In this document: piece by piece, positions 1 to 64,000 of the stretch | Position numbering within the stretch: position 1 is the first letter of the stretch | Layout: each line of letters starts with the position of its first letter | Origin: Gemmatimonadota bacterium | Lineage (GTDB): Bacteria; Gemmatimonadota; Gemmatimonadetes; Gemmatimonadales; GWC2-71-9 | NCBI GenBank assembly: GCA_041497135.1 | Contig: JBGQFX010000002.1 | Coordinates: 30,355 to 94,354 of the forward strand | DNA length: 64,000 nucleotides | Direction: 5' to 3' | The notes under the pieces: generated by a model | Told to the model about the DNA's origin: nothing | The model's database searches: none | What the model saw: only the letters and a program-made list of their open reading frames with translations | Made by a program: the position numbers and the translations under genes

Positions 1-761
1 GTGGGGCTCACGGTCGTCACGAGGTCCGCAAGCGCCAACCCTGCCTTGAGCCAGTTCGCGCAGCCCTGCCACGCAAACCGCCTGGTGGCGGAGGCTGCGA
101 ACCCGATCTCCTCCAGGGTCTCGGGGGAAAACTGGCCCTGGAATGCCGCATTGTGCACCGACAGCACTGCGGGCAGCGCGTCGTAGTACGCCTCCGCCGC
201 CAGCGCGGCGCGCAGGTATACCGGGGCGAGCGCCGTGTGCCAATCGTGCGCGTGGAGCACCGCCGGCGCCGGTACCAGCCGCGGCAACGCCCGCAGCGCC
301 GCCAGCGTGAAGAACGCAAACCGCCGCGCGTTATCGGGGTAATCGGCGCCGCCTTCGCCGTAGATCCCCGGCCGCTGAAAAAAGCCATCGTGCTCGACGA
401 AGACGACACGAGGGCCGGCTCCCGCACCCGTGAATTGCCAGAGACGTCCCGTCTCGCGCTGGCGGCCAAGCGGGACTTCGAACGCGGGGCCGAGCGGCTG
501 GAGCGGCGTCTCGCTCTCGCGCACGCATCGGTACAGGGGCGAGAGGACCGTCGTCCGCAGGCCGCCCTCGGCTTGGCACCGTGCCAGCCCGCTCACCGCC
601 ATCCCGAGGCCCCCAGTCTGAGCGAATGGCCAGTATTCGGCGCTCAGGTGCACGACCGCCGTCGGCCGCGTCGCCGGGACCGGTCGCTGGAGGCGGCTCG
701 ACGCGGCCCGCACGCGGGCCCGTTCCCGTCTTTGAGGTTTCCCCACCGTTGCAGTGTCCAT
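1..761 (-). CDS. glgA: glycogen synthase, N-terminal ~253 codons (3' end runs off the window start)
   Basis: Absent from the ORF track because there is no stop in the window. My reverse-strand translation from ATG 761-759 is open to position 1: MDTATVGKPQ...VVHLSAEYWPFAQTGGLGMAV...VFVEHDGFFQRPGIYGEGGADYPDNARRFAFF...LHAHDWHTALAPVYL...SVHNAAFQGQF...NWLKAGLALADLVTTVSPT. These are GT5 GlgA hallmark motifs. Confidence 0.85.
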   Translation of the reverse strand, partial: MDTATVGKPQRRERARVRAASSRLQRPVPATRPTAVVHLSAEYWPFAQTGGLGMAVSGLARCQAEGGLRTTVLSPLYRCVRESETPLQPLGPAFEVPLGRQRETGRLWQFTGAGAGPRVVFVEHDGFFQRPGIYGEGGADYPDNARRFAFFTLAALRALPRLVPAPAVLHAHDWHTALAPVYLRAALAAEAYYDALPAVLSVHNAAFQGQFSPETLEEIGFAASATRRFAWQGCANWLKAGLALADLVTTVSP

Positions 762-774
762 CGCCCCTTTTCTC

Positions 775-1065
775 TCAGGTCGCGATCACCGAGTTCTCGC
801 CGCCGTACGAGTTCGCGGCGGACTTCTCGACCTCGGGATCGTTGATCCACACGGTTTCGTCCAGGAGGTACTTGAACTGGTACTCGCGCCCGCGCTCGAG
901 CTGCAAGGTGAGCTGCCACGCCCCGTCATCCGTCCGGCGCATGGCATGAACGGGGTGCCAGTCGTTGAAATCGCCCATCACGTGCACCGTGGCCGCCTCT
1001 GCGGGCCGGAGCAAGAACGTCACTTTGACGCATCCCTTCCTGCGCGCTCGTTGCTGCTTCACCAT
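775..1065 (-). CDS. glycogen-binding CBM48 / AMPK-beta-like (E_set) domain protein
   Basis: 96-aa ORF. The stretch VHVMGDFNDWHPVHAMRRTDDGAWQLTLQLERGREYQFKYLLDETVWINDP is the typical CBM48 core. It ends 13 nt upstream of the glgA start. Confidence 0.75.
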   Translation of the reverse strand: MVKQQRARRKGCVKVTFLLRPAEAATVHVMGDFNDWHPVHAMRRTDDGAWQLTLQLERGREYQFKYLLDETVWINDPEVEKSAANSYGGENSVIAT

Positions 1066-1077
1066 GTTACCGACCTC

Positions 1078-1347
1078 CTATTCGAATCGTCCGCCGGCCA
1101 ATCGCTTGGACAGCGCGTTGTAGATCGGCGTGAATGCAAGTCCCGCGTAGACCCCGTAGAGGAACGACTCCACGAGTCCGATCAGGAAGCCTGCCGGTGT
1201 GAGCCAGCGGAACCCGGGAAGCACGCTCTGGAGGAAGCCACTCATGTGCAGTGATTCAGGGACGATCAACCCGTAGAGCACGCACACGACGAACGTCACC
1301 GCGCCGAACAGGCCGAGCGACCAGGTGACGACCTTATTGCTCAGCAT
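1078..1347 (-). CDS. small hydrophobic membrane protein (89 aa), paralog of 23981..24235
   Basis: Uses the internal ATG (1347) of the 248-aa track ORF, whose upstream part is an Arg-rich shadow frame. Sequence MLSNKVVTWSLGLFGAVTFVVCVLYGLIV...GFLIGLVESFLYGVYAGLAFTPIYNAL. The C-terminal helix aligns without gaps to GWMIGIAEGAAVGLFEGTLIGVFYNLF of the cus-linked gene. Confidence 0.6.
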   Translation of the reverse strand: MLSNKVVTWSLGLFGAVTFVVCVLYGLIVPESLHMSGFLQSVLPGFRWLTPAGFLIGLVESFLYGVYAGLAFTPIYNALSKRLAGGRFE

Positions 1348-1585
1348 GGCCTTCTCTTCCACTGGCAGAGGGGTTGTTGCCTCCGGACCCCTGGGTCTGA
1401 TGCTCAGCATGGGACTCCTCCTTTCGCTCGCCTGGCTCATCCTGCCTACGGCCGTGACTGTGCCCACCGCAACCGCCGCCTCCGCCGTGCCCCGCGCCCC
1501 CGTGGCCGCCGTGCATCTTGGTGTGCATCCAGATGAACAGCACTCCGACCACGATCCAGAACCAGTTCTCGCGTATCCAGTCCAT
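1334..1585 (-). CDS. small TM protein with His/Gly-rich tail (DUF2933-like, assignment from memory)
   Basis: 83 aa from ATG 1585, with GGAGG about 6 nt upstream. Sequence MDWIRENWFWIVVGVLFIWMHTKMHGGHGGAGHGGGGGCGGHSHG.... The track start at 1636 is a TTG that would overlap the candidate promoter. Overlaps the next gene by 14 nt. Confidence 0.55.
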   Translation of the reverse strand: MDWIRENWFWIVVGVLFIWMHTKMHGGHGGAGHGGGGGCGGHSHGRRQDEPGERKEESHAEHQTQGSGGNNPSASGREGHAEQ

Positions 1586-1632
1586 TGCGGCCTCCGTCGA
1601 CAGTGACCCTGCCTCCGCCCGCGTGAGAGAAG

Positions 1633-1647
1633 GCAAGACCGGTGCCC
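1633..1647 (-). promoter_or_regulatory. candidate sigma54 (-24/-12) promoter GGGCACCGGTCTTGC(C)
   Basis: The reverse strand reads gGGCAC-CGGTC-TTGCc with correct GG-N10-GC spacing. It lies in the 177-nt gap between the glgP stop (1763) and the DUF2933-like start (1585), about 48 nt upstream of that ATG. Confidence 0.55.
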
Positions 1648-1762
1648 CGTGCCTCGGTTTCCGAACCGGCGATGGAGTGGACAGTTAGGCGGTGTCGCGC
1701 GAGGCCTAGGCGGCACGAAGGCGGGAGGGATGGCCCACTGGATGGGGGATATGCCCCGACAG

Positions 1763-3619
1763 CTACACGTACGCGTTCGCCGCGTACTGCTGGACCATCC
1801 GATGTGTGTTGAAGAACGACGCATTGAAGGCGATCGTCCGCCTCATGATGTCGATCCATCTTCTGCGGTCGTGGTAGTACAGCGGCGCGATCACCCCGCC
1901 GAGCTTGTCGTAGAGCTCCGCGGCTTCCTCGCCGGCCCTGCCCTCCACCGGCTGGCGGGCATCCCGCGGATCCGGCCCGATGGACCAGCCGGTCATCCCC
2001 TCCACGTGGCCCTCGACCCACCAGCCGTCAAGCACGCTGAGGCTCGGTACGCCGTTGTGCGCGGCTTTCATCCCCGAGGTGCCAGAGGCCTCGAGCGGGG
2101 GAATCGGCGTGTTGAGCCACAGGTCCACCCCCGCCGTGACCAAGCCGGCCAGCTCCAGATCGTAGTTCGCGAGGTAAACGATCCTCACCTCGTCAGCCAG
2201 TTCCCGAGCCACACGGAACACCTTCCGGATCAGCGCCTTCCCCGGCTCGTCTCTGGGATGCGCCTTACCGGCGAAGACGAACTGCAGGGGGCCGACAGCT
2301 CGAGAAATGGCCCTCAGCCGCCCGGGATCGGAAAGCACAAGGTCGGCCCGCTTGTAGGCCGCGGCACGCCGGGCGAACCCGATGGTGAGCGCGTCGGCGA
2401 GGAGCCGCGTCCCCGTGCGCCGCCGGACCTCTTCGAGGAGCGTTTCCTTCGCTTCGGTGTGGGCGGCCCAAACCTCGTCGGCCGGAATCCGGATTGCGTA
2501 CCGAAGCGAAAAGGGATCCTGGGCCCACCCCGGAATGTGACGGTCGTACAGGCGCCGGAACGGCTCACAGGTCCACGTCCTGGAATGCACCCCGTTCGTG
2601 ACCGCGTCAATGGCGTAGCCGGGGAACAGCTGCTGCGAAACCTGGCCGTGGCGCTTCGCGACCCCGTTGACGAAGTGCAAGAGGTTGAGCCCGAGCAGCG
2701 TCATGTTGAGCCGGTCCTGGCCCCCCAGCATGCGCAGCGCTTCCAGGGGAATCGGCTCTCCCAGCACCGCTCGCACGAGCTCATACGGGAACTGGTCGTG
2801 GCCTGCGGCCACCGGTGTGTGGGTGGTGAACACGCAGCGCCTCCGGACGATTTCGATCTGTTCCGCGAGGGTGCGCTCACCTGGCGCTTCACGCAACAAC
2901 TCCAGCGCGAGGAGGCTCGCGTGCCCTTCGTTCGTGTGGTAGCGCTCGATCCCCGTGTACCCCAGCGCACGGAGCACGCGGACGCCCGCGATCCCGAGGA
3001 CCATCTCCTGGCCGAAGCGGTGCCGCTCGTTCCCGCCGTACAACCCGTCGTTCAGCCCCCGATCCTCGGGCGCGTTCTCCGGTGCACCTGTGTCCAGTAG
3101 GATCAGCGGCACCACGAAGCCTCCCTGGCCGAGGACATCGTACCGCCAGGCCCGGACCAGCACGGGGCGGCCAGCGATGGAGATCTGGATCGTCGGCTCG
3201 AGCGGGCGCAGGATCTCCCCGGGGCTCCAGATCACGGGGCGCTCGGTCTGGTTTCCCTCGGAGTCCAGGATCTGGTCGAAGTATCCCTGCGCGAACAACA
3301 AGGTCACTCCCACCGCCGGGACTCGCAGATCGGCGAAGGAGCGGAGCGCGTCGGCGGCGAGGACCCCCAAGCCGCCGCTGTAGATCGGGAGCCGCGGATC
3401 GATCCCCACCTCCATCGAGAAGTAAGCGATCCGCCGGGCGGCGGGGTCCTCGGCGGCCGGACGAACCTCCACCCCTACGTACCGCTCCGGGCGCTGTAGA
3501 AAGGCGTCGCTGCAGTACTGGGAACAGAAAAAGAACGCCCGCCCCCGGTGCGTGGCCGACCGGGCCTTCTCGGGATCGACCAGCATGCCGCATACGGGGT
3601 CTCGGTCAGGAGTGTCCAT
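1763..3619 (-). CDS. glgP: alpha-glucan (glycogen) phosphorylase with N-terminal YHS/TRASH metal-binding domain
   Basis: 618 aa from ATG 3619; the track ORF extends through an Arg/Ala-rich leader. N-terminus MDTPDRDPVCGMLVDPEKARSATHRGRAFFFCSQYCSDAF is a YHS motif. The body has IAYFSMEVGIDPRLPIYSGGLGVLAAD, TNGVHSRTW and EASGTSGMKAAHNG (PLP lysine), as in the short GT35 alpha-glucan phosphorylase family. Confidence 0.88.
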   Translation of the reverse strand: MDTPDRDPVCGMLVDPEKARSATHRGRAFFFCSQYCSDAFLQRPERYVGVEVRPAAEDPAARRIAYFSMEVGIDPRLPIYSGGLGVLAADALRSFADLRVPAVGVTLLFAQGYFDQILDSEGNQTERPVIWSPGEILRPLEPTIQISIAGRPVLVRAWRYDVLGQGGFVVPLILLDTGAPENAPEDRGLNDGLYGGNERHRFGQEMVLGIAGVRVLRALGYTGIERYHTNEGHASLLALELLREAPGERTLAEQIEIVRRRCVFTTHTPVAAGHDQFPYELVRAVLGEPIPLEALRMLGGQDRLNMTLLGLNLLHFVNGVAKRHGQVSQQLFPGYAIDAVTNGVHSRTWTCEPFRRLYDRHIPGWAQDPFSLRYAIRIPADEVWAAHTEAKETLLEEVRRRTGTRLLADALTIGFARRAAAYKRADLVLSDPGRLRAISRAVGPLQFVFAGKAHPRDEPGKALIRKVFRVARELADEVRIVYLANYDLELAGLVTAGVDLWLNTPIPPLEASGTSGMKAAHNGVPSLSVLDGWWVEGHVEGMTGWSIGPDPRDARQPVEGRAGEEAAELYDKLGGVIAPLYYHDRRRWIDIMRRTIAFNASFFNTHRMVQQYAANAYV

Positions 3620-3660
3620 CAGGCCGCCGACCCTGGATCGATCCGCCGGGATCGCGGCAT

Positions 3661-4221
3661 TCAGGCTCCTCGCGCCGGCCAAGGCAACGCGATGGCCAGC
3701 AGCAGAGCGAACGTCAGGTACGCGAGCAGCTTCCGCCCGCCGCTGAGCTCGGTGAGCTCGTCCTGGGCCGGCGGGTGCCCGACGCCCGCACAGAACCAGA
3801 TGAGTAACGCCCACGTCAGCAGATGCGGGGAGTACAGCACGCCGCCGACGAGCAGGAGCCCGACGATCGCCTTCCCGAACGTCGCGGCGCCGCGGTGACC
3901 AAGCAGCGCGTACGCGATGTGACCACCATCAAGCTGGCCGACGGGGATCAAGTTCAAGGCGGTCACCACCAAACCGAGCCATCCTGCGAACGCGACCGCT
4001 CCGAGCTCGACCGGCCCCGTCGGCAGCGCTCCGGTCACGACTCGGTAAATCCCCGCGAACAGCAGCGAAGAAGAGGGCGCCATGCCGTGCGCCGTCCCGG
4101 TCACGCTCCCCGGCAGGCCGAGGAACAATGCCATCACCGCGGCGACCAACCCGGCTAGGGGGCCGGCGATCGCGACGTCGAAGTACACCGCTCGGTCTCG
4201 CACAGCGCCCCGCATCCCCAC
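3661..4221 (-). CDS. M50 (site-2 protease) family C-terminal half only; probable gene remnant
   Basis: 186 aa with DVAIAGPLAGL and NLIPVGQLDGGHI (M50 second motif) but no HExxH anywhere. The frame upstream of 4221 hits a TGA within about 35 codons and is occupied by the end of the neighbouring gene, so an N-terminal catalytic half cannot be encoded here. Confidence 0.5.
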   Translation of the reverse strand: MGMRGAVRDRAVYFDVAIAGPLAGLVAAVMALFLGLPGSVTGTAHGMAPSSSLLFAGIYRVVTGALPTGPVELGAVAFAGWLGLVVTALNLIPVGQLDGGHIAYALLGHRGAATFGKAIVGLLLVGGVLYSPHLLTWALLIWFCAGVGHPPAQDELTELSGGRKLLAYLTFALLLAIALPWPARGA

Positions 4222-4234
4222 TCCTCCCCGACGT

Positions 4235-4926
4235 TCATGTGACTGGAGCCGGCTGCGGCGGCGGGAGCACGCCGAGCTTCTCCAGGAGATGCAAGTGCGC
4301 CAGCGCGGGTTGGGTCAGCCGCATCCCGTGCAGCGCCTCCCGGTGCCGTTCCAGGAAGCGGCAAATCTCGCGAGCCGCGTGCGCGAGACTGATGACGACC
4401 GGCGCACGGTGGACGTCACCGGAGCGGCCGGCAAACACGGCCAGGCGCGCGCGACAGCGAAGCCCTCCAGGGTGCTCCATCTCGGCGGTGCCGCGCTGGA
4501 GCAATGCCTGGACGTGATGGCCGACATGGCCCGCGCGCAGCAGCCGAGCCGCTCCAGGGTGGCCCGCAACGTATCCGCGCGCTTGAGATTCGGATTGACG
4601 CGGGCCTTTCCTTCCTTGACCTCGCAGATCAGGAGATCCATGGCGTCGTCTCCGACGCGCAACCCCGGATCGGGGCGAGCCTCGTGCTCGGGGCCGGCGC
4701 CCAACGGCTGGGCGAGCGGAAAGCGGAGCGCGATCACGTCGACATCGGTCACCATCTCACTACCGCTCGACCCCGCTCCGACGATCGGGAACTCGGTGAC
4801 CGTCAGGTAGCCGCTGAGGTGCAAATAGGCTTGTACGAGTGCCACGGCTGGGTCCACGAGTCTTCCCTCCGGTACAGGCTCGTGCCGCACGCCTCGGGCC
4901 GGGGCGGCGCTGCTTTCATCGCCCAT
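4235..4926 (-). pseudogene. PD-(D/E)XK-like hypothetical protein, apparently interrupted by a 1-nt frameshift near 4540-4560
   Basis: The N-terminal frame (track 4315..4926) has ...TDVDVIALRF...MDLLICEVKEGKARVNPNLKRADTLRATLERLG (D...E-x-K pattern) and then turns into Ala/Arg/Ser-rich shadow sequence. The protein-like continuation LLRAGHVGHHVQALLQRGTAEMEHP...VVISLAHAAREICRFLERHREALHGMRLTQPALAHLHLLEKLGVL lies in the frame of track ORF 4235..4504. Confidence 0.4.
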
Positions 4927-5012
4927 GATTTCAGTCGGTTAGGCGAGGAAACCAGCCGCGGCCAGGTCCCAGCGCGGGCGAGGCCGCTCGCGGAATGGGG
5001 CAGATGCCCCGC

Positions 5013-5672
5013 TCATCGCAGATGTGGTTGAGAGGAGCGAGGCGACTGTAGCCGCGCCACGATCTCGCGCCAGATTCCGTTCCTTCGGACGTGCGAGATC
5101 GCGAGACCGGCCGCCACCACGTTTTCCTCCGTGCGGCGGTTGATCTCGGGCCCGAAGATTCGGCGTGTGAGCGGACTCAGCCAGTCGAATATTTTGGCCA
5201 AAACGGGGTTCGTCGGACGGACGTGCTCCAAGAGGAGCACTGTTCCGTCGGGACGCACGACGCGGCTTACCTCCTCCAGTCCCCGGATCGGATGCTCGAC
5301 GGAGCAAAACACGCAGGTGGCCGTGGCCGTGGCAAAGGTTCCGTCCCGGAATGGAAGGGCCTCGGCGGCCGCGCGGACGTACTCCACCGTTCGCCCGAGC
5401 GTCTTCCCCCGGTGCCGGGCGCGTACGAGCATCCGCGCCGAGATGTCCACGGCGGTGAGCTGCACGCCCTGCGGGTACAGCGGGAGATTCCGGCCGGTGC
5501 CTACCCCGACTTCCAGGGTGAGTCCTTGCGCGCGTTCGATCACGCGGCGGCGCCGCGCCCGGCCGCCCATCGCCTCCATGGGTGCCTCGAGCCAATCGTA
5601 AAGCGGCGCCATGCGGTCGTAGACCCGTGCCACGACAAATGGTCGCATCCACCACCTACGCGGTTCACTCAC
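5013..5672 (-). CDS. class I SAM-dependent methyltransferase
   Basis: 219 aa. LTLEVGVGTGRNL (motif I), DISARML, ALPFRDGTFATATATCVFCSV and VVRPDGTVLLLEH fit the Methyltransf_11/UbiE-like pattern. Confidence 0.85.
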   Translation of the reverse strand: MSEPRRWWMRPFVVARVYDRMAPLYDWLEAPMEAMGGRARRRRVIERAQGLTLEVGVGTGRNLPLYPQGVQLTAVDISARMLVRARHRGKTLGRTVEYVRAAAEALPFRDGTFATATATCVFCSVEHPIRGLEEVSRVVRPDGTVLLLEHVRPTNPVLAKIFDWLSPLTRRIFGPEINRRTEENVVAAGLAISHVRRNGIWREIVARLQSPRSSQPHLR

Positions 5673-5843
5673 CTGTCTGACTCTCGGGCGCAGACCCTCG
5701 CGACTGGCACCAACCCATTAGCCGCGAGGCGCTGAAGAGCCTCCGATGGTGACTCTTCTCGCCGCTCGCTACCAACCGGAGCCGAGGCGGGCTCACGCAA
5801 ACCGGGCGATGCCAGCGCCAGCAGGAGCTCGGTGCTGGCCGTA

Positions 5844-6140
5844 CTAGTGGTGACCACTCGACTCCTGCGACGCGCGGCTCGCGTAGTGATCCGGCGCAGC
5901 GGCGAACCGCTTGCGGCAGGCCTCGCCGCAGAAGTAGTAGGTGTTGCCGGCGTGCGCGACCTTCGCGACCGCAGGGTCCGCGTCGAAGGTCATGCCGCAG
6001 ACGGGATCGGTGACTCTCATGGATGGCTCCTTCGGATGACGGGTGGCATATCTCCTGGCAGCCCAGAGGAGCCAGACGATGAACCCGGCGGCGATGACCC
6101 ACCACGCAGAAATCGCGGCTTCCTGGATTGGGTTCAGCAT
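5844..6140 (-). CDS. membrane-anchored YHS domain protein
   Basis: 98 aa. One N-terminal TM (AAISAWWVIAAGFIVWLLWAA) followed by DPVCGMTFDADPAVAKVAHAGNTYYFCGEACRKRF, a YHS/TRASH motif. Confidence 0.8.
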   Translation of the reverse strand: MLNPIQEAAISAWWVIAAGFIVWLLWAARRYATRHPKEPSMRVTDPVCGMTFDADPAVAKVAHAGNTYYFCGEACRKRFAAAPDHYASRASQESSGHH

Positions 6141-6148
6141 GGGACCCC

Positions 6149-6523
6149 CTATTCAACGACGATCCGGCCCCGCAACATCCCCATCTGACAGCTGAATGGG
6201 TATTCTCCACGCTCGGTCGGAACGAATTCGACCGCCACCTCTTCGCCTTCCGGCAGGAGCGCGCTCTTGTCGAATGCGGGCAAGACCACGCGCTCGCTAC
6301 ACAGGGCCGACTCTTCACGCCGAAACACGAGCCGCACGGGCCGGCCCCGCCTCACGACGATGGTGTCAGGCGTGTACCCGCCCTTGACCACGATGAGCGC
6401 GCTTTGGACGCCGCCCGACAGCGCCGCGAAGACGCCTCGGGGCGTGGAGAGCCAGAAGTACCAAACGATCGCCCCGATGGTCGCGAGGCCGATGAGGTCG
6501 ATGAGGACTTTGTCGAGCGGCAT
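6149..6523 (-). CDS. cupredoxin-like (plastocyanin-fold) domain protein with N-terminal TM
   Basis: 124 aa. TM helix, then VRLVFRREESALCSERVVLPAFD...GEYPFSCQMGMLRGRIVV. This pattern is typical of copA-adjacent cupredoxin_1 proteins. It starts 3 nt after the copA stop. Confidence 0.7.
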   Translation of the reverse strand: MPLDKVLIDLIGLATIGAIVWYFWLSTPRGVFAALSGGVQSALIVVKGGYTPDTIVVRRGRPVRLVFRREESALCSERVVLPAFDKSALLPEGEEVAVEFVPTERGEYPFSCQMGMLRGRIVVE

Positions 6524-6526
6524 CGC

Positions 6527-9085
6527 TCAGACTCCTTTCGGGACAAAGGCGCGCAGACGGTTGGCATTGGTCACGACCGTGACTGAGCTGAACGCCATCG
6601 CCGCTGCCGCGATAAGCGGAGACAAGAGGATTCCGAACGCCGGGTAGAGGATGCCCGTGGCCACCGGGAGGCCCAGCACGTTGTAGATGAACGCCCCGAA
6701 CAGGTTCTGCTTAATGTTGCGCATCGTGGCGCGGCTCAACTGGATCGCCGTGATCACACCGCGGAGACTCCCTTTGACGAGGGTGATGTCCGCGGCCTCG
6801 ATCGCGACATCTGTCCCCGTACCCATCGCGATTCCGATGTCCGCCTGCGCGAGCGCGGGGGCGTCGTTGATGCCATCGCCCACCATCGCTATCCGCTTGC
6901 CCTCCCCCTGGAGGCGGCTGATCTCGTCGGCCTTGGTCTCGGGGAGGACCTCGGCCAGTGCCCGATCCACGCCGACCGCCCGAGCGATCGCGTTAGCGGT
7001 CCGCTGATTGTCGCCGGTCAGCATCACGACCTCGAGGCCCATGGTCTTGAGCGTGCGAACGGCCGCGACCGTGTCCTCCTTCAGCGTGTCGGCCACGGCG
7101 ACGATGCCGATGATCTTGCCGTCGACGGCGACGAACATCGGGGTCTTCCCTTCGTCGGCCAGCCGGTCGGCGGCGGCGGTGAGATCGCCCAGCTCGTACG
7201 CCCGTTCCTCCATCAGCCGCCGATTGCCGAGGACGACATCCTTGCCCTCGACCACTGCCTTGACCCCCCGGCCTGGGAGCGCCTCGAAGGCGGTAGACTC
7301 CCCGAGCGCGATCCCGCGGGACTGCGCACCGGCGACAATGGCCTCGCCCAGCGGGTGCTCTGAGCCGCGTTCGACGGTCGCCGCCATCCGCAGCACGAAC
7401 GCTTCGTCGGACGCGGCAGCGACGACATCGGTGACCGAGGGCTGGCCCTTCGTCATTGTCCCGGTCTTGTCGAGCACGACGACGTCGAGCTTGTGCGCGG
7501 TCTCCAGTGCCTCACCCGAACGAATCAGGATGCCGTTCTCCGCACCCTTGCCGATACCCACCATGAGCGAGGTCGGCGTGGCGAGGCCGAGGGCGCACGG
7601 GCAGGCGACGATCAATACGGTCACGAACACGATGAGGGCATAAACGACGGCCGGATGGGGACCGAAGGTGTACCAGACCATGAAGCCGAGGAGGGCGAGG
7701 ATCATCACGGCTGGGGCGAAGTAGCTCGAGACGAGATCCACGAGACGCTGGATCGGAGCCTTCGAGCCCTGGGCTTGCTCGACCATCCGGATGATCTGGC
7801 TCAAGACCGTGTCCCTGCCGACCTTGGTCGCCCGGAACTTGAAGCTGCCGGTCTTGTTGATCGTCGCCCCGATGACCGCGTCGCCGTTGCGCTTTTCCAC
7901 GGGCAGGGATTCCCCGGTGACCATCGACTCGTCCACGGCCGAGCTGCCTTCCGTGATCTCGCCGTCCGCCGAGATCCGCTCGCCGGGCCGCACGACGACG
8001 ATATCCCCCTGCACGACCTCCTCCGCCGGGATCTCGATTTCGCGCCCGCCACGGATGACGCGCGCGGTCTTTGGCTGGAGGCCGATCAACTTGCGGATTG
8101 CTTCCGACGAGCGCCCTTTCGCTTTGACCTCGAGCGCCTGACCCAGCACGACCAGGGCCGTGACGACCGCGGTGACGTCGTAGAAGACCTCCGCCAAGTC
8201 ACCCCGGGGGAACAGCGAGGGCACCATCACGGCGACAGTCGAGTAGAGCCAGGCGGCCGCGATGCCGATGCCGATGAGGGTGTTCATGTCGGCAGTGCGG
8301 TGTTTGAACGCCGCCCAGAGACCCTTGTAGAAATGTCCCCCCGAGTAGAACAGCACCGGGAGCGTGAGCACGCCGAGCCCCCCCCACACCAGCCGCAGGG
8401 TTGCGCTGCCCGGCGGCAGGAGCTCGCGCATGCCGAAGATCCACGGATATGAGAGAAGGACCGTAGGGACGGATACGGCGGCCGCGAACCAGAACTTGCG
8501 CATCAGCGAACGGAACTCGCGGGCGTGTGCGTCGGCCTGCCGGGGAGCTCCCGCTGGGGTCGTCTGGATCGGCTCCGGTCCCAGGTCGAAGCCCTCCGCG
8601 CGAACCACCGCGCGGACCGCCGTGAGGTCGGTATGCTTGGGAGTGTACTCGATGCTCAATGTTTCCGTCGCGAGGTTAACGCTGGCGTCGTAGACGCCCG
8701 GCAGCTGCAGCACAGCCCGCTCGACGCGCCGAACGCAGCTCGCGCACTTGAGTCCGGGAACCTTGAGGCGCCACCGAGCCACGGTTCTTCCGACATCGAT
8801 GCCCCGCTCCTCCAGGACTCCGATGATCGCTTCGATGCCGATGGCGCCGGGGTCGAACATCATGACGGCGCGCTCGGTGACGGGGTTCACCATCGCTTCG
8901 CGCACGCCCGGCAGACGCTCCAGCCGGGCGGCGAGCGGCGCCGCCTCAGCGGCGCACGAGAGACCGGCGACCGATAGCTCGATACGCTGCAATTCCAGGC
9001 GCTGCGTCACCGTACCAACTTCCGGCTTCGCCCCGGACGTGGGGCAGGTGATGGTACCGAGCGGTTGCGTCACTGTTGTTGCCAT
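6527..9085 (-). CDS. copA: Cu(I)-translocating P1B-type ATPase
   Basis: 852 aa. Two N-terminal HMA folds: the first is degenerate (GLSCAAEAA, single Cys) and the second is GLKCASCV. Also has CPC ([11 protein letters not shown]), DKTGTMT, TGDN and GDGINDAP. Confidence 0.95.
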
Positions 9086-9121
9086 CGACTCCTCTCACTC
9101 CTCGGTTCGCCCTGCCAAGAG

Positions 9122-9136
9122 GCAAAGCCCGGACCA
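9122..9136 (-). promoter_or_regulatory. candidate sigma54 promoter TGGTCCGGGCTTTGC(C) upstream of copA
   Basis: The reverse strand reads TGGTCCG-GGCT-TTGCc. TGG, CG and TTGC are in consensus positions with correct spacing. It sits inside the 72-nt gap upstream of copA (ATG 9085, GAGGAG RBS). Confidence 0.4.
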
Positions 9137-9157
9137 TGCGGCGATCCGGGCTGATCT

Positions 9158-10414
9158 CTATGCCGTGGCGCGGGTTGGGTCACGCGCGCCGGGGCTGGCG
9201 CGGCCGGGCGTCGCTTCATTTCCCCGTGCGGTTGGGGCAGATGCCCCAGGCCCGTCCGGGCACTCGCAGACCGCCTCGGCGATCTGGCGGTCGGGGACTC
9301 TCCAAACGAGGCTCCGGAGGAGCGCTCCGCGGAGCGAGCCATGCTCGTTGATGGCGTCGAGGAGCGACATGAGCAGCAACGCCCACCGCGGGGAACGGCG
9401 CGCCCGGCGAACCAGTGCATCCACCAGGCCCGGGCGGTAGAGCCAGTGCCGGATCAAACGCGCCCGGCGCATCTCCCCGGTGAAAGCCTTCCGTGCCGCC
9501 GCGGGATAGCGCTCGAAGCCGCGATTGGGTCGGAATGCTCGCACCGCCAGAGTCGCGGACCGGAGCGCGTAGTCGATGCCCTCGCCCGTCGCGGGATCGG
9601 CGAGCCCGGCTGCGTCGCCGAGCAGCGCGTAGTCCCGGGTCCCCAGATCGCGGAACCGGCCGGACGCCCATTCCGAGGTCGCGATCACTGCTCCCAGTTG
9701 CTCGACCGGCTGGTGTTCACCCACTTCGGCCAAGCGGTATTGCGCGATCGCTTCGTCCAGCGGCGTGCGCGCAAAGGTCCCCGGCGCCACGCCGATCCCT
9801 ACGGAGTGATGCCCAGGCCGCGGGAAGTCCCATAAGTATCCGTCCGCAGTACGGAGGAAGGCGAATACGGCCCGGCCGCTCACGCTCGGGAACTGCGGGT
9901 AGGCGACGCGCGTCGGCGCGAGCTCGGGTCGCAGACGGGGCGCGAGCGTGCCGCGCAGGCGGCTCGTGGCACCGTCAGCGGCGATCAGCCAATGGGCCCA
10001 GTGCTCACTTCCTCGAGAATCAGCGACGCACCAGCCGTCAGGATCTCGTTTGACAGTTTGGGCCGCGACGGGTAGGAACCGCGCCCCCGCTGCGCGCGCT
10101 CGCTCCAATCCCCAACGTGAAAGGGTGAGACGGCTCACCACCTCGTAAGGGTCCCGGATCGGAACGACGACACTCGCGCCGCTTGGAGCGACGACGAGGA
10201 GCTCACGGACGGTGATTGTTTGGGAAGCGAGTTCTCGCAGTTCTGGCGTATGACGCAGCGCGGCCGCTGTGAGCCCGCCACCGCACGGCTTCTCCCAGGG
10301 CGCCTTGGGGTCGAGCAGCAGGACGGAGGAGTACCCCTGCTTGGATAGGAGCTCGGCCACCCGACTTCCCGCTGGCCCAGCGCCGGCAACCAGGAAGTCC
10401 CAGGCGTGGCTCAT
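9158..10414 (-). CDS. FAD-dependent oxidoreductase, geranylgeranyl-reductase family
   Basis: 418 aa. DFLVAGAGPAGSRVA (GxGxxG), KPCGGGLT and ALLGDAAGLADPATGEGIDYAL. Confidence 0.85.
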   Translation of the reverse strand: MSHAWDFLVAGAGPAGSRVAELLSKQGYSSVLLLDPKAPWEKPCGGGLTAAALRHTPELRELASQTITVRELLVVAPSGASVVVPIRDPYEVVSRLTLSRWGLERARAAGARFLPVAAQTVKRDPDGWCVADSRGSEHWAHWLIAADGATSRLRGTLAPRLRPELAPTRVAYPQFPSVSGRAVFAFLRTADGYLWDFPRPGHHSVGIGVAPGTFARTPLDEAIAQYRLAEVGEHQPVEQLGAVIATSEWASGRFRDLGTRDYALLGDAAGLADPATGEGIDYALRSATLAVRAFRPNRGFERYPAAARKAFTGEMRRARLIRHWLYRPGLVDALVRRARRSPRWALLLMSLLDAINEHGSLRGALLRSLVWRVPDRQIAEAVCECPDGPGASAPTARGNEATPGRASPGARDPTRATA

Positions 10415-10415
10415 A

Positions 10416-10823
10416 CTACGGACGATGGTCCGCCGCGGCAGGCGGCCACGTCAGGGTACGTAAGGGAATGTCGGGCACATCGCGAATCGTGATTGCGAAG
10501 CTGGTCGGTCGCCCGCCCAGGCGAAAAATCACCTCGGTCTGGGCATGGTGGCGGTTCAACTGTCCCGCGCTAAGCGGGGCTATTTCCGTTCCAGCAACGA
10601 CGAGGCGAGCCTGCTCGCTCAGGTTCACCGTGCTGAGATCCACCGCGTGAGTGTTGGCTCGGACTTGAACAACGAGCACGGTGTCTCGCCACTGAGGCCA
10701 GAGCTGCAGCGTGACGCGACCGTTGCTGGTCTGTTTCACGAATCCGCTGTCCTGCGCATTCAACACGACGGGACCTGCGACTCCCGCCGCCCTGGCGAGA
10801 ACGAGCGCCAAGGCGATCCTCAT
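10416..10823 (-). CDS. secreted hypothetical protein (135 aa)
   Basis: Uses the internal ATG 10823 of the 301-aa track ORF, whose upstream part is a shadow frame. Signal-like MRIALALVLARAAGVAGPVVLNAQ, then a beta-rich domain. Its stop is 1 nt from the oxidoreductase start. Confidence 0.55.
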   Translation of the reverse strand: MRIALALVLARAAGVAGPVVLNAQDSGFVKQTSNGRVTLQLWPQWRDTVLVVQVRANTHAVDLSTVNLSEQARLVVAGTEIAPLSAGQLNRHHAQTEVIFRLGGRPTSFAITIRDVPDIPLRTLTWPPAAADHRP

Positions 10824-10892
10824 GATGTTGGAACGCACTACTGCCTCCCTTGCTGTCGGGGCCTGATGCTTGCGCCCGAATTGGTGAGGGGG

Positions 10893-10907
10893 GCAAGTTC
10901 CACGCCG
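10893..10907 (-). promoter_or_regulatory. weak candidate sigma54 promoter CGGCGTGGAACTTGC(C)
   Basis: The reverse strand has GG-N10-GC with TTGCc at -12, but the -24 box is only cGGCgt. It lies 70 nt upstream of ATG 10823, in the divergent region shared with the kinase gene. Confidence 0.25.
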
Positions 10908-11012
10908 AGCCTGGTGGCGACGCAAACGGCGGTAGTTCAAGGAGGTCGGGTCGATGGATGCAGCAGGTTCGGCGACGGGGCTACGGGTTGGCTCGCCCAG
11001 TGCGTGGGGTAA

Positions 11013-12809
11013 ATGCCCCGGAGTGGACGCGAGGTGTCCATGAAGTCGCGACTCCTCGGCACGCGTCTCCGGACGAAGTTGCTCGCTCTCCTGCTGGTCT
11101 TCGGCGTCCTGCCCCTCGCAGCGTCGATTGTCGTCGGCTATGCAGTGAGCCGTGCTGTCATCACCCGAGAGGCCGAGCGGGCGCTGCGCGAGCTCACGCG
11201 GCAGCGGGCGCTGCACCTTGGAGCGGAAGTAAATCGCGAGCGACTGCTGCTGCGCACGATCGCCGGACGATTGCAGCCGGCCCGCGCGCTCGGCCAGGCC
11301 CCACGCGATATCGCAGCACAAGACCTCATGCAGAGCCTGCCGGAGGACGGTGTGTTCGACGGCCTGCGGCTCGTCACATCAACGAGAGTAACTCTCGCGA
11401 CTGTCTCCTTGCGGGGCACAGTGCCTCACTGGCCGGACTCTGTCCCGGCTGCGGATTGGACGCAGGCACCCGTATTCGTGCATCGCGCAGGATCTCGAGT
11501 TGTGGCGTATCTAGTCGCCGTCCCTGCAGCCGGAGTGGGCGTGAGAGGATGGCTGGAGGGGCACGTGCAGGCGGAGGACTTCCGCCGTGTGTTCGGCCTG
11601 CCCGAACATCTCTTGTCCGGGATAGAGTCGGCGGTGTTCACGAAAACGGGCGAACCGGTCCTTATTGCGCATGAGCACGCCGCCAAGGACCTGGCAGCCG
11701 CTTTCGGGGTGCTGGAGGGCGATTCTGCGAAGGTTGTGCACGCCATGGTGGACGACACTCCGTCACTGGTTGTCGCTGCACCGATCGCGGCTACCGATTG
11801 GGTATTGACGTCTTTCCTGCCTGTGCAGGTTGCCGTGGCCCCGCTCGCACGGCTGCGCGACGCGGCGGTTGTCGGAGCCGGTGCGCTGGTCTTGTTGATC
11901 GTGCTCGCCGCCGTGTTCGCAGCACGATCCGTCACCACTCCCCTGAACGAGCTCGCCACGGCCGCGCGACACCTCGGCAGCGAGGGGACTTATGAGCCCG
12001 TTCATCGGCACGGCGCCGGCGAGGTTGGGCAGCTCGTAGTAGCCTTCAATCGCATGGCGGAGGACCTGGCCGAGTCGCGGAGGAGAATCGACCAGCTGCA
12101 CGCCGGGGAGATGGCGCGCGTGCAGCAGCTCGCAACCGTCGGCGAGCTGGCCAGCGGCGTCGCGCACGAGATCCGGAACCCAGTCACGGCGGTGCTCGGG
12201 GCCTTGGATCTTGCCATTCGGAGGCTGCCCGCCGGCGACTCGGCCCGTGCATTGCTCGATGAGGCACGACACCAGATCAAGCGCATCGAGGCGACCACAA
12301 GCCAGCTCCTGCGCTACGCGCGACCGCCGGAGCTGCGCGAAATCGTCGTCGATGCGAACCTGCTCGTGGATCGTGCGAGCCGGGTGGTGGAGGCCCAGGC
12401 GAGGAGCGCGGGGATCGTTTTGGAGATCGAATCGGTCGCCGGTCCCGTGCCAGTCAGCGTCGATCCGGAGCTCATGGTCCAGGTGCTGGTCAATCTCCTC
12501 TTGAACGGCGTCGACGCCGTTCGCGGCGGCGGACGGCTATCGGTGTGGGTGACGCGCCACGCTCCCGAGCTGTGGATCGGCGTGCGGGATACCGGCCCGG
12601 GTGTCCCGGCAGAGAAGCGAGCGGAGATCTTTAGGCCGTTCTATACGACGAAGCACCAGGGAACCGGCCTGGGTTTGTCGATCTCACAGCAGATCGTCAC
12701 GCAGCACGGCGGCACGCTGCGGGTCGAAGAGACGCCAGGGGGAGGAGCGACGTTCGTCGTCGCCCTGCCGCTCGCGGAGGAGAAAGGGGCGGGCCATGGT
12801 CACGCATGA
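11013..12809 (+). CDS. sensor histidine kinase (periplasmic sensor, HAMP, HisKA, HATPase)
   Basis: 598 aa; an alternative ATG is at 11040 (MKSRLLG...). Two TM helices flank a ~260-aa sensor region. H-box GVAHEIRNPVTAV, and G-boxes VRDTGPGV and GTGLGLSISQQIV. Confidence 0.9.
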   Translation: MPRSGREVSMKSRLLGTRLRTKLLALLLVFGVLPLAASIVVGYAVSRAVITREAERALRELTRQRALHLGAEVNRERLLLRTIAGRLQPARALGQAPRDIAAQDLMQSLPEDGVFDGLRLVTSTRVTLATVSLRGTVPHWPDSVPAADWTQAPVFVHRAGSRVVAYLVAVPAAGVGVRGWLEGHVQAEDFRRVFGLPEHLLSGIESAVFTKTGEPVLIAHEHAAKDLAAAFGVLEGDSAKVVHAMVDDTPSLVVAAPIAATDWVLTSFLPVQVAVAPLARLRDAAVVGAGALVLLIVLAAVFAARSVTTPLNELATAARHLGSEGTYEPVHRHGAGEVGQLVVAFNRMAEDLAESRRRIDQLHAGEMARVQQLATVGELASGVAHEIRNPVTAVLGALDLAIRRLPAGDSARALLDEARHQIKRIEATTSQLLRYARPPELREIVVDANLLVDRASRVVEAQARSAGIVLEIESVAGPVPVSVDPELMVQVLVNLLLNGVDAVRGGGRLSVWVTRHAPELWIGVRDTGPGVPAEKRAEIFRPFYTTKHQGTGLGLSISQQIVTQHGGTLRVEETPGGGATFVVALPLAEEKGAGHGHA

Positions 12810-14187
12810 GAGTCGCGTGCTGGTCGTGGACGACGAGAACCTGATTCGCGTCTGGCTAGAAACCCACCTGGGCGATGCCGGTCATCAGGTGACCGTGGCT
12901 GCGAGCGCCGAGGCCGCGCGCGCGGCGTTCCACGACCTGCCACCGGACGCCGCGGTCCTCGATCTCAAGCTGCCCGACGGCAGCGGCATGGACCTGCTGA
13001 AGGAGTTTTTGGAAGCCGATCCGGATCTGACGGCCATCATCCTCAGCGCCCACGGAGATATTGGCACGGCCGTGGGGGCGCTGAAACTCGGCGCCTATCA
13101 CTTCCTCGAGAAGCCGCCCCAGCTCGAGGAGCTCGTGAACGCCTTGGCGAAAGGTCTGGAAGTGCGGGCGCTGAAGCGCACGGTGTCTGGACTGCGGCGG
13201 CAGGCGGGATGGGAGTTCGCGGGCATCCAGGTGGTAGGCCGCTCCGCGGCCATGCAGCACATCGTGGATCTGGTCGGGAAGGTCGCCGTGAGCGACAGCA
13301 CCGTCCTACTGCGCGGGGAGAGCGGTGTCGGAAAGGAAGTCGTCGCTCAAACGATTCATGTGCGCAGCCTCAGGGCCGAGTTCCCCTTTCTGGAGATCAA
13401 TTGCACTGCCCTGCCCGAAACGCTCCTCGAGTCCGAGCTGTTCGGGCACGAGCGGGGGGCGTTCACGGATGCCCGCGAGCGCAAGCAGGGCTTATTGGAG
13501 CTCGCCGACCGCGGCACGGTGCTGCTCGACGAGATCGGCGATCTGCCGCCGGGCGCGCAGGCCAAGCTGCTCCGGTTCCTCGAAACGCGCACGTTGAAGC
13601 GGGTCGGCGGCGTCCGCGACATCAAGGTGGACGTGCGGATCATCGCGTCGACGAACAAAGATCTTGAGGCCGCCGTCCGCGACGGCTCGTTCCGGCGCGA
13701 CCTGTTCTACCGGCTCAACGTCGTGCCGATCGTCATCCCGCCGCTACGGGAGCGGGCCGAAGACGTGCGACCGCTGGCCGAGTATTTCGTCGCCAAGATG
13801 ACCGCGGCCTTGCGGCGCCCCGCCCGTCAGATCACGAAGGAGGCCATGGCGATGATGGAGCGGTATGCGTGGCCCGGTAACGTGCGTGAGGTGAAAAATG
13901 TCATCGAGCGAGCCATGATTCTCGAAGAGGGGGCCGAGATTCTCCCGGCGCACTTGCCCGACGAGTTGAAGCCTGGTGGGCGCGTATTGGATCTGGAGCC
14001 GGGCTTCAAGCTCCCGGCGGCGGGGATCAACCTCGAGGAACTCGAGAAGGATCTCATCCAGCAGGCCCTCGATCGCACCCAGGGCAACAAGACGCGGGCG
14101 GCCGAACTGCTCGGCCTCACGCGCGACACGCTGCGCTATCGGATCGAGAAGTACCAGGCTGTCACGCCCGACAAAGGAGCAGAGTAG
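12796..14187 (+). CDS. sigma54-dependent response regulator (NtrC/ZraR-type bEBP)
   Basis: 463 aa from ATG 12796, a 14-nt overlap with the kinase. Receiver VLVVDDE...DLKLPDG, AAA+ GESGVGKE, GAFTDA (GAFTGA-type sigma54 contact loop) and C-terminal Fis-type HTH GNKTRAAELLGLTRDTLRYRIEKY. Confidence 0.92.
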   Translation: MVTHESRVLVVDDENLIRVWLETHLGDAGHQVTVAASAEAARAAFHDLPPDAAVLDLKLPDGSGMDLLKEFLEADPDLTAIILSAHGDIGTAVGALKLGAYHFLEKPPQLEELVNALAKGLEVRALKRTVSGLRRQAGWEFAGIQVVGRSAAMQHIVDLVGKVAVSDSTVLLRGESGVGKEVVAQTIHVRSLRAEFPFLEINCTALPETLLESELFGHERGAFTDARERKQGLLELADRGTVLLDEIGDLPPGAQAKLLRFLETRTLKRVGGVRDIKVDVRIIASTNKDLEAAVRDGSFRRDLFYRLNVVPIVIPPLRERAEDVRPLAEYFVAKMTAALRRPARQITKEAMAMMERYAWPGNVREVKNVIERAMILEEGAEILPAHLPDELKPGGRVLDLEPGFKLPAAGINLEELEKDLIQQALDRTQGNKTRAAELLGLTRDTLRYRIEKYQAVTPDKGAE

Positions 14188-14199
14188 CGGCCGAGCGCG

Positions 14200-15018
14200 T
14201 CATAATCCCACTCGCCAACTCGCTCCGATGGAGAATTGCGGCGCCGTCTCGGTAAGGCCGATGTTCGCAAGGAATCCCCACATAACACTTCGGTTGCCCA
14301 CGTGCGTCACGCCGGCCCCGATGGACACCGGGGCTTGATATCCTCGCAGCGCCGCGGTGGCTCCGGTTAGGAACAGCGAGCCCGCCCAAGCCGTTGGAAA
14401 GAGACGGCTCACCGTCGCCGTCCCGAGGATGGGGTCCCGGAAATTCAATTGCGGCAGGTCGCCGAGGTGCCAGTAGGAAATGTCGAGACCCAGGAACACC
14501 TTCCCCGTGGAACGATGCGTGAGCGAGAGTGTTCCCCCCAAATCCCACTGCCCGGTGCCATAGGCCGTCGTATCAGTCACTGGGATCTTCGCAGCTGCGC
14601 TCAGCGTAACTCCGGTGCCCGTCTGATTCACGAGGCGCCAGCCGACCTGGAGGATCAGGTCCCCCGCGGCGGCACGATAGTGAGCCATGCCGGTCCCGCT
14701 GCCGCCCCCCATCATGCCACCTCCCATGCCGCCGCCACCCACGTTTCGGCCCGACCCGCCTCCGCTCGGCATCATCCCCGCCCCTAAGCCGGCGAGCAGC
14801 GAGGTGTTCTGGACGAACACGGGGAGCCCGGCGCGAAGTGTCAGCCGTCCCACGGTGTACGCAATCCCCGTCGCAATGGTCACGCTGGTCGTGCGTGTGG
14901 AGAAGATGTAGTTGCCAGTGGCGACTGACACGCCCCCCTCGTAGGCAACGCCCTGAGCAGCCAGAGATGACAGTGGTGCCAAGGTGGCAAACAGTAGAGT
15001 GAGACGGCTCGGCCTCAC
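14200..15018 (-). CDS. putative outer-membrane beta-barrel protein with Gly/Met-rich loop
   Basis: 272 aa. Signal peptide MRPSRLTLLFATLAPLSSLAAQG, alternating beta-strand pattern and aromatic C-terminal end (SWRVGL). Contains the insert GAGMMPSGGGSGRNVGGGGMGGGMMGGGSGTGM. Confidence 0.65.
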   Translation of the reverse strand: MRPSRLTLLFATLAPLSSLAAQGVAYEGGVSVATGNYIFSTRTTSVTIATGIAYTVGRLTLRAGLPVFVQNTSLLAGLGAGMMPSGGGSGRNVGGGGMGGGMMGGGSGTGMAHYRAAAGDLILQVGWRLVNQTGTGVTLSAAAKIPVTDTTAYGTGQWDLGGTLSLTHRSTGKVFLGLDISYWHLGDLPQLNFRDPILGTATVSRLFPTAWAGSLFLTGATAALRGYQAPVSIGAGVTHVGNRSVMWGFLANIGLTETAPQFSIGASWRVGL

Positions 15019-15416
15019 GGCTTGACGAGCTTCTGGAAGGCGTCGTGCGCCTGCTGCATGTCGCCGACAATCCGGCGCAGGTGATCCTGCAGTTGGTCGA
15101 TCTGGCGCATCCGTTCGGGAGCGTGCATCTGCGGATCGCGCTGCATTTCGTCCAGATGTTTGAGCATCCCCTGCAGGCGCTGCCCGGCTTCTTCCATTTG
15201 CTGGCCCATCTCCTGGAAGTGCTGCTGTGCGTGCTGCTGCATCATCTGCTGGTTCAACTGGCGCATGCCCTGCATCAGCTGATCCATCTGTGCCATCGTT
15301 TGCTGCATGTGCTGCATTCGCATTCCCTGATCGGGCTGCATCATCGGCTGCTGGCCGACGACGAGAGCCGGCGCCGCGATCAACGCGGCGGCGAGCGCGA
15401 GGGTCTGGCGGATCAT
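15015..15416 (-). CDS. periplasmic Met/Gln/His-rich helical protein (SilE/PcoE- or ZraP/CpxP-like metal-binding candidate)
   Basis: 133 aa from ATG 15416; the track ORF upstream part is a shadow frame. Signal MIRQTLALAAALIAAPALVVGQ. The protein has 19 Met and 31 Gln by my count (GMRMQHMQQTMAQMDQLMQGMRQLNQQMMQQHAQQH...). 4-nt overlap with the barrel gene. Confidence 0.65.
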   Translation of the reverse strand: MIRQTLALAAALIAAPALVVGQQPMMQPDQGMRMQHMQQTMAQMDQLMQGMRQLNQQMMQQHAQQHFQEMGQQMEEAGQRLQGMLKHLDEMQRDPQMHAPERMRQIDQLQDHLRRIVGDMQQAHDAFQKLVKP

Positions 15417-15708
15417 GAAGGGGGCTCCTTGTTTCGGTGCGGTTGATGGTTGGAATGGTGTGAGCGTACCAGGCGCGATATGAAAGGAAAGAGACGTAAG
15501 CATGAAAGCCGCTTTAGATTCACTCGATTTCCAGAGGCGCGACCGCAGGCCCTGGTCGTGCTCAGGTGCCTGCTTCCTACGACGCTCGGTTTTCGTCGGG
15601 CGTTTTGCCCCACTGACCGGGTGCATCGACGCTCGGCCGCCGTGACGCGGGACCTCACCGTCTCTGCCAACACATTATCCCGCAAACATCTGGCTTTCGC
15701 TCCGCGAT

Positions 15709-15723
15709 TGGCACGTGGCTTGC
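15709..15723 (+). promoter_or_regulatory. sigma54 promoter, perfect consensus TGGCACGTGGCTTGC(C)
   Basis: TGGCACG-N4-TTGC matches the -24/-12 consensus at every conserved position. It lies 73 nt upstream of ATG 15796 (GGGGAGG RBS at 15781-15787). A bEBP gene is 1.5 kb away. Confidence 0.75.
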
Positions 15724-15795
15724 CCTCCTAGGATGCCGGAATTCAACGGGTCAGACAACGTCACCTCGCACTACGAAAACGGGGAGGCAACAGCC

Positions 15796-16332
15796 ATGAA
15801 ACGCACAACGCTTGCAGTCTCGACGCTCGTACTGGCAGCCGGGCTTGCCGCGCGCGCGGTCGGCCAGGCAAACGAGCAGGTGGCTCGCGGGGCCACCGTT
15901 ACACAACGGTTTTGCACGAACCACAAGGCGATGCGGGACGCGCTATTCGTCAACTACGTCCACATCATCGGGGGGGGTGGGTTCTCCGCAGCGGCATCGC
16001 GCTTTTCGCACGTTGTGCCTCGGCCAGCAAACGACCGGGAAGCCATCAGCCGACTCGGCAAAGTGCATGGCCGCCTGATGCTGGCGCTGCGTGGGGAGAA
16101 GCGGGAGCGTTTCATCCCGGTGTCGATGGGCAAACCCGGTCAGACGCCAACCGTCCGGCCGGCACCCGCTCCCAGCCCAGAGCTCGTTCAGGCGAGCCTT
16201 GCGAACCTGAACTCGCTCTGCGACCTGCATAGCATGTTGCATCAGACGTTCGCGGCGGGGAAGCCGACGGATATCCGGTCGTTGCGCGCCCAGATTGAAG
16301 CCGCGGGGCCGAGCTGCCCGCACGGAGCCTAG
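15796..16332 (+). CDS. secreted hypothetical protein (178 aa), target of the consensus sigma54 promoter
   Basis: ATG 15796 with a good RBS. Signal MKRTTLAVSTLVLAAGLAARAVGQA. Mostly helical with three Cys (RFCTNH, LNSLCDLH, GPSCPH). I recognise no family. Confidence 0.6.
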   Translation: MKRTTLAVSTLVLAAGLAARAVGQANEQVARGATVTQRFCTNHKAMRDALFVNYVHIIGGGGFSAAASRFSHVVPRPANDREAISRLGKVHGRLMLALRGEKRERFIPVSMGKPGQTPTVRPAPAPSPELVQASLANLNSLCDLHSMLHQTFAAGKPTDIRSLRAQIEAAGPSCPHGA

Positions 16333-17124
16333 GACCACAGAGTTTCCGGTTTGGCGACGGGGCCGGGGAGCAACCTCGGCCCCGTCTGTGTCGGCGCTGG
16401 CTCCATCGGTTGCCGCGCCAGCGCATCCGCCAGCAACGCGGTCGAGATCGCGCCACGGGCCGTCTCGTGCCCATCGCGGTCGGCAACATCGACCGCCACG
16501 ACATGAATCGCGCCGAGGTGGTGGCACGCATTCACCGGGACCGGCTCGGCCCAGCCGCCGTCGACGAGAACGTGATCACCGACGTGGAACGGCTCGAACA
16601 GGCCGGGGATGGTGGACGACGCGTACACGCCATCCACGAGCGAACCCTCGGCGAAGATCACCCGGCGGCCCGAGACCAGATCCAGGGCCGTGGTGGCAAA
16701 GGGAAGACGGGTGTCGGCGAACGTGGCCTCTCCGAGCAGCCGACGCAGTGAGTCGCGCATCGCCGTCGCCCCCCAATGAGCCCACCGCCGGGCCGGGCGG
16801 CACGCCGCAGACTGCCCAGCATGCCGAGAAATCCGGTCGGGCGACGCGCGTTGGACGCCGCGAGCGCCTCGAACGTCTCCGTGTGGAACCCCACGCCGGT
16901 CGTCGCCAGGTGAGCGAGAATGCGCTCCTCTGTGCTTGCAGGGCCGTCTCGGACGTCGCGTAGACGGCTCCAATGACGGCCCCGGCGCTGGTTCCCGAGA
17001 CGTAGGACACGGGGATCCTCGCTCGGTCAAGCACCTTCAGCACCCCGAGTTGTGCCATCCCCCCTGCGCCCCCGCCCGAAAGGGCGATTCCCAGCTCGCC
17101 GCTGGCGAGCCAGAAGCATGCCAT
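16329..17124 (-). pseudogene. patatin-like phospholipase interrupted by two 1-nt frameshifts
   Basis: ATG 17124 has an AAGGGGG RBS. Frame A gives GIALSGGGAGGMAQLGVLKVL...YVSGTSAGAVIGAVYATS (oxyanion GGGxxG and GxSxG). A second frame gives ERILAHLATTGVGFHTETFEALAASNARRPTGFLGMLGSLRRAARPGGGLIGG. A third gives AMRDSLRRLLGEATFADTRLPFATTALDLVSGRRVIFAEGSLVDGVYASSTIPGLFEPFHVGDHVLVDGGW (catalytic DGG). The switches lie near 16925 and near 16765-16775 (a C6 run). The total length of 796 nt is not a multiple of 3. Confidence 0.6.
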
Positions 17125-17135
17125 GGGATACCCCC

Positions 17136-17585
17136 TTACATCGTGTGACCCGCGCCCTCGCGCAGCGCCAGAAACCGCACGACGCGCGCCCGATGCTCGG
17201 ACATGAACGCCGGTAGCTCCACGGTCGCAAGCTGCGACAGATGTGTGAGGTCCTGCCGCAGCTCTGCCGCGATCGGGCGCCACGTCGTATCGCCGGGTTG
17301 CTGCATCCCGCTCGTCCGGCCCACGCAGCGCGAGAGGAGGGTCTCCACCTTCCGGCGGTGAACGGGGATGAGCGCCGGCAGGCTATCGCCGCCCGCCGCG
17401 TCCAGCCGCCGCAGGTGCGCGCGCATGTCCGTCATCGCGTCCCCACAGGCGCGGTCCGCCTGTCGCATCCGATGCCCCATCATCATCCCGGCGCCCATCC
17501 CGCCCATCATCACTGCATGGACACAGCCCCCAAGCGGCAGCCCCAATACCACTGCAGCCAGGAATCGGATAGTCACGTTAGACAT
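17136..17585 (-). CDS. Met-rich lipoprotein (149 aa)
   Basis: ATG 17585. Lipobox LPLGGC followed by VHAVMMGGMGAGMMMGHRM. 8-nt overlap with the upstream gene. Confidence 0.6.
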   Translation of the reverse strand: MSNVTIRFLAAVVLGLPLGGCVHAVMMGGMGAGMMMGHRMRQADRACGDAMTDMRAHLRRLDAAGGDSLPALIPVHRRKVETLLSRCVGRTSGMQQPGDTTWRPIAAELRQDLTHLSQLATVELPAFMSEHRARVVRFLALREGAGHTM

Positions 17586-18423
17586 GCCTCGCGTTTTCAC
17601 CCTCTGCCTCCTTCCGCCACCGAGCAGGCCAGCGTTGGGCGATGTGCTCCATCGCCTCGCGCACGTCGAGCTCGCGCGTGCTGTTCCCGGATCGCAAGTA
17701 GTAGCGAGCCACCCCCTCATCCCGGCAGTACACCGGCCGGGGGGACGGCTCCGCCACAATCCGGCACACGTCCTTCCCTTCGACGTCCTCGAACCGGGCA
17801 TGCACGTGCGGGATCACTTCGCCACCGAGTCTCGTCTTCACGAGGCTCACCACGAACTGCTCGAAGCCGTCGCGGTCGCCCCGTTTGAGCGTGCGGAAGT
17901 CGTGTTCGAGGCCGGTCACCAGGCCCGAGTCGTCGACGCCGACGAGGAGCGTGCCGCCGCGATGGTTGAGAAACCCGGCGATCGTCCGGGCGACGGCGTC
18001 CTCCAGATCCTTGTTCATCTTGCCCAGCCGGAGGTCCCAGCGGGCGGACGACTTGAACTCCGCCTGCTCGCCTTCTCCACCATCGATCAGAAAAGCGAGG
18101 GCCCGCTCGAGCTCTTGCCGCACAACGATCGCGCCAGGTCGCCTGGAAGCGTTGGCACGATAGGACAGCCCGAAAGCGAGCCCGAGGCCGGCGCCGATGA
18201 CCGCGAACAGGCCGGTCATCGGAAGCATCGCGGGAGCAAAGGCCTGGAGGAACCGCTGGGCAACGAAATGCCGGAGACTCACGGCGGGCATGGCAATCTC
18301 ATTGCGAGTCTCGAACCACCAGTAGATCACGCTCGTCGCGGGATGCAGGATCAAGACGCCGAGCAGCGCGCCTAACACTACGTGGCTCGTCAGCCACCGG
18401 CTCCTCACCGCCCCGAGGGTCAC
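17578..18423 (-). CDS. membrane-anchored AlbA_2 (Schlafen-like, divergent AAA_4) domain protein
   Basis: Two N-terminal TM helices, then GEGEQAEFKSSARWDLRLGKMNKDLEDAVARTIAGFLNHRGGTLLVGVDDSGLVTGL...GKDVCRIVAEPSPRPVYCRD...YYLRSGNSTRELD, the classic AlbA_2 pattern. The start is uncertain: GTG 18423 forms a GTGA overlap with the cusA stop, whereas the track start is 18462. Confidence 0.7.
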   Translation of the reverse strand: MTLGAVRSRWLTSHVVLGALLGVLILHPATSVIYWWFETRNEIAMPAVSLRHFVAQRFLQAFAPAMLPMTGLFAVIGAGLGLAFGLSYRANASRRPGAIVVRQELERALAFLIDGGEGEQAEFKSSARWDLRLGKMNKDLEDAVARTIAGFLNHRGGTLLVGVDDSGLVTGLEHDFRTLKRGDRDGFEQFVVSLVKTRLGGEVIPHVHARFEDVEGKDVCRIVAEPSPRPVYCRDEGVARYYLRSGNSTRELDVREAMEHIAQRWPARWRKEAEGENARHV

Positions 18424-21400
18424 GGGCTGCGGGCCTCGCGTCCGAGCTCCCACTTCCGCCACAGGTAGTAGATCGCTGGAATCACGGCCAGCGTGAGCAC
18501 GGTCGCCGTCACCATGCCTCCCACCATCGGCGCGGCGATCCGTTTCATCACGTCGGCTCCCGTCCCGCCACCCCAGAGGATCGGAGCGAGCCCGGCGATG
18601 ATTGCCGTGACGGTCATCATGACGGGGCGCAACCGTTCCACCGCCCCGTGCTGCACCGCCTGGGCGAGCTGTGGTGCAGTCGGCAAACCCTGGCTCGCGG
18701 CGTGGTGGAACGCTTCATCGAGGTAGATCAGCATGACCACGCCGGTTTCCGCCGCGACGCCCGCCAACGCGATGAAGCCCACCCATACGGCGACGCTCGT
18801 GTTGTAGCCCAGCGCCCAGATGGACCAGACCCCGCCGACCAGCGCGAACGGCAGCGCGAGCATCACGATCAGCGAGTGCGGCACGCTGCGGAAGTTCAGG
18901 TACAAGAGCAGGAAGATGATCCCCAGGGTCAGCGGCACGACGAGCTTCAGCTTCTCCCGTACCCGCTCCATGAATTCGAACTGCCCACTCCAGGTCAGGC
19001 GGTAGCCGGGCGGGAGCGTCAACTGCGCGGCCACGACGCGCTGCGCATCGCGCACGTACCCGCCCAGGTCGCGGCCGGCGATGTCGACGAAGACCGTCGT
19101 GACCGGAAACGCATCGTCCGTCTTCACGGCCATCGGGCCCTGCACCACCTGGACGGTGGCGACCTGGCCCAGCGGGATCTGCGGGCCAGCCATCGTGGGG
19201 ATCACGATCTCCCGCAGCCGCTCCAGGTTGTCCCGCAGCTCGCGCGGGTAGCGCACATTGACCTCGTAGCGCTCACGGCCCTCGACGGTGATCGCCGCCG
19301 TCGTTCCCCCGGCCGTCGCCATAATGGCATCGTGCAGGTCACCGGCGTTCAGCCCGTAGCGCGCCGCCTGGGCGCGGTCGATCGCCACGTCCACGTAGTA
19401 TCCCGAGACGTTGCGCTCGGCGAACACGTTGCGGGTTCCCGGGACGTTCTGGAGGATCCGTTCGACGCGCTCGCCCAGTTGCTGCAGGGTATCGAGGTTC
19501 GGGCCGTACACCTTCACGCCGACGGGCGTGCGCACCCCGGTGGCCAGCATGTCGATGCGGTTCTTGATCGGCATCGTCCAGGCGTTGGCGACGCCCGGCA
19601 TCCGCACCGCCTGGTCCATGGCGCTCACGAGCCGCTCGGTGGTCATCCCCGAGCGCCACAGCTCCCGCGGCTTGAGCACGACGGTAGTCTCGTACATGTC
19701 GAGCGGCGCCGGGTCGGTGGCGGTGTTGGCGCGTCCGACCTTGCCGAGCACGGCGGCCACCTCGGGGAAGGTGACGAGGATGCTGTCCTGGTGGCGCATG
19801 ATTTCCTGCGCCTTGGCGATGGACACGCCGGGGACGGTCGTGGGCATGAAGAGCAGCGACCCCTCGTCGAGCGACGGCATGAACTCGCTGCCCAGCCGGC
19901 TCCAGGGGAGCACCGTCACTGCCAGGACCGCCGCCGCCCCGGCGACGATCCGCCACGGATGCCGCAGCACCCAGCCGATCACCGGCCGGTACACACGCAT
20001 CAGCCAGCGGTTCACCGGATTGGCTTCTTGGGGGCGGATCTTCCCGCGCACCAGATACCCCATCAGCACCGGCACGAGCGTAATCGACAGCAACGCCGCG
20101 CCAGCCATGGCGAACGTCTTGGTGAACGCGAGTGGCTTGAACAGTCGCCCTTCCTGCTGCTCGAGCGAGAACACCGGCAGGAACGACACCGTGATGATGA
20201 GCAACGAGAAGAACAGCGGCGGTCCGACTTGCTTCGTCGCCTCCAGCACCACGTCCCAGCGTGATCGACCTTCGGCGCGCTCGAGGTGCTTGTGCATGTT
20301 CTCGATCATCACGATCGCGGCGTCCACCATCGCCCCCATCGCGATGGCGATGCCGCCCAGGCTCATGATGTTCGCGTTCACCCCGATCCCCCGCATGACG
20401 AGGAAAGAGATCAAGATGCCGAGCGGCAGCGTGACGATGGCCACCAGGGCGGAGCGCAGGTGCAGCAGGAACAGCAGGTAGATCGCGGCGACGATCAACG
20501 ACTCCTCGAGCAGCGTGCGGCGCAGGTTCCCGATCGCTCGGTGGATCAGGTCGGCGCGGTCGTACACCGGGACGAGCCGGACCCCCCCGGGCAGGCTCCG
20601 CTGGACCTCGGCGATGCGGGTCTTCACCGCCTCGATGGTCTTGAGCGCGTCTGAGCCGAAGCGCATGATCACGATGCCGGCGACCACTTCGCCACGGCCG
20701 TTCAGGTCGGCGGCGCCCCGGCGCGGCGCGGGCCCCACCTGAACGGTAGCGACGTCCGAGACACGGATCGGGGTTCCGTTCATGGTCGAGCCGACGGCGA
20801 CGTTGCCGATGTCGTCCACCGTCCGGAGGTAGCCCAGTCCCCGGATCATGTACTCCCGGCCCCCCATCTCGATCACCCGAGCGCCGATGTCCGCGTTGTG
20901 GGTCCCGATCGCCTGGACGACGCGCATAACCGGAATGTTGAACGCTCGCAGGCGCTCGGGATTGACCTCGACCTGGTACTGCTTCACGAAGCCGCCGAGG
21001 CTCGCGACCTCCGAGACGCCCGGGACGGCCGTGAGCTGATAGCGGATGTACCAGTCCTGCAACGTGCGGAGCTGGGCCAGGTCGAGCGAGTCACTCTCGA
21101 GCACGTACTCGAACACCCAGCCCGCGCCGGTGGCGTCCGGGCCCAGGGTAGGCTCGACGCCCCCGGGAAGTCGTTGCCGGATGCCGTTCATATACTCGAG
21201 CACCCGGGAACGCGCCCAATAGAGGTCGGTGCCATCCTCGAACAACACGTAGACGAGCGACAGGCCGAAGAAGGAAAAGCCACGCACCACGCGCGTGCCG
21301 GGCACCTTGAGCATCTCCGAGGCGATCGGGTAGGTGACCTGATCCTCCACGATCTGCGGGGCCTGCTCGCTGAATTCAGTCTGGATGACCACCTGCACGT

Positions 21401-21530
21401 CGGACAGATCGGGCAGGGCGTCCACGGGGGTCGTGCGGATCGCCCACACGCCGGCGGCCACGAGCGCCCCGGTGGCGAGCAGCACGAGAAAGCGATTGCG
21501 CAGCGACCAGGCGATCAGGTTGGCGATCAT
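18420..21530 (-). CDS. cusA: heavy-metal efflux RND pump, CusA/CzcA family
   Basis: 1036 aa from ATG 21530 (MIANLIAWSLRNRFLVLLATG...); the 133 upstream codons of the track ORF are Arg-rich shadow. Full-length HME-RND pattern. ATGA overlap with cusB. Confidence 0.95.
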   Translation of the reverse strand: MIANLIAWSLRNRFLVLLATGALVAAGVWAIRTTPVDALPDLSDVQVVIQTEFSEQAPQIVEDQVTYPIASEMLKVPGTRVVRGFSFFGLSLVYVLFEDGTDLYWARSRVLEYMNGIRQRLPGGVEPTLGPDATGAGWVFEYVLESDSLDLAQLRTLQDWYIRYQLTAVPGVSEVASLGGFVKQYQVEVNPERLRAFNIPVMRVVQAIGTHNADIGARVIEMGGREYMIRGLGYLRTVDDIGNVAVGSTMNGTPIRVSDVATVQVGPAPRRGAADLNGRGEVVAGIVIMRFGSDALKTIEAVKTRIAEVQRSLPGGVRLVPVYDRADLIHRAIGNLRRTLLEESLIVAAIYLLFLLHLRSALVAIVTLPLGILISFLVMRGIGVNANIMSLGGIAIAMGAMVDAAIVMIENMHKHLERAEGRSRWDVVLEATKQVGPPLFFSLLIITVSFLPVFSLEQQEGRLFKPLAFTKTFAMAGAALLSITLVPVLMGYLVRGKIRPQEANPVNRWLMRVYRPVIGWVLRHPWRIVAGAAAVLAVTVLPWSRLGSEFMPSLDEGSLLFMPTTVPGVSIAKAQEIMRHQDSILVTFPEVAAVLGKVGRANTATDPAPLDMYETTVVLKPRELWRSGMTTERLVSAMDQAVRMPGVANAWTMPIKNRIDMLATGVRTPVGVKVYGPNLDTLQQLGERVERILQNVPGTRNVFAERNVSGYYVDVAIDRAQAARYGLNAGDLHDAIMATAGGTTAAITVEGRERYEVNVRYPRELRDNLERLREIVIPTMAGPQIPLGQVATVQVVQGPMAVKTDDAFPVTTVFVDIAGRDLGGYVRDAQRVVAAQLTLPPGYRLTWSGQFEFMERVREKLKLVVPLTLGIIFLLLYLNFRSVPHSLIVMLALPFALVGGVWSIWALGYNTSVAVWVGFIALAGVAAETGVVMLIYLDEAFHHAASQGLPTAPQLAQAVQHGAVERLRPVMMTVTAIIAGLAPILWGGGTGADVMKRIAAPMVGGMVTATVLTLAVIPAIYYLWRKWELGREARSP

Positions 21531-22714
21531 GGCGCTTGCCGTTCCTTTCCCGGCTGCTCCACGCTCATTCCCGGCATGCCGGACATCCCCGCGCCGCTGG
21601 AGAGCCGTGATTCGGCGTCCACGAGGAAGTTGGCCGTTGCCACCACACGCTCGCCGGGTTCCAGCCCGTGCCGGATCTCGATCCGATCGCCGGCCCGCGC
21701 GCCGATCGTCACCTCGCGCGGCTGGAGCGTCCCGTCCCCGGCCACGACGAACACCAGGTTCCGCTCGCCCGTCATCACGAGCGCTTCGGCAGGCACACTC
21801 ACCAATTCCCGGCCAAGGACAGCATCGAACAGCATGGTGGCGTACATCCCTGGCCGGATGAGGCCGGCGGGATTCGGCAGTGCCACGCGCACGCGCCCCG
21901 CCCGACTCTGCTCGTCGACCGTAGGCCACACGAAGCTGACCCGCCCAGCGAACGAGCGGCCGGGATACGCCGTCAACTCGACGCGCGCCGGCGCCCCCAC
22001 CCGAATGAGTCCCAGGTCCTGTTCGAACACCTCGCCCTCAATCCACACCGTGCGGAGGTTCGCCAGCCGATAGAGCTTCATGCCCGGCATCACGCCCTGT
22101 CCTGCGACGACCATCTTCTCCAGCACCACGCCGTCGAACGGCGCGGTCAGGATCAGCGTCTTGGTCACCTCCCCGGTGCGCTCGATCCGCGCGATCTGCT
22201 CGTCCGAGATGTCCCAGTAGGCAAGTCGCCGCCGTGCTGCGGCCACGAGATCCTGAGCGTTGCGCCAGGCTTCGGGCGTGGTCGAATCAATCGCCTGCGC
22301 GAGGTGCAATGCGGTGAGCAGCTCCTCCTGCGCGGACACGAGCATCGGGCTGTAGAGGGCGAGCAGCGGCTGCCCGCGACGCACCGGGACGCCGGTCGCA
22401 TCGACGAACAGTCGGTCCACAAATCCGTCGATCTTCGGCGTGATGTCGGCCAGGCCGGGCTCCGCCGGGACTACCTGCCCCACCGTGCGCACGGAACGGG
22501 TGAGCGGGCCGCGGAGGGCTACGGTGTAGGTGACGCCGATGGCTTGCGCCTGCGCGGCGCTCAGGTGCACGGGTTGCCGTTCGCCCGCGGTCGCGGCGCT
22601 ATCAGCGGCGCCCGACATGCCCGGCATGTTCGTCATGCCCGTCGGCGCTGGCTTGGCTCGACATGCCGCGGACAGCAGGACGCCGGCCAGGCCGGCGGCG
22701 ATGATGCGCTTCAT
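21527..22714 (-). CDS. cusB: RND periplasmic adaptor, CusB-like, with Met-rich termini
   Basis: 395 aa. Has the HlyD_D23/beta-barrel adaptor pattern. N-terminal GMTNMPGMSG and C-terminal GAGMSGMPGMS methionine clusters. Confidence 0.9.
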   Translation of the reverse strand: MKRIIAAGLAGVLLSAACRAKPAPTGMTNMPGMSGAADSAATAGERQPVHLSAAQAQAIGVTYTVALRGPLTRSVRTVGQVVPAEPGLADITPKIDGFVDRLFVDATGVPVRRGQPLLALYSPMLVSAQEELLTALHLAQAIDSTTPEAWRNAQDLVAAARRRLAYWDISDEQIARIERTGEVTKTLILTAPFDGVVLEKMVVAGQGVMPGMKLYRLANLRTVWIEGEVFEQDLGLIRVGAPARVELTAYPGRSFAGRVSFVWPTVDEQSRAGRVRVALPNPAGLIRPGMYATMLFDAVLGRELVSVPAEALVMTGERNLVFVVAGDGTLQPREVTIGARAGDRIEIRHGLEPGERVVATANFLVDAESRLSSGAGMSGMPGMSVEQPGKERQAP

Positions 22715-23979
22715 GGTTGTTCTCCGGTCAACGCGATCAGCTCGCCCAACGCCTGCTGGTAATCGGCGAGCAGCCGAATCGTTTCGGTTTCGTATTGGTT
22801 CACGGTCATCTGGTTGTCCACCAGCTGCATGAACGACACCCGGCCGACGCGATAGCTCGCGAGCGCGGCTTGCACCGCGCCTCGGGCCTGGGGCAGGATG
22901 CTGCTTCGGTACAACTGGGCCAGGACGCGATCCCGTACCGCCCGTGCCCGCGTCTCGACGATGCGGGCGATGGTTTCGTTCCTAAGACTCAACAACTCGG
23001 CCGCGGACATGTCCCGCATCGCGGCCATCTGGCGTCGCATCGGCAGCTGCTTCCCGCTGGCGAAGATCGGCAAGCTGATGCCCACCATCAGGCTGACCAT
23101 GTTGTCGTAGGCGGGGCGGCTCTGATAGGCGACGCCGACCTGCAAATCGGGGTACAGCTCCCGGCGTGCGCCAGCGAGCGTGGCCTCGGCGGCCGCCACG
23201 CGCTCGGCGCCCGCCCGGAGCGCGGGACGCCGGGAGAGTGCCTGGGCGATCAGCGAATCCGCCGGCGGGAGCTCCTCGACCGGCTCGGGCAATTGGAGGG
23301 CAGGAACCGGAACGGTGGCCTCTCGGCCGAGCAGCGCGTTGAGGCGAGCGGCCATCGCCACCCGCTCCTGCTCCATGCGCGTGATCTCCTCACTCATGCG
23401 GGCGACTTCCACCTGCGCCCGCAGCACGTCCTGCTGCACCGCGCCACCGACGGCGTACATCGTCGTGCTGACCTGGAGGAATTGACGCAGCAAACCCTGC
23501 GTGCGTCGCATCACCTGGAGGGCGCGGTCGGCGTAGGCGGCTTCGTAGTAGGCCATCCGGACCTGTGCCTCAAGCATGCGGGCCTGTTCCTCGGCGTCGG
23601 CCTGGGTCGCGCCGGCCACATGCCGCGCCGCGCGGCGAGCATTGCCGAGCTTTCCGGGCCAGGGCAACATCTGCATCAGCTGAACCTGGTTCATCGTCAT
23701 CGGGTCCATCGTAGAGCCGAAGTCGGAGATCATCCGATTCATCAGGCCGAACTGCAGCTGGGGATCCGGGAGGGCCCCTGCCGGGCGCACCCGCTCTGCC
23801 GCCGCCACTGCCGAGTAGCGCGAGGCCCTGAGCATCGGATTGGAGGCCAGCGCCGCGGCTAGGGCGGCTGAGAGTCGCAACGTGTCCGTCGGGACGACCT
23901 GGGCAGCCACATTGCTCGGCAGCAACTGGAGGAGTAGCGCGACCGCGCTCAGAGAGATCAAAGGGCCGTTCACGGGCAC
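22711..23979 (-). CDS. cusC: TolC-family outer membrane efflux protein (CusC-like)
   Basis: 422 aa. Signal peptide and two OEP repeats (LSAALAAALASNPMLRA..., LIAQALSRRPALRA...). 4-nt overlap with cusB. Confidence 0.9.
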   Translation of the reverse strand: MPVNGPLISLSAVALLLQLLPSNVAAQVVPTDTLRLSAALAAALASNPMLRASRYSAVAAAERVRPAGALPDPQLQFGLMNRMISDFGSTMDPMTMNQVQLMQMLPWPGKLGNARRAARHVAGATQADAEEQARMLEAQVRMAYYEAAYADRALQVMRRTQGLLRQFLQVSTTMYAVGGAVQQDVLRAQVEVARMSEEITRMEQERVAMAARLNALLGREATVPVPALQLPEPVEELPPADSLIAQALSRRPALRAGAERVAAAEATLAGARRELYPDLQVGVAYQSRPAYDNMVSLMVGISLPIFASGKQLPMRRQMAAMRDMSAAELLSLRNETIARIVETRARAVRDRVLAQLYRSSILPQARGAVQAALASYRVGRVSFMQLVDNQMTVNQYETETIRLLADYQQALGELIALTGEQP

Positions 23980-23980
23980 C

Positions 23981-24235
23981 TCAAGCCGGGCCCTGAGGCC
24001 GAGCGAAAAGGTTGTAGAACACGCCGATCAAGGTGCCCTCGAACAGACCAACCGCGGCGCCTTCGGCAATACCGATCATCCAGCCACCCAATGTCGGACC
24101 CGACCCAACGAACAGCGCCATCCAAGGGTCCGGACGCCCGAGCAACGTGCCCAGCGTGAAGCAGGCCAGGATCGCGAGGGCGCCAGTAGCGGCGCCGGCG
24201 AAAGCCAGCGCACGAGTATTCAACGCGGTGTTCAT
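23981..24235 (-). CDS. small hydrophobic membrane protein (84 aa), paralog of 1078..1347
   Basis: MNTALNTRALAFAGAATGALAILACFTLG...GGWMIGIAEGAAVGLFEGTLIGVFYNLF. GAGGAGG RBS. Its stop is 1 nt before the cusC start. Confidence 0.6.
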   Translation of the reverse strand: MNTALNTRALAFAGAATGALAILACFTLGTLLGRPDPWMALFVGSGPTLGGWMIGIAEGAAVGLFEGTLIGVFYNLFARPQGPA

Positions 24236-24247
24236 TGCATCCTCCTC

Positions 24248-24269
24248 GTCCCGACGTGGCCGTCGGGAC
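24248..24269 (-). other. perfect 9-bp stem / 4-nt loop hairpin immediately 5' of the RBS of 23981..24235
   Basis: GTCCCGACG-tggc-CGTCGGGAC. On the mRNA strand it is followed directly by GAGGAGG, then 5 nt, then the ATG. There is no U-tract. Confidence 0.4.
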
Positions 24270-24331
24270 TAGCACAAGTTCAGGCCGCGAACGATCCGCA
24301 GCCTAGCACTATCGCCCGTAGGCGAAGAGGA

Positions 24332-24691
24332 TCAACTGTTGGGTGGAGGAGTAGGCGGACGCGCCTGGAAAAGGTCGGCGATCGGCGTCACGGCGCGGTC
24401 GCGACCACGTCCCGGTATCTGGATACCGGAAAGCGTCGTTCTGGTTGGTGAGAGGGCCGGAGCCACCATGACGCAGCCGGCAGCGACGAGACAGGCCACA
24501 TCCACGTGATGACAACCCGGTTGCACTGGCTCCAGCGCGATTTCTTGGATCGCTACCGTACCGGCACGGTCGCATCCGTGTGACCGACCGGGGAGTACGG
24601 GGAGGGGCTGGAGCGCTGTCAACCACAACCCAACCAGAACCACAGCGGCGAGAAATCTGGCCACCACCGGTCTGCGGTCTGCAGCGCTCAT
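24332..24691 (-). CDS. possible small membrane-anchored Cys/His protein (119 aa), first gene of the cus operon
   Basis: This is the C-terminal tail of the otherwise shadow 594-aa track ORF. ATG 24691 (or 24709). MSAADRRPVVARFLAAVVLVGLWLTAL (TM), then GRSHGCDRAG...PVQPGCHHVDVACLVAAGC. Third-position GC is lower than in neighbouring genes, so coding status is uncertain. Confidence 0.35.
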   Translation of the reverse strand: MSAADRRPVVARFLAAVVLVGLWLTALQPLPVLPGRSHGCDRAGTVAIQEIALEPVQPGCHHVDVACLVAAGCVMVAPALSPTRTTLSGIQIPGRGRDRAVTPIADLFQARPPTPPPNS

Positions 24692-24783
24692 CGGGCTCCC
24701 AGAAATCATGGGGCGCAAGCTACCCGGCCCGACCCGCGCGCTCCTTGAAGGAATTGTGAAGGTTCCTTCCACACGCGTAGAAT

Positions 24784-26364
24784 CTAACGCGCGCCGAGCG
24801 CTTCGTTCAGCACTCGTCCGTCCGGCACCGACAGCGGCGTCAGCCCCAGGAGCCGACCCAGCGTCGGCGCGATGTCGACGGTGGCGGCGCGGTTGCCGTA
24901 AGCGCCGGCCCGGATGCCCTTGCCCCAGAAAATCAACGGCACGTGGGCATCGAGGTCGGACGGTTGTCCGTGCGCCGCGTATGTGATGCCGCCGCCGTAG
25001 GACCACGCGTCCCACTGCGCCAGCGTCACCACGAGCACGACGCCCGCTCCCGGCGCGATCGCGTGCAGCCAGCGCCGGGCGACCGGGTCGGCCGCCGTGT
25101 CGGCCGTCGCGAGGTCGGCCGGCAGATCCACGCGTGCCACTCCCGACACGGCCCGGATGCGCTGCGCGACGTCGGCGAGCACACTGTCGGGGCGCAGGCC
25201 GGTAGCCGTCAGGCGGCCGTTGTCGCGCAGGAACAGGAGCCCGGTATCGAACTCGAGCCACTCGCGCGGAGCCGTCGCCCCCGTGGCGTGGTCCAACTGA
25301 CGATTCACGGCGCTCACCAGCGTGTCGATGTTCACCCACTGGGCGGTGGGCTGGCCATGGGCACGGGACGCTTCGGGATACGGCGTGACGCCATGATCGG
25401 CGGTGAAGACGATCAGCAGCTGGTCGCGCCCATAGCGATCGAACAGGCGGTCCAGGAACCACCCCAGATAGCGATCGAGCCGCAGCACCTGATCGTGGAT
25501 CTCGCGGGAATCGGGGCCGAAGGCGTGGCCGATGGCATCCGTCGTGGACAAGCTCACCGCGAGCAGATCGGTCACCCCGCTGCGCCCCAGCTTCATCGCC
25601 TCGGCGCCCGCCAGAGCGAAGGCGAGGGTGAGCGAATCCATCGACGGCACACCGGCGAACGCGATCGCGGCGCGGACGCTGTCGGTGGGCAGATGATGGG
25701 GGAAGGTGACGTCCCGGCCGCCGTTCTCCCACGGTTGACTGTCGACCTCGGCGTAGGCGGTTTCGGGCAACAAAGTGGTGAATTCCCGGCCCGCCGCCTT
25801 GAAGGGAATGCGCAGCGCATTGAACGCCCGCACCCAGGTCGGCAGGCTGTCGCGATAGTACCGGCTGGTCGTGAACACGCCGGCCTGGTACCAGTACACG
25901 TCCTGCTTGGCCGTGCCGATGGGCAGGATCGCTCCGCGATCCTTGCGCGACACCGACAGCGCCCGGCTGCGGGGATCGGCGGCACTGAGCCAATCGAAGA
26001 ATGCGGTGCCGCGAAACCGGCGCGGCGAGGCGCCAGGCCCGTTCGCCCCGACCAGCGGCGCGGTCGAGTCGCCCACGCCGAGCACGTTGCTGATGATGCC
26101 GGTGTGCGCCGGCCACCGTCCCGAGAGCACGGTCGAGTGCCCGGGTGCCGTTTCGGTGAGGGCGTGATCCTGAAACGCGTTCGTGAACACCGCACCGCTC
26201 GACTGAAGCGTTCCCAGTCCGCCCACCAGCTGCGGGAGCCAGCGCGTGAAATAGTCGGGTCGCAGCTGATCGACGGTGATCACGACGACCAGCTTCGGTT
26301 TCACGGGAGCCGGATCCGGACCCAAGAGCGCGGTCGCGAACAACAGCCGGAGCAGCATGATCAT
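24784..26364 (-). CDS. alkaline-phosphatase-superfamily enzyme (type I phosphodiesterase / nucleotide pyrophosphatase-like)
   Basis: 526 aa. Signal peptide, VVVITVDQLRPDY, ETAPGHSTVLSGRWPAHTGIISN and FTADHGV. Confidence 0.85.
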   Translation of the reverse strand: MIMLLRLLFATALLGPDPAPVKPKLVVVITVDQLRPDYFTRWLPQLVGGLGTLQSSGAVFTNAFQDHALTETAPGHSTVLSGRWPAHTGIISNVLGVGDSTAPLVGANGPGASPRRFRGTAFFDWLSAADPRSRALSVSRKDRGAILPIGTAKQDVYWYQAGVFTTSRYYRDSLPTWVRAFNALRIPFKAAGREFTTLLPETAYAEVDSQPWENGGRDVTFPHHLPTDSVRAAIAFAGVPSMDSLTLAFALAGAEAMKLGRSGVTDLLAVSLSTTDAIGHAFGPDSREIHDQVLRLDRYLGWFLDRLFDRYGRDQLLIVFTADHGVTPYPEASRAHGQPTAQWVNIDTLVSAVNRQLDHATGATAPREWLEFDTGLLFLRDNGRLTATGLRPDSVLADVAQRIRAVSGVARVDLPADLATADTAADPVARRWLHAIAPGAGVVLVVTLAQWDAWSYGGGITYAAHGQPSDLDAHVPLIFWGKGIRAGAYGNRAATVDIAPTLGRLLGLTPLSVPDGRVLNEALGAR

Positions 26365-27584
26365 GCCTCTATAGTAGCGGCGAGCGGGGCCGTGCGCTGC
26401 TCGCGCGCGGCGAGCACCCCAGCCACCCCGACGATGCCGGCCGCCATCACGAACGGCACGCCGTGGCCGAGCTTATCGAACACCAGCGTGGCACCAACCG
26501 GTCCCACGATGCTCATGATGCCGCGAAACGTTTGTTGCGCGCCCATCACCAGGCCAAACTCCTGTTTCTCCGTCCGCTTGCTCACCAGGGAAGTGGACGC
26601 CGGGAACAAGAGCGCCGTCCCTGCCGGAACGAGCATCAGAAAGAGAATGAATAAGGGGAGCGCCGCCGCCGGCGTGAGCACCGCCGCCGGCAGCGGCATG
26701 AGGGCCAGGCCGACGGCCAGGAGCAGCGTGCCAATCTGCATGGTGCGCACTTCCCCGACCCGGCCGTTGATCCAACCGACGAGCGACGCCCGCATCGCCA
26801 CGCCGACCAGGCCAAAGATCGGGAAGAAATACCCGATCGTCCGCTCGGTCACGTCGAAGGTGTCCTTGAGGTAGAGCGCCAGCACGCCGATGACGACGTT
26901 CAGCGCCAACATCCCGACGACATAGATCCAGATCACCCGGTGCGCGGGGGTGTCGGGGTGGTGCACCACCTCCCACAACGCCTGCTTCACGGAGCGAGTT
27001 GGCGGAGCAACGGGCCCCTTGCCGCTCGGGGTGCGGGGGTGTGGGACGCGCGACTCGGGAAGCCACTTCCAGGCGAACGCCACGTTCACGAGCACCAGGG
27101 CGGCTGCGACCAGGCCCGGGGCCGCAATGCCGAAACGGTACGCCGCCGATCCGATGAACGGACCAATCACGACCCCGGCGCTCGTCGCCGCCGAGAGCCA
27201 GCCAAGCGCCTTGGCGCGCTCTCCGGGCTCGATGGCGTCGGCCACGTAGGCCTGAGCGACCCCGGTGGTGCCGCCGCCGAGGCCCTGCACGACGCGCGAG
27301 GCGAACAGCATCCACAGGCTGTTCGCAAAGCCGAAGATCAGGTACGCGAATGCTGAGGCGCCCAATCCAATCAAGACCGCCGGGCGGCGCCCGTAGCGAT
27401 CGGAGAACTTGCCCCATACTGGTGAGGACACGAGTTGCGCCACCGCGAACGCGGCGATGAGGGGTCCGACCAGCCACTCCGGCGCGTGCAGACGCAACGC
27501 GTAGAACGGCATCAGCGGAGCGACGAGCATCAGCCCCAGCATGTCGACAAAACAGACGGCCATCAGGACGGACAATCGCTTCAC
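26361..27584 (-). CDS. MFS transporter (drug/H+ antiporter-like, 12 TM)
   Basis: 407 aa. GKFSDRYGRRP (MFS motif A). 4-nt overlaps on both sides. Confidence 0.9.
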   Translation of the reverse strand: MKRLSVLMAVCFVDMLGLMLVAPLMPFYALRLHAPEWLVGPLIAAFAVAQLVSSPVWGKFSDRYGRRPAVLIGLGASAFAYLIFGFANSLWMLFASRVVQGLGGGTTGVAQAYVADAIEPGERAKALGWLSAATSAGVVIGPFIGSAAYRFGIAAPGLVAAALVLVNVAFAWKWLPESRVPHPRTPSGKGPVAPPTRSVKQALWEVVHHPDTPAHRVIWIYVVGMLALNVVIGVLALYLKDTFDVTERTIGYFFPIFGLVGVAMRASLVGWINGRVGEVRTMQIGTLLLAVGLALMPLPAAVLTPAAALPLFILFLMLVPAGTALLFPASTSLVSKRTEKQEFGLVMGAQQTFRGIMSIVGPVGATLVFDKLGHGVPFVMAAGIVGVAGVLAAREQRTAPLAATIEA

Positions 27585-29215
27585 CGGCGTGCTCCAAATC
27601 CGAGCACGAGGCCGCTCGTGATCATGAGGACCACCCCGAACGCCGCGGCGACCCCCATCTCGTTGATACGCAGAGCCGAGTTGATCTCGATCGAGATCGG
27701 GCGATTGTACGGGGTGTAGAGCACGATCGAGGTCACGAAATCACCCAGCGCCGCGATGAAGGCGAGGCTGGCGCCCGCCGCCAGCGCCGGCTTGAGCTGC
27801 GGCAGCGTCACGCGCCGCAGCGTGCGCCAGGCCCCAGCGCCGAGGCTCGCCGCGGCCTCCTCGAGCGCCGGATCGAGCTGGCGATAGCCGGCCAGGATCG
27901 CGCGGCCGGTGACCGGGAGATTCCGGACCAGGTAGGCGAGCGGCAGGATCGCCACGGTGCCGACGAGCACCCAACGCAACGCCTGCGGCGCGTGCACGCT
28001 GAACGCGGTCGCGAGCGCGATAGCGAATACCGTACCGGGCAGCGCCCACGGCACAGTGAGCAGCCAGTCGATCGGGACACGCCAGGCCACACGCCGCCGG
28101 ACCACGAGCCACCCGGCCACGAGGGCGAGGCCGACGGCGGCCGCGGTGCTGGCGCCCGCCATCCACAGGGAGTTCACCAGCGGCTCCAGTCGCTCCGGCT
28201 CCGCCAGCAGGCGGCGGTAATTCACGAGGTTGAGCACCGGCGGCAACGTCTCCGTGGTCCAGGTCGCGTAGGGCGCCAGCGACACGAGGATCAGGGTCAG
28301 GTGCGGGAGCAACAGGAGGACCGCGAATCCCCAACCCAGTAGCGTGGCGGCGGCCCGCACCGGCGGGCTCGCGAGCGCGCGGCGCTGCGGCGCGGTCCCC
28401 TTGCCGAGCCCCACCAGGAGAGCGTCGCCTTCGGTCCGACGCAGCAGCGCCAGTCCGATCACCGCCACCAGCGCCAGCGTGATCGTCTCGACCATGGCGA
28501 CCCCCATCTCGCCGTTCTGCTTCGACGCGAAGATCTGGGTCGTCATCACCCGGAACCCACCACCGAAGACGTAGGGGGCGCTGAAGGAGCCGAGCGACGT
28601 CATGAACGTCAGCAGCGCCGCGCCGGCGAGCGACGGTCGTACGAGCGGGAGGGTCACGCGGAACAGCGTGCGGACCCGGCCAGCGCCCAACGCCTGCGCG
28701 GCCTCGAGCATCGCCGCGTCCAGCTTGGCCAGCCCGGCGCGCGTGAACAGATAGAAGTACACGTACATCGAGTACGTGTGGACGAGCAGGATCGCGCCGG
28801 CCCCCTGCAGGTGCCAGGGAGCGCTCTGAAAACCAAACAGATGTTGGAGGAACCGTGCGACGAATCCCGTTTCACCGTACAGGAAGTAAAAGGCGATCAC
28901 GCCCACGAACGGCGGCAGCACCGCGGGCAATGCGATCAAGGCTCCCAGCAACTTCCGCCCGGGGAACTCAAGCCACTCGAACAGGAACGCGAGCGGCACG
29001 CCGACTAGCGCCGCCAATCCCACGCTGGCGAGCGAGATCCACACGCTGGCCCACAGCGCCCGCCATTCTCCCGGGCGGGCGGCGAACGTCCGCAGCGAAT
29101 CGCCCCGCGCGCCCTCCACCGCCACGAGCAGGATCGGGTACACCACGAGCCAGATCAGCAGCAACGTGAGCACGAAGCCCGCGAGCCCTGCCCCGCGGCC
29201 GCGACGGACGCTCAA
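27581..29215 (-). CDS. ABC importer permease, fused two-domain (FbpB/ThiP-type)
   Basis: 544 aa. Two BPD_transp_1 halves, each with an EAA-like loop (LEAAQALGAGRVRTLFRVTLP and LEEAAASLGAGAWRTLRRVTLP). Confidence 0.9.
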   Translation of the reverse strand: MSVRRGRGAGLAGFVLTLLLIWLVVYPILLVAVEGARGDSLRTFAARPGEWRALWASVWISLASVGLAALVGVPLAFLFEWLEFPGRKLLGALIALPAVLPPFVGVIAFYFLYGETGFVARFLQHLFGFQSAPWHLQGAGAILLVHTYSMYVYFYLFTRAGLAKLDAAMLEAAQALGAGRVRTLFRVTLPLVRPSLAGAALLTFMTSLGSFSAPYVFGGGFRVMTTQIFASKQNGEMGVAMVETITLALVAVIGLALLRRTEGDALLVGLGKGTAPQRRALASPPVRAAATLLGWGFAVLLLLPHLTLILVSLAPYATWTTETLPPVLNLVNYRRLLAEPERLEPLVNSLWMAGASTAAAVGLALVAGWLVVRRRVAWRVPIDWLLTVPWALPGTVFAIALATAFSVHAPQALRWVLVGTVAILPLAYLVRNLPVTGRAILAGYRQLDPALEEAAASLGAGAWRTLRRVTLPQLKPALAAGASLAFIAALGDFVTSIVLYTPYNRPISIEINSALRINEMGVAAAFGVVLMITSGLVLGFGARR

Positions 29216-30189
29216 CGACCCGGCTCCGAAAAGCGCAGCACCCGTGCGGCCCCGATACTCACCCGATCGCCGATGCGAGCGCCATCGGGAGCCGCCTGCA
29301 CCTCGAGGCGCTCCCCCGTATCGATGGTGACCTGGAAAAACGCCGCCGCGCCGGTATAGCGTCGCTCGGCCACGACACCCGACAGTCCCGGCGCACCGAA
29401 GCGCAGCTGCTCCGGTCGCACCAGGACGACCTGCCCGTCGGTCGCACCCAGCGCGCGCGCCGCGGCCCCCCGCAAGACGTTCGCCCGTCCTACAAACGCG
29501 CCGACAAAGAGGCTCGCGGGACGCTCGTACAGATCCTCGGGTGTTCCCACCTGCTCCAGTCGACCCGCGTTCAAGACGGCGATGCGATCGCCCAGATCGA
29601 ACGCTTCGTCCTGCTCGTGCGTGACGAACACCGCCGTGATCCCGACCCGCTTGATGAGCTGCCGCAGCTCCCGGCGCGTGCGCTCGCGCAGGCTGGGGTC
29701 GAGATTCGACAGCGGCTCGTCGAGCAACAACACGCGCGGCGCGGGGGCCAGGGCGCGGGCCAGGGCGACGCGCTGCTGCTGGCCGCCCGACAGCTCCTGC
29801 ACCTTGCGCCGCTCGAACCCCGCCAGGTCCACGAGCGCGAGCGCCTGAGCGACCGCCTCGCCCTTCCCCTCGAGCCCGAACGCCACGTTCTCTCCGACGT
29901 CCAGGTGCGGAAACAGCGCGTAGTGCTGGAACACCATCCCGATACGGCGGCGCGCGGGCGCGAGGCCGGTGACGGTTTCGTTTTCGATCACCACATCACC
30001 CGCGTCGGGCCGCTCGAATCCAGCCAGCAGACGCAACAGCGTCGTCTTGCCGCTGCCGGAGGGCCCGAGCAACGCGAGGATCTCGCCGCGCGCGATGGCG
30101 AGCGAGACAGGGCCGATCGTGACGGTCTCGCTGAAACGGATGCGCAGCTGGTCGAGGGCGAGGAAGGACCTGCCGGACTCAGCGCCCAC
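29212..30189 (-). CDS. ABC transporter ATP-binding protein (FbpC/PotA-like)
   Basis: 325 aa. GPSGSGKTT, LSGGQQQRVALARAL, LLLDEP and a C-terminal TOBE-like domain. Confidence 0.93.
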   Translation of the reverse strand: MGAESGRSFLALDQLRIRFSETVTIGPVSLAIARGEILALLGPSGSGKTTLLRLLAGFERPDAGDVVIENETVTGLAPARRRIGMVFQHYALFPHLDVGENVAFGLEGKGEAVAQALALVDLAGFERRKVQELSGGQQQRVALARALAPAPRVLLLDEPLSNLDPSLRERTRRELRQLIKRVGITAVFVTHEQDEAFDLGDRIAVLNAGRLEQVGTPEDLYERPASLFVGAFVGRANVLRGAAARALGATDGQVVLVRPEQLRFGAPGLSGVVAERRYTGAAAFFQVTIDTGERLEVQAAPDGARIGDRVSIGAARVLRFSEPGR

Positions 30190-31318
30190 CCTTCCCCCTC
30201 ACGTGCTCGTCCCAGTAGCGCATCCACTCCGCACCGTGCTGCGCCAGCTGGGCCCAGTCCATGTCGGCGACGACCATGTGGGCCCGGACGTCGCGAACCC
30301 ATTGGGGCAGCGAGTCGGCCGCGAGGTCGGTGCGGGCCGGCAGGCGGTAGACCTCGCGCGCCGTGAGCAGCTGGACGGCGGGGCTTCCCACCCACTCAAT
30401 GAACGCGCGCGCCGCGGCGCCGTGCGACGCGTGGCGAATCACCCCGATCGCGTCCTCGATGGCGGGCGTTCCGCTCTTGGGAAACCGGTAGCCCAAGGGC
30501 AGCCCGTCCCGCTTGTTGAGCTGGATGTCGGGAAGGTCCCAGATCGTAACCAGCCCTTCCTGGCGCACGATCTTCTGGTCGAGCAGCGGCCCATTGAGCA
30601 CATACTCCTTCGTCTGCGCATCGAGGCGGCGCAGCCACGCGAACCCGGCCGCGGTGTCGCCCGTCTGCTTGATGCCGCGCTCGATGATCATCCCCCATAC
30701 GGCGCGCATCGTGCCGGAGGCGATCGGGTCGCGAATCAGAATCTTGCCCTTCCATTTGGGATCGAGCAGCTCGTCCCAATCCTGCGGCGCTTGATCGGCC
30801 GGAACTGCCTGCTCGGCGTACACGATCACCGCCGGCGTTTCGTAGGCTGAGAAGTAGAGATCGCCGGGACCCCGCCCCGCCGGCGAGATCGCGTCGGCCC
30901 AGGACGGACGGAACGGCTCGAGCAGCGAATCCTTCGCCCCCAAGGCGAAAATCGTCGCTGGCCCGCCAAACCACACGTCGCCCTGCGGATTGGCGCGCTC
31001 AGAGCGAACCCGGTCGTACACTTCCTGCGAGCCCATGTCGAGCCAGCGCACGTCGATGTCGGGGTGCAGGGCCTCAAACCGGGTCTCGAGCAACGTCAGG
31101 AGATCGCGTCCGTGAGGGGTGTAGATGACGAGCGGCGTTCGGTTCCCCCGCCCGCAGGCGGTAAGGAGGCAAGCGAGCAGAACGCCGGCCCGCAGCGGGT
31201 GGTGATGTGCGCGGTGCGTAGTGCGCGGTATTCTCCGCTGATATCCCGCCTCCGTCTCCGTCGGCTGGCTCTGAGCCTGAAAATACCGCGCACCGCCCAC
31301 GGCGTACCTACGGAACAT
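30179..31318 (-). CDS. ABC importer periplasmic substrate-binding lipoprotein (Fe3+/thiamine/AEP-type SBP_bac_6/8-like)
   Basis: 379 aa. Lipobox LLACLLTAC after a long basic leader. VIYTPHG...WFGGP pattern. Overlaps both neighbours by 11 nt. Confidence 0.8.
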   Translation of the reverse strand: MFRRYAVGGARYFQAQSQPTETEAGYQRRIPRTTHRAHHHPLRAGVLLACLLTACGRGNRTPLVIYTPHGRDLLTLLETRFEALHPDIDVRWLDMGSQEVYDRVRSERANPQGDVWFGGPATIFALGAKDSLLEPFRPSWADAISPAGRGPGDLYFSAYETPAVIVYAEQAVPADQAPQDWDELLDPKWKGKILIRDPIASGTMRAVWGMIIERGIKQTGDTAAGFAWLRRLDAQTKEYVLNGPLLDQKIVRQEGLVTIWDLPDIQLNKRDGLPLGYRFPKSGTPAIEDAIGVIRHASHGAAARAFIEWVGSPAVQLLTAREVYRLPARTDLAADSLPQWVRDVRAHMVVADMDWAQLAQHGAEWMRYWDEHVRGKGGR

Positions 31319-33779
31319 GGCTCTGCTTCAATCCCAGCAGATTCGCAAACAACCGATACGCCCCGACGACGCCGGCCGGCAGCTCCCGGAAGAAGCTGAG
31401 CCCGGTGTAGACGTAGGTCCCGCGACCGAGCGGGGCAACCAGCAGTCCGCCGGCGAGCGGCGGCCCGCCGGAATCGTGCGCCTCGAGCTGCGGCACGTAG
31501 GTCGAGTCCCAATCGTGGGCGAAGTACAACCCGCGCTCCTGCACCCAACCTTCCCAGTCGGTCGGCGTGATTTCGTTCGGCGTGTGGAAGACGGGGCTCC
31601 CCGGCAGGAGCGGCGTGACGGGAGCCGTCTCATCGCTCACGCGATCGTGCGGGGCCGCGATGCTCAGCCGATAGGGCGGGAAGCCGCCCTGAACGAACTG
31701 ATACTGCTGATACTGGACGACCAGCAGGCCGCCGGCCCGGGCGTAGTCGAGGACGCGTCCGTTGTTCGCCACCAGGGCTGAATTCGTTTCATAGGCTCGA
31801 CTGCCGATCACGATGGCATCGTAGCGCGACAGGTCGGCGCGCTCCAGTGAGTCGGCATCGAGCAGGACGACCGGCACGCCGACCTCCGCCAGCGCTTCGG
31901 GCACGCGATCGGCGGCGCCGCGCACGTACCCGACGCGCGCCAGGCCCGGCAGCAGAATCTTCGCCACACGGATCTCGACGGACGACGGATGCACGGCGGG
32001 GCGCGGACGGATGTGGGGATAGTCGATGATGGCCAATGCGCCATCACTCACCCGTCCATCGACCCCGGTGGCGGTTGCCTTCAGCGTCACCGTCCCGGGA
32101 CTCGGCTGGGCCGGCAGCCGCACCGTAAACGTCACGCTGCGCGTCTCATCCTCCCGTGCGAATGAGAGGGATTCGGCGGGCACCGGGGCCCACCCGGGCG
32201 GCACCGAAAGACGGGCCAGCGCCTTCGCCGCCCCGCGCGACCGGTTGGTGACCATCACGGTCACGGCACGCGTCGTTCCGGTGGCGCCGTCCACCGGCCA
32301 CACGATCAGCGCCGGCGTCACCGCGACCTCGAACGGTTGGGTCACCAGAACCGGCCGCCGGATCTCCCCCACCGCCTGGTCGCGATACCGATACACGATC
32401 TCACGCGTGAGCGTGACCGGGGCGCCGGCGATCGTGCAGTGCACCCGCGCCACGAGGGGCGGCGGCTCGAACGGGAGGCCGCGGACCTGGGCCGGAACCC
32501 CGCTCCAGTCGTAGAGCGCCCCGTGCAAGGGACGACGCAGAAAGTACGCCTGGGACCGGGGGGCGTCTGAAGCCACGGTGACGCCGAAGCGGCGCACCAC
32601 GAGGGCGTTCGGAGGCGCCACGGCGCTTTGCGCCTCGAGCCGCTCGGTTTGCCAGCCGTCCGGCGTGACAAGGTCGACCGCCTCGATCGGGACCGGGTCG
32701 CCGCTCGTGTTCCACACGCTCACTTCCACTTGCAGCCGCTGACCCGCCGTCACGATGCCGTCATCGGCGATGCCGTCGACGATCACGCCCGAAGCTTCCG
32801 CCAGCGCCTGCTCCAGGATCGCGCGCTGCTCCTCGTCGTCCGGACCGAGGGTCGCGAGCGCGCGCGCCAGGAGGGGCGCGATGCGCGCCGGCGCGAACGG
32901 ATTGAGCGCGGCACGCGCCGAATCGATCAGTGCGCGGAACCGTTCATGACCGTGCCAGATCGTATCGACGCCGGCGAACAGGCCCGCCGCGGTCCCCGCG
33001 TTCGATTCGATCAGGGACAGGCGGGTCGACGCGGGTCCGAGCCGCTGCAGCATCCCGAAGTCCTGCGTGCGATGGTGGCTGCGGGCGGCCATGGCGATCT
33101 GGTAGTAGGACTGGCCGAGCACCGGGTCGAGCGACCCGGTCGGAATAGTGAGCGTCGTGGCGGCGGTGTCGAAATTGGTCGAGCGATACAGCTTGACCGG
33201 TCCACCGGCGGAATCCCGCAACCAGGTGAACGCCTGACGCGCGAGTATCCCGGCGACCTGATGCTGCCCGTGCCCGTCGGCCGGCGTGCCGGAAAAGACC
33301 GAGACGATGATCTGCGGCCGAAACCGGCGGATCACGTCGAGCACGTCGGTGAGCAGCGAATCCCGGGGCCAGAAGCGGAAGGACTCGTCGGCGGACTTGG
33401 AGAAGCCGAAGTCGTACGCGCGGGTGAAGAACTGGTGCGCCCCGTCCACCGAGCGCGCGCCGAGCAGCTCCTCGGTGCGGATCAGGCCAAGCTCGGGTCC
33501 CAGCTCGGGGCCGATGAGATTCTGGCCCCCCTCTCCGCGGTTGAGCGCCAGATATGCCGCTTGTGCCCCGAGCCCGCGCGACACCCACGTGAGCAGCTGG
33601 GAGTCTTCGTCGTCGGGATGCGCGCCGATGACCAAGACGCGTTTCCAGGCGCCGAGCTGCTCGAGTGCGTTCGCCAACGCCGCGACGCCGCCGGTGCCGG
33701 CGGGCCCGAGTTGTTGGGCCCGCCCGGTGCCGGCGGCGCCGAGACAGAGAGCCGCGAAGGCCGCGAGCGCGCGTCGCAC
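31308..33779 (-). CDS. PIG-L/LmbE-family deacetylase fused to large C-terminal domains (ThuA/GATase1-like end)
   Basis: 823 aa. Signal peptide, VLVIGAHPDDEDS and HGQHQ motifs of the LmbE family. Confidence 0.82.
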   Translation of the reverse strand: MRRALAAFAALCLGAAGTGRAQQLGPAGTGGVAALANALEQLGAWKRVLVIGAHPDDEDSQLLTWVSRGLGAQAAYLALNRGEGGQNLIGPELGPELGLIRTEELLGARSVDGAHQFFTRAYDFGFSKSADESFRFWPRDSLLTDVLDVIRRFRPQIIVSVFSGTPADGHGQHQVAGILARQAFTWLRDSAGGPVKLYRSTNFDTAATTLTIPTGSLDPVLGQSYYQIAMAARSHHRTQDFGMLQRLGPASTRLSLIESNAGTAAGLFAGVDTIWHGHERFRALIDSARAALNPFAPARIAPLLARALATLGPDDEEQRAILEQALAEASGVIVDGIADDGIVTAGQRLQVEVSVWNTSGDPVPIEAVDLVTPDGWQTERLEAQSAVAPPNALVVRRFGVTVASDAPRSQAYFLRRPLHGALYDWSGVPAQVRGLPFEPPPLVARVHCTIAGAPVTLTREIVYRYRDQAVGEIRRPVLVTQPFEVAVTPALIVWPVDGATGTTRAVTVMVTNRSRGAAKALARLSVPPGWAPVPAESLSFAREDETRSVTFTVRLPAQPSPGTVTLKATATGVDGRVSDGALAIIDYPHIRPRPAVHPSSVEIRVAKILLPGLARVGYVRGAADRVPEALAEVGVPVVLLDADSLERADLSRYDAIVIGSRAYETNSALVANNGRVLDYARAGGLLVVQYQQYQFVQGGFPPYRLSIAAPHDRVSDETAPVTPLLPGSPVFHTPNEITPTDWEGWVQERGLYFAHDWDSTYVPQLEAHDSGGPPLAGGLLVAPLGRGTYVYTGLSFFRELPAGVVGAYRLFANLLGLKQSHVP

Positions 33780-35065
33780 TATTGGGAAAGATACACGGTG
33801 CCACCCTTCATAACGAACTTCACCCGCTGCAGTTCCGTGATGTCCCGCAGCGGATCACCGGCCGTCGCCACGATGTCCGCGAATTGTCCGGGGGCGATCG
33901 TTCCGAAATTGTCCTGCTGCCCGAGCAGCTCGGCGGCGAGCGACGTGCCGGATTTGATCGCCTGCATCGGCGTCATGCCGTATTGCACGTAGTACTCGAA
34001 TTCCTTTGCCTGGTTGATCTCGGTCCAGGGGAAGCCGCCGACGTCGGTCCCCATGACGATCTTGACGCCCTTTTTCACGGCGCGCCCGAACGCCGCGCGT
34101 TGGTGGTCCACCATCGGCCCCCAGATGCCCCCGCGCGGACCAGCGACGTACAGCGCCACGGTCACCGTCGGCACCCAGTAGGCCCCCTGGCGCACCATGA
34201 CGTCCATCAGCGAATCCGTCATCCCGTCGCCGTGCTCGATCGAGTTCACGCCGGCCCGCAGCGCGGCGGCGATGCCGTCCGCGCCGATCGAGTGGGCGGC
34301 GACGCGGCGGCCTAGCCGGTGAGCTTCGTCCACGATCGCCTTCGCTTCGTCGTCGGTGAAATTGACCCAGCTGCGCAGGATGGAGTCGGGCGTGAAGTAA
34401 TAGCGCCGGTCAGAGTAAAACTTGATCCAGTCGGCGCCGTGGCCCACCTGTTCGCGCACGGCGCGGCGCGCCCCGTCCACGCCGTCGACCGGCTGCACGC
34501 CGTGCGGCAGCTCGAGCTCCCAGTTCTGCGACAGGATCGGGTACATGGCGGTGGGCGCCATGGCCCGGGTCGAGGCGAAGATGCGCGGCCCGGGCACCTC
34601 GCCGCGGTTCACCGCCAGCTTCACGTCCACGTCGGCGTACATCGCTCCTTCGGTCTCGACGTCGCGGATCGCCGTGAACCCGTGCTCCAGCGACAGTCTG
34701 GCGTTGCGGGCGGCCAGGATCGCGCGATACGCTGTCGACTGATACAGCAGCTGCACATCGTAGGCCGCGCTCGTGGAATCGCCCTGCAGCAGGAGATGCG
34801 TGTGGGTGTCGATGAGCCCCGGCAGCACGGTCATCTGCGACAGGTCGATGACCCGCGCCCCGCCGGCCTGCGCCTGGATCTGCGCCACGGGACCCACGGC
34901 CTGGATCCGATCGCCGACGATCAGGATCCCCATGTTCGGCTGGGCCTGGTCGGCTCGGCCGTCGATCAGGCGGCTGGCCTTTATGAAGATCCGCTGTGGT
35001 GGCGGATTCTGAGCCGCCAGAGCCATCGGGACTGCGAGGAAGAGCGGAAGGATGAGCCAACGCAT
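33779..35065 (-). CDS. secreted amidohydrolase-family metallohydrolase
   Basis: 428 aa from ATG 35065 (MRWLILPLFLAVPMALAAQ). LIDTHTHLL, AHSIG and GTDVG motifs. Shares one base (33779) with the downstream gene start. Confidence 0.88.
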   Translation of the reverse strand: MRWLILPLFLAVPMALAAQNPPPQRIFIKASRLIDGRADQAQPNMGILIVGDRIQAVGPVAQIQAQAGGARVIDLSQMTVLPGLIDTHTHLLLQGDSTSAAYDVQLLYQSTAYRAILAARNARLSLEHGFTAIRDVETEGAMYADVDVKLAVNRGEVPGPRIFASTRAMAPTAMYPILSQNWELELPHGVQPVDGVDGARRAVREQVGHGADWIKFYSDRRYYFTPDSILRSWVNFTDDEAKAIVDEAHRLGRRVAAHSIGADGIAAALRAGVNSIEHGDGMTDSLMDVMVRQGAYWVPTVTVALYVAGPRGGIWGPMVDHQRAAFGRAVKKGVKIVMGTDVGGFPWTEINQAKEFEYYVQYGMTPMQAIKSGTSLAAELLGQQDNFGTIAPGQFADIVATAGDPLRDITELQRVKFVMKGGTVYLSQ

Positions 35066-35172
35066 CGCAAATGCTCCGGGATGAGGGCCACGCAAATCTA
35101 GACCATCCTCCCGGGGAGCGGTAAGCTTTATGGGCACCGTACGCGACCCCGCTGGTTTCCGCAGGAGGGCGA

Positions 35173-36066
35173 ATGCCGATTCGGGTCCAGTGTGATTGCG
35201 GAACTTCCTACGAGCTGAAGGACGAGTTCGCCGGGCGGCTCGTGAAGTGCCCACAGTGCGGACGGGAGAACCGCGTGGCCGGGCGGCCGGCGGCCCCGAC
35301 GAGCGAGACGGCCTTGGACCCCGCCTTTGCCCGCGATGTGTTCCTGCTGCGACAGCAGATCCTGAAGATCTCGGAGAAGTACGATGTCTGCGACGAGCAG
35401 GGCAACAAGATCGTCTTCGTCGAACGGCCGGCCCATTTCCTCCAGAACCTCGGAGCGATCCTGGTCGGCGCCATCGCTGGAACCTTGGTCGCCGTCGGCT
35501 TCGCGCAGTTGGCCGAATTGACCAAGGGGACGGTGCTCGAGTCGGTGTTCATCATTCTGGCCGTCGTCGGATTCCTTGCAGCCATGTTCGCCCTCGCGAT
35601 CGGACTCTCGGCGAAACGGCACGTGACCTTTTATCGCGACCAGACCAAGCGGGAGAAACTCCTCGACATCCTGCAGGACAAGAAGTGGCAGCCGATCACC
35701 GCCACCTACACCGTGCGCGATGCCGTGGGGAGCACCCTTGCCCTGCTCGGGAAGAACTATCTGTACAACATCGTGCGCAAGCGCTGGTACGTGCGCGCTC
35801 CCGACGGCACCGTGCTGTACCTGGCCAAAGAGGATTCCGTCATTCTTTCCTTGCTCAGACGCATCCTCGGTCCGTTGTTCGGCGTGCTCCGCACCAATTT
35901 CATTTTCGTCCGTCCGGAGCGCGATGAAGTCGTCGGGGAGTTCAACCGGAAACTCACGATCCTCGATCGCTATTCGCTCGACTTGAAGGCCGACCCCCAG
36001 CGCACCTTCGACCGCCGTGTGGCCCTGGCCCTCGGCGTCATGCTGGATACAGGCGAGCGGCGGTGA
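35173..36066 (+). CDS. zinc-ribbon + LOR/scramblase (tubby C-terminal-like) family protein with internal TM hairpin
   Basis: 297 aa. N-terminal CDCG...CPQCG ribbon. LLRQQILKISEKYDVCDEQGNKIVFVERP and RTNFIFVRPERDEVVGEFNRKLTILDRYSLDL resemble DUF567/LURP-one/scramblase beta-barrel repeats. Two hydrophobic helices are inserted between them. Confidence 0.55.
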   Translation: MPIRVQCDCGTSYELKDEFAGRLVKCPQCGRENRVAGRPAAPTSETALDPAFARDVFLLRQQILKISEKYDVCDEQGNKIVFVERPAHFLQNLGAILVGAIAGTLVAVGFAQLAELTKGTVLESVFIILAVVGFLAAMFALAIGLSAKRHVTFYRDQTKREKLLDILQDKKWQPITATYTVRDAVGSTLALLGKNYLYNIVRKRWYVRAPDGTVLYLAKEDSVILSLLRRILGPLFGVLRTNFIFVRPERDEVVGEFNRKLTILDRYSLDLKADPQRTFDRRVALALGVMLDTGERR

Positions 36067-36782
36067 GCACGGGGGCGTCACGGCCACCGGGCGACGGCCA
36101 CCCCCGAACCGAAGAACCGATCCTCATCACGCCGTCGATGCTGGCCGCGCCACCGCGGCGTGGGCCCGTCGACTTCGAGCGCGGAATGTCGTTCGCGCCG
36201 GTCCTCACGCTCGTACTGATCGCCGCCAACATCGTGATGTTCGTTTGGGAGCTGGCCACCAGCGCCCTCGCCGACCGGGACACGATCGTCGCCGCCGGGG
36301 CGCTGGTGCAGGTGGAGGTCCGGTCGGGTGAGGTGTGGCGCTTCGTCACCTCGATGTTCCTCCACGGCGGGGTAGATCATCTCGTCGGCAACATGATCGT
36401 GCTGTACATCGTCGGAATGGCGTGTGAGCATGCCCTCGGCCTGGCCCAGACCGCTCTGGTGTACTTTGCCGCCGGGTTCTCGGGCTCGATCCTCTCCCTG
36501 CTGCTGCGCCCCGGACCGTCCGTGGGAGCCTCCGGCGCCATCTTCGGCCTGCTCGCCTCAGTGATCGTGGTGCTGTACCGGTATCGGGACCGGTTCCATC
36601 TGCGGGACAAGCGGATCGGCTTGGTGCTGGCTGTGTGGGCGGCCTACCAGATCTTGACCGGCTTGGCGACCCCCTGGATCGATAACCTCGCCCATCTGGG
36701 CGGCTTCGCCGGCGGGGCCCTGGCCACCGTGGCCATGACGCCGCGGCTCCTTGGGGACCCTGGAGAGATAGGAGGCTTATAG
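36063..36782 (+). CDS. rhomboid-family intramembrane serine protease
   Basis: 239 aa. WRFVTSMFLHGG, GASGAIFGL (catalytic Ser) and AHLGGFAGG (catalytic His). GTGA overlap with the upstream gene. Confidence 0.88.
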   Translation: MSTGASRPPGDGHPRTEEPILITPSMLAAPPRRGPVDFERGMSFAPVLTLVLIAANIVMFVWELATSALADRDTIVAAGALVQVEVRSGEVWRFVTSMFLHGGVDHLVGNMIVLYIVGMACEHALGLAQTALVYFAAGFSGSILSLLLRPGPSVGASGAIFGLLASVIVVLYRYRDRFHLRDKRIGLVLAVWAAYQILTGLATPWIDNLAHLGGFAGGALATVAMTPRLLGDPGEIGGL

Positions 36783-36791
36783 ATTAGGGGT

Positions 36792-38672
36792 ATGACCACC
36801 GCCACCGAGCGCAAACCAGCACCCGCCGTCAGCGCCGACGAAGCCCGCGCGGTCGCCGAGGCGGCCCGCGAAGAGCATTGGACGGCGCCCAGCTTCGTCC
36901 GGGATCTCTTCCTGGGCAAGCTGCGGATGGATCTCATCCATCCCTACCCCCTTCAGGATCCGGCCGAAGCCGAGCGGGCGCGGCCGTTCCTCGAACAGTT
37001 GGGGCGATTGCTGACCACGGTGGACTCCGACCGGATCGACCGGGAGGGCGAGATTCCTCCCGCCATCGTCCAGGGGCTGAAGGACATCGGCGCCTTCGGG
37101 ATCAAGATCCCGCGTGAGTACGGCGGACTCGGCCTGTCGCAGCTCTCGTACATGAAGGCGATCGAGCTGGTGTCGTCGGTCGACGGATCGATCACGGCGC
37201 TGCTGTCGGCGCACCAGTCCATCGGCGTCCCGCAGCCGCTCAAGATGTTCGGCAGCGAGGCGCAGAAGAAGAAGTTCTTCCCCCGCCTGGCCAAGGGGGC
37301 CGTGTCGGCCTTCGCGCTCACCGAGCCGAACGTCGGCTCCGACCCGGCCGCCATGGAAACCACCGCCGTGCCCTCACCCGACGGCCAGGCGTGGATCCTG
37401 AACGGCGAGAAGCTGTGGTGCACCAACGGTACCATCGCCGAGCTGATGGTGGTGATGGCGCGCACGCCGTCCAAGGTCGTGGACGGGAAGGAAAAGCGGC
37501 AGATCACCGCCTTCATCGTCGAGGCCAACTGGCCCGGGGTGAAGGTCGAGCACCGCTCTCATTTCATGGGGCTGAAGGCGATCTACAACGGTGTCATCTC
37601 GTTCACGAACGTCCGCGTGCCCAAGGAGAACATCCTGTGGGCCGAGGGAAAAGGCCTGAAGCTCGCACTGATCACCTTGAACACTGGCCGACTGACACTG
37701 CCCATTTCCGCCGCCGCGTGCGGCAAGCGGTGCCTCGAGATCTCGCGCCACTGGGCCAACGAGCGGGTGCAATGGGGCCGCAAGATCGGCCAGCACGACG
37801 CCGTGGCGCAGATGATCTGCACCATGGCGGCCAATACGTTGGCGATGGAGGCGGTGGCGGAGCTGTGCGGTGCACTCGCCGACCGGGGCGAGTCCGACAT
37901 CCGGCTCGAGGCGGCGATCGCGAAGCTGTACAATTCGGAAGCGGGCTGGCGCATCATCGACGACACCGTGCAGGTGCGCGGCGGCCGGGGCTACGAGACG
38001 GCCGACAGCCTGCGCGCCCGGGGCGAGAAGCCCGTGCCCGTCGAGCGCATCATGCGCGACTTCCGCATCAATCTGATCTTCGAGGGCAGCTCCGAAATCA
38101 TGCACCTGTTCATCGCCCGTGAGGCCGTGGACAAGCACCTGCAGGTCGCGGGCGACGTCGTGATGCCGGGCAAGGCGCTGGGGCAGCGGCTGGCCGGCCT
38201 GGCGCGCTCGGCGCTGTTCTACGGCTGGTGGTACCCCTCACGCTGGATCGGCTGGGGCTTCTGGCCGAAGTACGGAGCGTTCGGACCGCTCGCCACGCAT
38301 GTGCGGTTCATCGAGCGCTCGGCCCGTCGTCTCGCCCGTGGCGTGTTCCACGCGATGGTTCGCTTCGGTCCCAAGCTCGAGCTGCGCCAGGGTGTGCTGT
38401 TCCGTCTGGTCGACGTCGGCGCGGAGCTCTTCGCCATGGCTTCAACCTGCTCCCGCGCCGCCCGACTGCTTCGGGACGACCCCACGACGGGCGCACACGC
38501 GATGCGCGTCGCCGACGTATTCTGCCGTCAGGCCCGCGGTCGCGTGCAGTCGAAATTCCACGGCCTGTGGCGCAACGAGGACGTGCCGACGTATCGCGTG
38601 GCCCAAGAGGTGCTCAAGGGGGAGCACGCGTGGCTGGAACAAGGGATGGTGCCTGTCAACTACAACGCGTGA
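36792..38672 (+). CDS. acyl-CoA dehydrogenase family protein (long form with C-terminal extension)
   Basis: 626 aa. FALTEPNVGSDPA, WCTNG and RGGRGYE motifs. Confidence 0.92.
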   Translation: MTTATERKPAPAVSADEARAVAEAAREEHWTAPSFVRDLFLGKLRMDLIHPYPLQDPAEAERARPFLEQLGRLLTTVDSDRIDREGEIPPAIVQGLKDIGAFGIKIPREYGGLGLSQLSYMKAIELVSSVDGSITALLSAHQSIGVPQPLKMFGSEAQKKKFFPRLAKGAVSAFALTEPNVGSDPAAMETTAVPSPDGQAWILNGEKLWCTNGTIAELMVVMARTPSKVVDGKEKRQITAFIVEANWPGVKVEHRSHFMGLKAIYNGVISFTNVRVPKENILWAEGKGLKLALITLNTGRLTLPISAAACGKRCLEISRHWANERVQWGRKIGQHDAVAQMICTMAANTLAMEAVAELCGALADRGESDIRLEAAIAKLYNSEAGWRIIDDTVQVRGGRGYETADSLRARGEKPVPVERIMRDFRINLIFEGSSEIMHLFIAREAVDKHLQVAGDVVMPGKALGQRLAGLARSALFYGWWYPSRWIGWGFWPKYGAFGPLATHVRFIERSARRLARGVFHAMVRFGPKLELRQGVLFRLVDVGAELFAMASTCSRAARLLRDDPTTGAHAMRVADVFCRQARGRVQSKFHGLWRNEDVPTYRVAQEVLKGEHAWLEQGMVPVNYNA

Positions 38673-38674
38673 AC

Positions 38675-38710
38675 GGTTGGAAGGTTGGAAAGTTGGAAGG
38701 TTGGAAGGTG
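38675..38710. repeat. family A palindrome, left arm: 4.5 tandem octamers (GGTTGGAA)
   Basis: ggttggaa ggttggaa agttggaa ggttggaa ggtg. It starts 3 nt after the acyl-CoA dehydrogenase stop. 33/36 nt are identical to 60474..60509. Confidence 0.9.
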
Positions 38711-38713
38711 AAT

Positions 38714-39085
38714 TCAACGGAACATTGCTTCGTGGCGTCTAGCCGACTCATGCAAGCCCCAGGTGAGCTTGCCCGCAATACTTCTCAGCTCCTCCAACTC
38801 CGCGAATTGTTTCGCTGATAAGTAGGACAGTTCCTTCGATAGCAGGATCTGATAGCACAACTCCGCGAGCGAACCAAGGGCGATATCGAGGTAGCGTCGC
38901 AACGCTCGCGCTCCGCGCTTGGCGCTCCCCTCGGCGATATTCGAAGCAGTGGACACCGCGGCTCGACGCATCTGAACCACAAGTCCATAGCGTTCGGTAT
39001 CTGGGAAACTCGAAGTCACGCGGTAGGTCGCAATGGCAAGCACGTGACACGCCCGCCACGCGTCGAGACGCTCATAAGGCATCAT
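38714..39085 (-). CDS. four-helix-bundle protein (23S rRNA intervening-sequence protein / Avd-like family)
   Basis: 123 aa. YERLDAWRACHVLAIATYRVTSSFPDTERYGLVVQMRRAAVSTASNIAEGSAKRG...YLDIALGSLAELCYQILLSKELSYL is the signature of the TIGR02436-type family. Visibly lower GC than the flanking DNA. A TAGAAT -10-like box lies at 39106-39101 (reverse strand). Confidence 0.85.
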   Translation of the reverse strand: MMPYERLDAWRACHVLAIATYRVTSSFPDTERYGLVVQMRRAAVSTASNIAEGSAKRGARALRRYLDIALGSLAELCYQILLSKELSYLSAKQFAELEELRSIAGKLTWGLHESARRHEAMFR

Positions 39086-39163
39086 CGTACGATGGTGTGG
39101 ATTCTACCGACAAACCGCCAATTCAAAACCACTCAAGACACAACGAAACCACGCGAACTGCGT

Positions 39164-39216
39164 CACCTTCCAACTTTCCAACCTTCATCACCTTCCACCC
39201 TTCCAACCTTCCATCC
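39164..39216. repeat. family A palindrome, right arm: about 6 tandem complementary units (TTCCAACC variants)
   Basis: caccttcc aactttcc aaccttca tcaccttcc acccttcc aaccttcc atcc, the reverse complement of the left-arm units. It ends 4 nt before the stop of the convergent PRTase gene. Confidence 0.85.
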
Positions 39217-39220
39217 TGCA

Positions 39221-39877
39221 TCATGCCGCCTGGTGCGCAATCATGATGCTCTTCAGCCGCTCCGGACTGTCCCCCGACGCGTCCCCGTAGGGTGAGGGGT
39301 GCTGTTTATCGTCCGGCAGCACGTTGGGACAGATGAATTCATATCCGCGGGCCCGGATTCGCTCCGCGGCCGTGACGCTCGCGACCGGCGTGGCGATCGC
39401 GATCCGCTTCCCGCCCAATTCGGTGACGGCGCGCGCCGCGGCCAGCATCTTCCACGGAAACAGCACCTGGCCGTCCACGATGATCAGCTGGCGATCCTCG
39501 AACTTCTTGATCGGCCGCTGCGTGCGGTACAGCACCAGGTCGCGACGCACCCGGGCGCGCGATTCCTCGATCGCCGACTCGAGCTTCTCCACCAGGTTCA
39601 TCCCCGGCTGGAAATCCGGGTCCATCTCCGCCCGGCCGGCGAACTCCGCCATCGCCCCGATCGGGGCCAGATTGGCGCCAAGCCGGATGAAGGAAGCGAC
39701 CAGCACGTCGAAGCTGGCCCCCATGGCTTTCGAGGCGTTGGCCGCGATCTCCACCCCTTCGGGCGTCACACCCAGCAGCAGGCAGGAGACGTATCCCTGG
39801 GACGCCAGAAGCTGCCCCAACGCGGCGCCTGCGGCGGACCGGGTGGGATAGAGGCTGCTGCGGGGTGGCGTGGGCAC
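39221..39877 (-). CDS. phosphoribosyltransferase-family protein
   Basis: 218 aa. LIIVDGQV (PRPP-loop-like acidic/hydrophobic motif) in a type I PRT fold pattern. Confidence 0.7.
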   Translation of the reverse strand: MPTPPRSSLYPTRSAAGAALGQLLASQGYVSCLLLGVTPEGVEIAANASKAMGASFDVLVASFIRLGANLAPIGAMAEFAGRAEMDPDFQPGMNLVEKLESAIEESRARVRRDLVLYRTQRPIKKFEDRQLIIVDGQVLFPWKMLAAARAVTELGGKRIAIATPVASVTAAERIRARGYEFICPNVLPDDKQHPSPYGDASGDSPERLKSIMIAHQAA

Positions 39878-39949
39878 GATCTCAAAATAAGGGGATTGAG
39901 CGTTGAGAACAGAGGAACCATCTTCCCCCGCCCCCTTTTACGAGGCCTC

Positions 39950-42580
39950 ATGCGGTTCTGGTTGCTCATCCCGGTCATGGTATCCGCCCTCGTTCCAACC
40001 GGACTCGCGGCCCAGCGGCGCTCGGCACCGAGCCCCGTTCTGGCCGCCCGGCCTCTCGACACGTTGGTCTATCGGTCGCTCAAGTTCCGCGCGGTCGGCC
40101 CGGCCACCATGGGGGGGCGCATGTCCGCGTTCGCAGTGCGGGAGAACAACCCCGCCGTAATCTTCGCCGGCGCCGGTACCGGTGGCCTCTTCAAGACCAC
40201 CAACAACGGCACGACCTGGTCGGCCGTGTTCGAGGATCAACCGGTGGCGTCGATCGGCGCCGTTGCCACGTCGCCACGCGACTCGAACCTCGTGTGGGTC
40301 GGAACCGGCGAGGGCAACGGGCGCAACAGCTCGTCCTGGGGGAACGGCGTCTACAAGTCCAGCGACGGGGGCAGCAAGTGGACGCACGTCGGGCTCGACA
40401 ACTCACACGACATCCCCGCGCTGGTGATCGACCCGCGCAACGATTCCACCGTCTGGGTCGCGGTCCTGGGGCACCTCTGGGGCAGGAACCCCGAGCGCGG
40501 CGTTTACAAAACCGCCGACGGCGGCAAGACGTGGACGGCCGTGCTGCAGCTGGGCGACTCGGTCGGGGCGATCGACCTCGTGCTCGATCCCGCCAACCCG
40601 GATGTCGCCTACGCCGCCATGTACCAGCGGCTACGCGCGCCGTACTCGATGCGGAGCGGCGGGCCGGTGGGCGGCATCTACAAGACCACCGACGGCGGGA
40701 AGACCTGGACCAAGCTCACGGACGGCCTCCCCGCCCAGACCGGGCGCATCGGACTGGACCTCTACCGCAAGAACTCGCAGGTGGTCTACGCGGTGATCGA
40801 GTCCGATCTCGGCGGCCCCAGGGACATCGACGATGTCCGCAGCCGCGCCGGCGGGGTGTTCCGCTCCGACGACGGCGGCGCGCACTGGCGCCGGCTCTCC
40901 AACCTCGCGCCGCGCGCGTTTTACTTCGCCAAGGTTCGCGTCGACCCGACCAACGACGCGCACGTCTACATCCTCGGCTTCGGGCTCGACGTGTCCGACG
41001 ACAGCGGCCACAGCTTCCGCCACGATGGCGCCGAGAAGATCCACGGCGATCTGCACACGCTGTGGATCGATCCGGCGAATCCGAGCCACCTGATCCTCGG
41101 CACCGACGGCGGTATCTATTTCAGCTGGGACCGGAGCAAGACCTGGGACTTCGTCAACAACGTCGCCACCGGGGAGTTCTACGAGGTCACCTACGACTAC
41201 CGCACGCCGTACCGAATCTGCGGCGGCCTGCAGGACAACGGGAGCTGGTGCGGGCCGAGCCGGAAGCGTGCCGAGGACGGCATCGCGAACGGTGACTGGT
41301 TCCGGGTGGGGGATTGCGACGGCTATTACGTGCAGGTCGATTCGACCGACCCCGACATCGTGTACGCCGAGTGTCAGGGCGGGTACGCGTTCCGGGTGAA
41401 TCTGCGGAACGGGGCGAGCACGGCGATCAAACCGGTGCCCAAAGAAGGCACGCCGACGTTCCGGTTCAACTGGGACACGCCGTTCGCCATCTCCCACTTC
41501 GACCCGAGCGTGCTGTACATGGGCGGGAATCAACTGTTCCGGCTGACGGCGCGCGGCGATCGCTGGGAGATCATCTCCCCCGATCTCTCGACCATGAACC
41601 CGCTGACGATGACGACCACGGGCTCCAGCGCCGAGACCTACAACACGATCGTCGCGCTGTCCGAGTCGCCGCTCTCGCCCCGCATCCTCTGGGTCGGAAC
41701 CGACGACGGCAATATCCAGCTGACGCGAGACGGCGGCGCCAGCTGGACCAACGTCGCCGCGGCCCTGAAGGGTCTGCCGAAGGCAAACCTGTACGTCGCG
41801 CGCGTCGAGGCCTCGCATTTTGATTCCGCCACGGCCTACGTGGCCATCGACGGGCATCGCAGCGACGTGTTCCAGCCGCTCGTCTTCGTCACGACGGACT
41901 TCGGGCGCACCTGGACGTCGATCAGCGGCAACCTGCCCACCGATGCTCCGGTGAAATCGCTGCGCGAGGACCCGCGGAACAAGAACCTGCTGTTCGTGGG
42001 AACGGAGCACGCCCTGTTCTTTTCGATCGACCGCGGCACGAGCTGGAATCGCCTCAAGAGCGGCCTGCCCACGGTGGCCTACGACGACATCGCCATCCAC
42101 CCACGGGATCGGGACCTGATCGTCGGTACCCACGGCCGCAGCATCTACGTGCTCGATCAGATCATCGCGCTGGAGGAGCTGACACCGGCCATTCTCGACT
42201 CCACCGCGCATCTCTTCACCACGCGGCCGGTGCAGCCGTTCTGGAAGCTCGGCGAGTCCGGGCTGTGGGGCCATCGCCCCTATCAGGCCGCAAACCCGCC
42301 CGCCGGGGCCTACATCGACTACTACCTCAAGTCTTACGCGCTGGACGAGGTGTCGATCACGATCGCGGACAGCGCGGGTCACGAGGTGGCGAAGCTCACG
42401 GGAAGCCGCGATCCAGGCCTGAACCGCGTGGTGTGGGACCTGCAGCCCAAGGAATCGATTCGGACCGCCGGTCCCGGGGACCCGACGGAGTACGTCGCAC
42501 CGGGTGCCTACACGATCACGCTCAGCGCGGCCGGAAAGACGCTCAAGACGACGCTGCAGGTGGTGGCGCCGGAGCGATAG
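39950..42580 (+). CDS. secreted sortilin/VPS10-type BNR (Asp-box) beta-propeller protein
   Basis: 876 aa from ATG 39950 (MRFWLLIPVMVSALVPTGLAAQ). Repeated S-x-D-x-G-x-T-W Asp-boxes (TTNNGTTW, SSDGGSKW, TADGGKTW, TTDGGKTW, SDDGGAHW, TRDGGASW, TTDFGRTW, SIDRGTSW). Confidence 0.85.
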   Translation: MRFWLLIPVMVSALVPTGLAAQRRSAPSPVLAARPLDTLVYRSLKFRAVGPATMGGRMSAFAVRENNPAVIFAGAGTGGLFKTTNNGTTWSAVFEDQPVASIGAVATSPRDSNLVWVGTGEGNGRNSSSWGNGVYKSSDGGSKWTHVGLDNSHDIPALVIDPRNDSTVWVAVLGHLWGRNPERGVYKTADGGKTWTAVLQLGDSVGAIDLVLDPANPDVAYAAMYQRLRAPYSMRSGGPVGGIYKTTDGGKTWTKLTDGLPAQTGRIGLDLYRKNSQVVYAVIESDLGGPRDIDDVRSRAGGVFRSDDGGAHWRRLSNLAPRAFYFAKVRVDPTNDAHVYILGFGLDVSDDSGHSFRHDGAEKIHGDLHTLWIDPANPSHLILGTDGGIYFSWDRSKTWDFVNNVATGEFYEVTYDYRTPYRICGGLQDNGSWCGPSRKRAEDGIANGDWFRVGDCDGYYVQVDSTDPDIVYAECQGGYAFRVNLRNGASTAIKPVPKEGTPTFRFNWDTPFAISHFDPSVLYMGGNQLFRLTARGDRWEIISPDLSTMNPLTMTTTGSSAETYNTIVALSESPLSPRILWVGTDDGNIQLTRDGGASWTNVAAALKGLPKANLYVARVEASHFDSATAYVAIDGHRSDVFQPLVFVTTDFGRTWTSISGNLPTDAPVKSLREDPRNKNLLFVGTEHALFFSIDRGTSWNRLKSGLPTVAYDDIAIHPRDRDLIVGTHGRSIYVLDQIIALEELTPAILDSTAHLFTTRPVQPFWKLGESGLWGHRPYQAANPPAGAYIDYYLKSYALDEVSITIADSAGHEVAKLTGSRDPGLNRVVWDLQPKESIRTAGPGDPTEYVAPGAYTITLSAAGKTLKTTLQVVAPER

Positions 42581-42661
42581 ACTTTGGGAGACGGGAGGGA
42601 CAATGTCCTTCCGTCTCCTCCCCCCGTTATCTTCTCACGATTCACACTTCCCGGACCCGTC

Positions 42662-43944
<1,283 letters not shown>

Positions 43945-43948
<4 letters not shown>

Positions 43949-44060
43949 GACGTAAAGAAACAGCGTGGAGTTGGCGGCGTATGGAAAAGGCGTGCGTGAC
44001 CATACGCCTTTCTCCTTACGACGTCGCCCCCTACGACTTTTCCCTACGCAGTTGTCTTAT
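43945..44060. repeat. family B palindrome (B1) exactly filling the convergent gltA / helicase gap
   Basis: The outer clamp ATAAGAC (43945-43951) / GTCTTAT (44054-44060) contains both stop codons. Inside are GGCGTATGGAAAAGGCGT-type units on the left and ACGCCTTTCTCCTTACGAC / CCCCTACGAC / TCCCTACGC units on the right. The pairing is imperfect. Confidence 0.55.
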
Positions 44061-45274
44061 CTCCGCCGCCGCCCCCCACTCCGGCCCCGCACCGTCAACG
44101 ACGGCTTCGGCACGGCAAGCGTGGCATGCTTCGGCTGGAGCGGTGGCACCGACGGCTCGAAGCCGGGGATGATCTCCCGCGGGAACACCTGCCCCACCAG
44201 CTTCTCGATGTCGCCCATGAGCAGCCACTCGTCGGGCGAGAGCAGCGTGAGCGCGAGGCCGCGAGCGCCGGCCCGGGCCGTGCGGCCCACGCGGTGCACG
44301 TACACCTCGGCGTCGTTCGGCACGTCGAAGTTGACGACCATCCGAATCCCGTCCACGTCGATCCCGCGCGCCGCGATGTCGGTCGCGACGAGGATCTCGG
44401 CCGTCCCCGCCCGGAACGCGTCCAGCGTGCGGGTGCGGTGGCTCTGGGCCTTGTCGCCGTGAATGGCGCTGGCTGCGATGCCGGCCCGGCGCAGGAACGT
44501 CACCAGCTTGTCGGCACCGTACTTGGTGCGCGTGAACACGAGCGTCTGACCCGCGGGCTTCGCCTGCAAGATCGCCGCGAGCACGTCGCGCTTCTTCAGT
44601 TTGTCGGCCGCGACGATCACGTGCTCGATCCCCTCGGCGGTCTGGGCGCGCCGCCCAATCTCGACCGACGCGTGACCGGACAGCGCTCGCCGGGCGAGCG
44701 CATCGACCTCGGCCGAGATGGTGGCCGAGAAGAGCAGGGTCTGACGCTCCTCGGGGAGCGCCCGTAAAATGCGGCCCACGTCGGGTGCGAAGCCCATATC
44801 GAGCATCCGATCGGCCTCGTCCAGCACGAGCACCTCGAGATGCGAATAGTCCACGTGGCCGCGCTCCATATGGTCGAGCAGCCGGCCGGGTGTCGCGGCG
44901 ACGATGTCCGCGCCGCGCGCCAGCGCTTTGGTCTGCGGCTCCATGCCGACGCCGCCGTAGACGGCCGCAGCGCTGACCGATAGGTGGCGCCCGTAAACGC
45001 GCGCCATCTGCAGCACCTGCTCGGCGAGCTCGCGCGTCGGGACGAGAATCAACGCCCGGAGGGCGTGGGCGCGCTTCCCGGCGGCCAGCCGTTGCAGGAT
45101 CGGCAGCAGGTACGCCGCGGTCTTTCCCGTGCCCGTCTGGGCGGAGCCGATGAGGTCGCGGCCGGCCAGAGCGAGGGGGATGGTTTCCAGCTGGATAGGG
45201 GTGGGGCGCTCGTATCCTTCTTCAAATACGGCGCGGACGAGTTCGGGGGCTAACCCGAGAGAGGCAAAGGGCAT
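44057..45274 (-). CDS. DEAD-box ATP-dependent RNA helicase (RhlE-like)
   Basis: 405 aa. Q-motif, AQTGTGKT, DEAD (VLDEADRM), SAT, HRVGRTARAG and a basic RGRSGGRRRR tail. Confidence 0.93.
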   Translation of the reverse strand: MPFASLGLAPELVRAVFEEGYERPTPIQLETIPLALAGRDLIGSAQTGTGKTAAYLLPILQRLAAGKRAHALRALILVPTRELAEQVLQMARVYGRHLSVSAAAVYGGVGMEPQTKALARGADIVAATPGRLLDHMERGHVDYSHLEVLVLDEADRMLDMGFAPDVGRILRALPEERQTLLFSATISAEVDALARRALSGHASVEIGRRAQTAEGIEHVIVAADKLKKRDVLAAILQAKPAGQTLVFTRTKYGADKLVTFLRRAGIAASAIHGDKAQSHRTRTLDAFRAGTAEILVATDIAARGIDVDGIRMVVNFDVPNDAEVYVHRVGRTARAGARGLALTLLSPDEWLLMGDIEKLVGQVFPREIIPGFEPSVPPLQPKHATLAVPKPSLTVRGRSGGRRRR

Positions 45275-45293
45275 GTGAATCCTTATGCGATGA

Positions 45294-45389
45294 CTGCGTA
45301 GCGGGGAAAAACGTATGGGGCTACACCGTAGGGAGGACAGCGTACGTCTCTTCCGTACACAGTTACCCCCACGCTTTTCTCTCTACGCC
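45294..45389. repeat. family B palindrome (B2), degenerate, in the helicase 5' leader
   Basis: Left arm carries CGTAGCGGGGAAAAA / CGTATGGGGCTACAC / CGTAGGGAGGACAG units. A CGTACG centre sits at 45341-45346. Right arm carries TCTCTTCCGTACAC / AGTTACCCCCACGC / TTTTCTCTCTACGCC. Only about 70% complementary in the best register I found. Confidence 0.4.
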
Positions 45390-45503
45390 TTCGTTTTTGA
45401 ACCTAGGGATGAGCCTACAGATGTGAGGCCCGCTCCTGAGCGGGACCGTCCTACGGAAGGATGCCAGCTCGCGGTTCTTTCGACTGCGAGTGGAAGGCTA
45501 ACT

Positions 45504-45608
45504 ACGTCGAGGGAATACGTCAAGGAACGGCGTCGAGAAGAGGCGTCGAGACGTTCTCCTCGACGCATTTCCTTTCGACGCCTCTCCTCGATGTCGTTAC
45601 TTGACGCC
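45504..45608. repeat. family B palindrome (B3): four 13-nt units and their complements
   Basis: Left arm: ACGTCGAGGGAAT ACGTCAAGGAACG GCGTCGAGAAGAG GCGTCGAGA. Centre: cgt. Right arm: TCTCCTCGACGC ATTTCCTTTCGACGCC TCTCCTCGATGTC GTTACTTGACGCC. Core GCGTCGAG/CTCGACGC is perfect, and 45534-45549 versus 45575-45590 is 15/16 complementary. The right arm overlaps the last codons and stop (45597) of the 1130-aa gene. Confidence 0.8.
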
Positions 45609-48600
45609 GTTCGGCTCCCCTCCCCACCACCACATCGCCGGGAGCGCGCGCGACCTCGGCCACACCTCGTTCAGCGTCTCGCCCTCGTACAACCGGCCGT
45701 TCTTCATCACGTAGCGGATCGTGTTGCTGTTGTGGATGTCCTCCAGCGGATTGGCATCGAGCACGACGAGATCGGCGTACTTCCCCGGCTCGAGCGAGCC
45801 GAGGTCGGTGTCCATCCCGATGGCGCGCGCGCCGTCGATCGTGCCGATCCGGATCACCTCGAGTGGTGTGAGGCCGCCCGTGCTCATCGCCCACAGCTCC
45901 CAGTGACACCCGATGCCGTCCATCTCGCCGTGGCACCCCATGCCCACGTTGCCACCCGCGCGGAGGATCGTTCCCGCCGAGGCGGCGATACGATTGAAGA
46001 CGTACTGGTCGTCGCGGAACCACGCCCGGCGCTCGAAGCGCTCGTCCAACACGTCGTGCGGGACAAAGCGCCGCATCTTGGCGTCGCCGTGCCCGTTGTA
46101 GTGCTCGAAGAAATAGTCTTCACCGAACGGCCCGCCGTAGTTGACCAGCAGCGTCGGCGTGTAGGTGATGCCCGACTGGGCCGTCAACTGCACCGCGTCC
46201 TGGTACAAGGGCATCAACGGATAGCTGTGCTCGTGCCCAGGGTATCCGTCCAGCATCTCGGTCAGGTTCATCTTGAAATCGAGCCCGCCTTCGGTGGTGG
46301 GCATCAGGCCCAGCTCCCGGGCCGCCATGATCACCCACTGCCGCTGCTTGCGATTCCCCACCATGTACTGCTTGATCGTGTGAGTGTGGTAGAACTCGCT
46401 GTAGCGTCGCAGCGTATTCCGCGCGTCGTCCAGGCTCTGGAAGTTCTCGTCCCAGAAGACCCCCGGCCCGGTGTGATAGAGCCGCGGGCCGATCAGCTCC
46501 CCGGCCTCGATCTGGTCGGCGTAGGTGAGCACGTCCGTCGTCGCCGTCTGGGGATCGCGCACAGTAGTTATTCCCCAGGCGACGTTGGCGAGGTACTTCC
46601 ATACCTGCGTCTGATGCACGCCCCACGCCGCCCACGGGTGCGCGTGGACGTCCACCAGGCCAGGGATGATCGTCTTCCCCGTAACGTCGATGATGTGGGC
46701 GTTCGCCGGCACGCTGCCCCCGCCCTGGGGACCGACCCAGACGATCTTGTTGTCAGTGACCACCACGTCGCCGTGATCGATCACCTCGTCCCCCTTCATC
46801 GTGACGACCCGGGCCCCGCGCAAGACGACGGTGCCACGCGGAACGTCGCGGGATGTATGGATCACGACGTCGGTGCGCAGTCCTTCATAGGCCGGCAGTT
46901 TGGCGAGCGAATCGACTCGCGCCTTGGCCACCGAGTCGGGCTTCGGTTTGGTGCTGTCGGACTCCGCCTTCTTGAGCGAATCGGCCCGCACCGAATCCGT
47001 TGCCGTCTTCGCCTTCTCGGCCGAATCCGCCACGGCCGGATCCCAACGGAAAAAGCTCGCGCCGATGGACCAGATGGCGAGCTTGCCGTCGGCGCTCCAG
47101 CCGATGAAGTCGCCACCGATGCGCGTGAGCCGCTTGACGGGGAACGGCGCCGAGGACGGATCCGACACGTTGATGTTGGGCGTCTCGCCCCCGACCATGG
47201 GCAGCGTCACGCTGTACACGTTGTTGCCTTGCAAGGCGAGCACCCGATCGGTGTCGGGGCTGATGACGATCTCCGCAGCCGCGTCCGGCTCGGCGTTGGG
47301 CCCGGGATAGGTGTAACCGTTCACCTTGATGTGGGTGCGACGGTCCGTGCCGTCCCACCGCACGGAGACGAGCCCGTCGTTGCCGGCATAGTAGTAAATG
47401 CGATCGGTGTTGCGCGCGAACTGGGGACGTCCCCAGCCGTCGTAGGGCGTGATGCGCGTCGGCGCGCCACCCGCGGCGGGCACCCACACGAGATCGTAGC
47501 CCGGGCCGAAGCGCTCGTTGATGCGCGCCTGACGCGGCCCCTTCACCGCCACCACGCGCTGGCCGTCCGGAGACCAGACGGGCGTATCGAAGAACGCCGG
47601 GTCGGACACGAGACGCGCCCGCATCCGGCCGTCGGCGCGCACCTTCATCAGGGCGCCGCCCGTCGCGGACGTCCAGGTCACGTAGGCGACCCACTGTCCG
47701 TCAGGCGACCAGCCGGGCGCCTGCTCATGCACGGTGTCGTCGGTGAGCCGGCGCGGCGTGCCACCCGGGAGATCCAGGACGTACAGCTTGTCGAGCGCGC
47801 TGAACACGATGCGTTTGCCGTCGGGTGAGAGCTTCGTGTCGCGGATCTGCCGGACCTGCACCGCGCCGGTGTCCACGTGGTTCACGAAACGCACCAGCGG
47901 CCCCAGGCGCTGCTCCACGTGGGCCGTGAACGGAACCGGCGTGGCCTGGCCCGAAGCGATATCGATACGCCAGATCTTGCCGCCGTACGAAGTGATCAGC
48001 GCCTTGGAATCCGGGGTGAACGCGCTCCCGGGCTCGAGGTCACGCGTGAAGCGCGATTCCTGGTCGTCGCGGGTGACGGGATAGGCGAGCCATTTCTCGT
48101 CGCCGGTCGCGAGGTTGCGGAGCCGCAGTCCGGTTTCGGTGTCGTAGCGCGTGGCGTACACCAGCCATTTCCCGTCCGGCGACGGAATGGGCCGCATCGC
48201 ACTGCCGTACAGGTCGGTCTGCTCGAAGATCTTGCCCGTCTGGCGGTCGTAGATCGCCACCTGCCACAACGGGAAATTCAGATCGTAGCCGAAGCCGCCA
48301 CGGTGGCGGGATACCCACACGTACCGTGGGTCGGCGCCGAACGCCGCGCCCAGGGTGTTCCAGCCGGGGCCACGGAACGGGCCGCTTCCCGGGCCGCCCG
48401 CCGCCGCCTTGATCATCGCCGTCCCCGATCCGCCATCCTTGTGGTACAGCCACAGCTCGTACACGCTGCCCAGCACGCCCGTCGTGCGTGACGCGACGAT
48501 GTAGTTGCCGTCGGGAGTCCACTCGGGACTCGCGTACAGGTTGTTCCCGCCCTTGGTGAGCGTCTTCGGGCTCTTCCCGTCCGTGTCACAAGTCCAGATT

Positions 48601-48989
48601 TGCTCGGAGCCCGATCGATCCGAAAGGAACACGAGGTGTTTGCCGTCGGGCGAATAGCGCGGCTGCGAGTCGAACGACGGCCCGCCCGAGATCCGAGTGG
48701 CCGTGCCGCCGGCGATCGGCATCGTGTAGAGATCGCCCAGCAGCTCGAACACGATCGTCTGACCGTCGGGGGACAGGTCGAGCGACAACCACGTCGCTTC
48801 CGAGACGTCGAACGCCACGGTGCGGGTCGGCGTGAGCGGGAGCGAGTCGTTCTTCTTGGTCGTGTCCTTGGTGCTGTCGCGACCGGTATCCGCCGCCCAA
48901 TGGGTGGCCGCCAGCGCCGGGCGCGGCGTGGGCACCCGAAGCAGGGGAACGACGGCCACCAGAACCGTCGCAGTCAGCACTCGGCGCAT
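45597..48989 (-). CDS. secreted TolB-like (PD40/WD40 beta-propeller) + amidohydrolase fusion protein
   Basis: 1130 aa. Signal peptide, many PD40-type repeats (SPDG...) and a C-terminal amidohydrolase (VDVHAHPW ... GCHGE). Confidence 0.9.
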   Translation of the reverse strand: MRRVLTATVLVAVVPLLRVPTPRPALAATHWAADTGRDSTKDTTKKNDSLPLTPTRTVAFDVSEATWLSLDLSPDGQTIVFELLGDLYTMPIAGGTATRISGGPSFDSQPRYSPDGKHLVFLSDRSGSEQIWTCDTDGKSPKTLTKGGNNLYASPEWTPDGNYIVASRTTGVLGSVYELWLYHKDGGSGTAMIKAAAGGPGSGPFRGPGWNTLGAAFGADPRYVWVSRHRGGFGYDLNFPLWQVAIYDRQTGKIFEQTDLYGSAMRPIPSPDGKWLVYATRYDTETGLRLRNLATGDEKWLAYPVTRDDQESRFTRDLEPGSAFTPDSKALITSYGGKIWRIDIASGQATPVPFTAHVEQRLGPLVRFVNHVDTGAVQVRQIRDTKLSPDGKRIVFSALDKLYVLDLPGGTPRRLTDDTVHEQAPGWSPDGQWVAYVTWTSATGGALMKVRADGRMRARLVSDPAFFDTPVWSPDGQRVVAVKGPRQARINERFGPGYDLVWVPAAGGAPTRITPYDGWGRPQFARNTDRIYYYAGNDGLVSVRWDGTDRRTHIKVNGYTYPGPNAEPDAAAEIVISPDTDRVLALQGNNVYSVTLPMVGGETPNINVSDPSSAPFPVKRLTRIGGDFIGWSADGKLAIWSIGASFFRWDPAVADSAEKAKTATDSVRADSLKKAESDSTKPKPDSVAKARVDSLAKLPAYEGLRTDVVIHTSRDVPRGTVVLRGARVVTMKGDEVIDHGDVVVTDNKIVWVGPQGGGSVPANAHIIDVTGKTIIPGLVDVHAHPWAAWGVHQTQVWKYLANVAWGITTVRDPQTATTDVLTYADQIEAGELIGPRLYHTGPGVFWDENFQSLDDARNTLRRYSEFYHTHTIKQYMVGNRKQRQWVIMAARELGLMPTTEGGLDFKMNLTEMLDGYPGHEHSYPLMPLYQDAVQLTAQSGITYTPTLLVNYGGPFGEDYFFEHYNGHGDAKMRRFVPHDVLDERFERRAWFRDDQYVFNRIAASAGTILRAGGNVGMGCHGEMDGIGCHWELWAMSTGGLTPLEVIRIGTIDGARAIGMDTDLGSLEPGKYADLVVLDANPLEDIHNSNTIRYVMKNGRLYEGETLNEVWPRSRALPAMWWWGGEPNGVK

Positions 48990-49032
48990 AGGAACTCCCA
49001 GATTGGAAGAATGACGGACGAACGCAGAAACT

Positions 49033-49144
49033 GAAGGCGTATGGAGAAGGCGTCAAGCGAAAGGCGTATGGAAGAACCGTATGGACGTAAGCAGTGTACG
49101 GTTCCTCCCTACGTTTCAACCCCCTACGCCATTCTCCCTACGTC
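49033..49144. repeat. family B palindrome (B4)
   Basis: Left arm: GAAGGCGTATGGA GAAGGCGTCAAGC GAAAGGCGTATGGAA GAACCGTATGGAC. Loop: gtaagcagtgtacgg. Right arm: TTCCTCCCTACGT TTCAACCCCCTACGCC ATTCTCCCTACGTC. It lies between the SURF1 stop (49124, inside the right arm) and the start of the TolB-amidohydrolase gene (48989). Confidence 0.75.
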
Positions 49145-49813
49145 GTTCTCTTCGCGAGCTCTCTTCCTGAGCAACGCCGCCGTCCCCACCACCGCAATCC
49201 CCGCAAAACTGAACCACTGGATCGCGTACGACAGGTGGGGCCCGTCGTCGAGCGGCGGGGTGCGCCATCGCGCCAGCCCTGCCGGATGCGCGGCGGCGGT
49301 GTCGTCGAGCTGGATCACGATCGGCAGCACCGCATAGGGCAGCGAATCGCGCAGCCGGGCCGGATCGACATCACCCCGGTCGCGCGGCGCCAGCAGCGCA
49401 AGCCCGGCGATGGCGACGCTATCCCCTTCGCGATAGCGTGTCGCGTCGATGTGGCGGGCGTCGGCGGACGGCACCCAGCCGCGATCCACGAACACCGCCG
49501 ACCCGTCGGCCAGGCGAAGCGGGGTCAAGAGCGCCACACCCGGCGCGCCATGATAGGTGCGACCCGCCCACACCCGCTCGTGCGCGTAGTCGTAAACGCC
49601 GAGCGCCGTGGCGCGCCGGTCGCGCAAGGCATCGGGGTCGAGGTGCGCCGTCGGGAGCACGACCGGCGACAGCGCGCGAGCCGCCGCGATCTCGGCGTTC
49701 CGAGCGCGTCGCTCCTGCAGCCGATGCAGCTGCCAGAACCCGAGCCGGACGAAGAGCGCGGCCAGCGACAACGCCACGGCCGCGCCGAGCAGATCGCGCC
49801 AGCGCAGCCTCAC
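49124..49813 (-). CDS. SURF1-family (cytochrome oxidase assembly) protein
   Basis: 229 aa. N- and C-terminal TM helices. WQLHRLQERR and YAIQWFSFA are SURF1 signatures. The GTG start forms a GTGA overlap with the GIY-YIG stop. Confidence 0.85.
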   Translation of the reverse strand: MRLRWRDLLGAAVALSLAALFVRLGFWQLHRLQERRARNAEIAAARALSPVVLPTAHLDPDALRDRRATALGVYDYAHERVWAGRTYHGAPGVALLTPLRLADGSAVFVDRGWVPSADARHIDATRYREGDSVAIAGLALLAPRDRGDVDPARLRDSLPYAVLPIVIQLDDTAAAHPAGLARWRTPPLDDGPHLSYAIQWFSFAGIAVVGTAALLRKRAREENDVGRMA

Positions 49814-50076
49814 GGCCCAACCTGCACAAGTCGGAGTTTCGCCGCTCTCGGCAGCCGCTTGATCTCAGCCTCCCGCCGCAGCGCCGCCCCGCGACTCGCA
49901 CGCGGCTCGCGGTATACGACGCGCACCGGCAGCCGGGAGCGCGTGTAGGCACTCCCCTTTCCCGTGCGGTGTGCCGCCAGCCGCCGCTCGAGATCGTTGG
50001 TCACACCGGTGTAGAGGGAGCCGTCACGGCAACGCAGCATGTAGACGAGCCACGCCTTTACTTTCCAACCTTCCAA
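49810..50076 (-). CDS. GIY-YIG nuclease-family small protein (UPF0213-like)
   Basis: WLVYMLRCRDGSLYTGVTNDLERRLAAHRTGKGSAYTRSRLPVRVVYRE...REAEIKRLPRAAKL is the canonical GIY-YIG core. The start is uncertain: the first in-frame start upstream of the beta-1 strand is TTG 50076, inside the octamer repeat, and the next ATG (50040) would truncate the fold. Confidence 0.78.
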   Translation of the reverse strand: MEGWKVKAWLVYMLRCRDGSLYTGVTNDLERRLAAHRTGKGSAYTRSRLPVRVVYREPRASRGAALRREAEIKRLPRAAKLRLVQVGP

Positions 50077-50088
50077 CCTTCCAACCTG
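50061..50088. repeat. family A half-palindrome (three octamer units) at the 5' end of the GIY-YIG gene
   Basis: ctttccaa ccttccaa ccttccaa cctg, which is GGTTGGAA x3 on the gene strand. I found no complementary arm. Confidence 0.8.
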
Positions 50089-50090
50089 CT

Positions 50091-51377
<1,287 letters not shown>

Positions 51378-51414
51378 GGCGTGAAACTAGCGAGCGTGCG
51401 CGGCAGGCGCCATT

Positions 51415-52674
51415 TTGCGCGCCGTGAGCACCACCTCCTCACCTGTTCCCGGACACCCGCTCGATCGCCGCCGGGTCCTCGCGTGGTGCCTCTACGACTT
51501 CGCGAATTCCTCCTACTCCGCCGTCATCATCGCGACGGTGTTCAGCGTCTACTTTGCCCGGGTCCTGGTCGGCAACGAGACCGGGCGCGGCGATCAGCTG
51601 TGGGGTTGGGCCGTGTCGACGTCGATGGTGATCGTGGCGCTCACCGCGCCGGTACTGGGCGCCGTCGCGGACCGCGCCGGCGTGCGCAAGCGCATGCTGG
51701 CGGCGTTCACGGGCCTCTGCATCATCTGCGTCGCCTTGTTCGGGACCATCCGGCCCGGAATGATCTGGTGGGGATTCGCGCTCGCGGTGCTGGCCAACGT
51801 CGGGTTCGAAGGCGCCCTGGTCTATTACAACGCGTACCTGCCGGACATCGCTCCACCGGAGCACCGAGGGTACGTCTCCGGACTGGGATATGGGATCGGG
51901 TACGCCGGCTCCGCGCTGGGGTTGCTGATCGCCCTGCCGCTCGTGAAAGCCGGACGCTACGATCTCACGTGGCTCACGGTTGCCCTCTTCTTCGTCCTGT
52001 TTTCCATTCCCTTGTTCCGGACCATGCCGCCGGATGCCGGAAGCGCGGTTCCCGTGCGCCGGGCGGCCCTGGACGGCGTATTGCACTTCCGGCGCTTGCT
52101 CAACGACGTGCTGGGCATGCCGGACCTGCGTCGCTTCCTCGCCGCATTCTTCATCTATATCGACGGCGTCGAGACGACGATTTTCTTCGCGAGCATCTAT
52201 GCCGCGACCACACTCGGCTTCACGCCGGGACGGCTCATCTTGATGTTTCTCGCCGTCCAGCTCTCCGCCCTGGCGGGAGCCATGGCTCTGGCCCGCCCGA
52301 TCGACCGCTGGGGGCCGAAGCGCGTGATCGACCTGTCGCTCGTGGTCTGGGTGGTGGTAGCGATCGCCGCGGCGCTGATCCGCACCCAGGCGGCCTTCTT
52401 CGTCCTGGCCGTGATCGCGGGCACTCAGCTGGGGACGGTTCAGGCTGCGAGTCGCGCCCTCATGGCCGGGTTGATCCCCAAAGGCAAGGAAGCGGAGATG
52501 TTCGGTTTTTATGCCGTGGTGGGCAAATCCTCGGCGGTGCTCGGGCCGATCGTGTTCGGCACGGTGTCGCACGCGCTGGGGGGAAACCAGCGCGCCGCCG
52601 TGCTGGCCGTCGGCGCATTTTTCGTCGTGGGGCTCGTGCTCCTGCAGCGCGTCAGGGCTCCAAGGTCGCCTTGA
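51415..52674 (+). CDS. MFS transporter (UMF1/Atg22-like family)
   Basis: 419 aa. LAWCLYDFANSSYSAVI N-terminus typical of UMF1. 12 TM. Confidence 0.82.
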   Translation: MRAVSTTSSPVPGHPLDRRRVLAWCLYDFANSSYSAVIIATVFSVYFARVLVGNETGRGDQLWGWAVSTSMVIVALTAPVLGAVADRAGVRKRMLAAFTGLCIICVALFGTIRPGMIWWGFALAVLANVGFEGALVYYNAYLPDIAPPEHRGYVSGLGYGIGYAGSALGLLIALPLVKAGRYDLTWLTVALFFVLFSIPLFRTMPPDAGSAVPVRRAALDGVLHFRRLLNDVLGMPDLRRFLAAFFIYIDGVETTIFFASIYAATTLGFTPGRLILMFLAVQLSALAGAMALARPIDRWGPKRVIDLSLVVWVVVAIAAALIRTQAAFFVLAVIAGTQLGTVQAASRALMAGLIPKGKEAEMFGFYAVVGKSSAVLGPIVFGTVSHALGGNQRAAVLAVGAFFVVGLVLLQRVRAPRSP

Positions 52675-53083
52675 TCATGATCTGGACGTTACCCTTCAGC
52701 GCCCGGGACACCGGGCAGGTATCGCGGGCCGTTTCCGCAGCCTTCAGAAACCCGGCCTGATCGAGCCCCGCCACCTTGCCCCGGACGGTGATGGCCATCG
52801 TGGTGATGGTGGGCGCGCCGTTCACGGGCTCGATGGTGCAGGCGGCGTCGGCTTCGATCCGCGTGACCGGCGTTCCCGCCTTCTCGAGATTGGCCGACAG
52901 CGCCATGGCGAGACACGAGGCCTGGGCGCCCGCGATCAGCTCCTCGGGCGTGGCGCCCTTGGCGCTCTCGAACCGAGTCTGAAAGGAATACGGCGCGGCG
53001 AAGGCGCCGCTCGACGAGCGGAAGCTTCCGTGTCCGTCCTTGAGCTTGCCTTCCCAAACCGCACTGGCCCGACTGGTCGTCAT
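52652..53083 (-). CDS. OsmC-family peroxiredoxin
   Basis: 143 aa from ATG 53083. AVWEGKLKDGHGS, PEELIAGAQASCLAMAL and DTCPVSRAL (the two conserved Cys). Confidence 0.88.
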   Translation of the reverse strand: MTTSRASAVWEGKLKDGHGSFRSSSGAFAAPYSFQTRFESAKGATPEELIAGAQASCLAMALSANLEKAGTPVTRIEADAACTIEPVNGAPTITTMAITVRGKVAGLDQAGFLKAAETARDTCPVSRALKGNVQIMIKATLEP

Positions 53084-53179
53084 GCACTGCTCCGGAGTGT
53101 GATGGGGCAACCGCAATCTGGCGAGCCGAGGCACGAGGCGCTACGCTATCAGCCCAACTCTTGCCCCGGAGATCCGCTC

Positions 53180-53635
53180 ATGGTCACGTCGCGTCGCAAG
53201 AAGCGCCCAGCAAAGAGGGCGAAACCGCGCCCCAAACGCCGCAAGCCGGAAACCCTGCGTACCCGGGCCATTACCCCCTCGTTCACGGTGAACGATCTGC
53301 ACCGCAGCATCGCCTGGTACGAAGGCGTCCTCGGATTCGTGATCGCGGACCGCTGGGAGATGGGCGGCACGCTCATGGGGGTCGAGTTGAAAGCCGGCGC
53401 CACACGACTCATGATCGGTCAGGATGACTTCGCCAAGGGCCGCGACCGCCAGAAGGGAGTGGGCATGCGCCTGTATCTGGACACGACCCAGGACCTCGAT
53501 CGTCTGGCGGGGGACATTACAGCCCGCGGTGGCGTGCTCGCCGCGCCCCCGAAGGTGCAGTCCTGGGGCGACAAGACCTTCGACGTCACCGACCCCGACG
53601 GGTTCCATCTGACGTTCGTGCGGCGCAAGCGCTGA
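53180..53635 (+). CDS. VOC (glyoxalase/bleomycin-resistance) family protein with basic N-terminal tail
   Basis: 151 aa from ATG 53180. TVNDLHRSIAWYEGVLGF...DPDGFHLTF. Confidence 0.8.
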   Translation: MVTSRRKKRPAKRAKPRPKRRKPETLRTRAITPSFTVNDLHRSIAWYEGVLGFVIADRWEMGGTLMGVELKAGATRLMIGQDDFAKGRDRQKGVGMRLYLDTTQDLDRLAGDITARGGVLAAPPKVQSWGDKTFDVTDPDGFHLTFVRRKR

Positions 53636-53638
53636 CGC

Positions 53639-55576
53639 ATGGATCGGGCGCTCGTGCTGCGTGCGCTCGCGGACACGCTCGTGCCCGGGAGCGAGGTCGT
53701 CCGCCTGGCCGACCACATGGACGAGACCATCGCGTCCCTGCCTCACCGGGCCGACCGGGAGGAGCTGACGCGACTGCTGGGACTGCTGGAGAGCCGGACC
53801 GTCAACGCCCTGCTCGCCGGCATCCCGCGTCCGTTCACCGCGATGTCGACGGCGGAGCGCGAGCGCTTCCTGCGCGGGTGGGCCACGAGCCGGCTGCCGC
53901 TGCGTCGCAAGGCGTTCCAGGCGCTGAAGCGGATGGCGACGGTCATCTACTACACGGCCCGCGACGCGAGCGGCCGGTCCAATCCGTCCTGGCCACGCCT
54001 CGGCTACCCCGGGCCGCTCGGGCCGCCCCCCGCGACGCCGAAGCGCCTCCGCCCGCTCGAGATCACGCAGGATGAGACGCTCCAGTGCGACGTGGTGGTC
54101 GTCGGCTCGGGCGCGGGCGGAGGCGTCGTCGCGGGCGAGCTCGCGGCGCGCGGGCTGGACGTCGTGGTGCTCGAGCGCGGCGGCTACTACAACGAGTCGG
54201 ACTTCACGCAGTATGAAGGGGAGATGCTGGCCCGGTTGTACGACGCGGGCGGCCTCCTCACCTCCGACGACCTCGGCCTGGTGATCCTCCAGGGCAGCTG
54301 CCTCGGGGGCGGGACGGTCGTGAATTACACCACGAGCTTCCACACGCCGGACCACGTCCGCCAGCAATGGGCGCGTGAGCACGACCTGCCGCACTTCACG
54401 AGCTCGGAGTTCACTGACTCGCTCGACGCCGTGGCCCAACGCATCGGCGTGAACACGGACCAGAATCGACCCAGCGCGCGCGACGCCGTCCTGATCCGCG
54501 GCCTCGAGGCCCTTGGATGGCACCACGGGTTGCTGCCGCGCGACGTGCGCGGGTGCTCCCAGGGAGACGATTGCGGCTACTGCGGCTACGGCTGCCGCCG
54601 CGGGGCCAAACAGTCCACGCTGCTCACCTATCTCCAGGACGCCGCCGACCGTGGCGCCCGGATCATCGTGAATGCCTATGTCGACCGGGTGGCGATTGAG
54701 TGGGGTCGAGCGACCGGGGTGGCGGCCATCGTGCATTCGCCACACGGCGCGCGACCGTATTCGGTCGCGGTGCGGGCCAAGGCGGTCGTCGTCGCTGGCG
54801 GGGCGATCCATTCTCCCGCCCTGCTGCTGCGCTCGGGAGTGCGCAACGCGGCGTTGGGCCACCATCTCGCGTTGCATCCGGCGACGGCCGTCTTCGGATT
54901 GATGGACGAAGCCACGCGCCCGTGGACCGGAACGGTGCAAGCGCACTACTCGGACCAGTTCGCGGACCTGGATTCGGGGTTCGGGTTCAAGTTCGAGACC
55001 GCACCGCTCCACCCCTCGCTGTTCGCCCTGGCGACGCCCTGGGAATCCGGCGCCCAACACGCGGAGGCCATGGCGCGTCTCGCGCACACCGCCCTGGTAG
55101 GAGTTCTGTTGCGCGACCGGGACGGCGGACATGTGCGACTGGACGCCGACGGCCAGCCGGTCGTGTCCTACGGCTTGTCCCGCTACGACGCCAAGCATCT
55201 GCGACGCGGTCTCATCGAGGCGGCCAGGCTGCTCGAGGCCGCCGGCGCGAAGGAGATCTGGGCCACCCAGCCGAGCTGGCTTGGCTACCGACCGGCCGGC
55301 AACGGCGCCGCCCGCGACCGCTGGGTCGAAGCGGTGGACCAGGTGGGGTTCGGGCCGAACCAGCTGCTGCTCGCGACGTTCCACCAGATGGCTTCGTGCC
55401 GCATGGGTGGGAATGCGAAGGACTCGGTGGTGACGCCCGAGAACCAGGTGTGGGGTATTCCCGGTCTCTACGTCGCGGATGCGAGCACGTTCCCTTCGTC
55501 ATCGGGCGTGAATCCGATGCTGACGGTGATGGGGATCGCGCATCGGGCGGCGGGAGTGATTGCATCAAGAACGTAA
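53639..55576 (+). CDS. GMC-family FAD oxidoreductase (long-chain alcohol oxidase-like)
   Basis: 645 aa. DVVVVGSGAGGGVVAGELA and a C-terminal GMC_oxred_C with HQMASCRMG. Confidence 0.9.
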   Translation: MDRALVLRALADTLVPGSEVVRLADHMDETIASLPHRADREELTRLLGLLESRTVNALLAGIPRPFTAMSTAERERFLRGWATSRLPLRRKAFQALKRMATVIYYTARDASGRSNPSWPRLGYPGPLGPPPATPKRLRPLEITQDETLQCDVVVVGSGAGGGVVAGELAARGLDVVVLERGGYYNESDFTQYEGEMLARLYDAGGLLTSDDLGLVILQGSCLGGGTVVNYTTSFHTPDHVRQQWAREHDLPHFTSSEFTDSLDAVAQRIGVNTDQNRPSARDAVLIRGLEALGWHHGLLPRDVRGCSQGDDCGYCGYGCRRGAKQSTLLTYLQDAADRGARIIVNAYVDRVAIEWGRATGVAAIVHSPHGARPYSVAVRAKAVVVAGGAIHSPALLLRSGVRNAALGHHLALHPATAVFGLMDEATRPWTGTVQAHYSDQFADLDSGFGFKFETAPLHPSLFALATPWESGAQHAEAMARLAHTALVGVLLRDRDGGHVRLDADGQPVVSYGLSRYDAKHLRRGLIEAARLLEAAGAKEIWATQPSWLGYRPAGNGAARDRWVEAVDQVGFGPNQLLLATFHQMASCRMGGNAKDSVVTPENQVWGIPGLYVADASTFPSSSGVNPMLTVMGIAHRAAGVIASRT

Positions 55577-55629
55577 ACGGTCATCGGTCGTCGGTAGTTA
55601 CCGATTACCGCGTACCGATGACCGTTTAC
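55573..55629. repeat. family C palindrome (C1): heptamer CGGTCAT/ATGACCG units
   Basis: GTAAACGGTCATCGGT (55573-55588) is perfectly complementary to ACCGATGACCGTTTAC (55614-55629), giving 16 bp. An inner TCGGTA-gt-TACCGA stem is also present. The left arm contains the GMC stop codon. AGGAG and ATG 55647 of the M1 peptidase follow. Confidence 0.85.
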
Positions 55630-55646
55630 TCTCATAGGAGCTCCGC

Positions 55647-57524
55647 ATGTTCGCTTTGCTTACCGTCACCGCGTTCGCGCTCCAGTCTCCCGTCGCCGAC
55701 ACCTCCCCGTTTCGGGCGCTTGCGCTGCCGAGCGCGTCCCGGGTACGCTCGAGCTCGGGCGCCCCGGGACCCGACTATTGGCAGCAGGAAGCGAGCTATA
55801 CGATCCGGGCCAGCCTGGACACCGGCTCGAGCCTGCTCACGGGCACGGAGACGATTCACTATGTGAATCACTCGCCCGACGCGCTCGAGTTCGTGTGGGT
55901 GCAGATCGAGCAGAACATCTCGGCCCAGAACAGCATCACGTATCAGCTGAATCAGCCACCGTTGCACTTCGCCGGCGGCGCCGTCTTCGATTTCACAGCC
56001 AAAGGGTTCATCGGCGGGATCGGGATCGACCGCTTCGCCGCGGCCGGCAAGGAGCTGACCCGGACCGAGTACGGCACCATGATGCGGGTCGAGCTGCCGG
56101 CGCCGCTCGCGGCGGGCGCCGCGATCGATTTCGACGTGGCGTGGCACTTCCCAGTCCCGCCCTATGGCAGCGGCCGCATGGGCCGGGTCGGCAACCGCCT
56201 GTACGAGATCGCCCAGTGGTACCCGCGTCTGGTGGTGTACGACGACGTGAACGGCTGGAACCCCCTGCCCTACATCGGCGCCGGGGAGTTCTATCTCGAG
56301 TACGGGAACTACGACGTCAGTCTCACGCTCCCGGCGGGATACGTCGTCGCGGCGACCGGCACGGTGCAGAATCCCACCGAGGTGTGGTCGCCGGCACTGC
56401 GGCAGCGGCTCGAGCAGGCGAAAACCGCCATCGACCGCGTACAGGTCGTCACCAAGGCCGAAGCGACGGCCAACGGCACGCACGCCACGGCCGGTCTGAA
56501 GACGTGGCACCTCACCGCCACCACCGTGCGCGACTTCGCCTGGGCCGCCTCGCCCGATTTCCGGTGGGACGCGAGTGGGTGGAACGGCGTGCAGATCAAC
56601 ACGTTCTACCGCCCCAGCGCCGCGCCGTGGGAAGAAGCGAACCGGATGGCGCGGTTCACGATTCAGCACTTCAGCGAAACGTGGCGCATGTATCCGTGGC
56701 CGCACGCCACGACCGTCGAAGGCCTGATCGAAGGCATGGAGTATCCGATGCTCACCTTCGTGCCGTCGATCGAGAAACGCGAGGATCAATTCTGGGTGCT
56801 GATGCACGAGTTCGGGCACGAGTGGTTTCCGATGATCGTCGGCTCCGACGAGCGGCGCTTTCCGTGGATGGACGAAGGCTTCAACACCTTCATCGACTAC
56901 GGGGCCGCCGAGGGATACTTCAAGGGGACCGCCTACGGCGACACCGTGCGGCGCGAGCTGCTCACGGCGTTTCAGGTCTCCGCCATCCCGGGCAACGAAC
57001 AACCGCTGATCACCAAGCCGGTCGAGCAGCGCGACCTGGCGTGGGGCGCCTACCAGAAGCCGGCGTTGATGCTCACCGTGCTGCGCGATCACGTCCTAGG
57101 ACGCGAGACCTTCGAGCGCGCCATGCGCGAATACGTGCGGCGCTGGGAATTCAAGCATCCTCAGCCGGCCGACTTCTTCCGCACCATGGCGAACGTGAGC
57201 GGGCGGGACCTGGACTGGTTCTGGCGTGGCTGGATCTACACGACGGCGCGACTCGATCAGGCGGTCGACTCGGTGCGTGCCGTCGCCGGCGATTCGACCT
57301 ACGTCTATCTCTCGAACCGGGGCCAGATGGTGCTGCCGGTGACGCTCGAGCTGCGCTACGCCGACGGGTCGCGCGAGACGCGCCAGCTCCCCGTGGAGAT
57401 GTGGAACCTAGGCGACCGCTTCACGGCCCGATTCGCGACGCCGAAATCGGTGACGGGTGTCGTGGTGGATCCGACGGCGAGTCTGCCGGATGTGAATCGG
57501 GGGAATAATCAGTGGAGGAACTGA
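55647..57524 (+). CDS. M1-family zinc metallopeptidase (secreted)
   Basis: 625 aa. Signal peptide, and HEFGHEWFPMIVGSDERRFPWMDEGF (HExxH-x18-E). Confidence 0.92.
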   Translation: MFALLTVTAFALQSPVADTSPFRALALPSASRVRSSSGAPGPDYWQQEASYTIRASLDTGSSLLTGTETIHYVNHSPDALEFVWVQIEQNISAQNSITYQLNQPPLHFAGGAVFDFTAKGFIGGIGIDRFAAAGKELTRTEYGTMMRVELPAPLAAGAAIDFDVAWHFPVPPYGSGRMGRVGNRLYEIAQWYPRLVVYDDVNGWNPLPYIGAGEFYLEYGNYDVSLTLPAGYVVAATGTVQNPTEVWSPALRQRLEQAKTAIDRVQVVTKAEATANGTHATAGLKTWHLTATTVRDFAWAASPDFRWDASGWNGVQINTFYRPSAAPWEEANRMARFTIQHFSETWRMYPWPHATTVEGLIEGMEYPMLTFVPSIEKREDQFWVLMHEFGHEWFPMIVGSDERRFPWMDEGFNTFIDYGAAEGYFKGTAYGDTVRRELLTAFQVSAIPGNEQPLITKPVEQRDLAWGAYQKPALMLTVLRDHVLGRETFERAMREYVRRWEFKHPQPADFFRTMANVSGRDLDWFWRGWIYTTARLDQAVDSVRAVAGDSTYVYLSNRGQMVLPVTLELRYADGSRETRQLPVEMWNLGDRFTARFATPKSVTGVVVDPTASLPDVNRGNNQWRN

Positions 57525-57526
57525 CG

Positions 57527-57603
57527 TGATCGGTCATCGGTGATCAGTATTCGGTGGTTCGATGCCTATGACCGATCACCGATGACCGATGACCGATGAC
57601 CGA
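57527..57603. repeat. family C palindrome (C2): five heptamer units per arm
   Basis: Left arm TGATCGG TCATCGG TGATCAG TATTCGG TGGTTCG; right arm ATGACCG ATCACCG ATGACCG ATGACCG ATGACCG. 57529-57545 pairs perfectly (17 bp) with 57574-57590. It fills the convergent gap between the M1 stop (57524) and the pntB stop (57604). Confidence 0.85.
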
Positions 57604-59010
57604 CTAGTGGAGGCCACCGCCAGCGAACTGCTTCACCAGGTCGCCGATCACCCCTTTGGCGTCGCCGAACAGCATCCAGGTGTTGTCCAGCACGTACAGC
57701 TCATTGTCGATCCCGGCGAATCCGGGTTTCTTGCTCCGTTTGATCGCCAGCACGGTCCGGGCCTTGTCCGCGTCGATGATCGGCATGCCGTAGATCGGTG
57801 AGTCCTTGGCATAGCGGGCGGCCGGGTTCACGACGTCGTTCGCGCCGATCACGAGCGCCACGTCGCACTGCGGCATTTCCGGATTGATCTCGTCCATCTC
57901 GACCAGCGCCGTGTACGGGATGTCGGCTTCGGCGAGCAGCACGTTCATGTGCCCCGGCATGCGGCCGGCGACGGGATGGATGGCGAACTTGACCATGACG
58001 CCGCGCTTGGTGAGCTGATCGTACAGCTCGCGCACCTTGTGCTGCGCCTGCGCCACCGCCATGCCGTACCCGGGAATGATGACCACGAGCCGCGCCTGCT
58101 CCAGCAGCTGCGCCGCGCCCTCGGGCGATTCCTGCTTCCACACCCGCTGCTCCTCGGATGCCTTCGCCTTTTGCACCGTGCCGAACGCGCCGAACAGCAC
58201 GTTCGTGAACGAGCGGTTCATGGCCCGGCACATGATGATCGACAGGATGAGACCGCTCGAGCCGTCGAGCGCCCCCGCGGTCACCAGCAGCTTGCTGTCC
58301 AGCACGAACCCCATCGCCACCGCCGCCAGTCCGGCGTAGGAGTTCAGGATCGAGATGACGGTGGGCATGTCGGCGCCGCCGATCGGGATGATGAGCAGCA
58401 CCCCGAACAGCACGGCGAGGCCGATGATGATCGGGAAGACGGTGGTCGCCCATGGAGCGGTCGGGTGCAGCACCAACATCACGCCGAGCACGCCGGCGGC
58501 CGCCAGCACGCCCAGGTTGACGAAGTTCTGCCCTGGATACGTGACCGGGCGTTGCGGGATCCACTTCACTTCCTGCAGCTTCCCGGCCGCCATGAGGCTG
58601 CCGGTGAACGTGAGGAAGCCGAGGATCACTTCGACGACGAGAGCGCTCATCCGGAAGATCGTGAAATGCTCCGGGCCCTCCCGCAGCCACAGGTAGTACT
58701 CTGCCGTGCCGACGAGGCCCGCCGCGAGCCCGCCGAACGCGTGCGACAGCGCCGTCCGCTGCGGCACCGCCGTGAGCGGCACGCGGGACAGCGGCACCCC
58801 CACGAGGAATCCAGCGGCAATGGCGAGTAGGATCCAGCCGTGGTGCACGATCGCTGGCTGGATCCATGTCGCCAGGACGGCGACGGCCATTCCCGCCACG
58901 CCCGCGTACACGCCCCGGCGCGCGCTCTTCGGATCGTTCATCCAGTAGAGCGCGAAAATGAACAGCGCCGTCGCGGCGATGGCCGCGAACTGCCCGATCG
59001 CCTGGGTCAT
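57604..59010 (-). CDS. pntB: NAD(P) transhydrogenase subunit beta
   Basis: 468 aa. Multi-TM N-terminal half and a C-terminal dIII NADP(H) domain (GYGMAVAQAQ, AIHPVAGRMPGHMNVLLAEA). Confidence 0.95.
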   Translation of the reverse strand: MTQAIGQFAAIAATALFIFALYWMNDPKSARRGVYAGVAGMAVAVLATWIQPAIVHHGWILLAIAAGFLVGVPLSRVPLTAVPQRTALSHAFGGLAAGLVGTAEYYLWLREGPEHFTIFRMSALVVEVILGFLTFTGSLMAAGKLQEVKWIPQRPVTYPGQNFVNLGVLAAAGVLGVMLVLHPTAPWATTVFPIIIGLAVLFGVLLIIPIGGADMPTVISILNSYAGLAAVAMGFVLDSKLLVTAGALDGSSGLILSIIMCRAMNRSFTNVLFGAFGTVQKAKASEEQRVWKQESPEGAAQLLEQARLVVIIPGYGMAVAQAQHKVRELYDQLTKRGVMVKFAIHPVAGRMPGHMNVLLAEADIPYTALVEMDEINPEMPQCDVALVIGANDVVNPAARYAKDSPIYGMPIIDADKARTVLAIKRSKKPGFAGIDNELYVLDNTWMLFGDAKGVIGDLVKQFAGGGLH

Positions 59011-59285
59011 TGTTTCTTGAACATCTTGAGCATGCGGTCGGTGATCAGGAACCCACTGACGATGTTCGTCATCGAGGCGAACAGGGCCACGCCGCCCAGG
59101 ATGCGGATGGTCGTTGGGTAGTCGGCGCCGACCACGACGAGGGACCCGACCACGGCGATCGCCGAGATGGCGTTCGTCAGCGACATGAGCGGCGTGTACA
59201 GCAGTCGTGACACGCGCCGGATCACACCCAGCCCGATGAACGTGGCGAGCACGAACACGAATAACATCGACCAGTAGTCGGTCAT
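59007..59285 (-). CDS. pntA: NAD(P) transhydrogenase subunit alpha part 2 (membrane dII segment)
   Basis: 92 aa from ATG 59285, with an ATGA overlap with the upstream gene. Three TM helices (LTNAISAIAVVG). Confidence 0.88.
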   Translation of the reverse strand: MTDYWSMLFVFVLATFIGLGVIRRVSRLLYTPLMSLTNAISAIAVVGSLVVVGADYPTTIRILGGVALFASMTNIVSGFLITDRMLKMFKKQ

Positions 59286-60373
59286 GACTTGAGCACCTTT
59301 CCGTCGTGGGTCACGCACGTCCCCTTGGTGATCTCGTCGGTGAAGTCGAGCTGGAGCTTGCCCTCCTTCACGAGGTGAGTCAGGAAGCTCCATACGTTCC
59401 GGGCGTACATCTGGCTCGCGTGCAGCGGCAGGGTGGCGGGGAGATTGGTGGGCCCGAGGATCGTGACGCCCTGGTGCTCCACGGTTTTCCCGGCCTGTGT
59501 CAGCTCGCAGTTTCCGCCCGTCTCGGCCGCCAGATCCACGATCACCGCGCCCGGACGCATCCCGTCGACCGCCGCCCGCGTGACGAGGATCGGCGCGCGC
59601 TTCCCGGGAATCGCCGCGGTCGTGATCACCACGTCGGCGTCCCTGACGCTCTTGGCCAGGAACTCGAGCTCGCGCCGATGCTGGTCTTCCGAGAGCTCCT
59701 TGGCATAGCCCCCGGCTCCTTCGGCCTCCACCTGCTGTTCCATCGCGAGAAACTTGGCGCCCAGGCTCTCGACCTGTTCTTTCACCGCGGGTCGCACGTC
59801 GAACGCGGACACAATGGCGCCGAGCCGGCGGGCCGTGGCGATCGCCTGCAGGCCCGCAACCACGGCGCCCAGCACCAGGACGCGGGAAGGCGACAGCGTG
59901 CCGGCGGCGGTCACGAGCATCGGGAAGAACTTCGGCACCGTCTCGGCGGCCAGCAGGACGGCCTTGTAGCCCGCGGCGGTGGCCTGCGAGGAGAGTACAT
60001 CCATCGCCTGGGCGCGGGTGATCCGGGGCAACAACTCGAGGCTGAAGGCGGTGATGCGTCGTTGAGCCAGCTGCTGAACGAGATCGGCGCTCGTGGCGGC
60101 TTGCAGCAGCCCGACCAGGGCGGCGCCCTCTGTCAACCTGCCGACCTCAGCGGGGCTCGGTTTCTGGACCTTGCAGACGATCTCGGCGGTCCACGGGTCG
60201 CCCAGGCTCGCGCCGGCCGAGCGGTAGGCGTCATCCGTGAAGCCGGCGGAGACGCCCGCTCCTCCCTCTACCAGAACCTGATGCCCGTCTTTCACCAGTT
60301 TCGCGACCGTGTCGGGTACCAGCGCGACACGGCGCTCGCCGGCGACAGTCTCTTTCGGGACTCCGAACTTCAT
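59282..60373 (-). CDS. pntA: NAD(P) transhydrogenase subunit alpha part 1 (dI, alanine-dehydrogenase-like)
   Basis: 363 aa. MKFGVPKETVAGERRVAL and VLVLGAVVAGLQAIATARRLGA (Rossmann). Confidence 0.93.
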   Translation of the reverse strand: MKFGVPKETVAGERRVALVPDTVAKLVKDGHQVLVEGGAGVSAGFTDDAYRSAGASLGDPWTAEIVCKVQKPSPAEVGRLTEGAALVGLLQAATSADLVQQLAQRRITAFSLELLPRITRAQAMDVLSSQATAAGYKAVLLAAETVPKFFPMLVTAAGTLSPSRVLVLGAVVAGLQAIATARRLGAIVSAFDVRPAVKEQVESLGAKFLAMEQQVEAEGAGGYAKELSEDQHRRELEFLAKSVRDADVVITTAAIPGKRAPILVTRAAVDGMRPGAVIVDLAAETGGNCELTQAGKTVEHQGVTILGPTNLPATLPLHASQMYARNVWSFLTHLVKEGKLQLDFTDEITKGTCVTHDGKVLKS

Positions 60374-60461
60374 CCGACCCTCGTGTTGTGCGCGGTGTGA
60401 GGAAAGTACAAGGTATGGTTAAAGATGAAAGGTTGATTGAAGCGGCGTTAAAGGCATCTTT

Positions 60462-62561
60462 ATGCGAATGAGCGGATGGAAGGTCGGAAAGTTGGAAGGT
60501 TGGAAGGTCGGGACGTTCCTGCTTTCCGTCTTTCCAACATTCCACCTTTCGGCCCAGTGTCCCGACGGCTCCCCACCGCCGTGCCAGCGCAGCCCGGCTC
60601 CGCCCCGCGTTACGATCGACTCCAACGCCGTCGCGATCCTGCCCTTCCGCGTGAGCGGCCCGCCCGAAGCGCAGTACCTCCGGGAAGGGATGGTGGATCT
60701 CCTCAACGTCGCGCTCGATGGTCTCGCCGGGTGGCGGGTCATCCAGCCACGAGCGTTTCTCCGCCAGGTGAGCGCCGGCGGGGGCGACATCGACGTCCCG
60801 CAAGCTGCCCGCCTCGCGCGCGCCGCCGGTGCCGCGACCTTCGTGCTCGGCAATGTGGTCTCACTCGGTCCGGAGATCCGGGTCCAGGCCGCCCTCTACG
60901 AGTCGACGCGGGGGACATCGCTCGCGTCGGTCCGGGCGCGCGGCGCGGTGGCCCTTCCGGCGCCCGTCGCTGACAGCATCGCCGGGGGCTTGGCGCGACA
61001 GCGGCTCGTGCTGCACGCCGGCGGAACGCGCCACGCCCTCGAGGAATACACGACGACGTCGCCGGTCGCCCTGCAAGCCTATCTGATCGCCGAGCAATTG
61101 GCGCGACACGCTCGATGGCAAGAGGCCGCGGAGAGTCTGACGGTTGCCATCGCGCTCGATTCGACATTCGCCCTGGCCTACTATGGCTTGTACCGGGCGA
61201 TCAGCTGGGGCAACTCCGGACCGATCCTCCAGCAAGCGTCAGGCCGGGCGATTACCCCATACACGATCGATGAGGTGATCCAGGCGGCGCTGCGGCATCT
61301 CGATCGCGCGCCGCCACGCCAGCGGCGGCTGCTCGAGTACGCGTCCGCAACCAATCGCGCCGATGCGCTGCGGCTCGCGGACGGCCTGACGCGGGACTAT
61401 CCGGACGATGCCGATGCCTGGCTGGAGCGTGGCGACGCGTACTTCCATATCGGTTTGGAGAGCGGTGAGCCGCCAACGATTGCGCTCGAGAGTCTGGAAC
61501 GCGCCATCGCGCTCGATCCCCAGGTCCCCGAAGCCTATCTGCACGTGGTCCAGCTGCGCAGCATGCTGGGCGACAGCGCCGGGGCCTGGCAAACGCTCGA
61601 TCGGTTACGCGCCATGGCCTCGACGTGGGAGGCCACCGTCGGATTGGATCTCGCCATGCGCGCCTGGTGGCGAGGAACGGACCCCGCATCGCTCACGGCT
61701 CCGAGCTCCGAAATCGCCTCGATTATTGGGCGTTACCTCCTGCTCATCGGAGACCCATCGCCGGCACGGGCCGTGGCACTCGCCGATTCATTCGCTGTGC
61801 TCGCAGCCACGCCGGATCGCGCCCCCGCCGAGCGCGTGACGGCGCTGCTGCGGGGCCAGGTCTACCATCTCGCCCAGGGGCGACACGCCAGCGCCTGGGA
61901 GCTGCTGCGGCAGGCCGCGGTGCTGGACCCGGCCGGCCAAGAAGTCCTGGGTGCCACGGTGTTGCACCACCTGGTGACCGGCACGCACGCTTCGGAAGCC
62001 GCCGATGCAGCGCGCCAACTGGCGTCGTCGCCAGGGACGTTGCCGTGGTGGGCGGCTGCAGTGCTTGCGTGGCGGGCCGCCGTCACCGAAGCGACGGACT
62101 CAGCCGCAAACACCGTGCGTCAACTGCTCTCCGCCGGGGAGTACGCGACGTTTCGGTCGGCGCTCGGGGACGGACTCTTGGGGCTGGTGTCGCTTCGGGT
62201 CGGAGATACCGTCACGGCACGCCGTGAGCTGGCGCGGGGCAATGTCGCCTGGGTCGAGACCCGCAACATCGAGAAATTCCTTCCCACCCCGGTCCTGGGC
62301 CTCGAGACGGCGCGGCTCGATGTGCGAGCGGGTGATCTCGATGTGGCGAGCCGCCGGCTGTACGAGACCACCGGACCGATCGGCGTCATGTTCCGCGCTC
62401 AAGCCGAGGAGCTGCGCGGCCAGATCGCTCTGCAACGGGCGGACACCGCGGCGGCGATCCGCGCCTACCACAACCTCGTCGACCTGTGGCGGGATGCAGA
62501 TCCCGGGCTGCAGCCACGCGTCGCCGCGGCGCGGGCGGCGTTGGCGAGGCTGGGAAGGTGA
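60462..62561 (+). CDS. TolB-N-like + TPR repeat protein with CPDGSPPPC N-terminal motif
   Basis: 699 aa; the start is uncertain because ATG 60462/60468 and TTG 60492 all lie in or next to the palindrome. ...FLLSVFPTFHLSAQCPDGSPPPCQR, AILPFRVSG...DLLNVALDG, then multiple TPR-like helices to the C-terminus. Confidence 0.8.
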   Translation: MRMSGWKVGKLEGWKVGTFLLSVFPTFHLSAQCPDGSPPPCQRSPAPPRVTIDSNAVAILPFRVSGPPEAQYLREGMVDLLNVALDGLAGWRVIQPRAFLRQVSAGGGDIDVPQAARLARAAGAATFVLGNVVSLGPEIRVQAALYESTRGTSLASVRARGAVALPAPVADSIAGGLARQRLVLHAGGTRHALEEYTTTSPVALQAYLIAEQLARHARWQEAAESLTVAIALDSTFALAYYGLYRAISWGNSGPILQQASGRAITPYTIDEVIQAALRHLDRAPPRQRRLLEYASATNRADALRLADGLTRDYPDDADAWLERGDAYFHIGLESGEPPTIALESLERAIALDPQVPEAYLHVVQLRSMLGDSAGAWQTLDRLRAMASTWEATVGLDLAMRAWWRGTDPASLTAPSSEIASIIGRYLLLIGDPSPARAVALADSFAVLAATPDRAPAERVTALLRGQVYHLAQGRHASAWELLRQAAVLDPAGQEVLGATVLHHLVTGTHASEAADAARQLASSPGTLPWWAAAVLAWRAAVTEATDSAANTVRQLLSAGEYATFRSALGDGLLGLVSLRVGDTVTARRELARGNVAWVETRNIEKFLPTPVLGLETARLDVRAGDLDVASRRLYETTGPIGVMFRAQAEELRGQIALQRADTAAAIRAYHNLVDLWRDADPGLQPRVAAARAALARLGR
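60474..60552. repeat. family A palindrome, complete and 'empty' (8-nt loop)
   Basis: Left arm ggatggaa ggtcggaa agttggaa ggttggaa ggtcggga (60474-60513). Loop cgttcctg. Right arm ctttccgt ctttccaa cattccac ctttcgg (60522-60552). About 70-75% Watson-Crick pairing, plus G-U pairs. It lies over the 5' end of the TPR gene. Confidence 0.8.
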
Positions 62562-62567
62562 GACGGC

Positions 62568-62651
62568 GGTTGGGCGGATGGGCGGATGGGCGGATGGTGG
62601 CATTGGCCACCGCGTTTCTATCCGCCTATCCGACCATCCGACCATCCGTCC
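62568..62651. repeat. family A-variant palindrome (unit GGATGGGC / complement GMCYATCC)
   Basis: Left arm ggttgggc ggatgggc ggatgggc ggatggtg (62568-62599). Apex GGTGGC-attg-GCCACC. Right arm gcctatcc gaccatcc gaccatcc gtcc (62624-62651). It contains ATG 62594 of the next gene. Confidence 0.7.
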
Positions 62652-64000
62652 TCTTCGCCCAGTGCCCCGACGGCTCACCCCCACCCTGCACCCGCCCAGC
62701 TCGCACCGGCCCGGCAGACCGTACGCCGTCACTCACCGTCCTGTATCTCGAAAACGTTTCCCCGGACACGACGGACGTCGCTCTGGCCGATGGCCTGACC
62801 GAGGAGCTCATCGCGCGGCTGTCGCAGGTATCCGGGCTTCGGGTCACGGGACGCTACGGGGCCCTGCGTTACCGCGGCCGTCGCCCGCTCGATCCGCGTA
62901 TCATTGGGCGCGAGTCGGGCGTCCGCTATGTCTTGCAGGGCACCCTGCGCCATAGCGCCGAGCGCGTGCGCGTCGCCGTGGAGATGATCGACGTCACGAC
63001 CGGCTTCAACGTGTGGGGGCAGACGTACGAGCAGGCGAGCCGGGACGTGTTCGCGGTACAGGACTCGGTCGCCGTCCAGGTTGTCGAAGCCGTACGCGGC
63101 CGGCTGACGCGTCAGGAGCTCGCACGACTCACGCCCCGAGTGCCGCCCATCAACAGCGAAGCCTACGACGCCTACCTGCGCGGCACGGCCGTGCTACGGG
63201 CCCGAACCGCCACGGCGGGAGCGAGCGCGATTGCACAGTTCCGTCGCGCGGTATCTCTGGACCCGACCTTCGCCGCCGGCCACGCGCGTCTCGCGGAAGC
63301 GTACGCGCTGGCGGCCATCTGGGGCTGGGACGTTCCCGATGTGCCATACGACAGTCTGGCCGGTCTCGCCCAGCGTGCTGCCGGGCGCGCGCTGGCGCTC
63401 GATTCGACGAACGCGGAATCCTGGCTCGGCGCGGCGATGGCAATGCGGTTCACCGATCCGCGCCGCTCCGTGGGTCTGCACCGGCGCGCCGTTGCGCTCG
63501 ATCCCAGCAGCACCGAAGCCCTACATCAGCTGGCGGCCGGACTCAGAGCCATAGGCGACCAGGATAGCGCCATGGCGACCGAGGATCGCGTGCTGGCGCG
63601 CGATCCATATTACAGCTACGTGTACGCGTTCCAAGCGCAGATCGCGAACAACGCCGGCCGGCCGCTCGAGGCGGTGGCGCGAGCCAGTCGGGGACTCGCG
63701 ATCGATTCCTCCCAGGCGGATACCTATCGGCAGCTGGCCGATGCCGACCTCCAGCTCGGCCGCTTCGGCGAGGCGCGTCTGGCGGCCCAGCGGGCCCTGG
63801 CGCTCGGGGCTCGTCCCACCGCGACCCGGGTGACGCTCGCGCTCGCCGATTTCTTCGCAGGGGACACGAGCCGGGCGCGCACCGCGGTCGATGCCCTGGG
63901 GCGGGAATCGCGCAGGCGGCTGGTCCGCTCACCTGGTGGGTTGCCCTTTTTCGAGGCGGGGTACCTCTCCGCCGCTTATGCGCAGCTCGGGATCGCCGAC
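62594..64000 (+). CDS. TolB-N-like + TPR repeat protein, paralog of 60462..62561 (3' end beyond window)
   Basis: Not in the ORF track (no stop). The frame is open for 469 codons from ATG 62594 to the window end. MVALATAFLSAYPTIRPSVLFAQCPDGSPPPCTR..., LTVLYLENVSPDTTDVALADGLTEELIARL..., then TPR-like repeats (EAYDAYLRG, LDPTFAAGHARLAEAYA ...), ending ...GYLSAAYAQLGIAD. Confidence 0.75.
   Translation, partial: MVALATAFLSAYPTIRPSVLFAQCPDGSPPPCTRPARTGPADRTPSLTVLYLENVSPDTTDVALADGLTEELIARLSQVSGLRVTGRYGALRYRGRRPLDPRIIGRESGVRYVLQGTLRHSAERVRVAVEMIDVTTGFNVWGQTYEQASRDVFAVQDSVAVQVVEAVRGRLTRQELARLTPRVPPINSEAYDAYLRGTAVLRARTATAGASAIAQFRRAVSLDPTFAAGHARLAEAYALAAIWGWDVPDVPYDSLAGLAQRAAGRALALDSTNAESWLGAAMAMRFTDPRRSVGLHRRAVALDPSSTEALHQLAAGLRAIGDQDSAMATEDRVLARDPYYSYVYAFQAQIANNAGRPLEAVARASRGLAIDSSQADTYRQLADADLQLGRFGEARLAAQRALALGARPTATRVTLALADFFAGDTSRARTAVDALGRESRRRLVRSPGGLPFFEAGYLSAAYAQLGIAD

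Follow-up and report, generated by a model that had tools for sequence, protein, structure and literature searches.

A PF05635 gene between inverted tandem-octamer arms: a candidate palindromic cassette of the rRNA intervening-sequence type in Gemmatimonadota intergenic DNA

Introduction

rRNA intervening sequences (IVSs) have terminal inverted repeats with an S23p ORF in the loop and are cut out by RNase III, as demonstrated for those of Coxiella, Salmonella and Leptospira; the Coxiella IVS combines a 28-bp terminal stem with tandem GACAGAT heptamers of variable copy number, and the origin of rRNA IVSs has been termed 'unclear' (PMC4990558). In a 64,000-nucleotide stretch of Gemmatimonadota DNA (contig JBGQFX010000002.1; the window hereafter), a gene of the same protein family lies between two inverted arms of tandem 8-base units in the gap between two protein-coding genes. 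What kind of unit is this: a gene cassette that includes its arms, a hairpin that received a gene, an RNA module, or an ordinary small gene with repeats placed around it by chance?

Results

Arms, gene and gap form one 542-bp unit

Both arms and the gene were confirmed at the positions listed in Table 1. The arms are mirror images built of 8-base units, and the locus lies outside rRNA, for which no Rfam match at gathering thresholds was obtained in the window. The first-pass annotation had described a left arm of about 4.5 tandem octamers and a right arm of about 6 complementary units, in good agreement with TRF: the left arm (38675-38709) has period 8, 4.4 copies and 92% matches, and the right arm (39165-39217) has period 8, 6.5 copies and 76% matches, with an interruption. 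Read on the sense (minus) strand of the gene, the right arm is the G-rich 5' arm and the left arm the C-rich 3' arm. The two arms share a perfectly complementary stretch of 22 nt (38680-38701/39165-39186), extending to 30 nt at 90% and 41 nt at 76%.

The left arm begins 2 nt past the stop codon of the PF05635 gene (the IVP gene), and also 2 nt past that of the acyl-CoA dehydrogenase (last base 38672 in the ORF list). The right arm stops 3 nt short of the stop codon (39221-39223) of the convergent 218-aa ORF. As had been claimed, the 542-bp unit thus fills the gap between the convergent stops, leaving 2-3 nt on each side, and its GC content (0.535-0.61) is lower than that of the flanks (0.65-0.70). 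Neighbours within 3 kb are a BNR/sortilin gene, the 218-aa ORF, the acyl-CoA dehydrogenase gene and a rhomboid gene.

With no more than 3 mismatches allowed, the window contains 13 matches to the 16-mer GGTTGGAAGGTTGGAA, where 0.17 would be expected; all 13 fall in five arrays, namely two inverted pairs and one solitary array. This contradicts the idea, raised in advance as a possible objection, that the octamer arrays are common simple repeats.

Table 1. Positions of the unit and of related gene-less arrays in the window
Feature	Coordinates	Strand	Description	Evidence
Left arm	38675..38711	+	(GGTTGGAA)x4.4; adjoins acyl-CoA dehydrogenase	TRF, inverted repeats, sequence
PF05635/TIGR02436 gene	38714..39085	-	123 aa	ORF list, Pfam, TIGR02436
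Spacer	39086..39162	-	77 nt, from 5' arm to start codon	sequence
Right arm	39163..39217	+	TTCCAACC-type units x6.5, one interruption; adjoins 218-aa ORF	TRF, inverted repeats
Solitary array	50063..50087	-	(GGTTGGAA)x3	TRF (100% matches), pattern search
Short-loop ('empty') hairpin	60474..60552	.	GGTTGGAA unit family	sequence, pattern search, RNA fold

The arms pair in predicted folds

Comparison of RNA and ssDNA folds with shuffled sequences had been proposed as a check. As RNA, the whole unit gave z=-3.93 on the plus strand and z=-4.45 on the minus strand, with none of 100 shuffles as good; as ssDNA, it gave z=-2.36, with 2 of 100 shuffles as good. The arms linked by a short loop gave z=-6.62, and arm-to-arm pairing was present in every MFE structure. 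As in rRNA IVSs, an S23p ORF therefore lies in the loop of a stable stem made by complementary borders; on either side are the acyl-CoA dehydrogenase gene and the 218-aa ORF in place of a 23S rRNA helix.

Mismatches in the arms gave no signal of an RNA strand either way (79 of G:U type versus 64 of A:C type, p=0.24). No intrinsic terminator (hairpin plus T-run) was found in a scan of 38500-39400. Cassettes of the L007 group carry an intrinsic terminator just inside the 5' arm, so that a long-range RNA stem would rarely form there.

The gene belongs to PF05635 and is under purifying selection

The four-helix-bundle family assignment of the 123-aa product was borne out by Pfam PF05635 (E=6.6e-29; 100.7 bits, cut-off 33.8), the only Pfam family found in the unit. 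Of the two models suggested for an HMM search, TIGR02436 matched (E=1.6e-26; 92.7 bits, cut-off 24) and Avd did not (19.5 bits on the equivalog model NF033474, cut-off 80). The sequence also matched PDB 2GSC (XCC0516) with E=9.3e-24, and from this match to a solved pentamer the protein is predicted to be a pentameric Avd-like four-helix bundle. The family consensus is GxxRxxxSxxxNxxE (PMC3936711); RxxxSxxxNxxE is present in the translation as RAAVSTASNIAE, with the leading G replaced by Q.

Among the orthologues of the window, L005 and L006, dN/dS values were 0.16, 0.075 and 0.069, and the range over the homologous genes compared was 0.02-0.16. By this measure the protein is under strong purifying selection, and because of these values we take the gene to be functional.

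The spacer carries TTTTGAATTGG about 40 nt and TAGAAT about 20 nt before the ATG, which makes a promoter within the unit probable. Of 58 distinct Gemmatimonadales cassettes, 43 have a position-locked pentamer (GGTTA/GGTAC/GATGA class) within -50..-28, mostly in the -40 to -36 bin; shuffles gave 11 on average and 18 at most. A simple scan of 38500-39400 returned no sigma-70 promoters.

The same packaging recurs across homologues

More than 100 related loci were compared. The shared design places an arm of G-rich tandem units ahead of the gene and a complementary, C-rich arm behind it, at the stop codon. Complementary tandem-unit arms were found in about 70 of 80 metagenomic Gemmatimonadales homologues, many of which are orthologous, so that these counts are not independent. 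Of 15 homologues taken from cyanobacteria, Gemmatirosa, a BREX operon and the Azospirillum 23S rRNA IVS, about 14 had the same design; its locations include cyanobacterial plasmids, a plasmid of Gemmatirosa kalamazoonensis, the BREX operon and two other contigs. In the 23S rRNA IVS of Azospirillum lipoferum, a gene of this family lies between arms of GGACRGA-type units. The gene-in-stem-loop geometry, proposed from the window alone to exist outside rRNA, is common to nearly every homologue examined, and the Azospirillum IVS shares it.

Altogether, 72 of 96 HMM matches lie inside TRF-defined inverted array pairs. Relatives with the gene at this locus and no arms would have spoken against the unit, and L015, L066 and L077 seemed to be such cases. 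They were rejected as arm-less relatives: each has its 5' arm, and the 3' arm is read through by an ORF that extends across it.

A survey of 882 kb yielded 119 inverted array pairs. Their loop lengths are bimodal, with 38 pairs at up to 60 nt and 69 pairs at 400-550 nt. The G-rich arm precedes the C-rich one in 110 of 118 pairs, and the median distance from stop codon to array edge is -1 nt. Far from being peculiar to the window, packaging of the gene in tandem-unit arms is a recurrent trait of the family as sampled.

For a clade with the unit GATGGGCKG and protein identities of at least 70%, the limits of homology coincide with the outer edges of both arms, and the cassettes occupy at least three contexts with unrelated flanks. 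Arm similarity between contexts is 0.52 at protein identities of at least 70%, versus a baseline of 0.22. Judged from these alignments, the arms are part of the unit and move together with the gene, as the hairpin-borne cassette reading of the first-pass annotation would have it. The unit sits at the 3' ends of genes, where it adjoins or overlaps the stop codon.

Gene-less hairpins are more numerous than occupied ones in unbiased DNA

The left arm of the hairpin at 60474 (60474-60509) is 33/36 identical to 38675-38710, as read directly from the sequence and as claimed before. The hairpin folds almost perfectly (z=-5.35); its loop, given earlier as 8 nt, is 3 nt in the MFE structure. The solitary array at 50063 has no complementary partner and no fold of its own, and lies immediately 5' of a small GIY-YIG-like ORF; in the related DNA compared, a search for GIY-YIG homologues found only the window copy.

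Intergenic hairpins occur about once per 10 kb in the window, where five are gene-less and one is occupied. In 200 kb of Gemmatirosa, about 25 gene-less hairpins of about nine unit families were found versus one occupied; at least three of the hairpins within the 200 kb carry the unit of the Gemmatirosa cassette itself, and there are cases of a hairpin nested within a hairpin. A blastn search with this cassette hit 19 places on two megaplasmids; the plasmid-2 match, the only one listed besides the cassette itself, covers the arm region only. No second IVP paralogue of the G. kalamazoonensis strain was found among the best 120 protein matches.

Gene-less hairpins near cassettes mostly carry a unit other than that of the cassette, the exceptions being L057 and the internal extra arrays of L020 and L030. 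Strictly local spread of hairpins was therefore rejected. For several hairpin unit families the DNA sampled contained no gene to match, and a one-to-one link between protein and hairpin accordingly stays a candidate.

Occupied, flipped, reduced and absent states at the orthologous site

Comparison of the orthologous intergenic region in relatives, another check suggested by the first-pass annotation, revealed present, flipped, reduced, bare-hairpin and absent states. The pair of acyl-CoA dehydrogenase and 218-aa ORF was found in 37 species-level relatives, and the gene is present at the site in four of them, in one case in opposite orientation. The closest relative, L087 (flank identity 96% and 98%), has the same arms with an internal gene fragment of about 60 nt, which directly links the occupied and near-empty forms and bears out the earlier notion of two versions of one element. 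L121 has arms plus a remnant, and several relatives have bare hairpins with related units. In about 14 relatives the gap is only 0-15 nt; an 'empty' state with overlapping stops is common to distant relatives. Internal deletion yields arms with a gene fragment, then bare short-loop hairpins.

Proteins of L007 and L009 are 97% identical, and their loops are in opposite orientation; a flip also separates L016 and L026. The loop inverts within its pair of arms.

The proteins at the orthologous site are each other's closest relatives, and the arm units there are graded (GGTTGGAA, GGAATGAT, GGTTAGAC, GGGTAGAC and GGATNGGC), each matched on the other arm. Both arms change unit sequence together over time, in situ. 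Because of the sister proteins and the graded units, independent insertions at this site were dropped as the main reading. In this one Gemmatimonadales clade the unit is inherited at the site, with presence/absence polymorphism; descent there appears to be mostly vertical, with frequent flips and losses rather than jumps. Spread between relatives by homologous recombination in the flanks or by site-specific homing is possible. No target-site duplication was found at the junctions of 21 orthologous loci.

Discussion

A palindromic gene cassette

On balance, the 542-bp unit is probably an IVS-type palindromic gene cassette, selfish or semi-mobile, of which the ORF-bearing rRNA IVSs would be the rRNA-inserted case and the short-loop hairpins deletion derivatives. 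Its parts are a G-rich 8-mer arm, a spacer of about 80 nt with a promoter-like element, the PF05635 gene, and a C-rich arm abutting the stop codon.

How such a cassette might persist can be outlined. The arms would pair as a hairpin or cruciform in ssDNA, as a dsRNA stem in read-through transcripts, or both, and would thereby loop the insert out of its surroundings. By analogy with rRNA IVSs, the RNA stem may be a substrate of RNase III, which would make the insertion harmless wherever it landed. In DNA, the arms may drive inversion, deletion and probably insertion. The putatively pentameric Avd-like protein most likely binds the repeat units and could aid the maintenance or spread of the cassette and its gene-less derivatives, a relationship that would resemble that of RAYT and REPINs. 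Genes for a transposase, nuclease or reverse transcriptase are absent from the cassette. Movement is rare: most arm types follow genomic context, a pattern that a few ancient acquisitions with vertical inheritance thereafter could also produce. Arm complementarity needs no function, since gene conversion alone could account for it.

Weighing the alternatives

The first-pass annotation had also considered that a hairpin may act as an insertion target. Here abundant REP- or terminator-like hairpins of Gemmatimonadales intergenic DNA would be independent elements, the IVP gene with its spacer would be a small element of its own that preferentially enters their loops, and the arms would belong to the site. 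The predominance of gene-less over occupied hairpins in unbiased DNA (five to one in the window, about 25 to one in 200 kb of Gemmatirosa, in about nine families) fits this reading, as do the mostly different units of the hairpins that neighbour a cassette and the fact that rRNA IVSs replace the tips of pre-existing helices; the nested hairpins show that loops take insertions. Likewise, the L013 and L033 proteins nest in the site-resident lineage and are located elsewhere with a different unit. However, in clade 10 one unit surrounds the gene in at least three unrelated contexts, with homology from arm edge to arm edge, and across contexts arm similarity follows protein identity. The gene fragments in the near-empty L087 and L121 at the orthologous site point to deletion rather than a pre-existing hairpin, and many relatives have a 0-15 nt gap with no hairpin to serve as target. 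We consider insertion into ready-made hairpins unlikely.

It is quite unlikely, too, that the unit is an immobile, domesticated RNA module, in which the stem would serve as an RNase III site or as a 3'-end stabiliser or insulator in read-through transcripts, and a flip of the loop would be the switch that selects the neighbour to be terminated and sets the reading of the IVP gene to sense or antisense. The stem does form in RNA folds of both strands, the arms lie 2-3 nt past both stops with no room for another terminator, and RNase III excision is established for rRNA IVSs. Long residence at the site, strong purifying selection on the protein, the recent flip between the L007 and L009 loci and the L007-group terminator inside the 5' arm are also what such a module would predict. 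Yet the module was lost without replacement in most relatives and is therefore dispensable, and the cassette unit also occurs in unrelated contexts and inside operons; nor do the arms have an excess of G:U-type over A:C-type mismatches, or the window copy a U-tract terminator. Chance placing of common simple-sequence repeats around an ordinary small gene has a negligible probability. The window does hold many low-scoring tandem repeats, but the counts refute this reading: the 16-mer excess (13 versus 0.17), the strongly negative fold z-scores, the G-rich arm leading in 110 of 118 pairs, and the same layout in about 85 further loci from three phyla, with units that differ between loci and match internally.

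Comparison with known systems

The candidate cassette is most like the ORF-bearing 23S rRNA IVSs of Leptospira, Coxiella and Azospirillum (helix 45 or 25). These have the same protein family in the loop, complementary terminal arms that form a long stem, short tandem purine-rich units in the arms (Coxiella, Azospirillum), and a size of about 0.45-0.55 kb. The window copy differs in lying between two protein-coding genes and in having its own spacer with a promoter-like motif; purifying selection acts on its gene, in contrast to the decaying ORF of Coxiella. RNase III excision, demonstrated for rRNA IVSs, would be a candidate process in the window copy.

As in REPIN/RAYT systems, a palindromic repeat borders a single gene on both sides in inverted copies, and the repeat is also dispersed without the gene, between genes and at gene 3' ends of the same genome (60474-60552 and 50063-50087 in the window; in Gemmatirosa, the arm-only plasmid-2 match among the 19 blastn places and at least three hairpins in 200 kb). 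The protein, however, is a PF05635 four-helix bundle and not a Y1 HUH transposase, the arms consist of short tandem units of variable copy number where the REP sequence is fixed, and there are many unit families per genome, with one-to-one pairing of gene and hairpin only a candidate.

Foldback (FB) transposons of Drosophila have long terminal inverted repeats built of tandem sub-repeats; their loop content is variable, some copies are coding, and internal deletion gives rise to short gene-less derivatives. Terminal inverted repeats and gene-less deletion derivatives are common to FB transposons, MITEs and the window unit, but the latter is prokaryotic and has neither a transposase gene nor a target-site duplication.

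Avd, a DGR accessory protein, binds nucleic acid and reverse transcriptase. The window protein appears to share with Avd a homologous four-helix-bundle fold in a pentameric family, but scores far below the cut-off of the Avd model, and no reverse transcriptase or template/variable repeat was present among the neighbours within 3 kb. A review compares the PF05635 structure 2GSC (XCC0516) with Avd 4DWL.

In the 10 plasmid loci compared, the arms of cyanobacterial IVP genes are heptamer arrays, for example of GGAGTCA in Aulosira and Nostoc punctiforme. In this they resemble STRR heptamers, which are tandem repeats in the intergenic DNA of heterocystous cyanobacteria. The literature searched mentions STRRs only incidentally, and to our knowledge neither a link between them and PF05635 genes nor an arrangement as paired inverted arms has been described.

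Significance

No description of IVP cassettes with palindromic tandem arms outside rRNA was found in the literature searched, an absence that is no proof of novelty. A wider proposal, which we regard as doubtful, is that PF05635 genes and tandem-unit hairpins constitute an unrecognised, phylum-spanning class of prokaryotic mobile elements, a counterpart of RAYT/REPIN in which the protein would recognise the units of its own arms and mobilise or maintain the cassette along with hundreds of gene-less hairpins per genome. If so, ORF-bearing rRNA IVSs, cyanobacterial short tandem arrays and 'CRISPR- or BREX-associated' IVP genes would be one system, and the constant G-rich-first polarity, seen on both strands, would be a trace of how the arms are generated or copied.

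IVP genes have been reported as 'associated' with CRISPR-Cas loci (PMC3936711, PMC10910872); these genes and the copies in a BREX operon may be cassette insertions rather than accessory functions. For annotation, tandem arms may confuse repeat and CRISPR-array finders, and arms can overwrite a stop codon, be it that of an adjacent gene or that of the IVP gene they enclose.

Where rRNA IVSs come from, how mobile they are and what their ORFs do are questions dating from about 1990. If rRNA IVSs are the rRNA-inserted members of a larger cassette family, these questions could be studied in ordinary intergenic DNA, where the cassettes offer natural presence/absence, flipped and decayed alleles, with Gemmatirosa kalamazoonensis KBS708 and Nostoc as cultured hosts. 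For the Gemmatimonadales, the cassette reading would provide a concrete origin for their numerous intergenic hairpins.

A probable gene cassette with inverted tandem-unit arms

The gap between the convergent genes of an acyl-CoA dehydrogenase and a 218-aa ORF holds a gene of the 23S rRNA intervening sequence (IVS) family, hereafter IVP, flanked by two arms of tandem short units (see table). Its product matched Pfam PF05635 (E=6.6e-29) and, in the profile search proposed in the first-pass annotation, TIGR02436 (E=1.6e-26); XCC0516 (PDB 2GSC), a solved pentameric four-helix bundle, matched it at E=9e-24. The arms are perfectly complementary over 22 nt, at 90% over 30 nt and at 76% over 41 nt. 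On the sense strand of the gene, the G-rich arm (39217 down to 39163) is 5' and the C-rich arm 3'. The first-pass annotation had described a gene set between inverted octamer arms, filling the space between two convergent stop codons and lower in GC than its flanks. The arms and their distances to the stops agree with this, and GC is 0.54-0.61 within the unit and 0.65-0.70 in the flanks.

In minimum-free-energy structures of the 542-bp unit (38675-39216), the arms paired with each other. Folded as RNA, the unit gave z=-3.9 on the plus strand and z=-4.5 on the minus strand (0/100 shuffles as good for either), and folded as ssDNA it gave z=-2.4 (2/100); the arms alone, joined by a short loop, gave z=-6.6 as RNA (0/200).

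Coordinates of cassettes, hairpins and associated features (window positions unless a related locus, L-number, is named)
Feature	Position	Remarks
Left arm, (GGTTGGAA)x4.4	38675-38709	2 nt past TGA of 626-aa acyl-CoA dehydrogenase
IVP ORF, 123 aa	38714-39085	Minus strand; between arms
Right arm, TTCCAACC-type units x6.5	39163-39217	Ends 3 nt short of 218-aa ORF stop
Stop codon of convergent 218-aa ORF	39221-39223	
Hairpin, 13-mer units	49033-49150	
GIY-YIG-like ORF, 83 aa, with (GGTTGGAA)x3 array	49813-50087	Minus strand; recognised by eye
Hairpin, CGGTCAT-type units	55572-55629	
Hairpin, CGGTCAT-type units	57526-57603	Exactly fills gap between two convergent stop codons
Hairpin, GGTTGGAA-type units	60474-60552	
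Hairpin, GGCGGATG units	62565-62648	
Array stretch at dehydrogenase stop	L007 2380-2395	
Intrinsic terminator	L007 2408-2440	
Dehydrogenase/array junction	L103 4867-4890	
Gene in gap, ~1.5 kb	L113 4869-6413	M20-peptidase-like by eye; no hairpin
Armed IVP gene	L168 686-1042	cas10/cmr3 or cas6/cas4, one each with L169
Armed IVP gene	L169 701-1060	See L168
Armed IVP genes, BREX operon	L182 6513-6929; 10001-10372	Around PglX / before AAA/PglZ segment
Nested palindrome, G. kalamazoonensis	L180 30714-30875	
Nested palindromes, G. kalamazoonensis	L181 27328-27508; 40728-40877	

Besides the cassette, the window contains five short-loop hairpins, likewise with arms of tandem short units and all much more stable than shuffled sequence when folded (z from -4.5 to -9). 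The arm units of those at 49033, 55572, 57526 and 62565 are 7, 8 or 13 nt long and unrelated in sequence. The noted similarity of the cassette to the palindrome at 60474 was confirmed: 33/36 bases are common with the left arm, and the palindrome forms a near-perfect hairpin. The GGTTGGAA family is represented in the window by one occupied, one empty (gene-less) and one half copy, and over the whole window the two-unit 16-mer occurs 13 times, in five arrays (0.17 expected).

The GGCGGATG unit at 62565 agrees with the arms of IVP cassettes from other genomes (L020, L030, L038, L095). The stretches downstream of the 60474 and 62565 hairpins (60548-60600 and 62649-62700) are similar to each other (cccagtgtcccgacggctcccc / cccagtgccccgacggctcaccc); two paralogous genes seem to start there, both with a tandem-unit hairpin in front. 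A solitary (GGTTGGAA)x3 lies directly 5' of the GIY-YIG-like ORF on its sense strand, with candidate TTG/GTG starts within the array; the stop of this ORF and the start of the following gene overlap, the 3' end of the ORF has no complementary arm, and an NCBIfam search gave no match. ORF and array may represent another type of cargo, or else a hairpin that has half decayed.

Recurrence of the design in Gemmatimonadales

Scanning metagenome contigs, we collected 80 loci with encoded proteins 50-69% identical; named homologues and orthologous contigs were from Gemmatimonadales. In about 70 of the 80, the gene lies between complementary tandem-unit arms, the 5' arm ending ~35-145 nt upstream of the start codon and the 3' arm starting within a few nt of the IVP stop. 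The unit varies by locus (GGAATGAT, GGGCGGAT, GGCGGTAAG, GACGGAA, GCGGGGAA or a 25-nt GGCGGTCAA-containing unit, for example), and within any one locus both arms always match. L015, L066 and L077 were rejected as arm-less exceptions: their ORFs run without a stop through the 3' arm, the tail '...PTFQPSN...' being translated CCTTCCAACC units, and terminate within the 3' end of the adjacent gene (at ~2923, ~1674 and ~2923, respectively).

A TRF-based survey of 882 kb yielded 119 inverted array pairs, with loops of 400-550 nt in 69 and of at most 60 nt in 38; 72 of the 96 IVP profile hits fell within a pair. The G-rich arm came first in 110/118 pairs. With inverted repeats as arms, the order is the same on both strands, and the polarity belongs to the palindrome independently of gene orientation.

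Presence, decay and loss at the orthologous site

Employing the acyl-CoA dehydrogenase as query, with one genome per species, we identified 37 loci at which these two genes converge. The IVP gene was present at only four (L093, L095, L103, L116), in opposite orientation in L095; this presence/absence comparison, suggested by the first-pass annotation, also recovered fragment, bare-hairpin and empty alleles. In the closest relative, L087 (flanks 96% and 98% identical), the gap is 102 nt and consists of GGTTGGAAGGTTGGA, 'ggtgaat', a ~60-nt stretch that matches a central part of the IVP gene in the window (profile positions 42-60) and TTTCCAACCCTCCAAC; it is an internal-deletion derivative of the window cassette. 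L121 has arms and a probable gene remnant, L107 retains one CCTTCCAACC arm, and L111 and others carry bare hairpins with related units. About 14 of the 37 have 0-15 nt between the stops and no hairpin. The gap of L113 contains another gene (see table).

In L103, L116, L091, L096 and L007, tandem arrays replace the last dehydrogenase codons and provide the stop. The junction in L103 and L116 is ...GACGGGTAG joined to ACGGGTAG; another example is ...GGAATGA followed by TGGAATGA. Units that repeat every 7, 8, 10 or 13 nt pass through all reading frames.

Sixteen of the 80 metagenomic loci belong to the orthologous-site context cluster; the flanks of 15 of them have a recognisable 218-aa ORF, dehydrogenase or both. 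Their proteins are mutual nearest relatives irrespective of arms, and their arm units form a graded 8-mer series (GGTTGGAA, GGAATGAT, GGTTAGAC, GGGTAGAC, GGATNGGC); therefore, both arms changed together in place. The loops of L007 and L009, with proteins 97% identical, are opposite relative to the flanks, as are those of L016 and L026, so inter-arm recombination often flips the loop. Protein divergence is out of step with flank divergence (L095, flank 89% and protein 60% identical; L005, 86% and 89%), and the overlapping-stop empty state is common to distant relatives. Allele exchange between relatives, or repeated homing to the site, therefore fits better than strict vertical descent.

Function of the gene and candidate transcription signals

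The dN/dS of IVP orthologues is 0.02-0.16, so the protein is functional; the ORF of the Coxiella IVS, in contrast, is decaying. In the Gemmatimonadales spacer, a position-locked pentamer of the GGTTA/GGTAC/GATGA class was found within -50 to -28 of the ATG in 43/58 distinct cassettes (shuffles: mean 11, maximum 18), mostly binned at -40 to -36, which is consistent with an internal promoter element. In cassettes L007-L011 and L034, an intrinsic terminator of canonical form (GGCGGC ttcat GCCGCC + T8) lies just inside the 5' arm. Host read-through would therefore end before the gene, and in these cassettes the two arms would rarely pair as a long-range stem in RNA. In L015, L066, L077 and several other clades, the 5' arm likewise has a T-run after it. 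Arm mismatches (79 G:U-type, 64 A:C-type, p=0.24) gave no strand-specific RNA signal.

Cassette or invaded hairpin

The earlier suggestion had been either a gene cassette or a hairpin serving as insertion target. In the main rival to the cassette reading, the hairpins would form an abundant class of elements in their own right, and the IVP gene would invade their loops. Many gene-less unit families speak for this: 200 kb of the cultured G. kalamazoonensis KBS708 contain ~25 tandem-unit hairpins of ~9 unit families, most with more than one dispersed copy. So does nesting, several of these hairpins lying in the loop of another. In the nested palindromes listed in the table, a CACGGAGGACA or GCAGAGGAC family hairpin sits inside the loop of another family. 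The sole IVP cassette in the surveyed KBS708 DNA has the unit GAGGGCAGG, which recurs in at least three gene-less hairpins of the 200-kb survey; blastn with this cassette hit 19 places on the two megaplasmids, and the single further match listed (plasmid 2, 16 places) covered the arm region only. Hairpins near a cassette usually have a unit unlike that of the cassette, which argues against a simple local model of hairpin spread.

Three observations stand against loop invasion. In a clade with at least 70% protein identity and the unit GATGGGCKG, found in at least three contexts whose flanks are unrelated over 1.5-2.4 kb each, similarity begins at the outer end of the G-rich arm and stops at the outer end of the C-rich arm. 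Among locus pairs from different contexts, arm similarity is 0.52 at ≥70% protein identity and 0.22 otherwise. Therefore, the arms move with the gene and drift later. Gene fragments in near-empty alleles are the third. The best-supported reading is a palindromic gene cassette of the IVS type, in which arm, spacer, gene and arm make up one discrete element, gained rarely, retained long, flipped by inter-arm recombination and lost by internal deletion through a gene fragment to a bare hairpin. The insertion-target alternative is less likely.

The elements are located at gene 3' ends: flanks of occupied copies are convergent in 26, tandem in nine and divergent in one, with a median of -1 nt from stop codon to array edge, counts that include orthologous loci and are non-independent. 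No target-site duplication was visible at the junctions of 21 orthologous loci. Pairing of the arms would loop the insert out of its surroundings; the stem could serve as an RNase III substrate as dsRNA and, as a DNA hairpin, could promote inversion, deletion and insertion, and the IVP protein, as an Avd-like pentamer, would bind the repeated arm units. RAYT/REPINs and foldback/MITE elements are the closest analogies, but the cassette lacks the Y1 transposase of the former and, unlike the latter, any transposase.

rRNA IVSs and defence loci

The design was present in 10 of 11 plasmid-borne homologues examined: Picosynechococcus (between cas10 and cmr3), Pseudanabaena (between cas6 and cas4), Stanieria, Aulosira, Nostoc punctiforme, Geminocystis, two in Calothrix (one weak), Gemmatirosa kalamazoonensis and Azospirillum. 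In the exception, Nostoc PCC 7120, the 3' array alone is visible and an ISL3 transposase adjoins the 5' side. In cyanobacterial loci, the 5' arm reaches the start codon directly, and GGAG-like units occur in it. Arms were found in four more loci, two of them in a BREX operon and the others on contigs of 151 kb and 1.5 Mb.

In Azospirillum lipoferum, the homologue lies in a 23S rRNA gene (Rfam LSU, 1130 bits), whose IVS has the ORF between TCAGAGGACGGATGACAGAGGACGGAGGACAGAAAG and its complement. For the Coxiella IVS, a terminal stem of 28 bp has been reported, with the S23p ORF in its loop, together with three copies of the heptamer GACAGAT, a number that differs among strains; RNase III excises this IVS, and where IVSs come from has been called 'unclear' (PMC4990558). 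Structurally, therefore, the window element is an ORF-bearing IVS, but outside rRNA, which supports the gene-in-stem-loop geometry outside rRNA described in the first-pass annotation. On the best-supported reading, the ORF-bearing rRNA IVS is the same element within an rRNA helix.

PF05635 genes have been reported from rRNA IVSs, from CPR rRNA insertions and from cas loci (PMC3936711, PMC10910872), and their homology to Avd has been published. In the literature, incompletely covered, we found no account of palindromic tandem-unit arms around non-rRNA PF05635 copies, nor of gene-less derivatives or presence/absence dynamics of such cassettes. The known relative of the window element is the ORF-bearing IVS; the non-rRNA cassette with tandem-unit arms is apparently new, although such a search is not proof. 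The published CRISPR-Cas 'associations' of the IVP family may be cassette insertions among the genes of defence operons.

Follow-up and report, generated by a model that had tools for sequence, protein, structure and literature searches.

Intervening sequences (IVSs) that bear an open reading frame (ORF) occur in the 23S rRNA of Leptospira and Coxiella burnetii (the 'S23p' ORF), where they lie in helix 25 or 45 and are removed from the rRNA by RNase III. The protein family PF05635 takes its name from these ORF-bearing elements.

Short tandem repeats have been reported from other bacterial genomes. Rehm et al. (2015) described G-quadruplex-forming repeats, GGGAATC in Xanthomonas campestris/axonopodis and GGGGA(C/T)T in Nostoc, that are intergenic, occur singly or as 70-75 'convergent' opposite-strand pairs, differ in length among relatives and are of no known function; one GGGAATC array overlaps the start codon of XCC0516 in X. 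campestris (PMC4692102). In Geobacter metallireducens, the 'global regulator binding sites' of classes 1-3 are pairs on opposite strands, each member made of four or five octa- or heptanucleotides in tandem; the distance within a pair varies, and the sites are present at tens of loci (Aklujkar et al. 2009; PMC2700814). REP elements have a single stem of 5-13 bp, an unpaired GTAG or CGTC tag at one end and a link to a Y1 transposase (Di Nocera et al. 2013); together with BIMEs and REPINs, they are small extragenic palindromes found mostly 3' of genes and sometimes within them, multi-copy and strain-variable, and are thought to be non-autonomous, RAYT-linked mobile DNA (PMC3733652). Finally, the genes of the Ssn GIY-YIG nucleases are tiny, single-domain and flanked by hairpin repeats (NTS/SRM), and dispersed copies of these repeats occur without the gene as well (Chenal et al. 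2025; PMC11893778).

We examined a window of 64,000 nucleotides from the genome of a soil bacterium of the Gemmatimonadota and found that eight loci between 38.7 and 62.7 kb form long hairpins with periodic arms (fold z −4 to −10). The arm units were of 7, 8 or 13 nt, and the hairpins occupied short intergenic gaps in one half of the window. The features of families A, B and C are as follows, with the strand given where one was assigned:

38675..38710: left arm of A1, with 4.4 GGTTGGAA copies by TRF, beginning 2 nt past the TGA of an acyl-CoA dehydrogenase gene.
38714..39085, minus strand: A1 cargo, the gene of a four-helix-bundle protein (123 aa) that belongs to the 23S rRNA intervening-sequence protein family.
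39164..39217: right arm of A1, with about 6 TTCCAACC copies (TRF) that are degenerate, ending 3 nt short of the stop (39221-23) of a convergent 218-aa gene.
43945..44057: B1, hairpin (z −4.1) filling the gap where the genes of citrate synthase and a DEAD-box helicase converge, from stop to stop; the outer stem contains both stop codons, with CGT anchors every 13-14 nt.
45290..45400: B2, hairpin (z −4.3) with the start of the DEAD-box gene on one side and a conserved core of non-coding sequence on the other, with one CGT anchor per 14-15 nt.
45506..45612: B3, hairpin of GGCGTCGAGAAGA-type 13-mers (z −7.2), overlapping the stop (45597) of a PD40-amidohydrolase gene.
49033..49160: B4, hairpin of GAAGGCGTATGGA 13-mers (z −4.3), whose right arm encodes the end of SURF1 (~11 codons and the stop).
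50061..50087, minus strand: A2, a lone (GGTTGGAA)3 between a Cys/Met-PLP gene stop and a GIY-YIG gene, containing the sole in-frame start found for the latter (TTG 50074-76).
55573..55629: C1, hairpin of CGGTCAT-type 7-mers (z −8.6) between a GMC oxidoreductase gene, whose stop lies in the stem, and the M1 peptidase start.
57526..57603: C2, hairpin of ATGACCG 7-mers (z −5.4), exactly filling the gap between the convergent M1 peptidase and pntB stops.
60474..60552, plus strand: A3, hairpin of GGAAGGTT 8-mers (z −6.2) within the 5' end of the TPR1 ORF, translated as MRMSGWKVGKLEGWKVGTFLLSVFPTFHLSA followed by QCPDGSPPPC.
62565..62651, plus strand: A4, hairpin of GGCGGATG 8-mers (z −7.7), immediately 3' of the TPR1 stop and within the 5' end of the TPR2 ORF (GTG 62558).

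The first-pass annotation had counted ten loci of one design. The hairpins do form a single architectural class, in which units vary between loci and both arms of one locus match; the array at 50061, though, is single, lacks a complementary partner and is no palindrome. The arms at 38675 and 39164 fold together as proposed, but the 455-nt 'loop' between them is a gene. All nine hairpin designs, including these two arms joined via a GAAA loop, folded into one long stem each, with minimum free energies of −40 to −66 kcal/mol and z-scores of −4.1 to −10.5 against 100 mononucleotide shuffles (−56.9 kcal/mol and −10.5 for the joined A1 arms). Five of the eight strongest outliers of a 100-nt sliding fold across the whole window were these hairpin loci. 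TRF called arrays at 38675, 39165, 49033, 50063, 55598, 57560, 60477, 62565 and 62620, and an inverted-repeat finder recovered the pairs 45518/45575, 55573/55606 and 57526/57571. TRF made no call at 43945 and 45294, where the periodicity consists of a CGT anchor per 13-15 nt with variable purine filler. Our array-plus-complement scanner, with a 99th-percentile score of 22.4 in distant control segments, scored 28-38 at 45555, 49033, 55598, 57560, 60477 and 62565/62620.

The loci lie at gene boundaries, as had been noted: they occupy the spacers and take in stop codons (TAA 43946-48, TAA 55574-76, and the SURF1 stop 49124-26 in the right arm) and start regions (the TTG of the GIY-YIG gene, ATG 60462 and the GTG of TPR2). 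The TPR1 N-terminus encoded by A3 looks like a signal peptide in translation, and the A3 frame, GWKVG and LSAQCPDGSPPPC are retained in the orthologue of relative L002. At the sensitivity of the scanner and the sliding fold, the class was absent from 1-38.6 kb, in which the sole structural outliers (24881 and 33641) were GC-rich coding sequence without unit arms. The suggestion that this absence reflects a different history of a metal island is weak. Metal genes (a YHS protein, a P-type ATPase and a CusA/CusB/OEP pump) are confined to ~1.7-24 kb, G+C is equal in both window halves, and a different history cannot be demonstrated from a single window. Moreover, there are few spacers to fill in 1-38.6 kb, because most genes there overlap or abut.

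We compared the A1 locus with the ORF-bearing IVSs. Its cargo matched PF05635 (E 6.6e-29) and TIGR02436 (E 1.6e-26) and was placed exactly between the two A1 arrays; as in an IVS, a protein of this family is enclosed by long complementary arms that form a stem, and in both systems the insert is present or absent between relatives. A1 differs in lying between the acyl-CoA dehydrogenase gene and the convergent 218-aa gene (conserved in relatives, C-terminus ..SIMIAHQAA), not in a 23S rRNA helix, and in having arms made of tandem arrays of short units. The closest solved structure to the cargo was PDB 2gsc (E 9e-24), which is XCC0516 of X. campestris; since this gene also has a GGGAATC array at its start, it lends independent support to a cassette.

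The link to four-helix-bundle ORFs, which had been put forward for testing, proved strong. An inverted repeat bracketed 57 of 74 metagenome homologues (G+C 0.37-0.70), well above shuffled controls, and nearly all of these repeats were built of 7-10-nt units, including family-C-like ones (GGCTATC in L102, CCGATGT in L144/L153). Of 49 gene-flanking pairs, 46 had a G-rich 5' arm, as did most syntenic-locus hairpins of 8-, 10- and 13-nt units; 7-nt units had no G skew. No 23S motifs were found in 80 homologue loci. The architecture is established by these results, and so is the association of gene and arms across many lineages. The four-helix-bundle protein is not known to act as a nuclease or recombinase, which speaks against a mobile cassette.

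Families A and B resemble the Xanthomonas and Nostoc repeats in being intergenic tandem G-rich units with the same orientation rule, but the window units are of 7, 8 and 13 nt and of other sequences, and the 7-mers of family C are not G-rich; Rehm et al. did not connect their repeats to the four-helix-bundle family or to mobility (PMC4692102). With the Geobacter sites, the loci share the dispersed, paired opposite-strand tandem units; those sites, however, were read as IHF/HU-type binding sites, with no cargo gene or orthologous-site comparison reported (PMC2700814). The loci resemble REP, BIME and REPIN elements as small, mostly extragenic palindromes that vary between genomes and sometimes lie within genes. 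They are not classical REP/BIME elements, as the annotation had stated: the arms are 25-60 nt long with 7-, 8- or 13-nt periodicity, A and C lack a tag, B has CGTA/CGTC inside every unit and not once at the end, and the sole gene linked to hairpins in the window encodes the four-helix-bundle protein. No RAYT gene was seen among the window ORFs scanned. Nor are they CRISPR arrays, again as stated, with contiguous units, inverted arms and no cas domains among the window ORFs scanned. Of the features of a MITE, inverted arms, a filled relative and a deletion derivative were present; no clear duplication was seen between filled and empty sites, and the cargo is not a known transposase.

The window resembles the Ssn systems in having a small gene flanked by hairpins that are also found alone, and in containing a GIY-YIG gene (PF01541, E 7.8e-15). 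We rejected an Ssn/SRM assignment, which calls for SRM repeats on both sides of a cd10448-type GIY-YIG gene: the SRM regular expression matched once, vs 0.83 ± 0.69 in shuffles, and not at a hairpin, and the GIY-YIG gene has an array upstream only. This gene, whose association with the palindromes had been put forward for testing, is not palindrome cargo but a resident gene, found at the same position in all 24 syntenic relatives; the orthologous A2 array was present among them in L001 only. The diversity-generating retroelement protein Avd was also rejected as an identity of the cargo (NF033474, 19.5 bits vs a cut-off of 80; no reverse transcriptase among the neighbours).

Across the 24 syntenic Gemmatimonadales genomes, hairpins built of different units were found at the gene junctions where the window has them, and close relatives had empty sites. 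At the A1 junction of the closest relative (L001), both GGTTGGAA-type arms, with two units each, flank a 55-nt gene remnant: a filled copy has decayed to an almost empty one. In a distant relative (L021), a homologue of 53% identity lies between arrays of GACGGGTA and of TACCCGTC. The junction holds 10-mer hairpins without a gene in L002 and L009, and in L005 it is empty and the two stops overlap as CTAG. The B1 site was empty in L001 (15 nt), in L002 (40 nt) and on a contig of a relative from run X26, and the C1 site was empty in L008 (30 nt); inserts are thus present or absent at orthologous sites. Unrelated unit families occupy one junction in different species, and the B3 site of L001 holds a hairpin of GGCGGATG 8-mers. 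Arms were lopsided in L018 (6 vs 2 units) and L009 (3 vs 1). Matches with an array and its partner numbered 49 in 499 kb of Gemmatimonadales loci, vs 2 marginal ones in 853 kb of other phyla.

Unit identity was 85-93% within an array vs 68-71% between orthologous junctions, so that units and arms must have been homogenised to some degree. To this extent the concerted generation proposed earlier holds; purely local slippage or template switching leaves several results unexplained, namely that the left arms of A1 and A3 are shared, arms recur and one junction has unrelated unit families in different species. In particular, the left arms at 38675 and 60474 were identical in register at 34 of 36 positions, with the variant unit third in both. 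Other contigs of the same metagenomes carried both A-type arms around loops of 26 and 34 nt. The A arms are multi-copy: arm depth was 3-6x flanking depth with many different flanks (runs X1-X4), where the extra copies may be those of relatives.

Based on these results, we consider it probable (about 0.6) that the loci represent a dispersed, fast-turning-over family of IVS-like cassettes with gene-less derivatives. The complete form would be a cassette of ~540 bp, with a PF05635/TIGR02436 gene between two complementary arrays of short units, and the gene-less hairpins would be internally deleted or non-autonomous relatives of it. Inserts would land at gene ends, where this compact genome has spacers of almost no length, and neighbouring transcripts would carry them as long stems; those overlapping ORFs would be translated, providing the signal peptides of the TPR proteins, the tail of SURF1 and the start of the GIY-YIG gene. 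The route of spread that we favour is copying between loci that share arms, with same-unit arrays supplying the homology: a short-looped palindrome may be cut at replication by host hairpin nucleases of the SbcCD type and repaired from a filled or an empty copy. Slippage and arm-to-arm repair would keep units and arms similar, and the four-helix-bundle protein might bind the units.

Several observations limit the cassette reading. We saw neither a transposase nor a clear target-site duplication, and no event of excision or insertion. A lone array (50061) and lopsided arms exist, which count against it. The 13-nt B family, with cargo in none of the loci examined, belongs by design only and may be a separate thing. 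In addition, each junction kept its period class from species to species: pntB-M1 and GMC-M1 have 7 nt, SURF1-PD40 and DEAD-citrate synthase 13 nt. Vertical descent with concerted change would account for this no less well than repeated colonisation.

An unlikely alternative is that the arrays were written in place and never moved, through polymerase slippage and fold-back copying or through the addition of G-rich units at the 3' ends of a break, with the four-helix-bundle gene as a passenger or a helper of the unit-adding activity. Addition on both sides of a break would yield 5'-(G-rich)n...(C-rich)n-3' directly, and this is the arrangement of the G-rich 5' arms described above, in gene-flanking pairs and syntenic hairpins alike; the 7-nt units without G skew do not follow it. 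Lone arrays immediately after stop codons, arms that are sometimes lopsided, the full homogeneity of the A2 array (100% by TRF at 50063) and, in L007, outermost left-arm bases that complement a sequence found in the empty L008 site also speak for local writing. Against it, A1 and A3 share the order of their variant units, both arms are found together around other loops elsewhere, no candidate enzyme adjoins any locus, and chance capture poorly explains a gene-arm association at 57 of 74 loci.

Less probable still is that the hairpins are host RNA elements under selection, such as terminators, 3'-end stabilisers or RNase III sites separating messages, with tandem units as a by-product of long-stem growth. 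Most loci lie directly 3' of at least one stop, three occupy convergent gene ends, the stems are very stable, and many species have hairpins at the same junctions. In L020 and L023, classical hairpin-plus-T-run structures lie within the arms at the A1 junction. The window hairpins, in contrast, have no U tracts, and A3, A4 and B2 are at 5' ends or within ORFs. Intrinsic terminators were rejected as an identity: the scan returned 13 sites, vs 8.0 ± 2.9 in shuffles, none of which was a whole hairpin, and only weak apical sub-stems of three hairpins matched. Because the closest relatives have empty sites, the hairpins are dispensable, and selection on a stem accounts for neither the periodicity nor the enclosed gene.

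We give very little credence to the arrays being binding sites of a chromosomal or regulatory protein, one unit per site. The regular spacing of a conserved core (e.g. CGT per 13-15 nt) and the precedent of the paired tandem sites in G. metallireducens (PMC2700814) would suit this reading, but units differ between close relatives at one site and between sites in one genome, the neighbouring genes have no common function, and sites are gained and lost freely. Finally, chance or assembly artefact through collapsed or fold-back reads, a concern raised earlier (the genome is metagenome-assembled, and palindromes are a known assembly hazard), is refuted as far as contigs can show: Logan contigs of runs X1 and X2, from separate samples and studies (one of which may be the source sample of the window assembly), cover six loci (C1, C2, B1, B2, B3 and the entire 38300-39548 stretch) with 0 differences, the design was found in more than 20 independently assembled relatives, and fold z-scores and scanner scores were far beyond controls.

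Returning to the cassette reading, a broader form of it, which we hold to be doubtful, is that PF05635 cassettes and empty hairpins make up a separate, phylum-spanning class of selfish DNA that has no transposase of its own and would be 'homing' via the host's palindrome surveillance. The short-looped array palindrome would then be a self-made fragile site cut by hairpin nucleases of the host, and its repair from any copy with the same arms would spread the cargo; the four-helix-bundle protein might read the units and so confer specificity or protection, and the G-rich 5' arm rule would be the footprint of the mechanism. If true, this would explain the origin of both the rRNA intervening sequences and the bacterial heptamer repeats.

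The four-helix-bundle gene links the hairpins to inserts that are widespread, have barely been described and resemble rRNA IVSs. Genes of four-helix-bundle proteins are very numerous and have no assigned function, and over-abundant tandem heptamers and octamers have been reported without explanation from Xanthomonas, Nostoc and Geobacter. To these the window adds a comparative series from one junction, with filled, decayed, replaced and empty states. For annotation, the inserts give ordinary genes their stops, starts, C-terminal tails and signal-peptide-like N-termini, and make the gene ends of close relatives differ. If true, the cassette reading would unite ORF-bearing 23S rRNA IVSs, four-helix-bundle genes and the unexplained heptamer/octamer repeats as a single object amenable to bench experiments.

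The window was compared with 24 syntenic loci of other genomes, with 80 loci of homologues and with public sequencing runs. The syntenic loci (of which L001 is the closest relative) were obtained by scanning species-representative genomes with the Cys/Met enzyme; all belong to Gemmatimonadales, with 70-95% protein identity. The best syntenic relatives were Gemmatimonadales MAGs, and the 36.8-64 kb half comprised the following genes:

36792-38672, plus strand: acyl-CoA dehydrogenase
38714-39085, minus strand: 123-aa four-helix-bundle gene (PF05635/TIGR02436)
39221-39877, minus strand: conserved 218-aa gene
up to 42580, plus strand: BNR/sortilin protein
42584-43948, plus strand: citrate synthase
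44057-45274, minus strand: DEAD-box helicase
45597-48989, minus strand: PD40-amidohydrolase
49124-49813, minus strand: SURF1
49810-50076, minus strand: 88-aa GIY-YIG protein
50091-51377, minus strand: Cys/Met PLP enzyme
53639-55576, plus strand: GMC oxidoreductase
55647-57524, plus strand: M1 peptidase
57604-60373, minus strand: pntB, pntA2, pntA
from 60462 and from 62558, plus strand: two TPR paralogues (TPR1, TPR2)

Only L006 and L007 share with the window the 3-kb BNR/sortilin gene (about 39900-42580, between the 218-aa gene and citrate synthase); in most relatives the 218-aa gene directly adjoined citrate synthase, without it.

The hairpin observation is real, and is more than the view of the first-pass annotation, which had described ten tandem-unit palindromes in this half. 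The unit arrays and arm pairs were recovered where it had placed them by TRF and an inverted-repeat finder, each hairpin design folded into one long stem (folding z -4.1 to -10.5), and of the 8 strongest structural outliers in the window, 5 were hairpin loci. When the reverse complement of each tandem array was aligned to the next 80+ nt, with distant segments as controls, 6 loci scored 28-38 against a control 99th percentile of 22.4; a stricter scan that required TRF arrays on both sides returned only 1-2 pairs, because the second arms are degenerate. Some of the ten needed correction: 50061 was a lone array without a partner arm, the complementary arms at 38675/39164 had a gene as their loop, and 43945 and 45294 received no TRF call, their sole periodicity being that of a CGT anchor every 13-15 nt.

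The loci were also checked as possible assembly artefacts and persisted at contig level, with 0 differences in Logan contigs of two runs. These contigs, from different samples and studies (one run may be the source sample of the window), were identical to the window across the 7-nt-unit hairpins C1 and C2 (55573 and 57526), the 13-nt-family loci B1-B3 (43945, 45290 and 45506) and positions 38300-39548. The hairpin design shared by 20+ separately assembled relatives gives independent support against an artefact. One contig of run X1 had a different 7-mer unit, GCGACCGGCGACCGGTGACTGC, in place of part of C2 (57569-57602), and probably came from a co-occurring relative.

As the annotation had noted, 1-38.6 kb was free of hairpins of this design, both in the fold scan and with the scanner. 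Finding 10/10 loci in 40% of the window has a probability of about 1e-4 under a uniform rate per kb, though the rate should properly be taken per spacer, and most left-half genes overlap or abut. The absence had been called consistent with a different history of the metal island; support for this is weak, since few spacers are there to fill and G+C did not differ between the window halves. Up to about 24 kb the left half encoded a YHS protein, a heavy-metal P-type ATPase, a sigma-54 regulator and a CusA/CusB/OEP pump, and beyond that unrelated transport and hydrolase genes. At 10000-17500, G+C was lower (0.635-0.654), the third-position G+C signal was weaker than elsewhere and a simple gene caller failed (the GC3-based caller is crude and unreliable at 9-18 kb); should the left half contain any foreign DNA, this stretch is the candidate.

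Every orthologous junction was extracted from the 24 syntenic loci. At the acyl-CoA dehydrogenase junction the occupants were:

Window: GGTTGGAA arms and the four-helix-bundle gene, in the gap that separates the acyl-CoA dehydrogenase stop from the convergent conserved gene
L001: GGTTGGAA arms, with two units per arm, enclosing a 55-nt gene remnant
L021: a 53%-identical homologue between GACGGGTA x4 and TACCCGTC x3
L002 and L009: 10-mer hairpins without a gene
L020 and L023: arrays enclosing a short inner hairpin, not a gene, followed by a T run in L020
L005: no insert; both stop codons overlap as CTAG

The remnant in L001 was near-identical to window positions 38912-38965, and as it lies in the same arms that are filled in the window, a copy with the gene can degrade until its hairpin is nearly empty. 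This one near-zero spacer has had several unit families as occupants, in two cases together with a gene.

The association of the four-helix-bundle ORF with arrays, which the annotation had suggested testing, was borne out in metagenomes. A query built from the alignment of two homologues retrieved 80 metagenome loci (37-64% identity, G+C 0.37-0.70), and inverted arms bracketed the homologue in 57 of the 74 with enough flank; a locus was counted when its upstream flank, aligned to the downstream flank in reverse complement, outscored the best of 20 shuffles by 8 points or more. Arms in these alignments were nearly always 7-10-nt unit arrays, some with units similar to family C (GGCTATC, CCGATGT). 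G exceeded C in the 5' arm of 46 out of 49 non-redundant gene-flanking pairs (p about 7e-13), a rule that is independent of gene orientation since a palindrome is identical on both strands. At the syntenic loci, most hairpins built of 8-, 10- or 13-nt units also had a G-rich 5' arm; the 7-mer hairpins showed no G skew. No cargo gene for the 13-nt family was present in any fetched locus, 23S rRNA context was absent around the 80 homologue loci, and our literature search found no paper on PF05635 genes between inverted tandem arrays.

Within family A, the left arms of 38675 and 60474 were identical at 34/36 positions, in register and with the variant unit AGTTGGAA third in both, and were closer to each other than either was to its own partner arm. 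In runs X1-X4, depth over the A arms was several-fold that of their flanks, the arms were joined to many different flanks, and both arms also occurred around 26- and 34-nt loops, in contigs of up to 4.6 kb. These shared arms, raised depth and varied flanks identify family A as a multi-copy repeat, some members of which are filled and others empty; it is multi-copy at the community level, and the copies in the runs need not all belong to this genome.

Other junctions showed the same turnover of units. The GMC-M1 junction held a 7-nt-unit hairpin or array in the window and in 11 of the 12 relatives with that junction, with units varying by genome (CGGTCAT, CAGCTAT, CAGACAT, CGGCTTT, GCGGATT); the spacer in L008 was 30 nt, without hairpin or array. 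Hairpins of 13-nt units lay between the DEAD-box and citrate synthase genes in the window, L005-L007, L009 and L012, and this spacer was empty in L001 (15 nt), in L002 (40 nt) and on a contig of an RNA/metagenome run. The PD40-DEAD spacer had a conserved core of about 85 nt with a hairpin on each side, whose units were 8, 10, 11 or 13 nt long in different genomes; in L001 a GGCGGATG hairpin occupied the site of the window's 13-mer hairpin. No target-site duplication longer than 1-2 nt could be trusted when filled and empty sites were compared. Array-with-partner matches numbered 49 in 499 kb of Gemmatimonadales loci vs 2 marginal ones in the 853 kb that the same query returned from other phyla. 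At the convergent pntB-M1 junction, where the window has only C2, L003-L005, L007, L012 and L015 carried 1.6-3.4 kb of extra DNA.

Units matched at 85-93% within an array vs 68-71% between consensus units when genomes were compared at one junction, the latter little above best-rotation matching of random 7-mers, and the period class was constant per junction across genomes. Units were shared between two junctions of a genome in about half of the genomes, so this test was not decisive.

The core at 45394-45479, between B2 and B3, was non-coding and near letter-for-letter the same in all relatives with the spacer, most of which had a TTGACG-type -35-like box upstream of it (minus strand). On contigs from two RNA runs the depth of the core exceeded that of the flanks, and no Rfam family matched it (38-64 kb, E <= 0.1). 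We regard it as a candidate small RNA or DEAD-box helicase leader.

Several hairpins reach into genes. The 60474 hairpin would translate as MRMSGWKVGKLEGWKVGTFLLSVFPTFHLSA followed by QCPDGSPPPC, and its orthologue in L002 kept frame and flanking motifs with the DNA symmetry largely gone, which argues for translation. By hand translation, TPR2 begins within the 62565 hairpin or ahead of it and runs on into the QCPDGSPPPC motif. Both TPR paralogues (60462-60560 and 62558-62660) open with a hairpin-encoded, signal-peptide-like stretch, built of different units (GGAAGGTT and GGCGGATG), that runs into a common (L/F)(S)AQCPDGSPPPC. The 3' end of SURF1 lies inside the right arm of 49033, and the sole in-frame start (TTG) of the GIY-YIG ORF inside the 50063 array.

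The annotation had suggested testing GIY-YIG genes for association with the palindromes, and we dropped the one here as cargo: SURF1 and the Cys/Met PLP gene flanked it in 24/24 syntenic relatives, and the upstream GGTTGGAA array occurred only in the window and L001. Its stop overlaps the SURF1 start (GTGA), and a 9-nt direct repeat, GCAGGTTGG (minus strand), marks both gene ends in the window only.

Among known systems, the Ssn nuclease SRM repeats (1 match to the published pattern vs 0.83 expected) and the canonical terminator consensus were not enriched in the window. The single Rfam match at 38-64 kb (E <= 0.1), a chance miRNA-like one at the 60478 hairpin, explains no hairpin. The four-helix-bundle protein scored far below the Avd model cut-off, with no reverse transcriptase nearby, and PADLOC had no match for either small protein. 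The annotation had rightly set the loci apart from REP elements, which are defined by one short stem and a GTAG/CGTC tag.

Similar repeats have been described in Xanthomonas, as intergenic GGGAATC arrays of which 70-75 form convergent pairs, with function unknown (Rehm et al. 2015, PMC4692102), and in Geobacter metallireducens, as opposite-strand pairs of tandem octa-/heptanucleotide sites taken for regulator sites (Aklujkar et al. 2009, PMC2700814); neither paper connects its repeats with the four-helix-bundle family. Among solved structures, XCC0516 of X. campestris was closest to the 123-aa protein, and a table in Rehm et al. (PMC4692102) lists a GGGAATC array overlapping the XCC0516 start codon. 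The main alternative, that the arrays were written in place, seems to us unlikely, and that host RNA elements explain the hairpins is less probable still. We favour, with a probability of roughly 0.6, the reading that the loci, those of the 13-nt family tentatively included, form a dispersed family of IVS-like cassettes and their gene-less derivatives.
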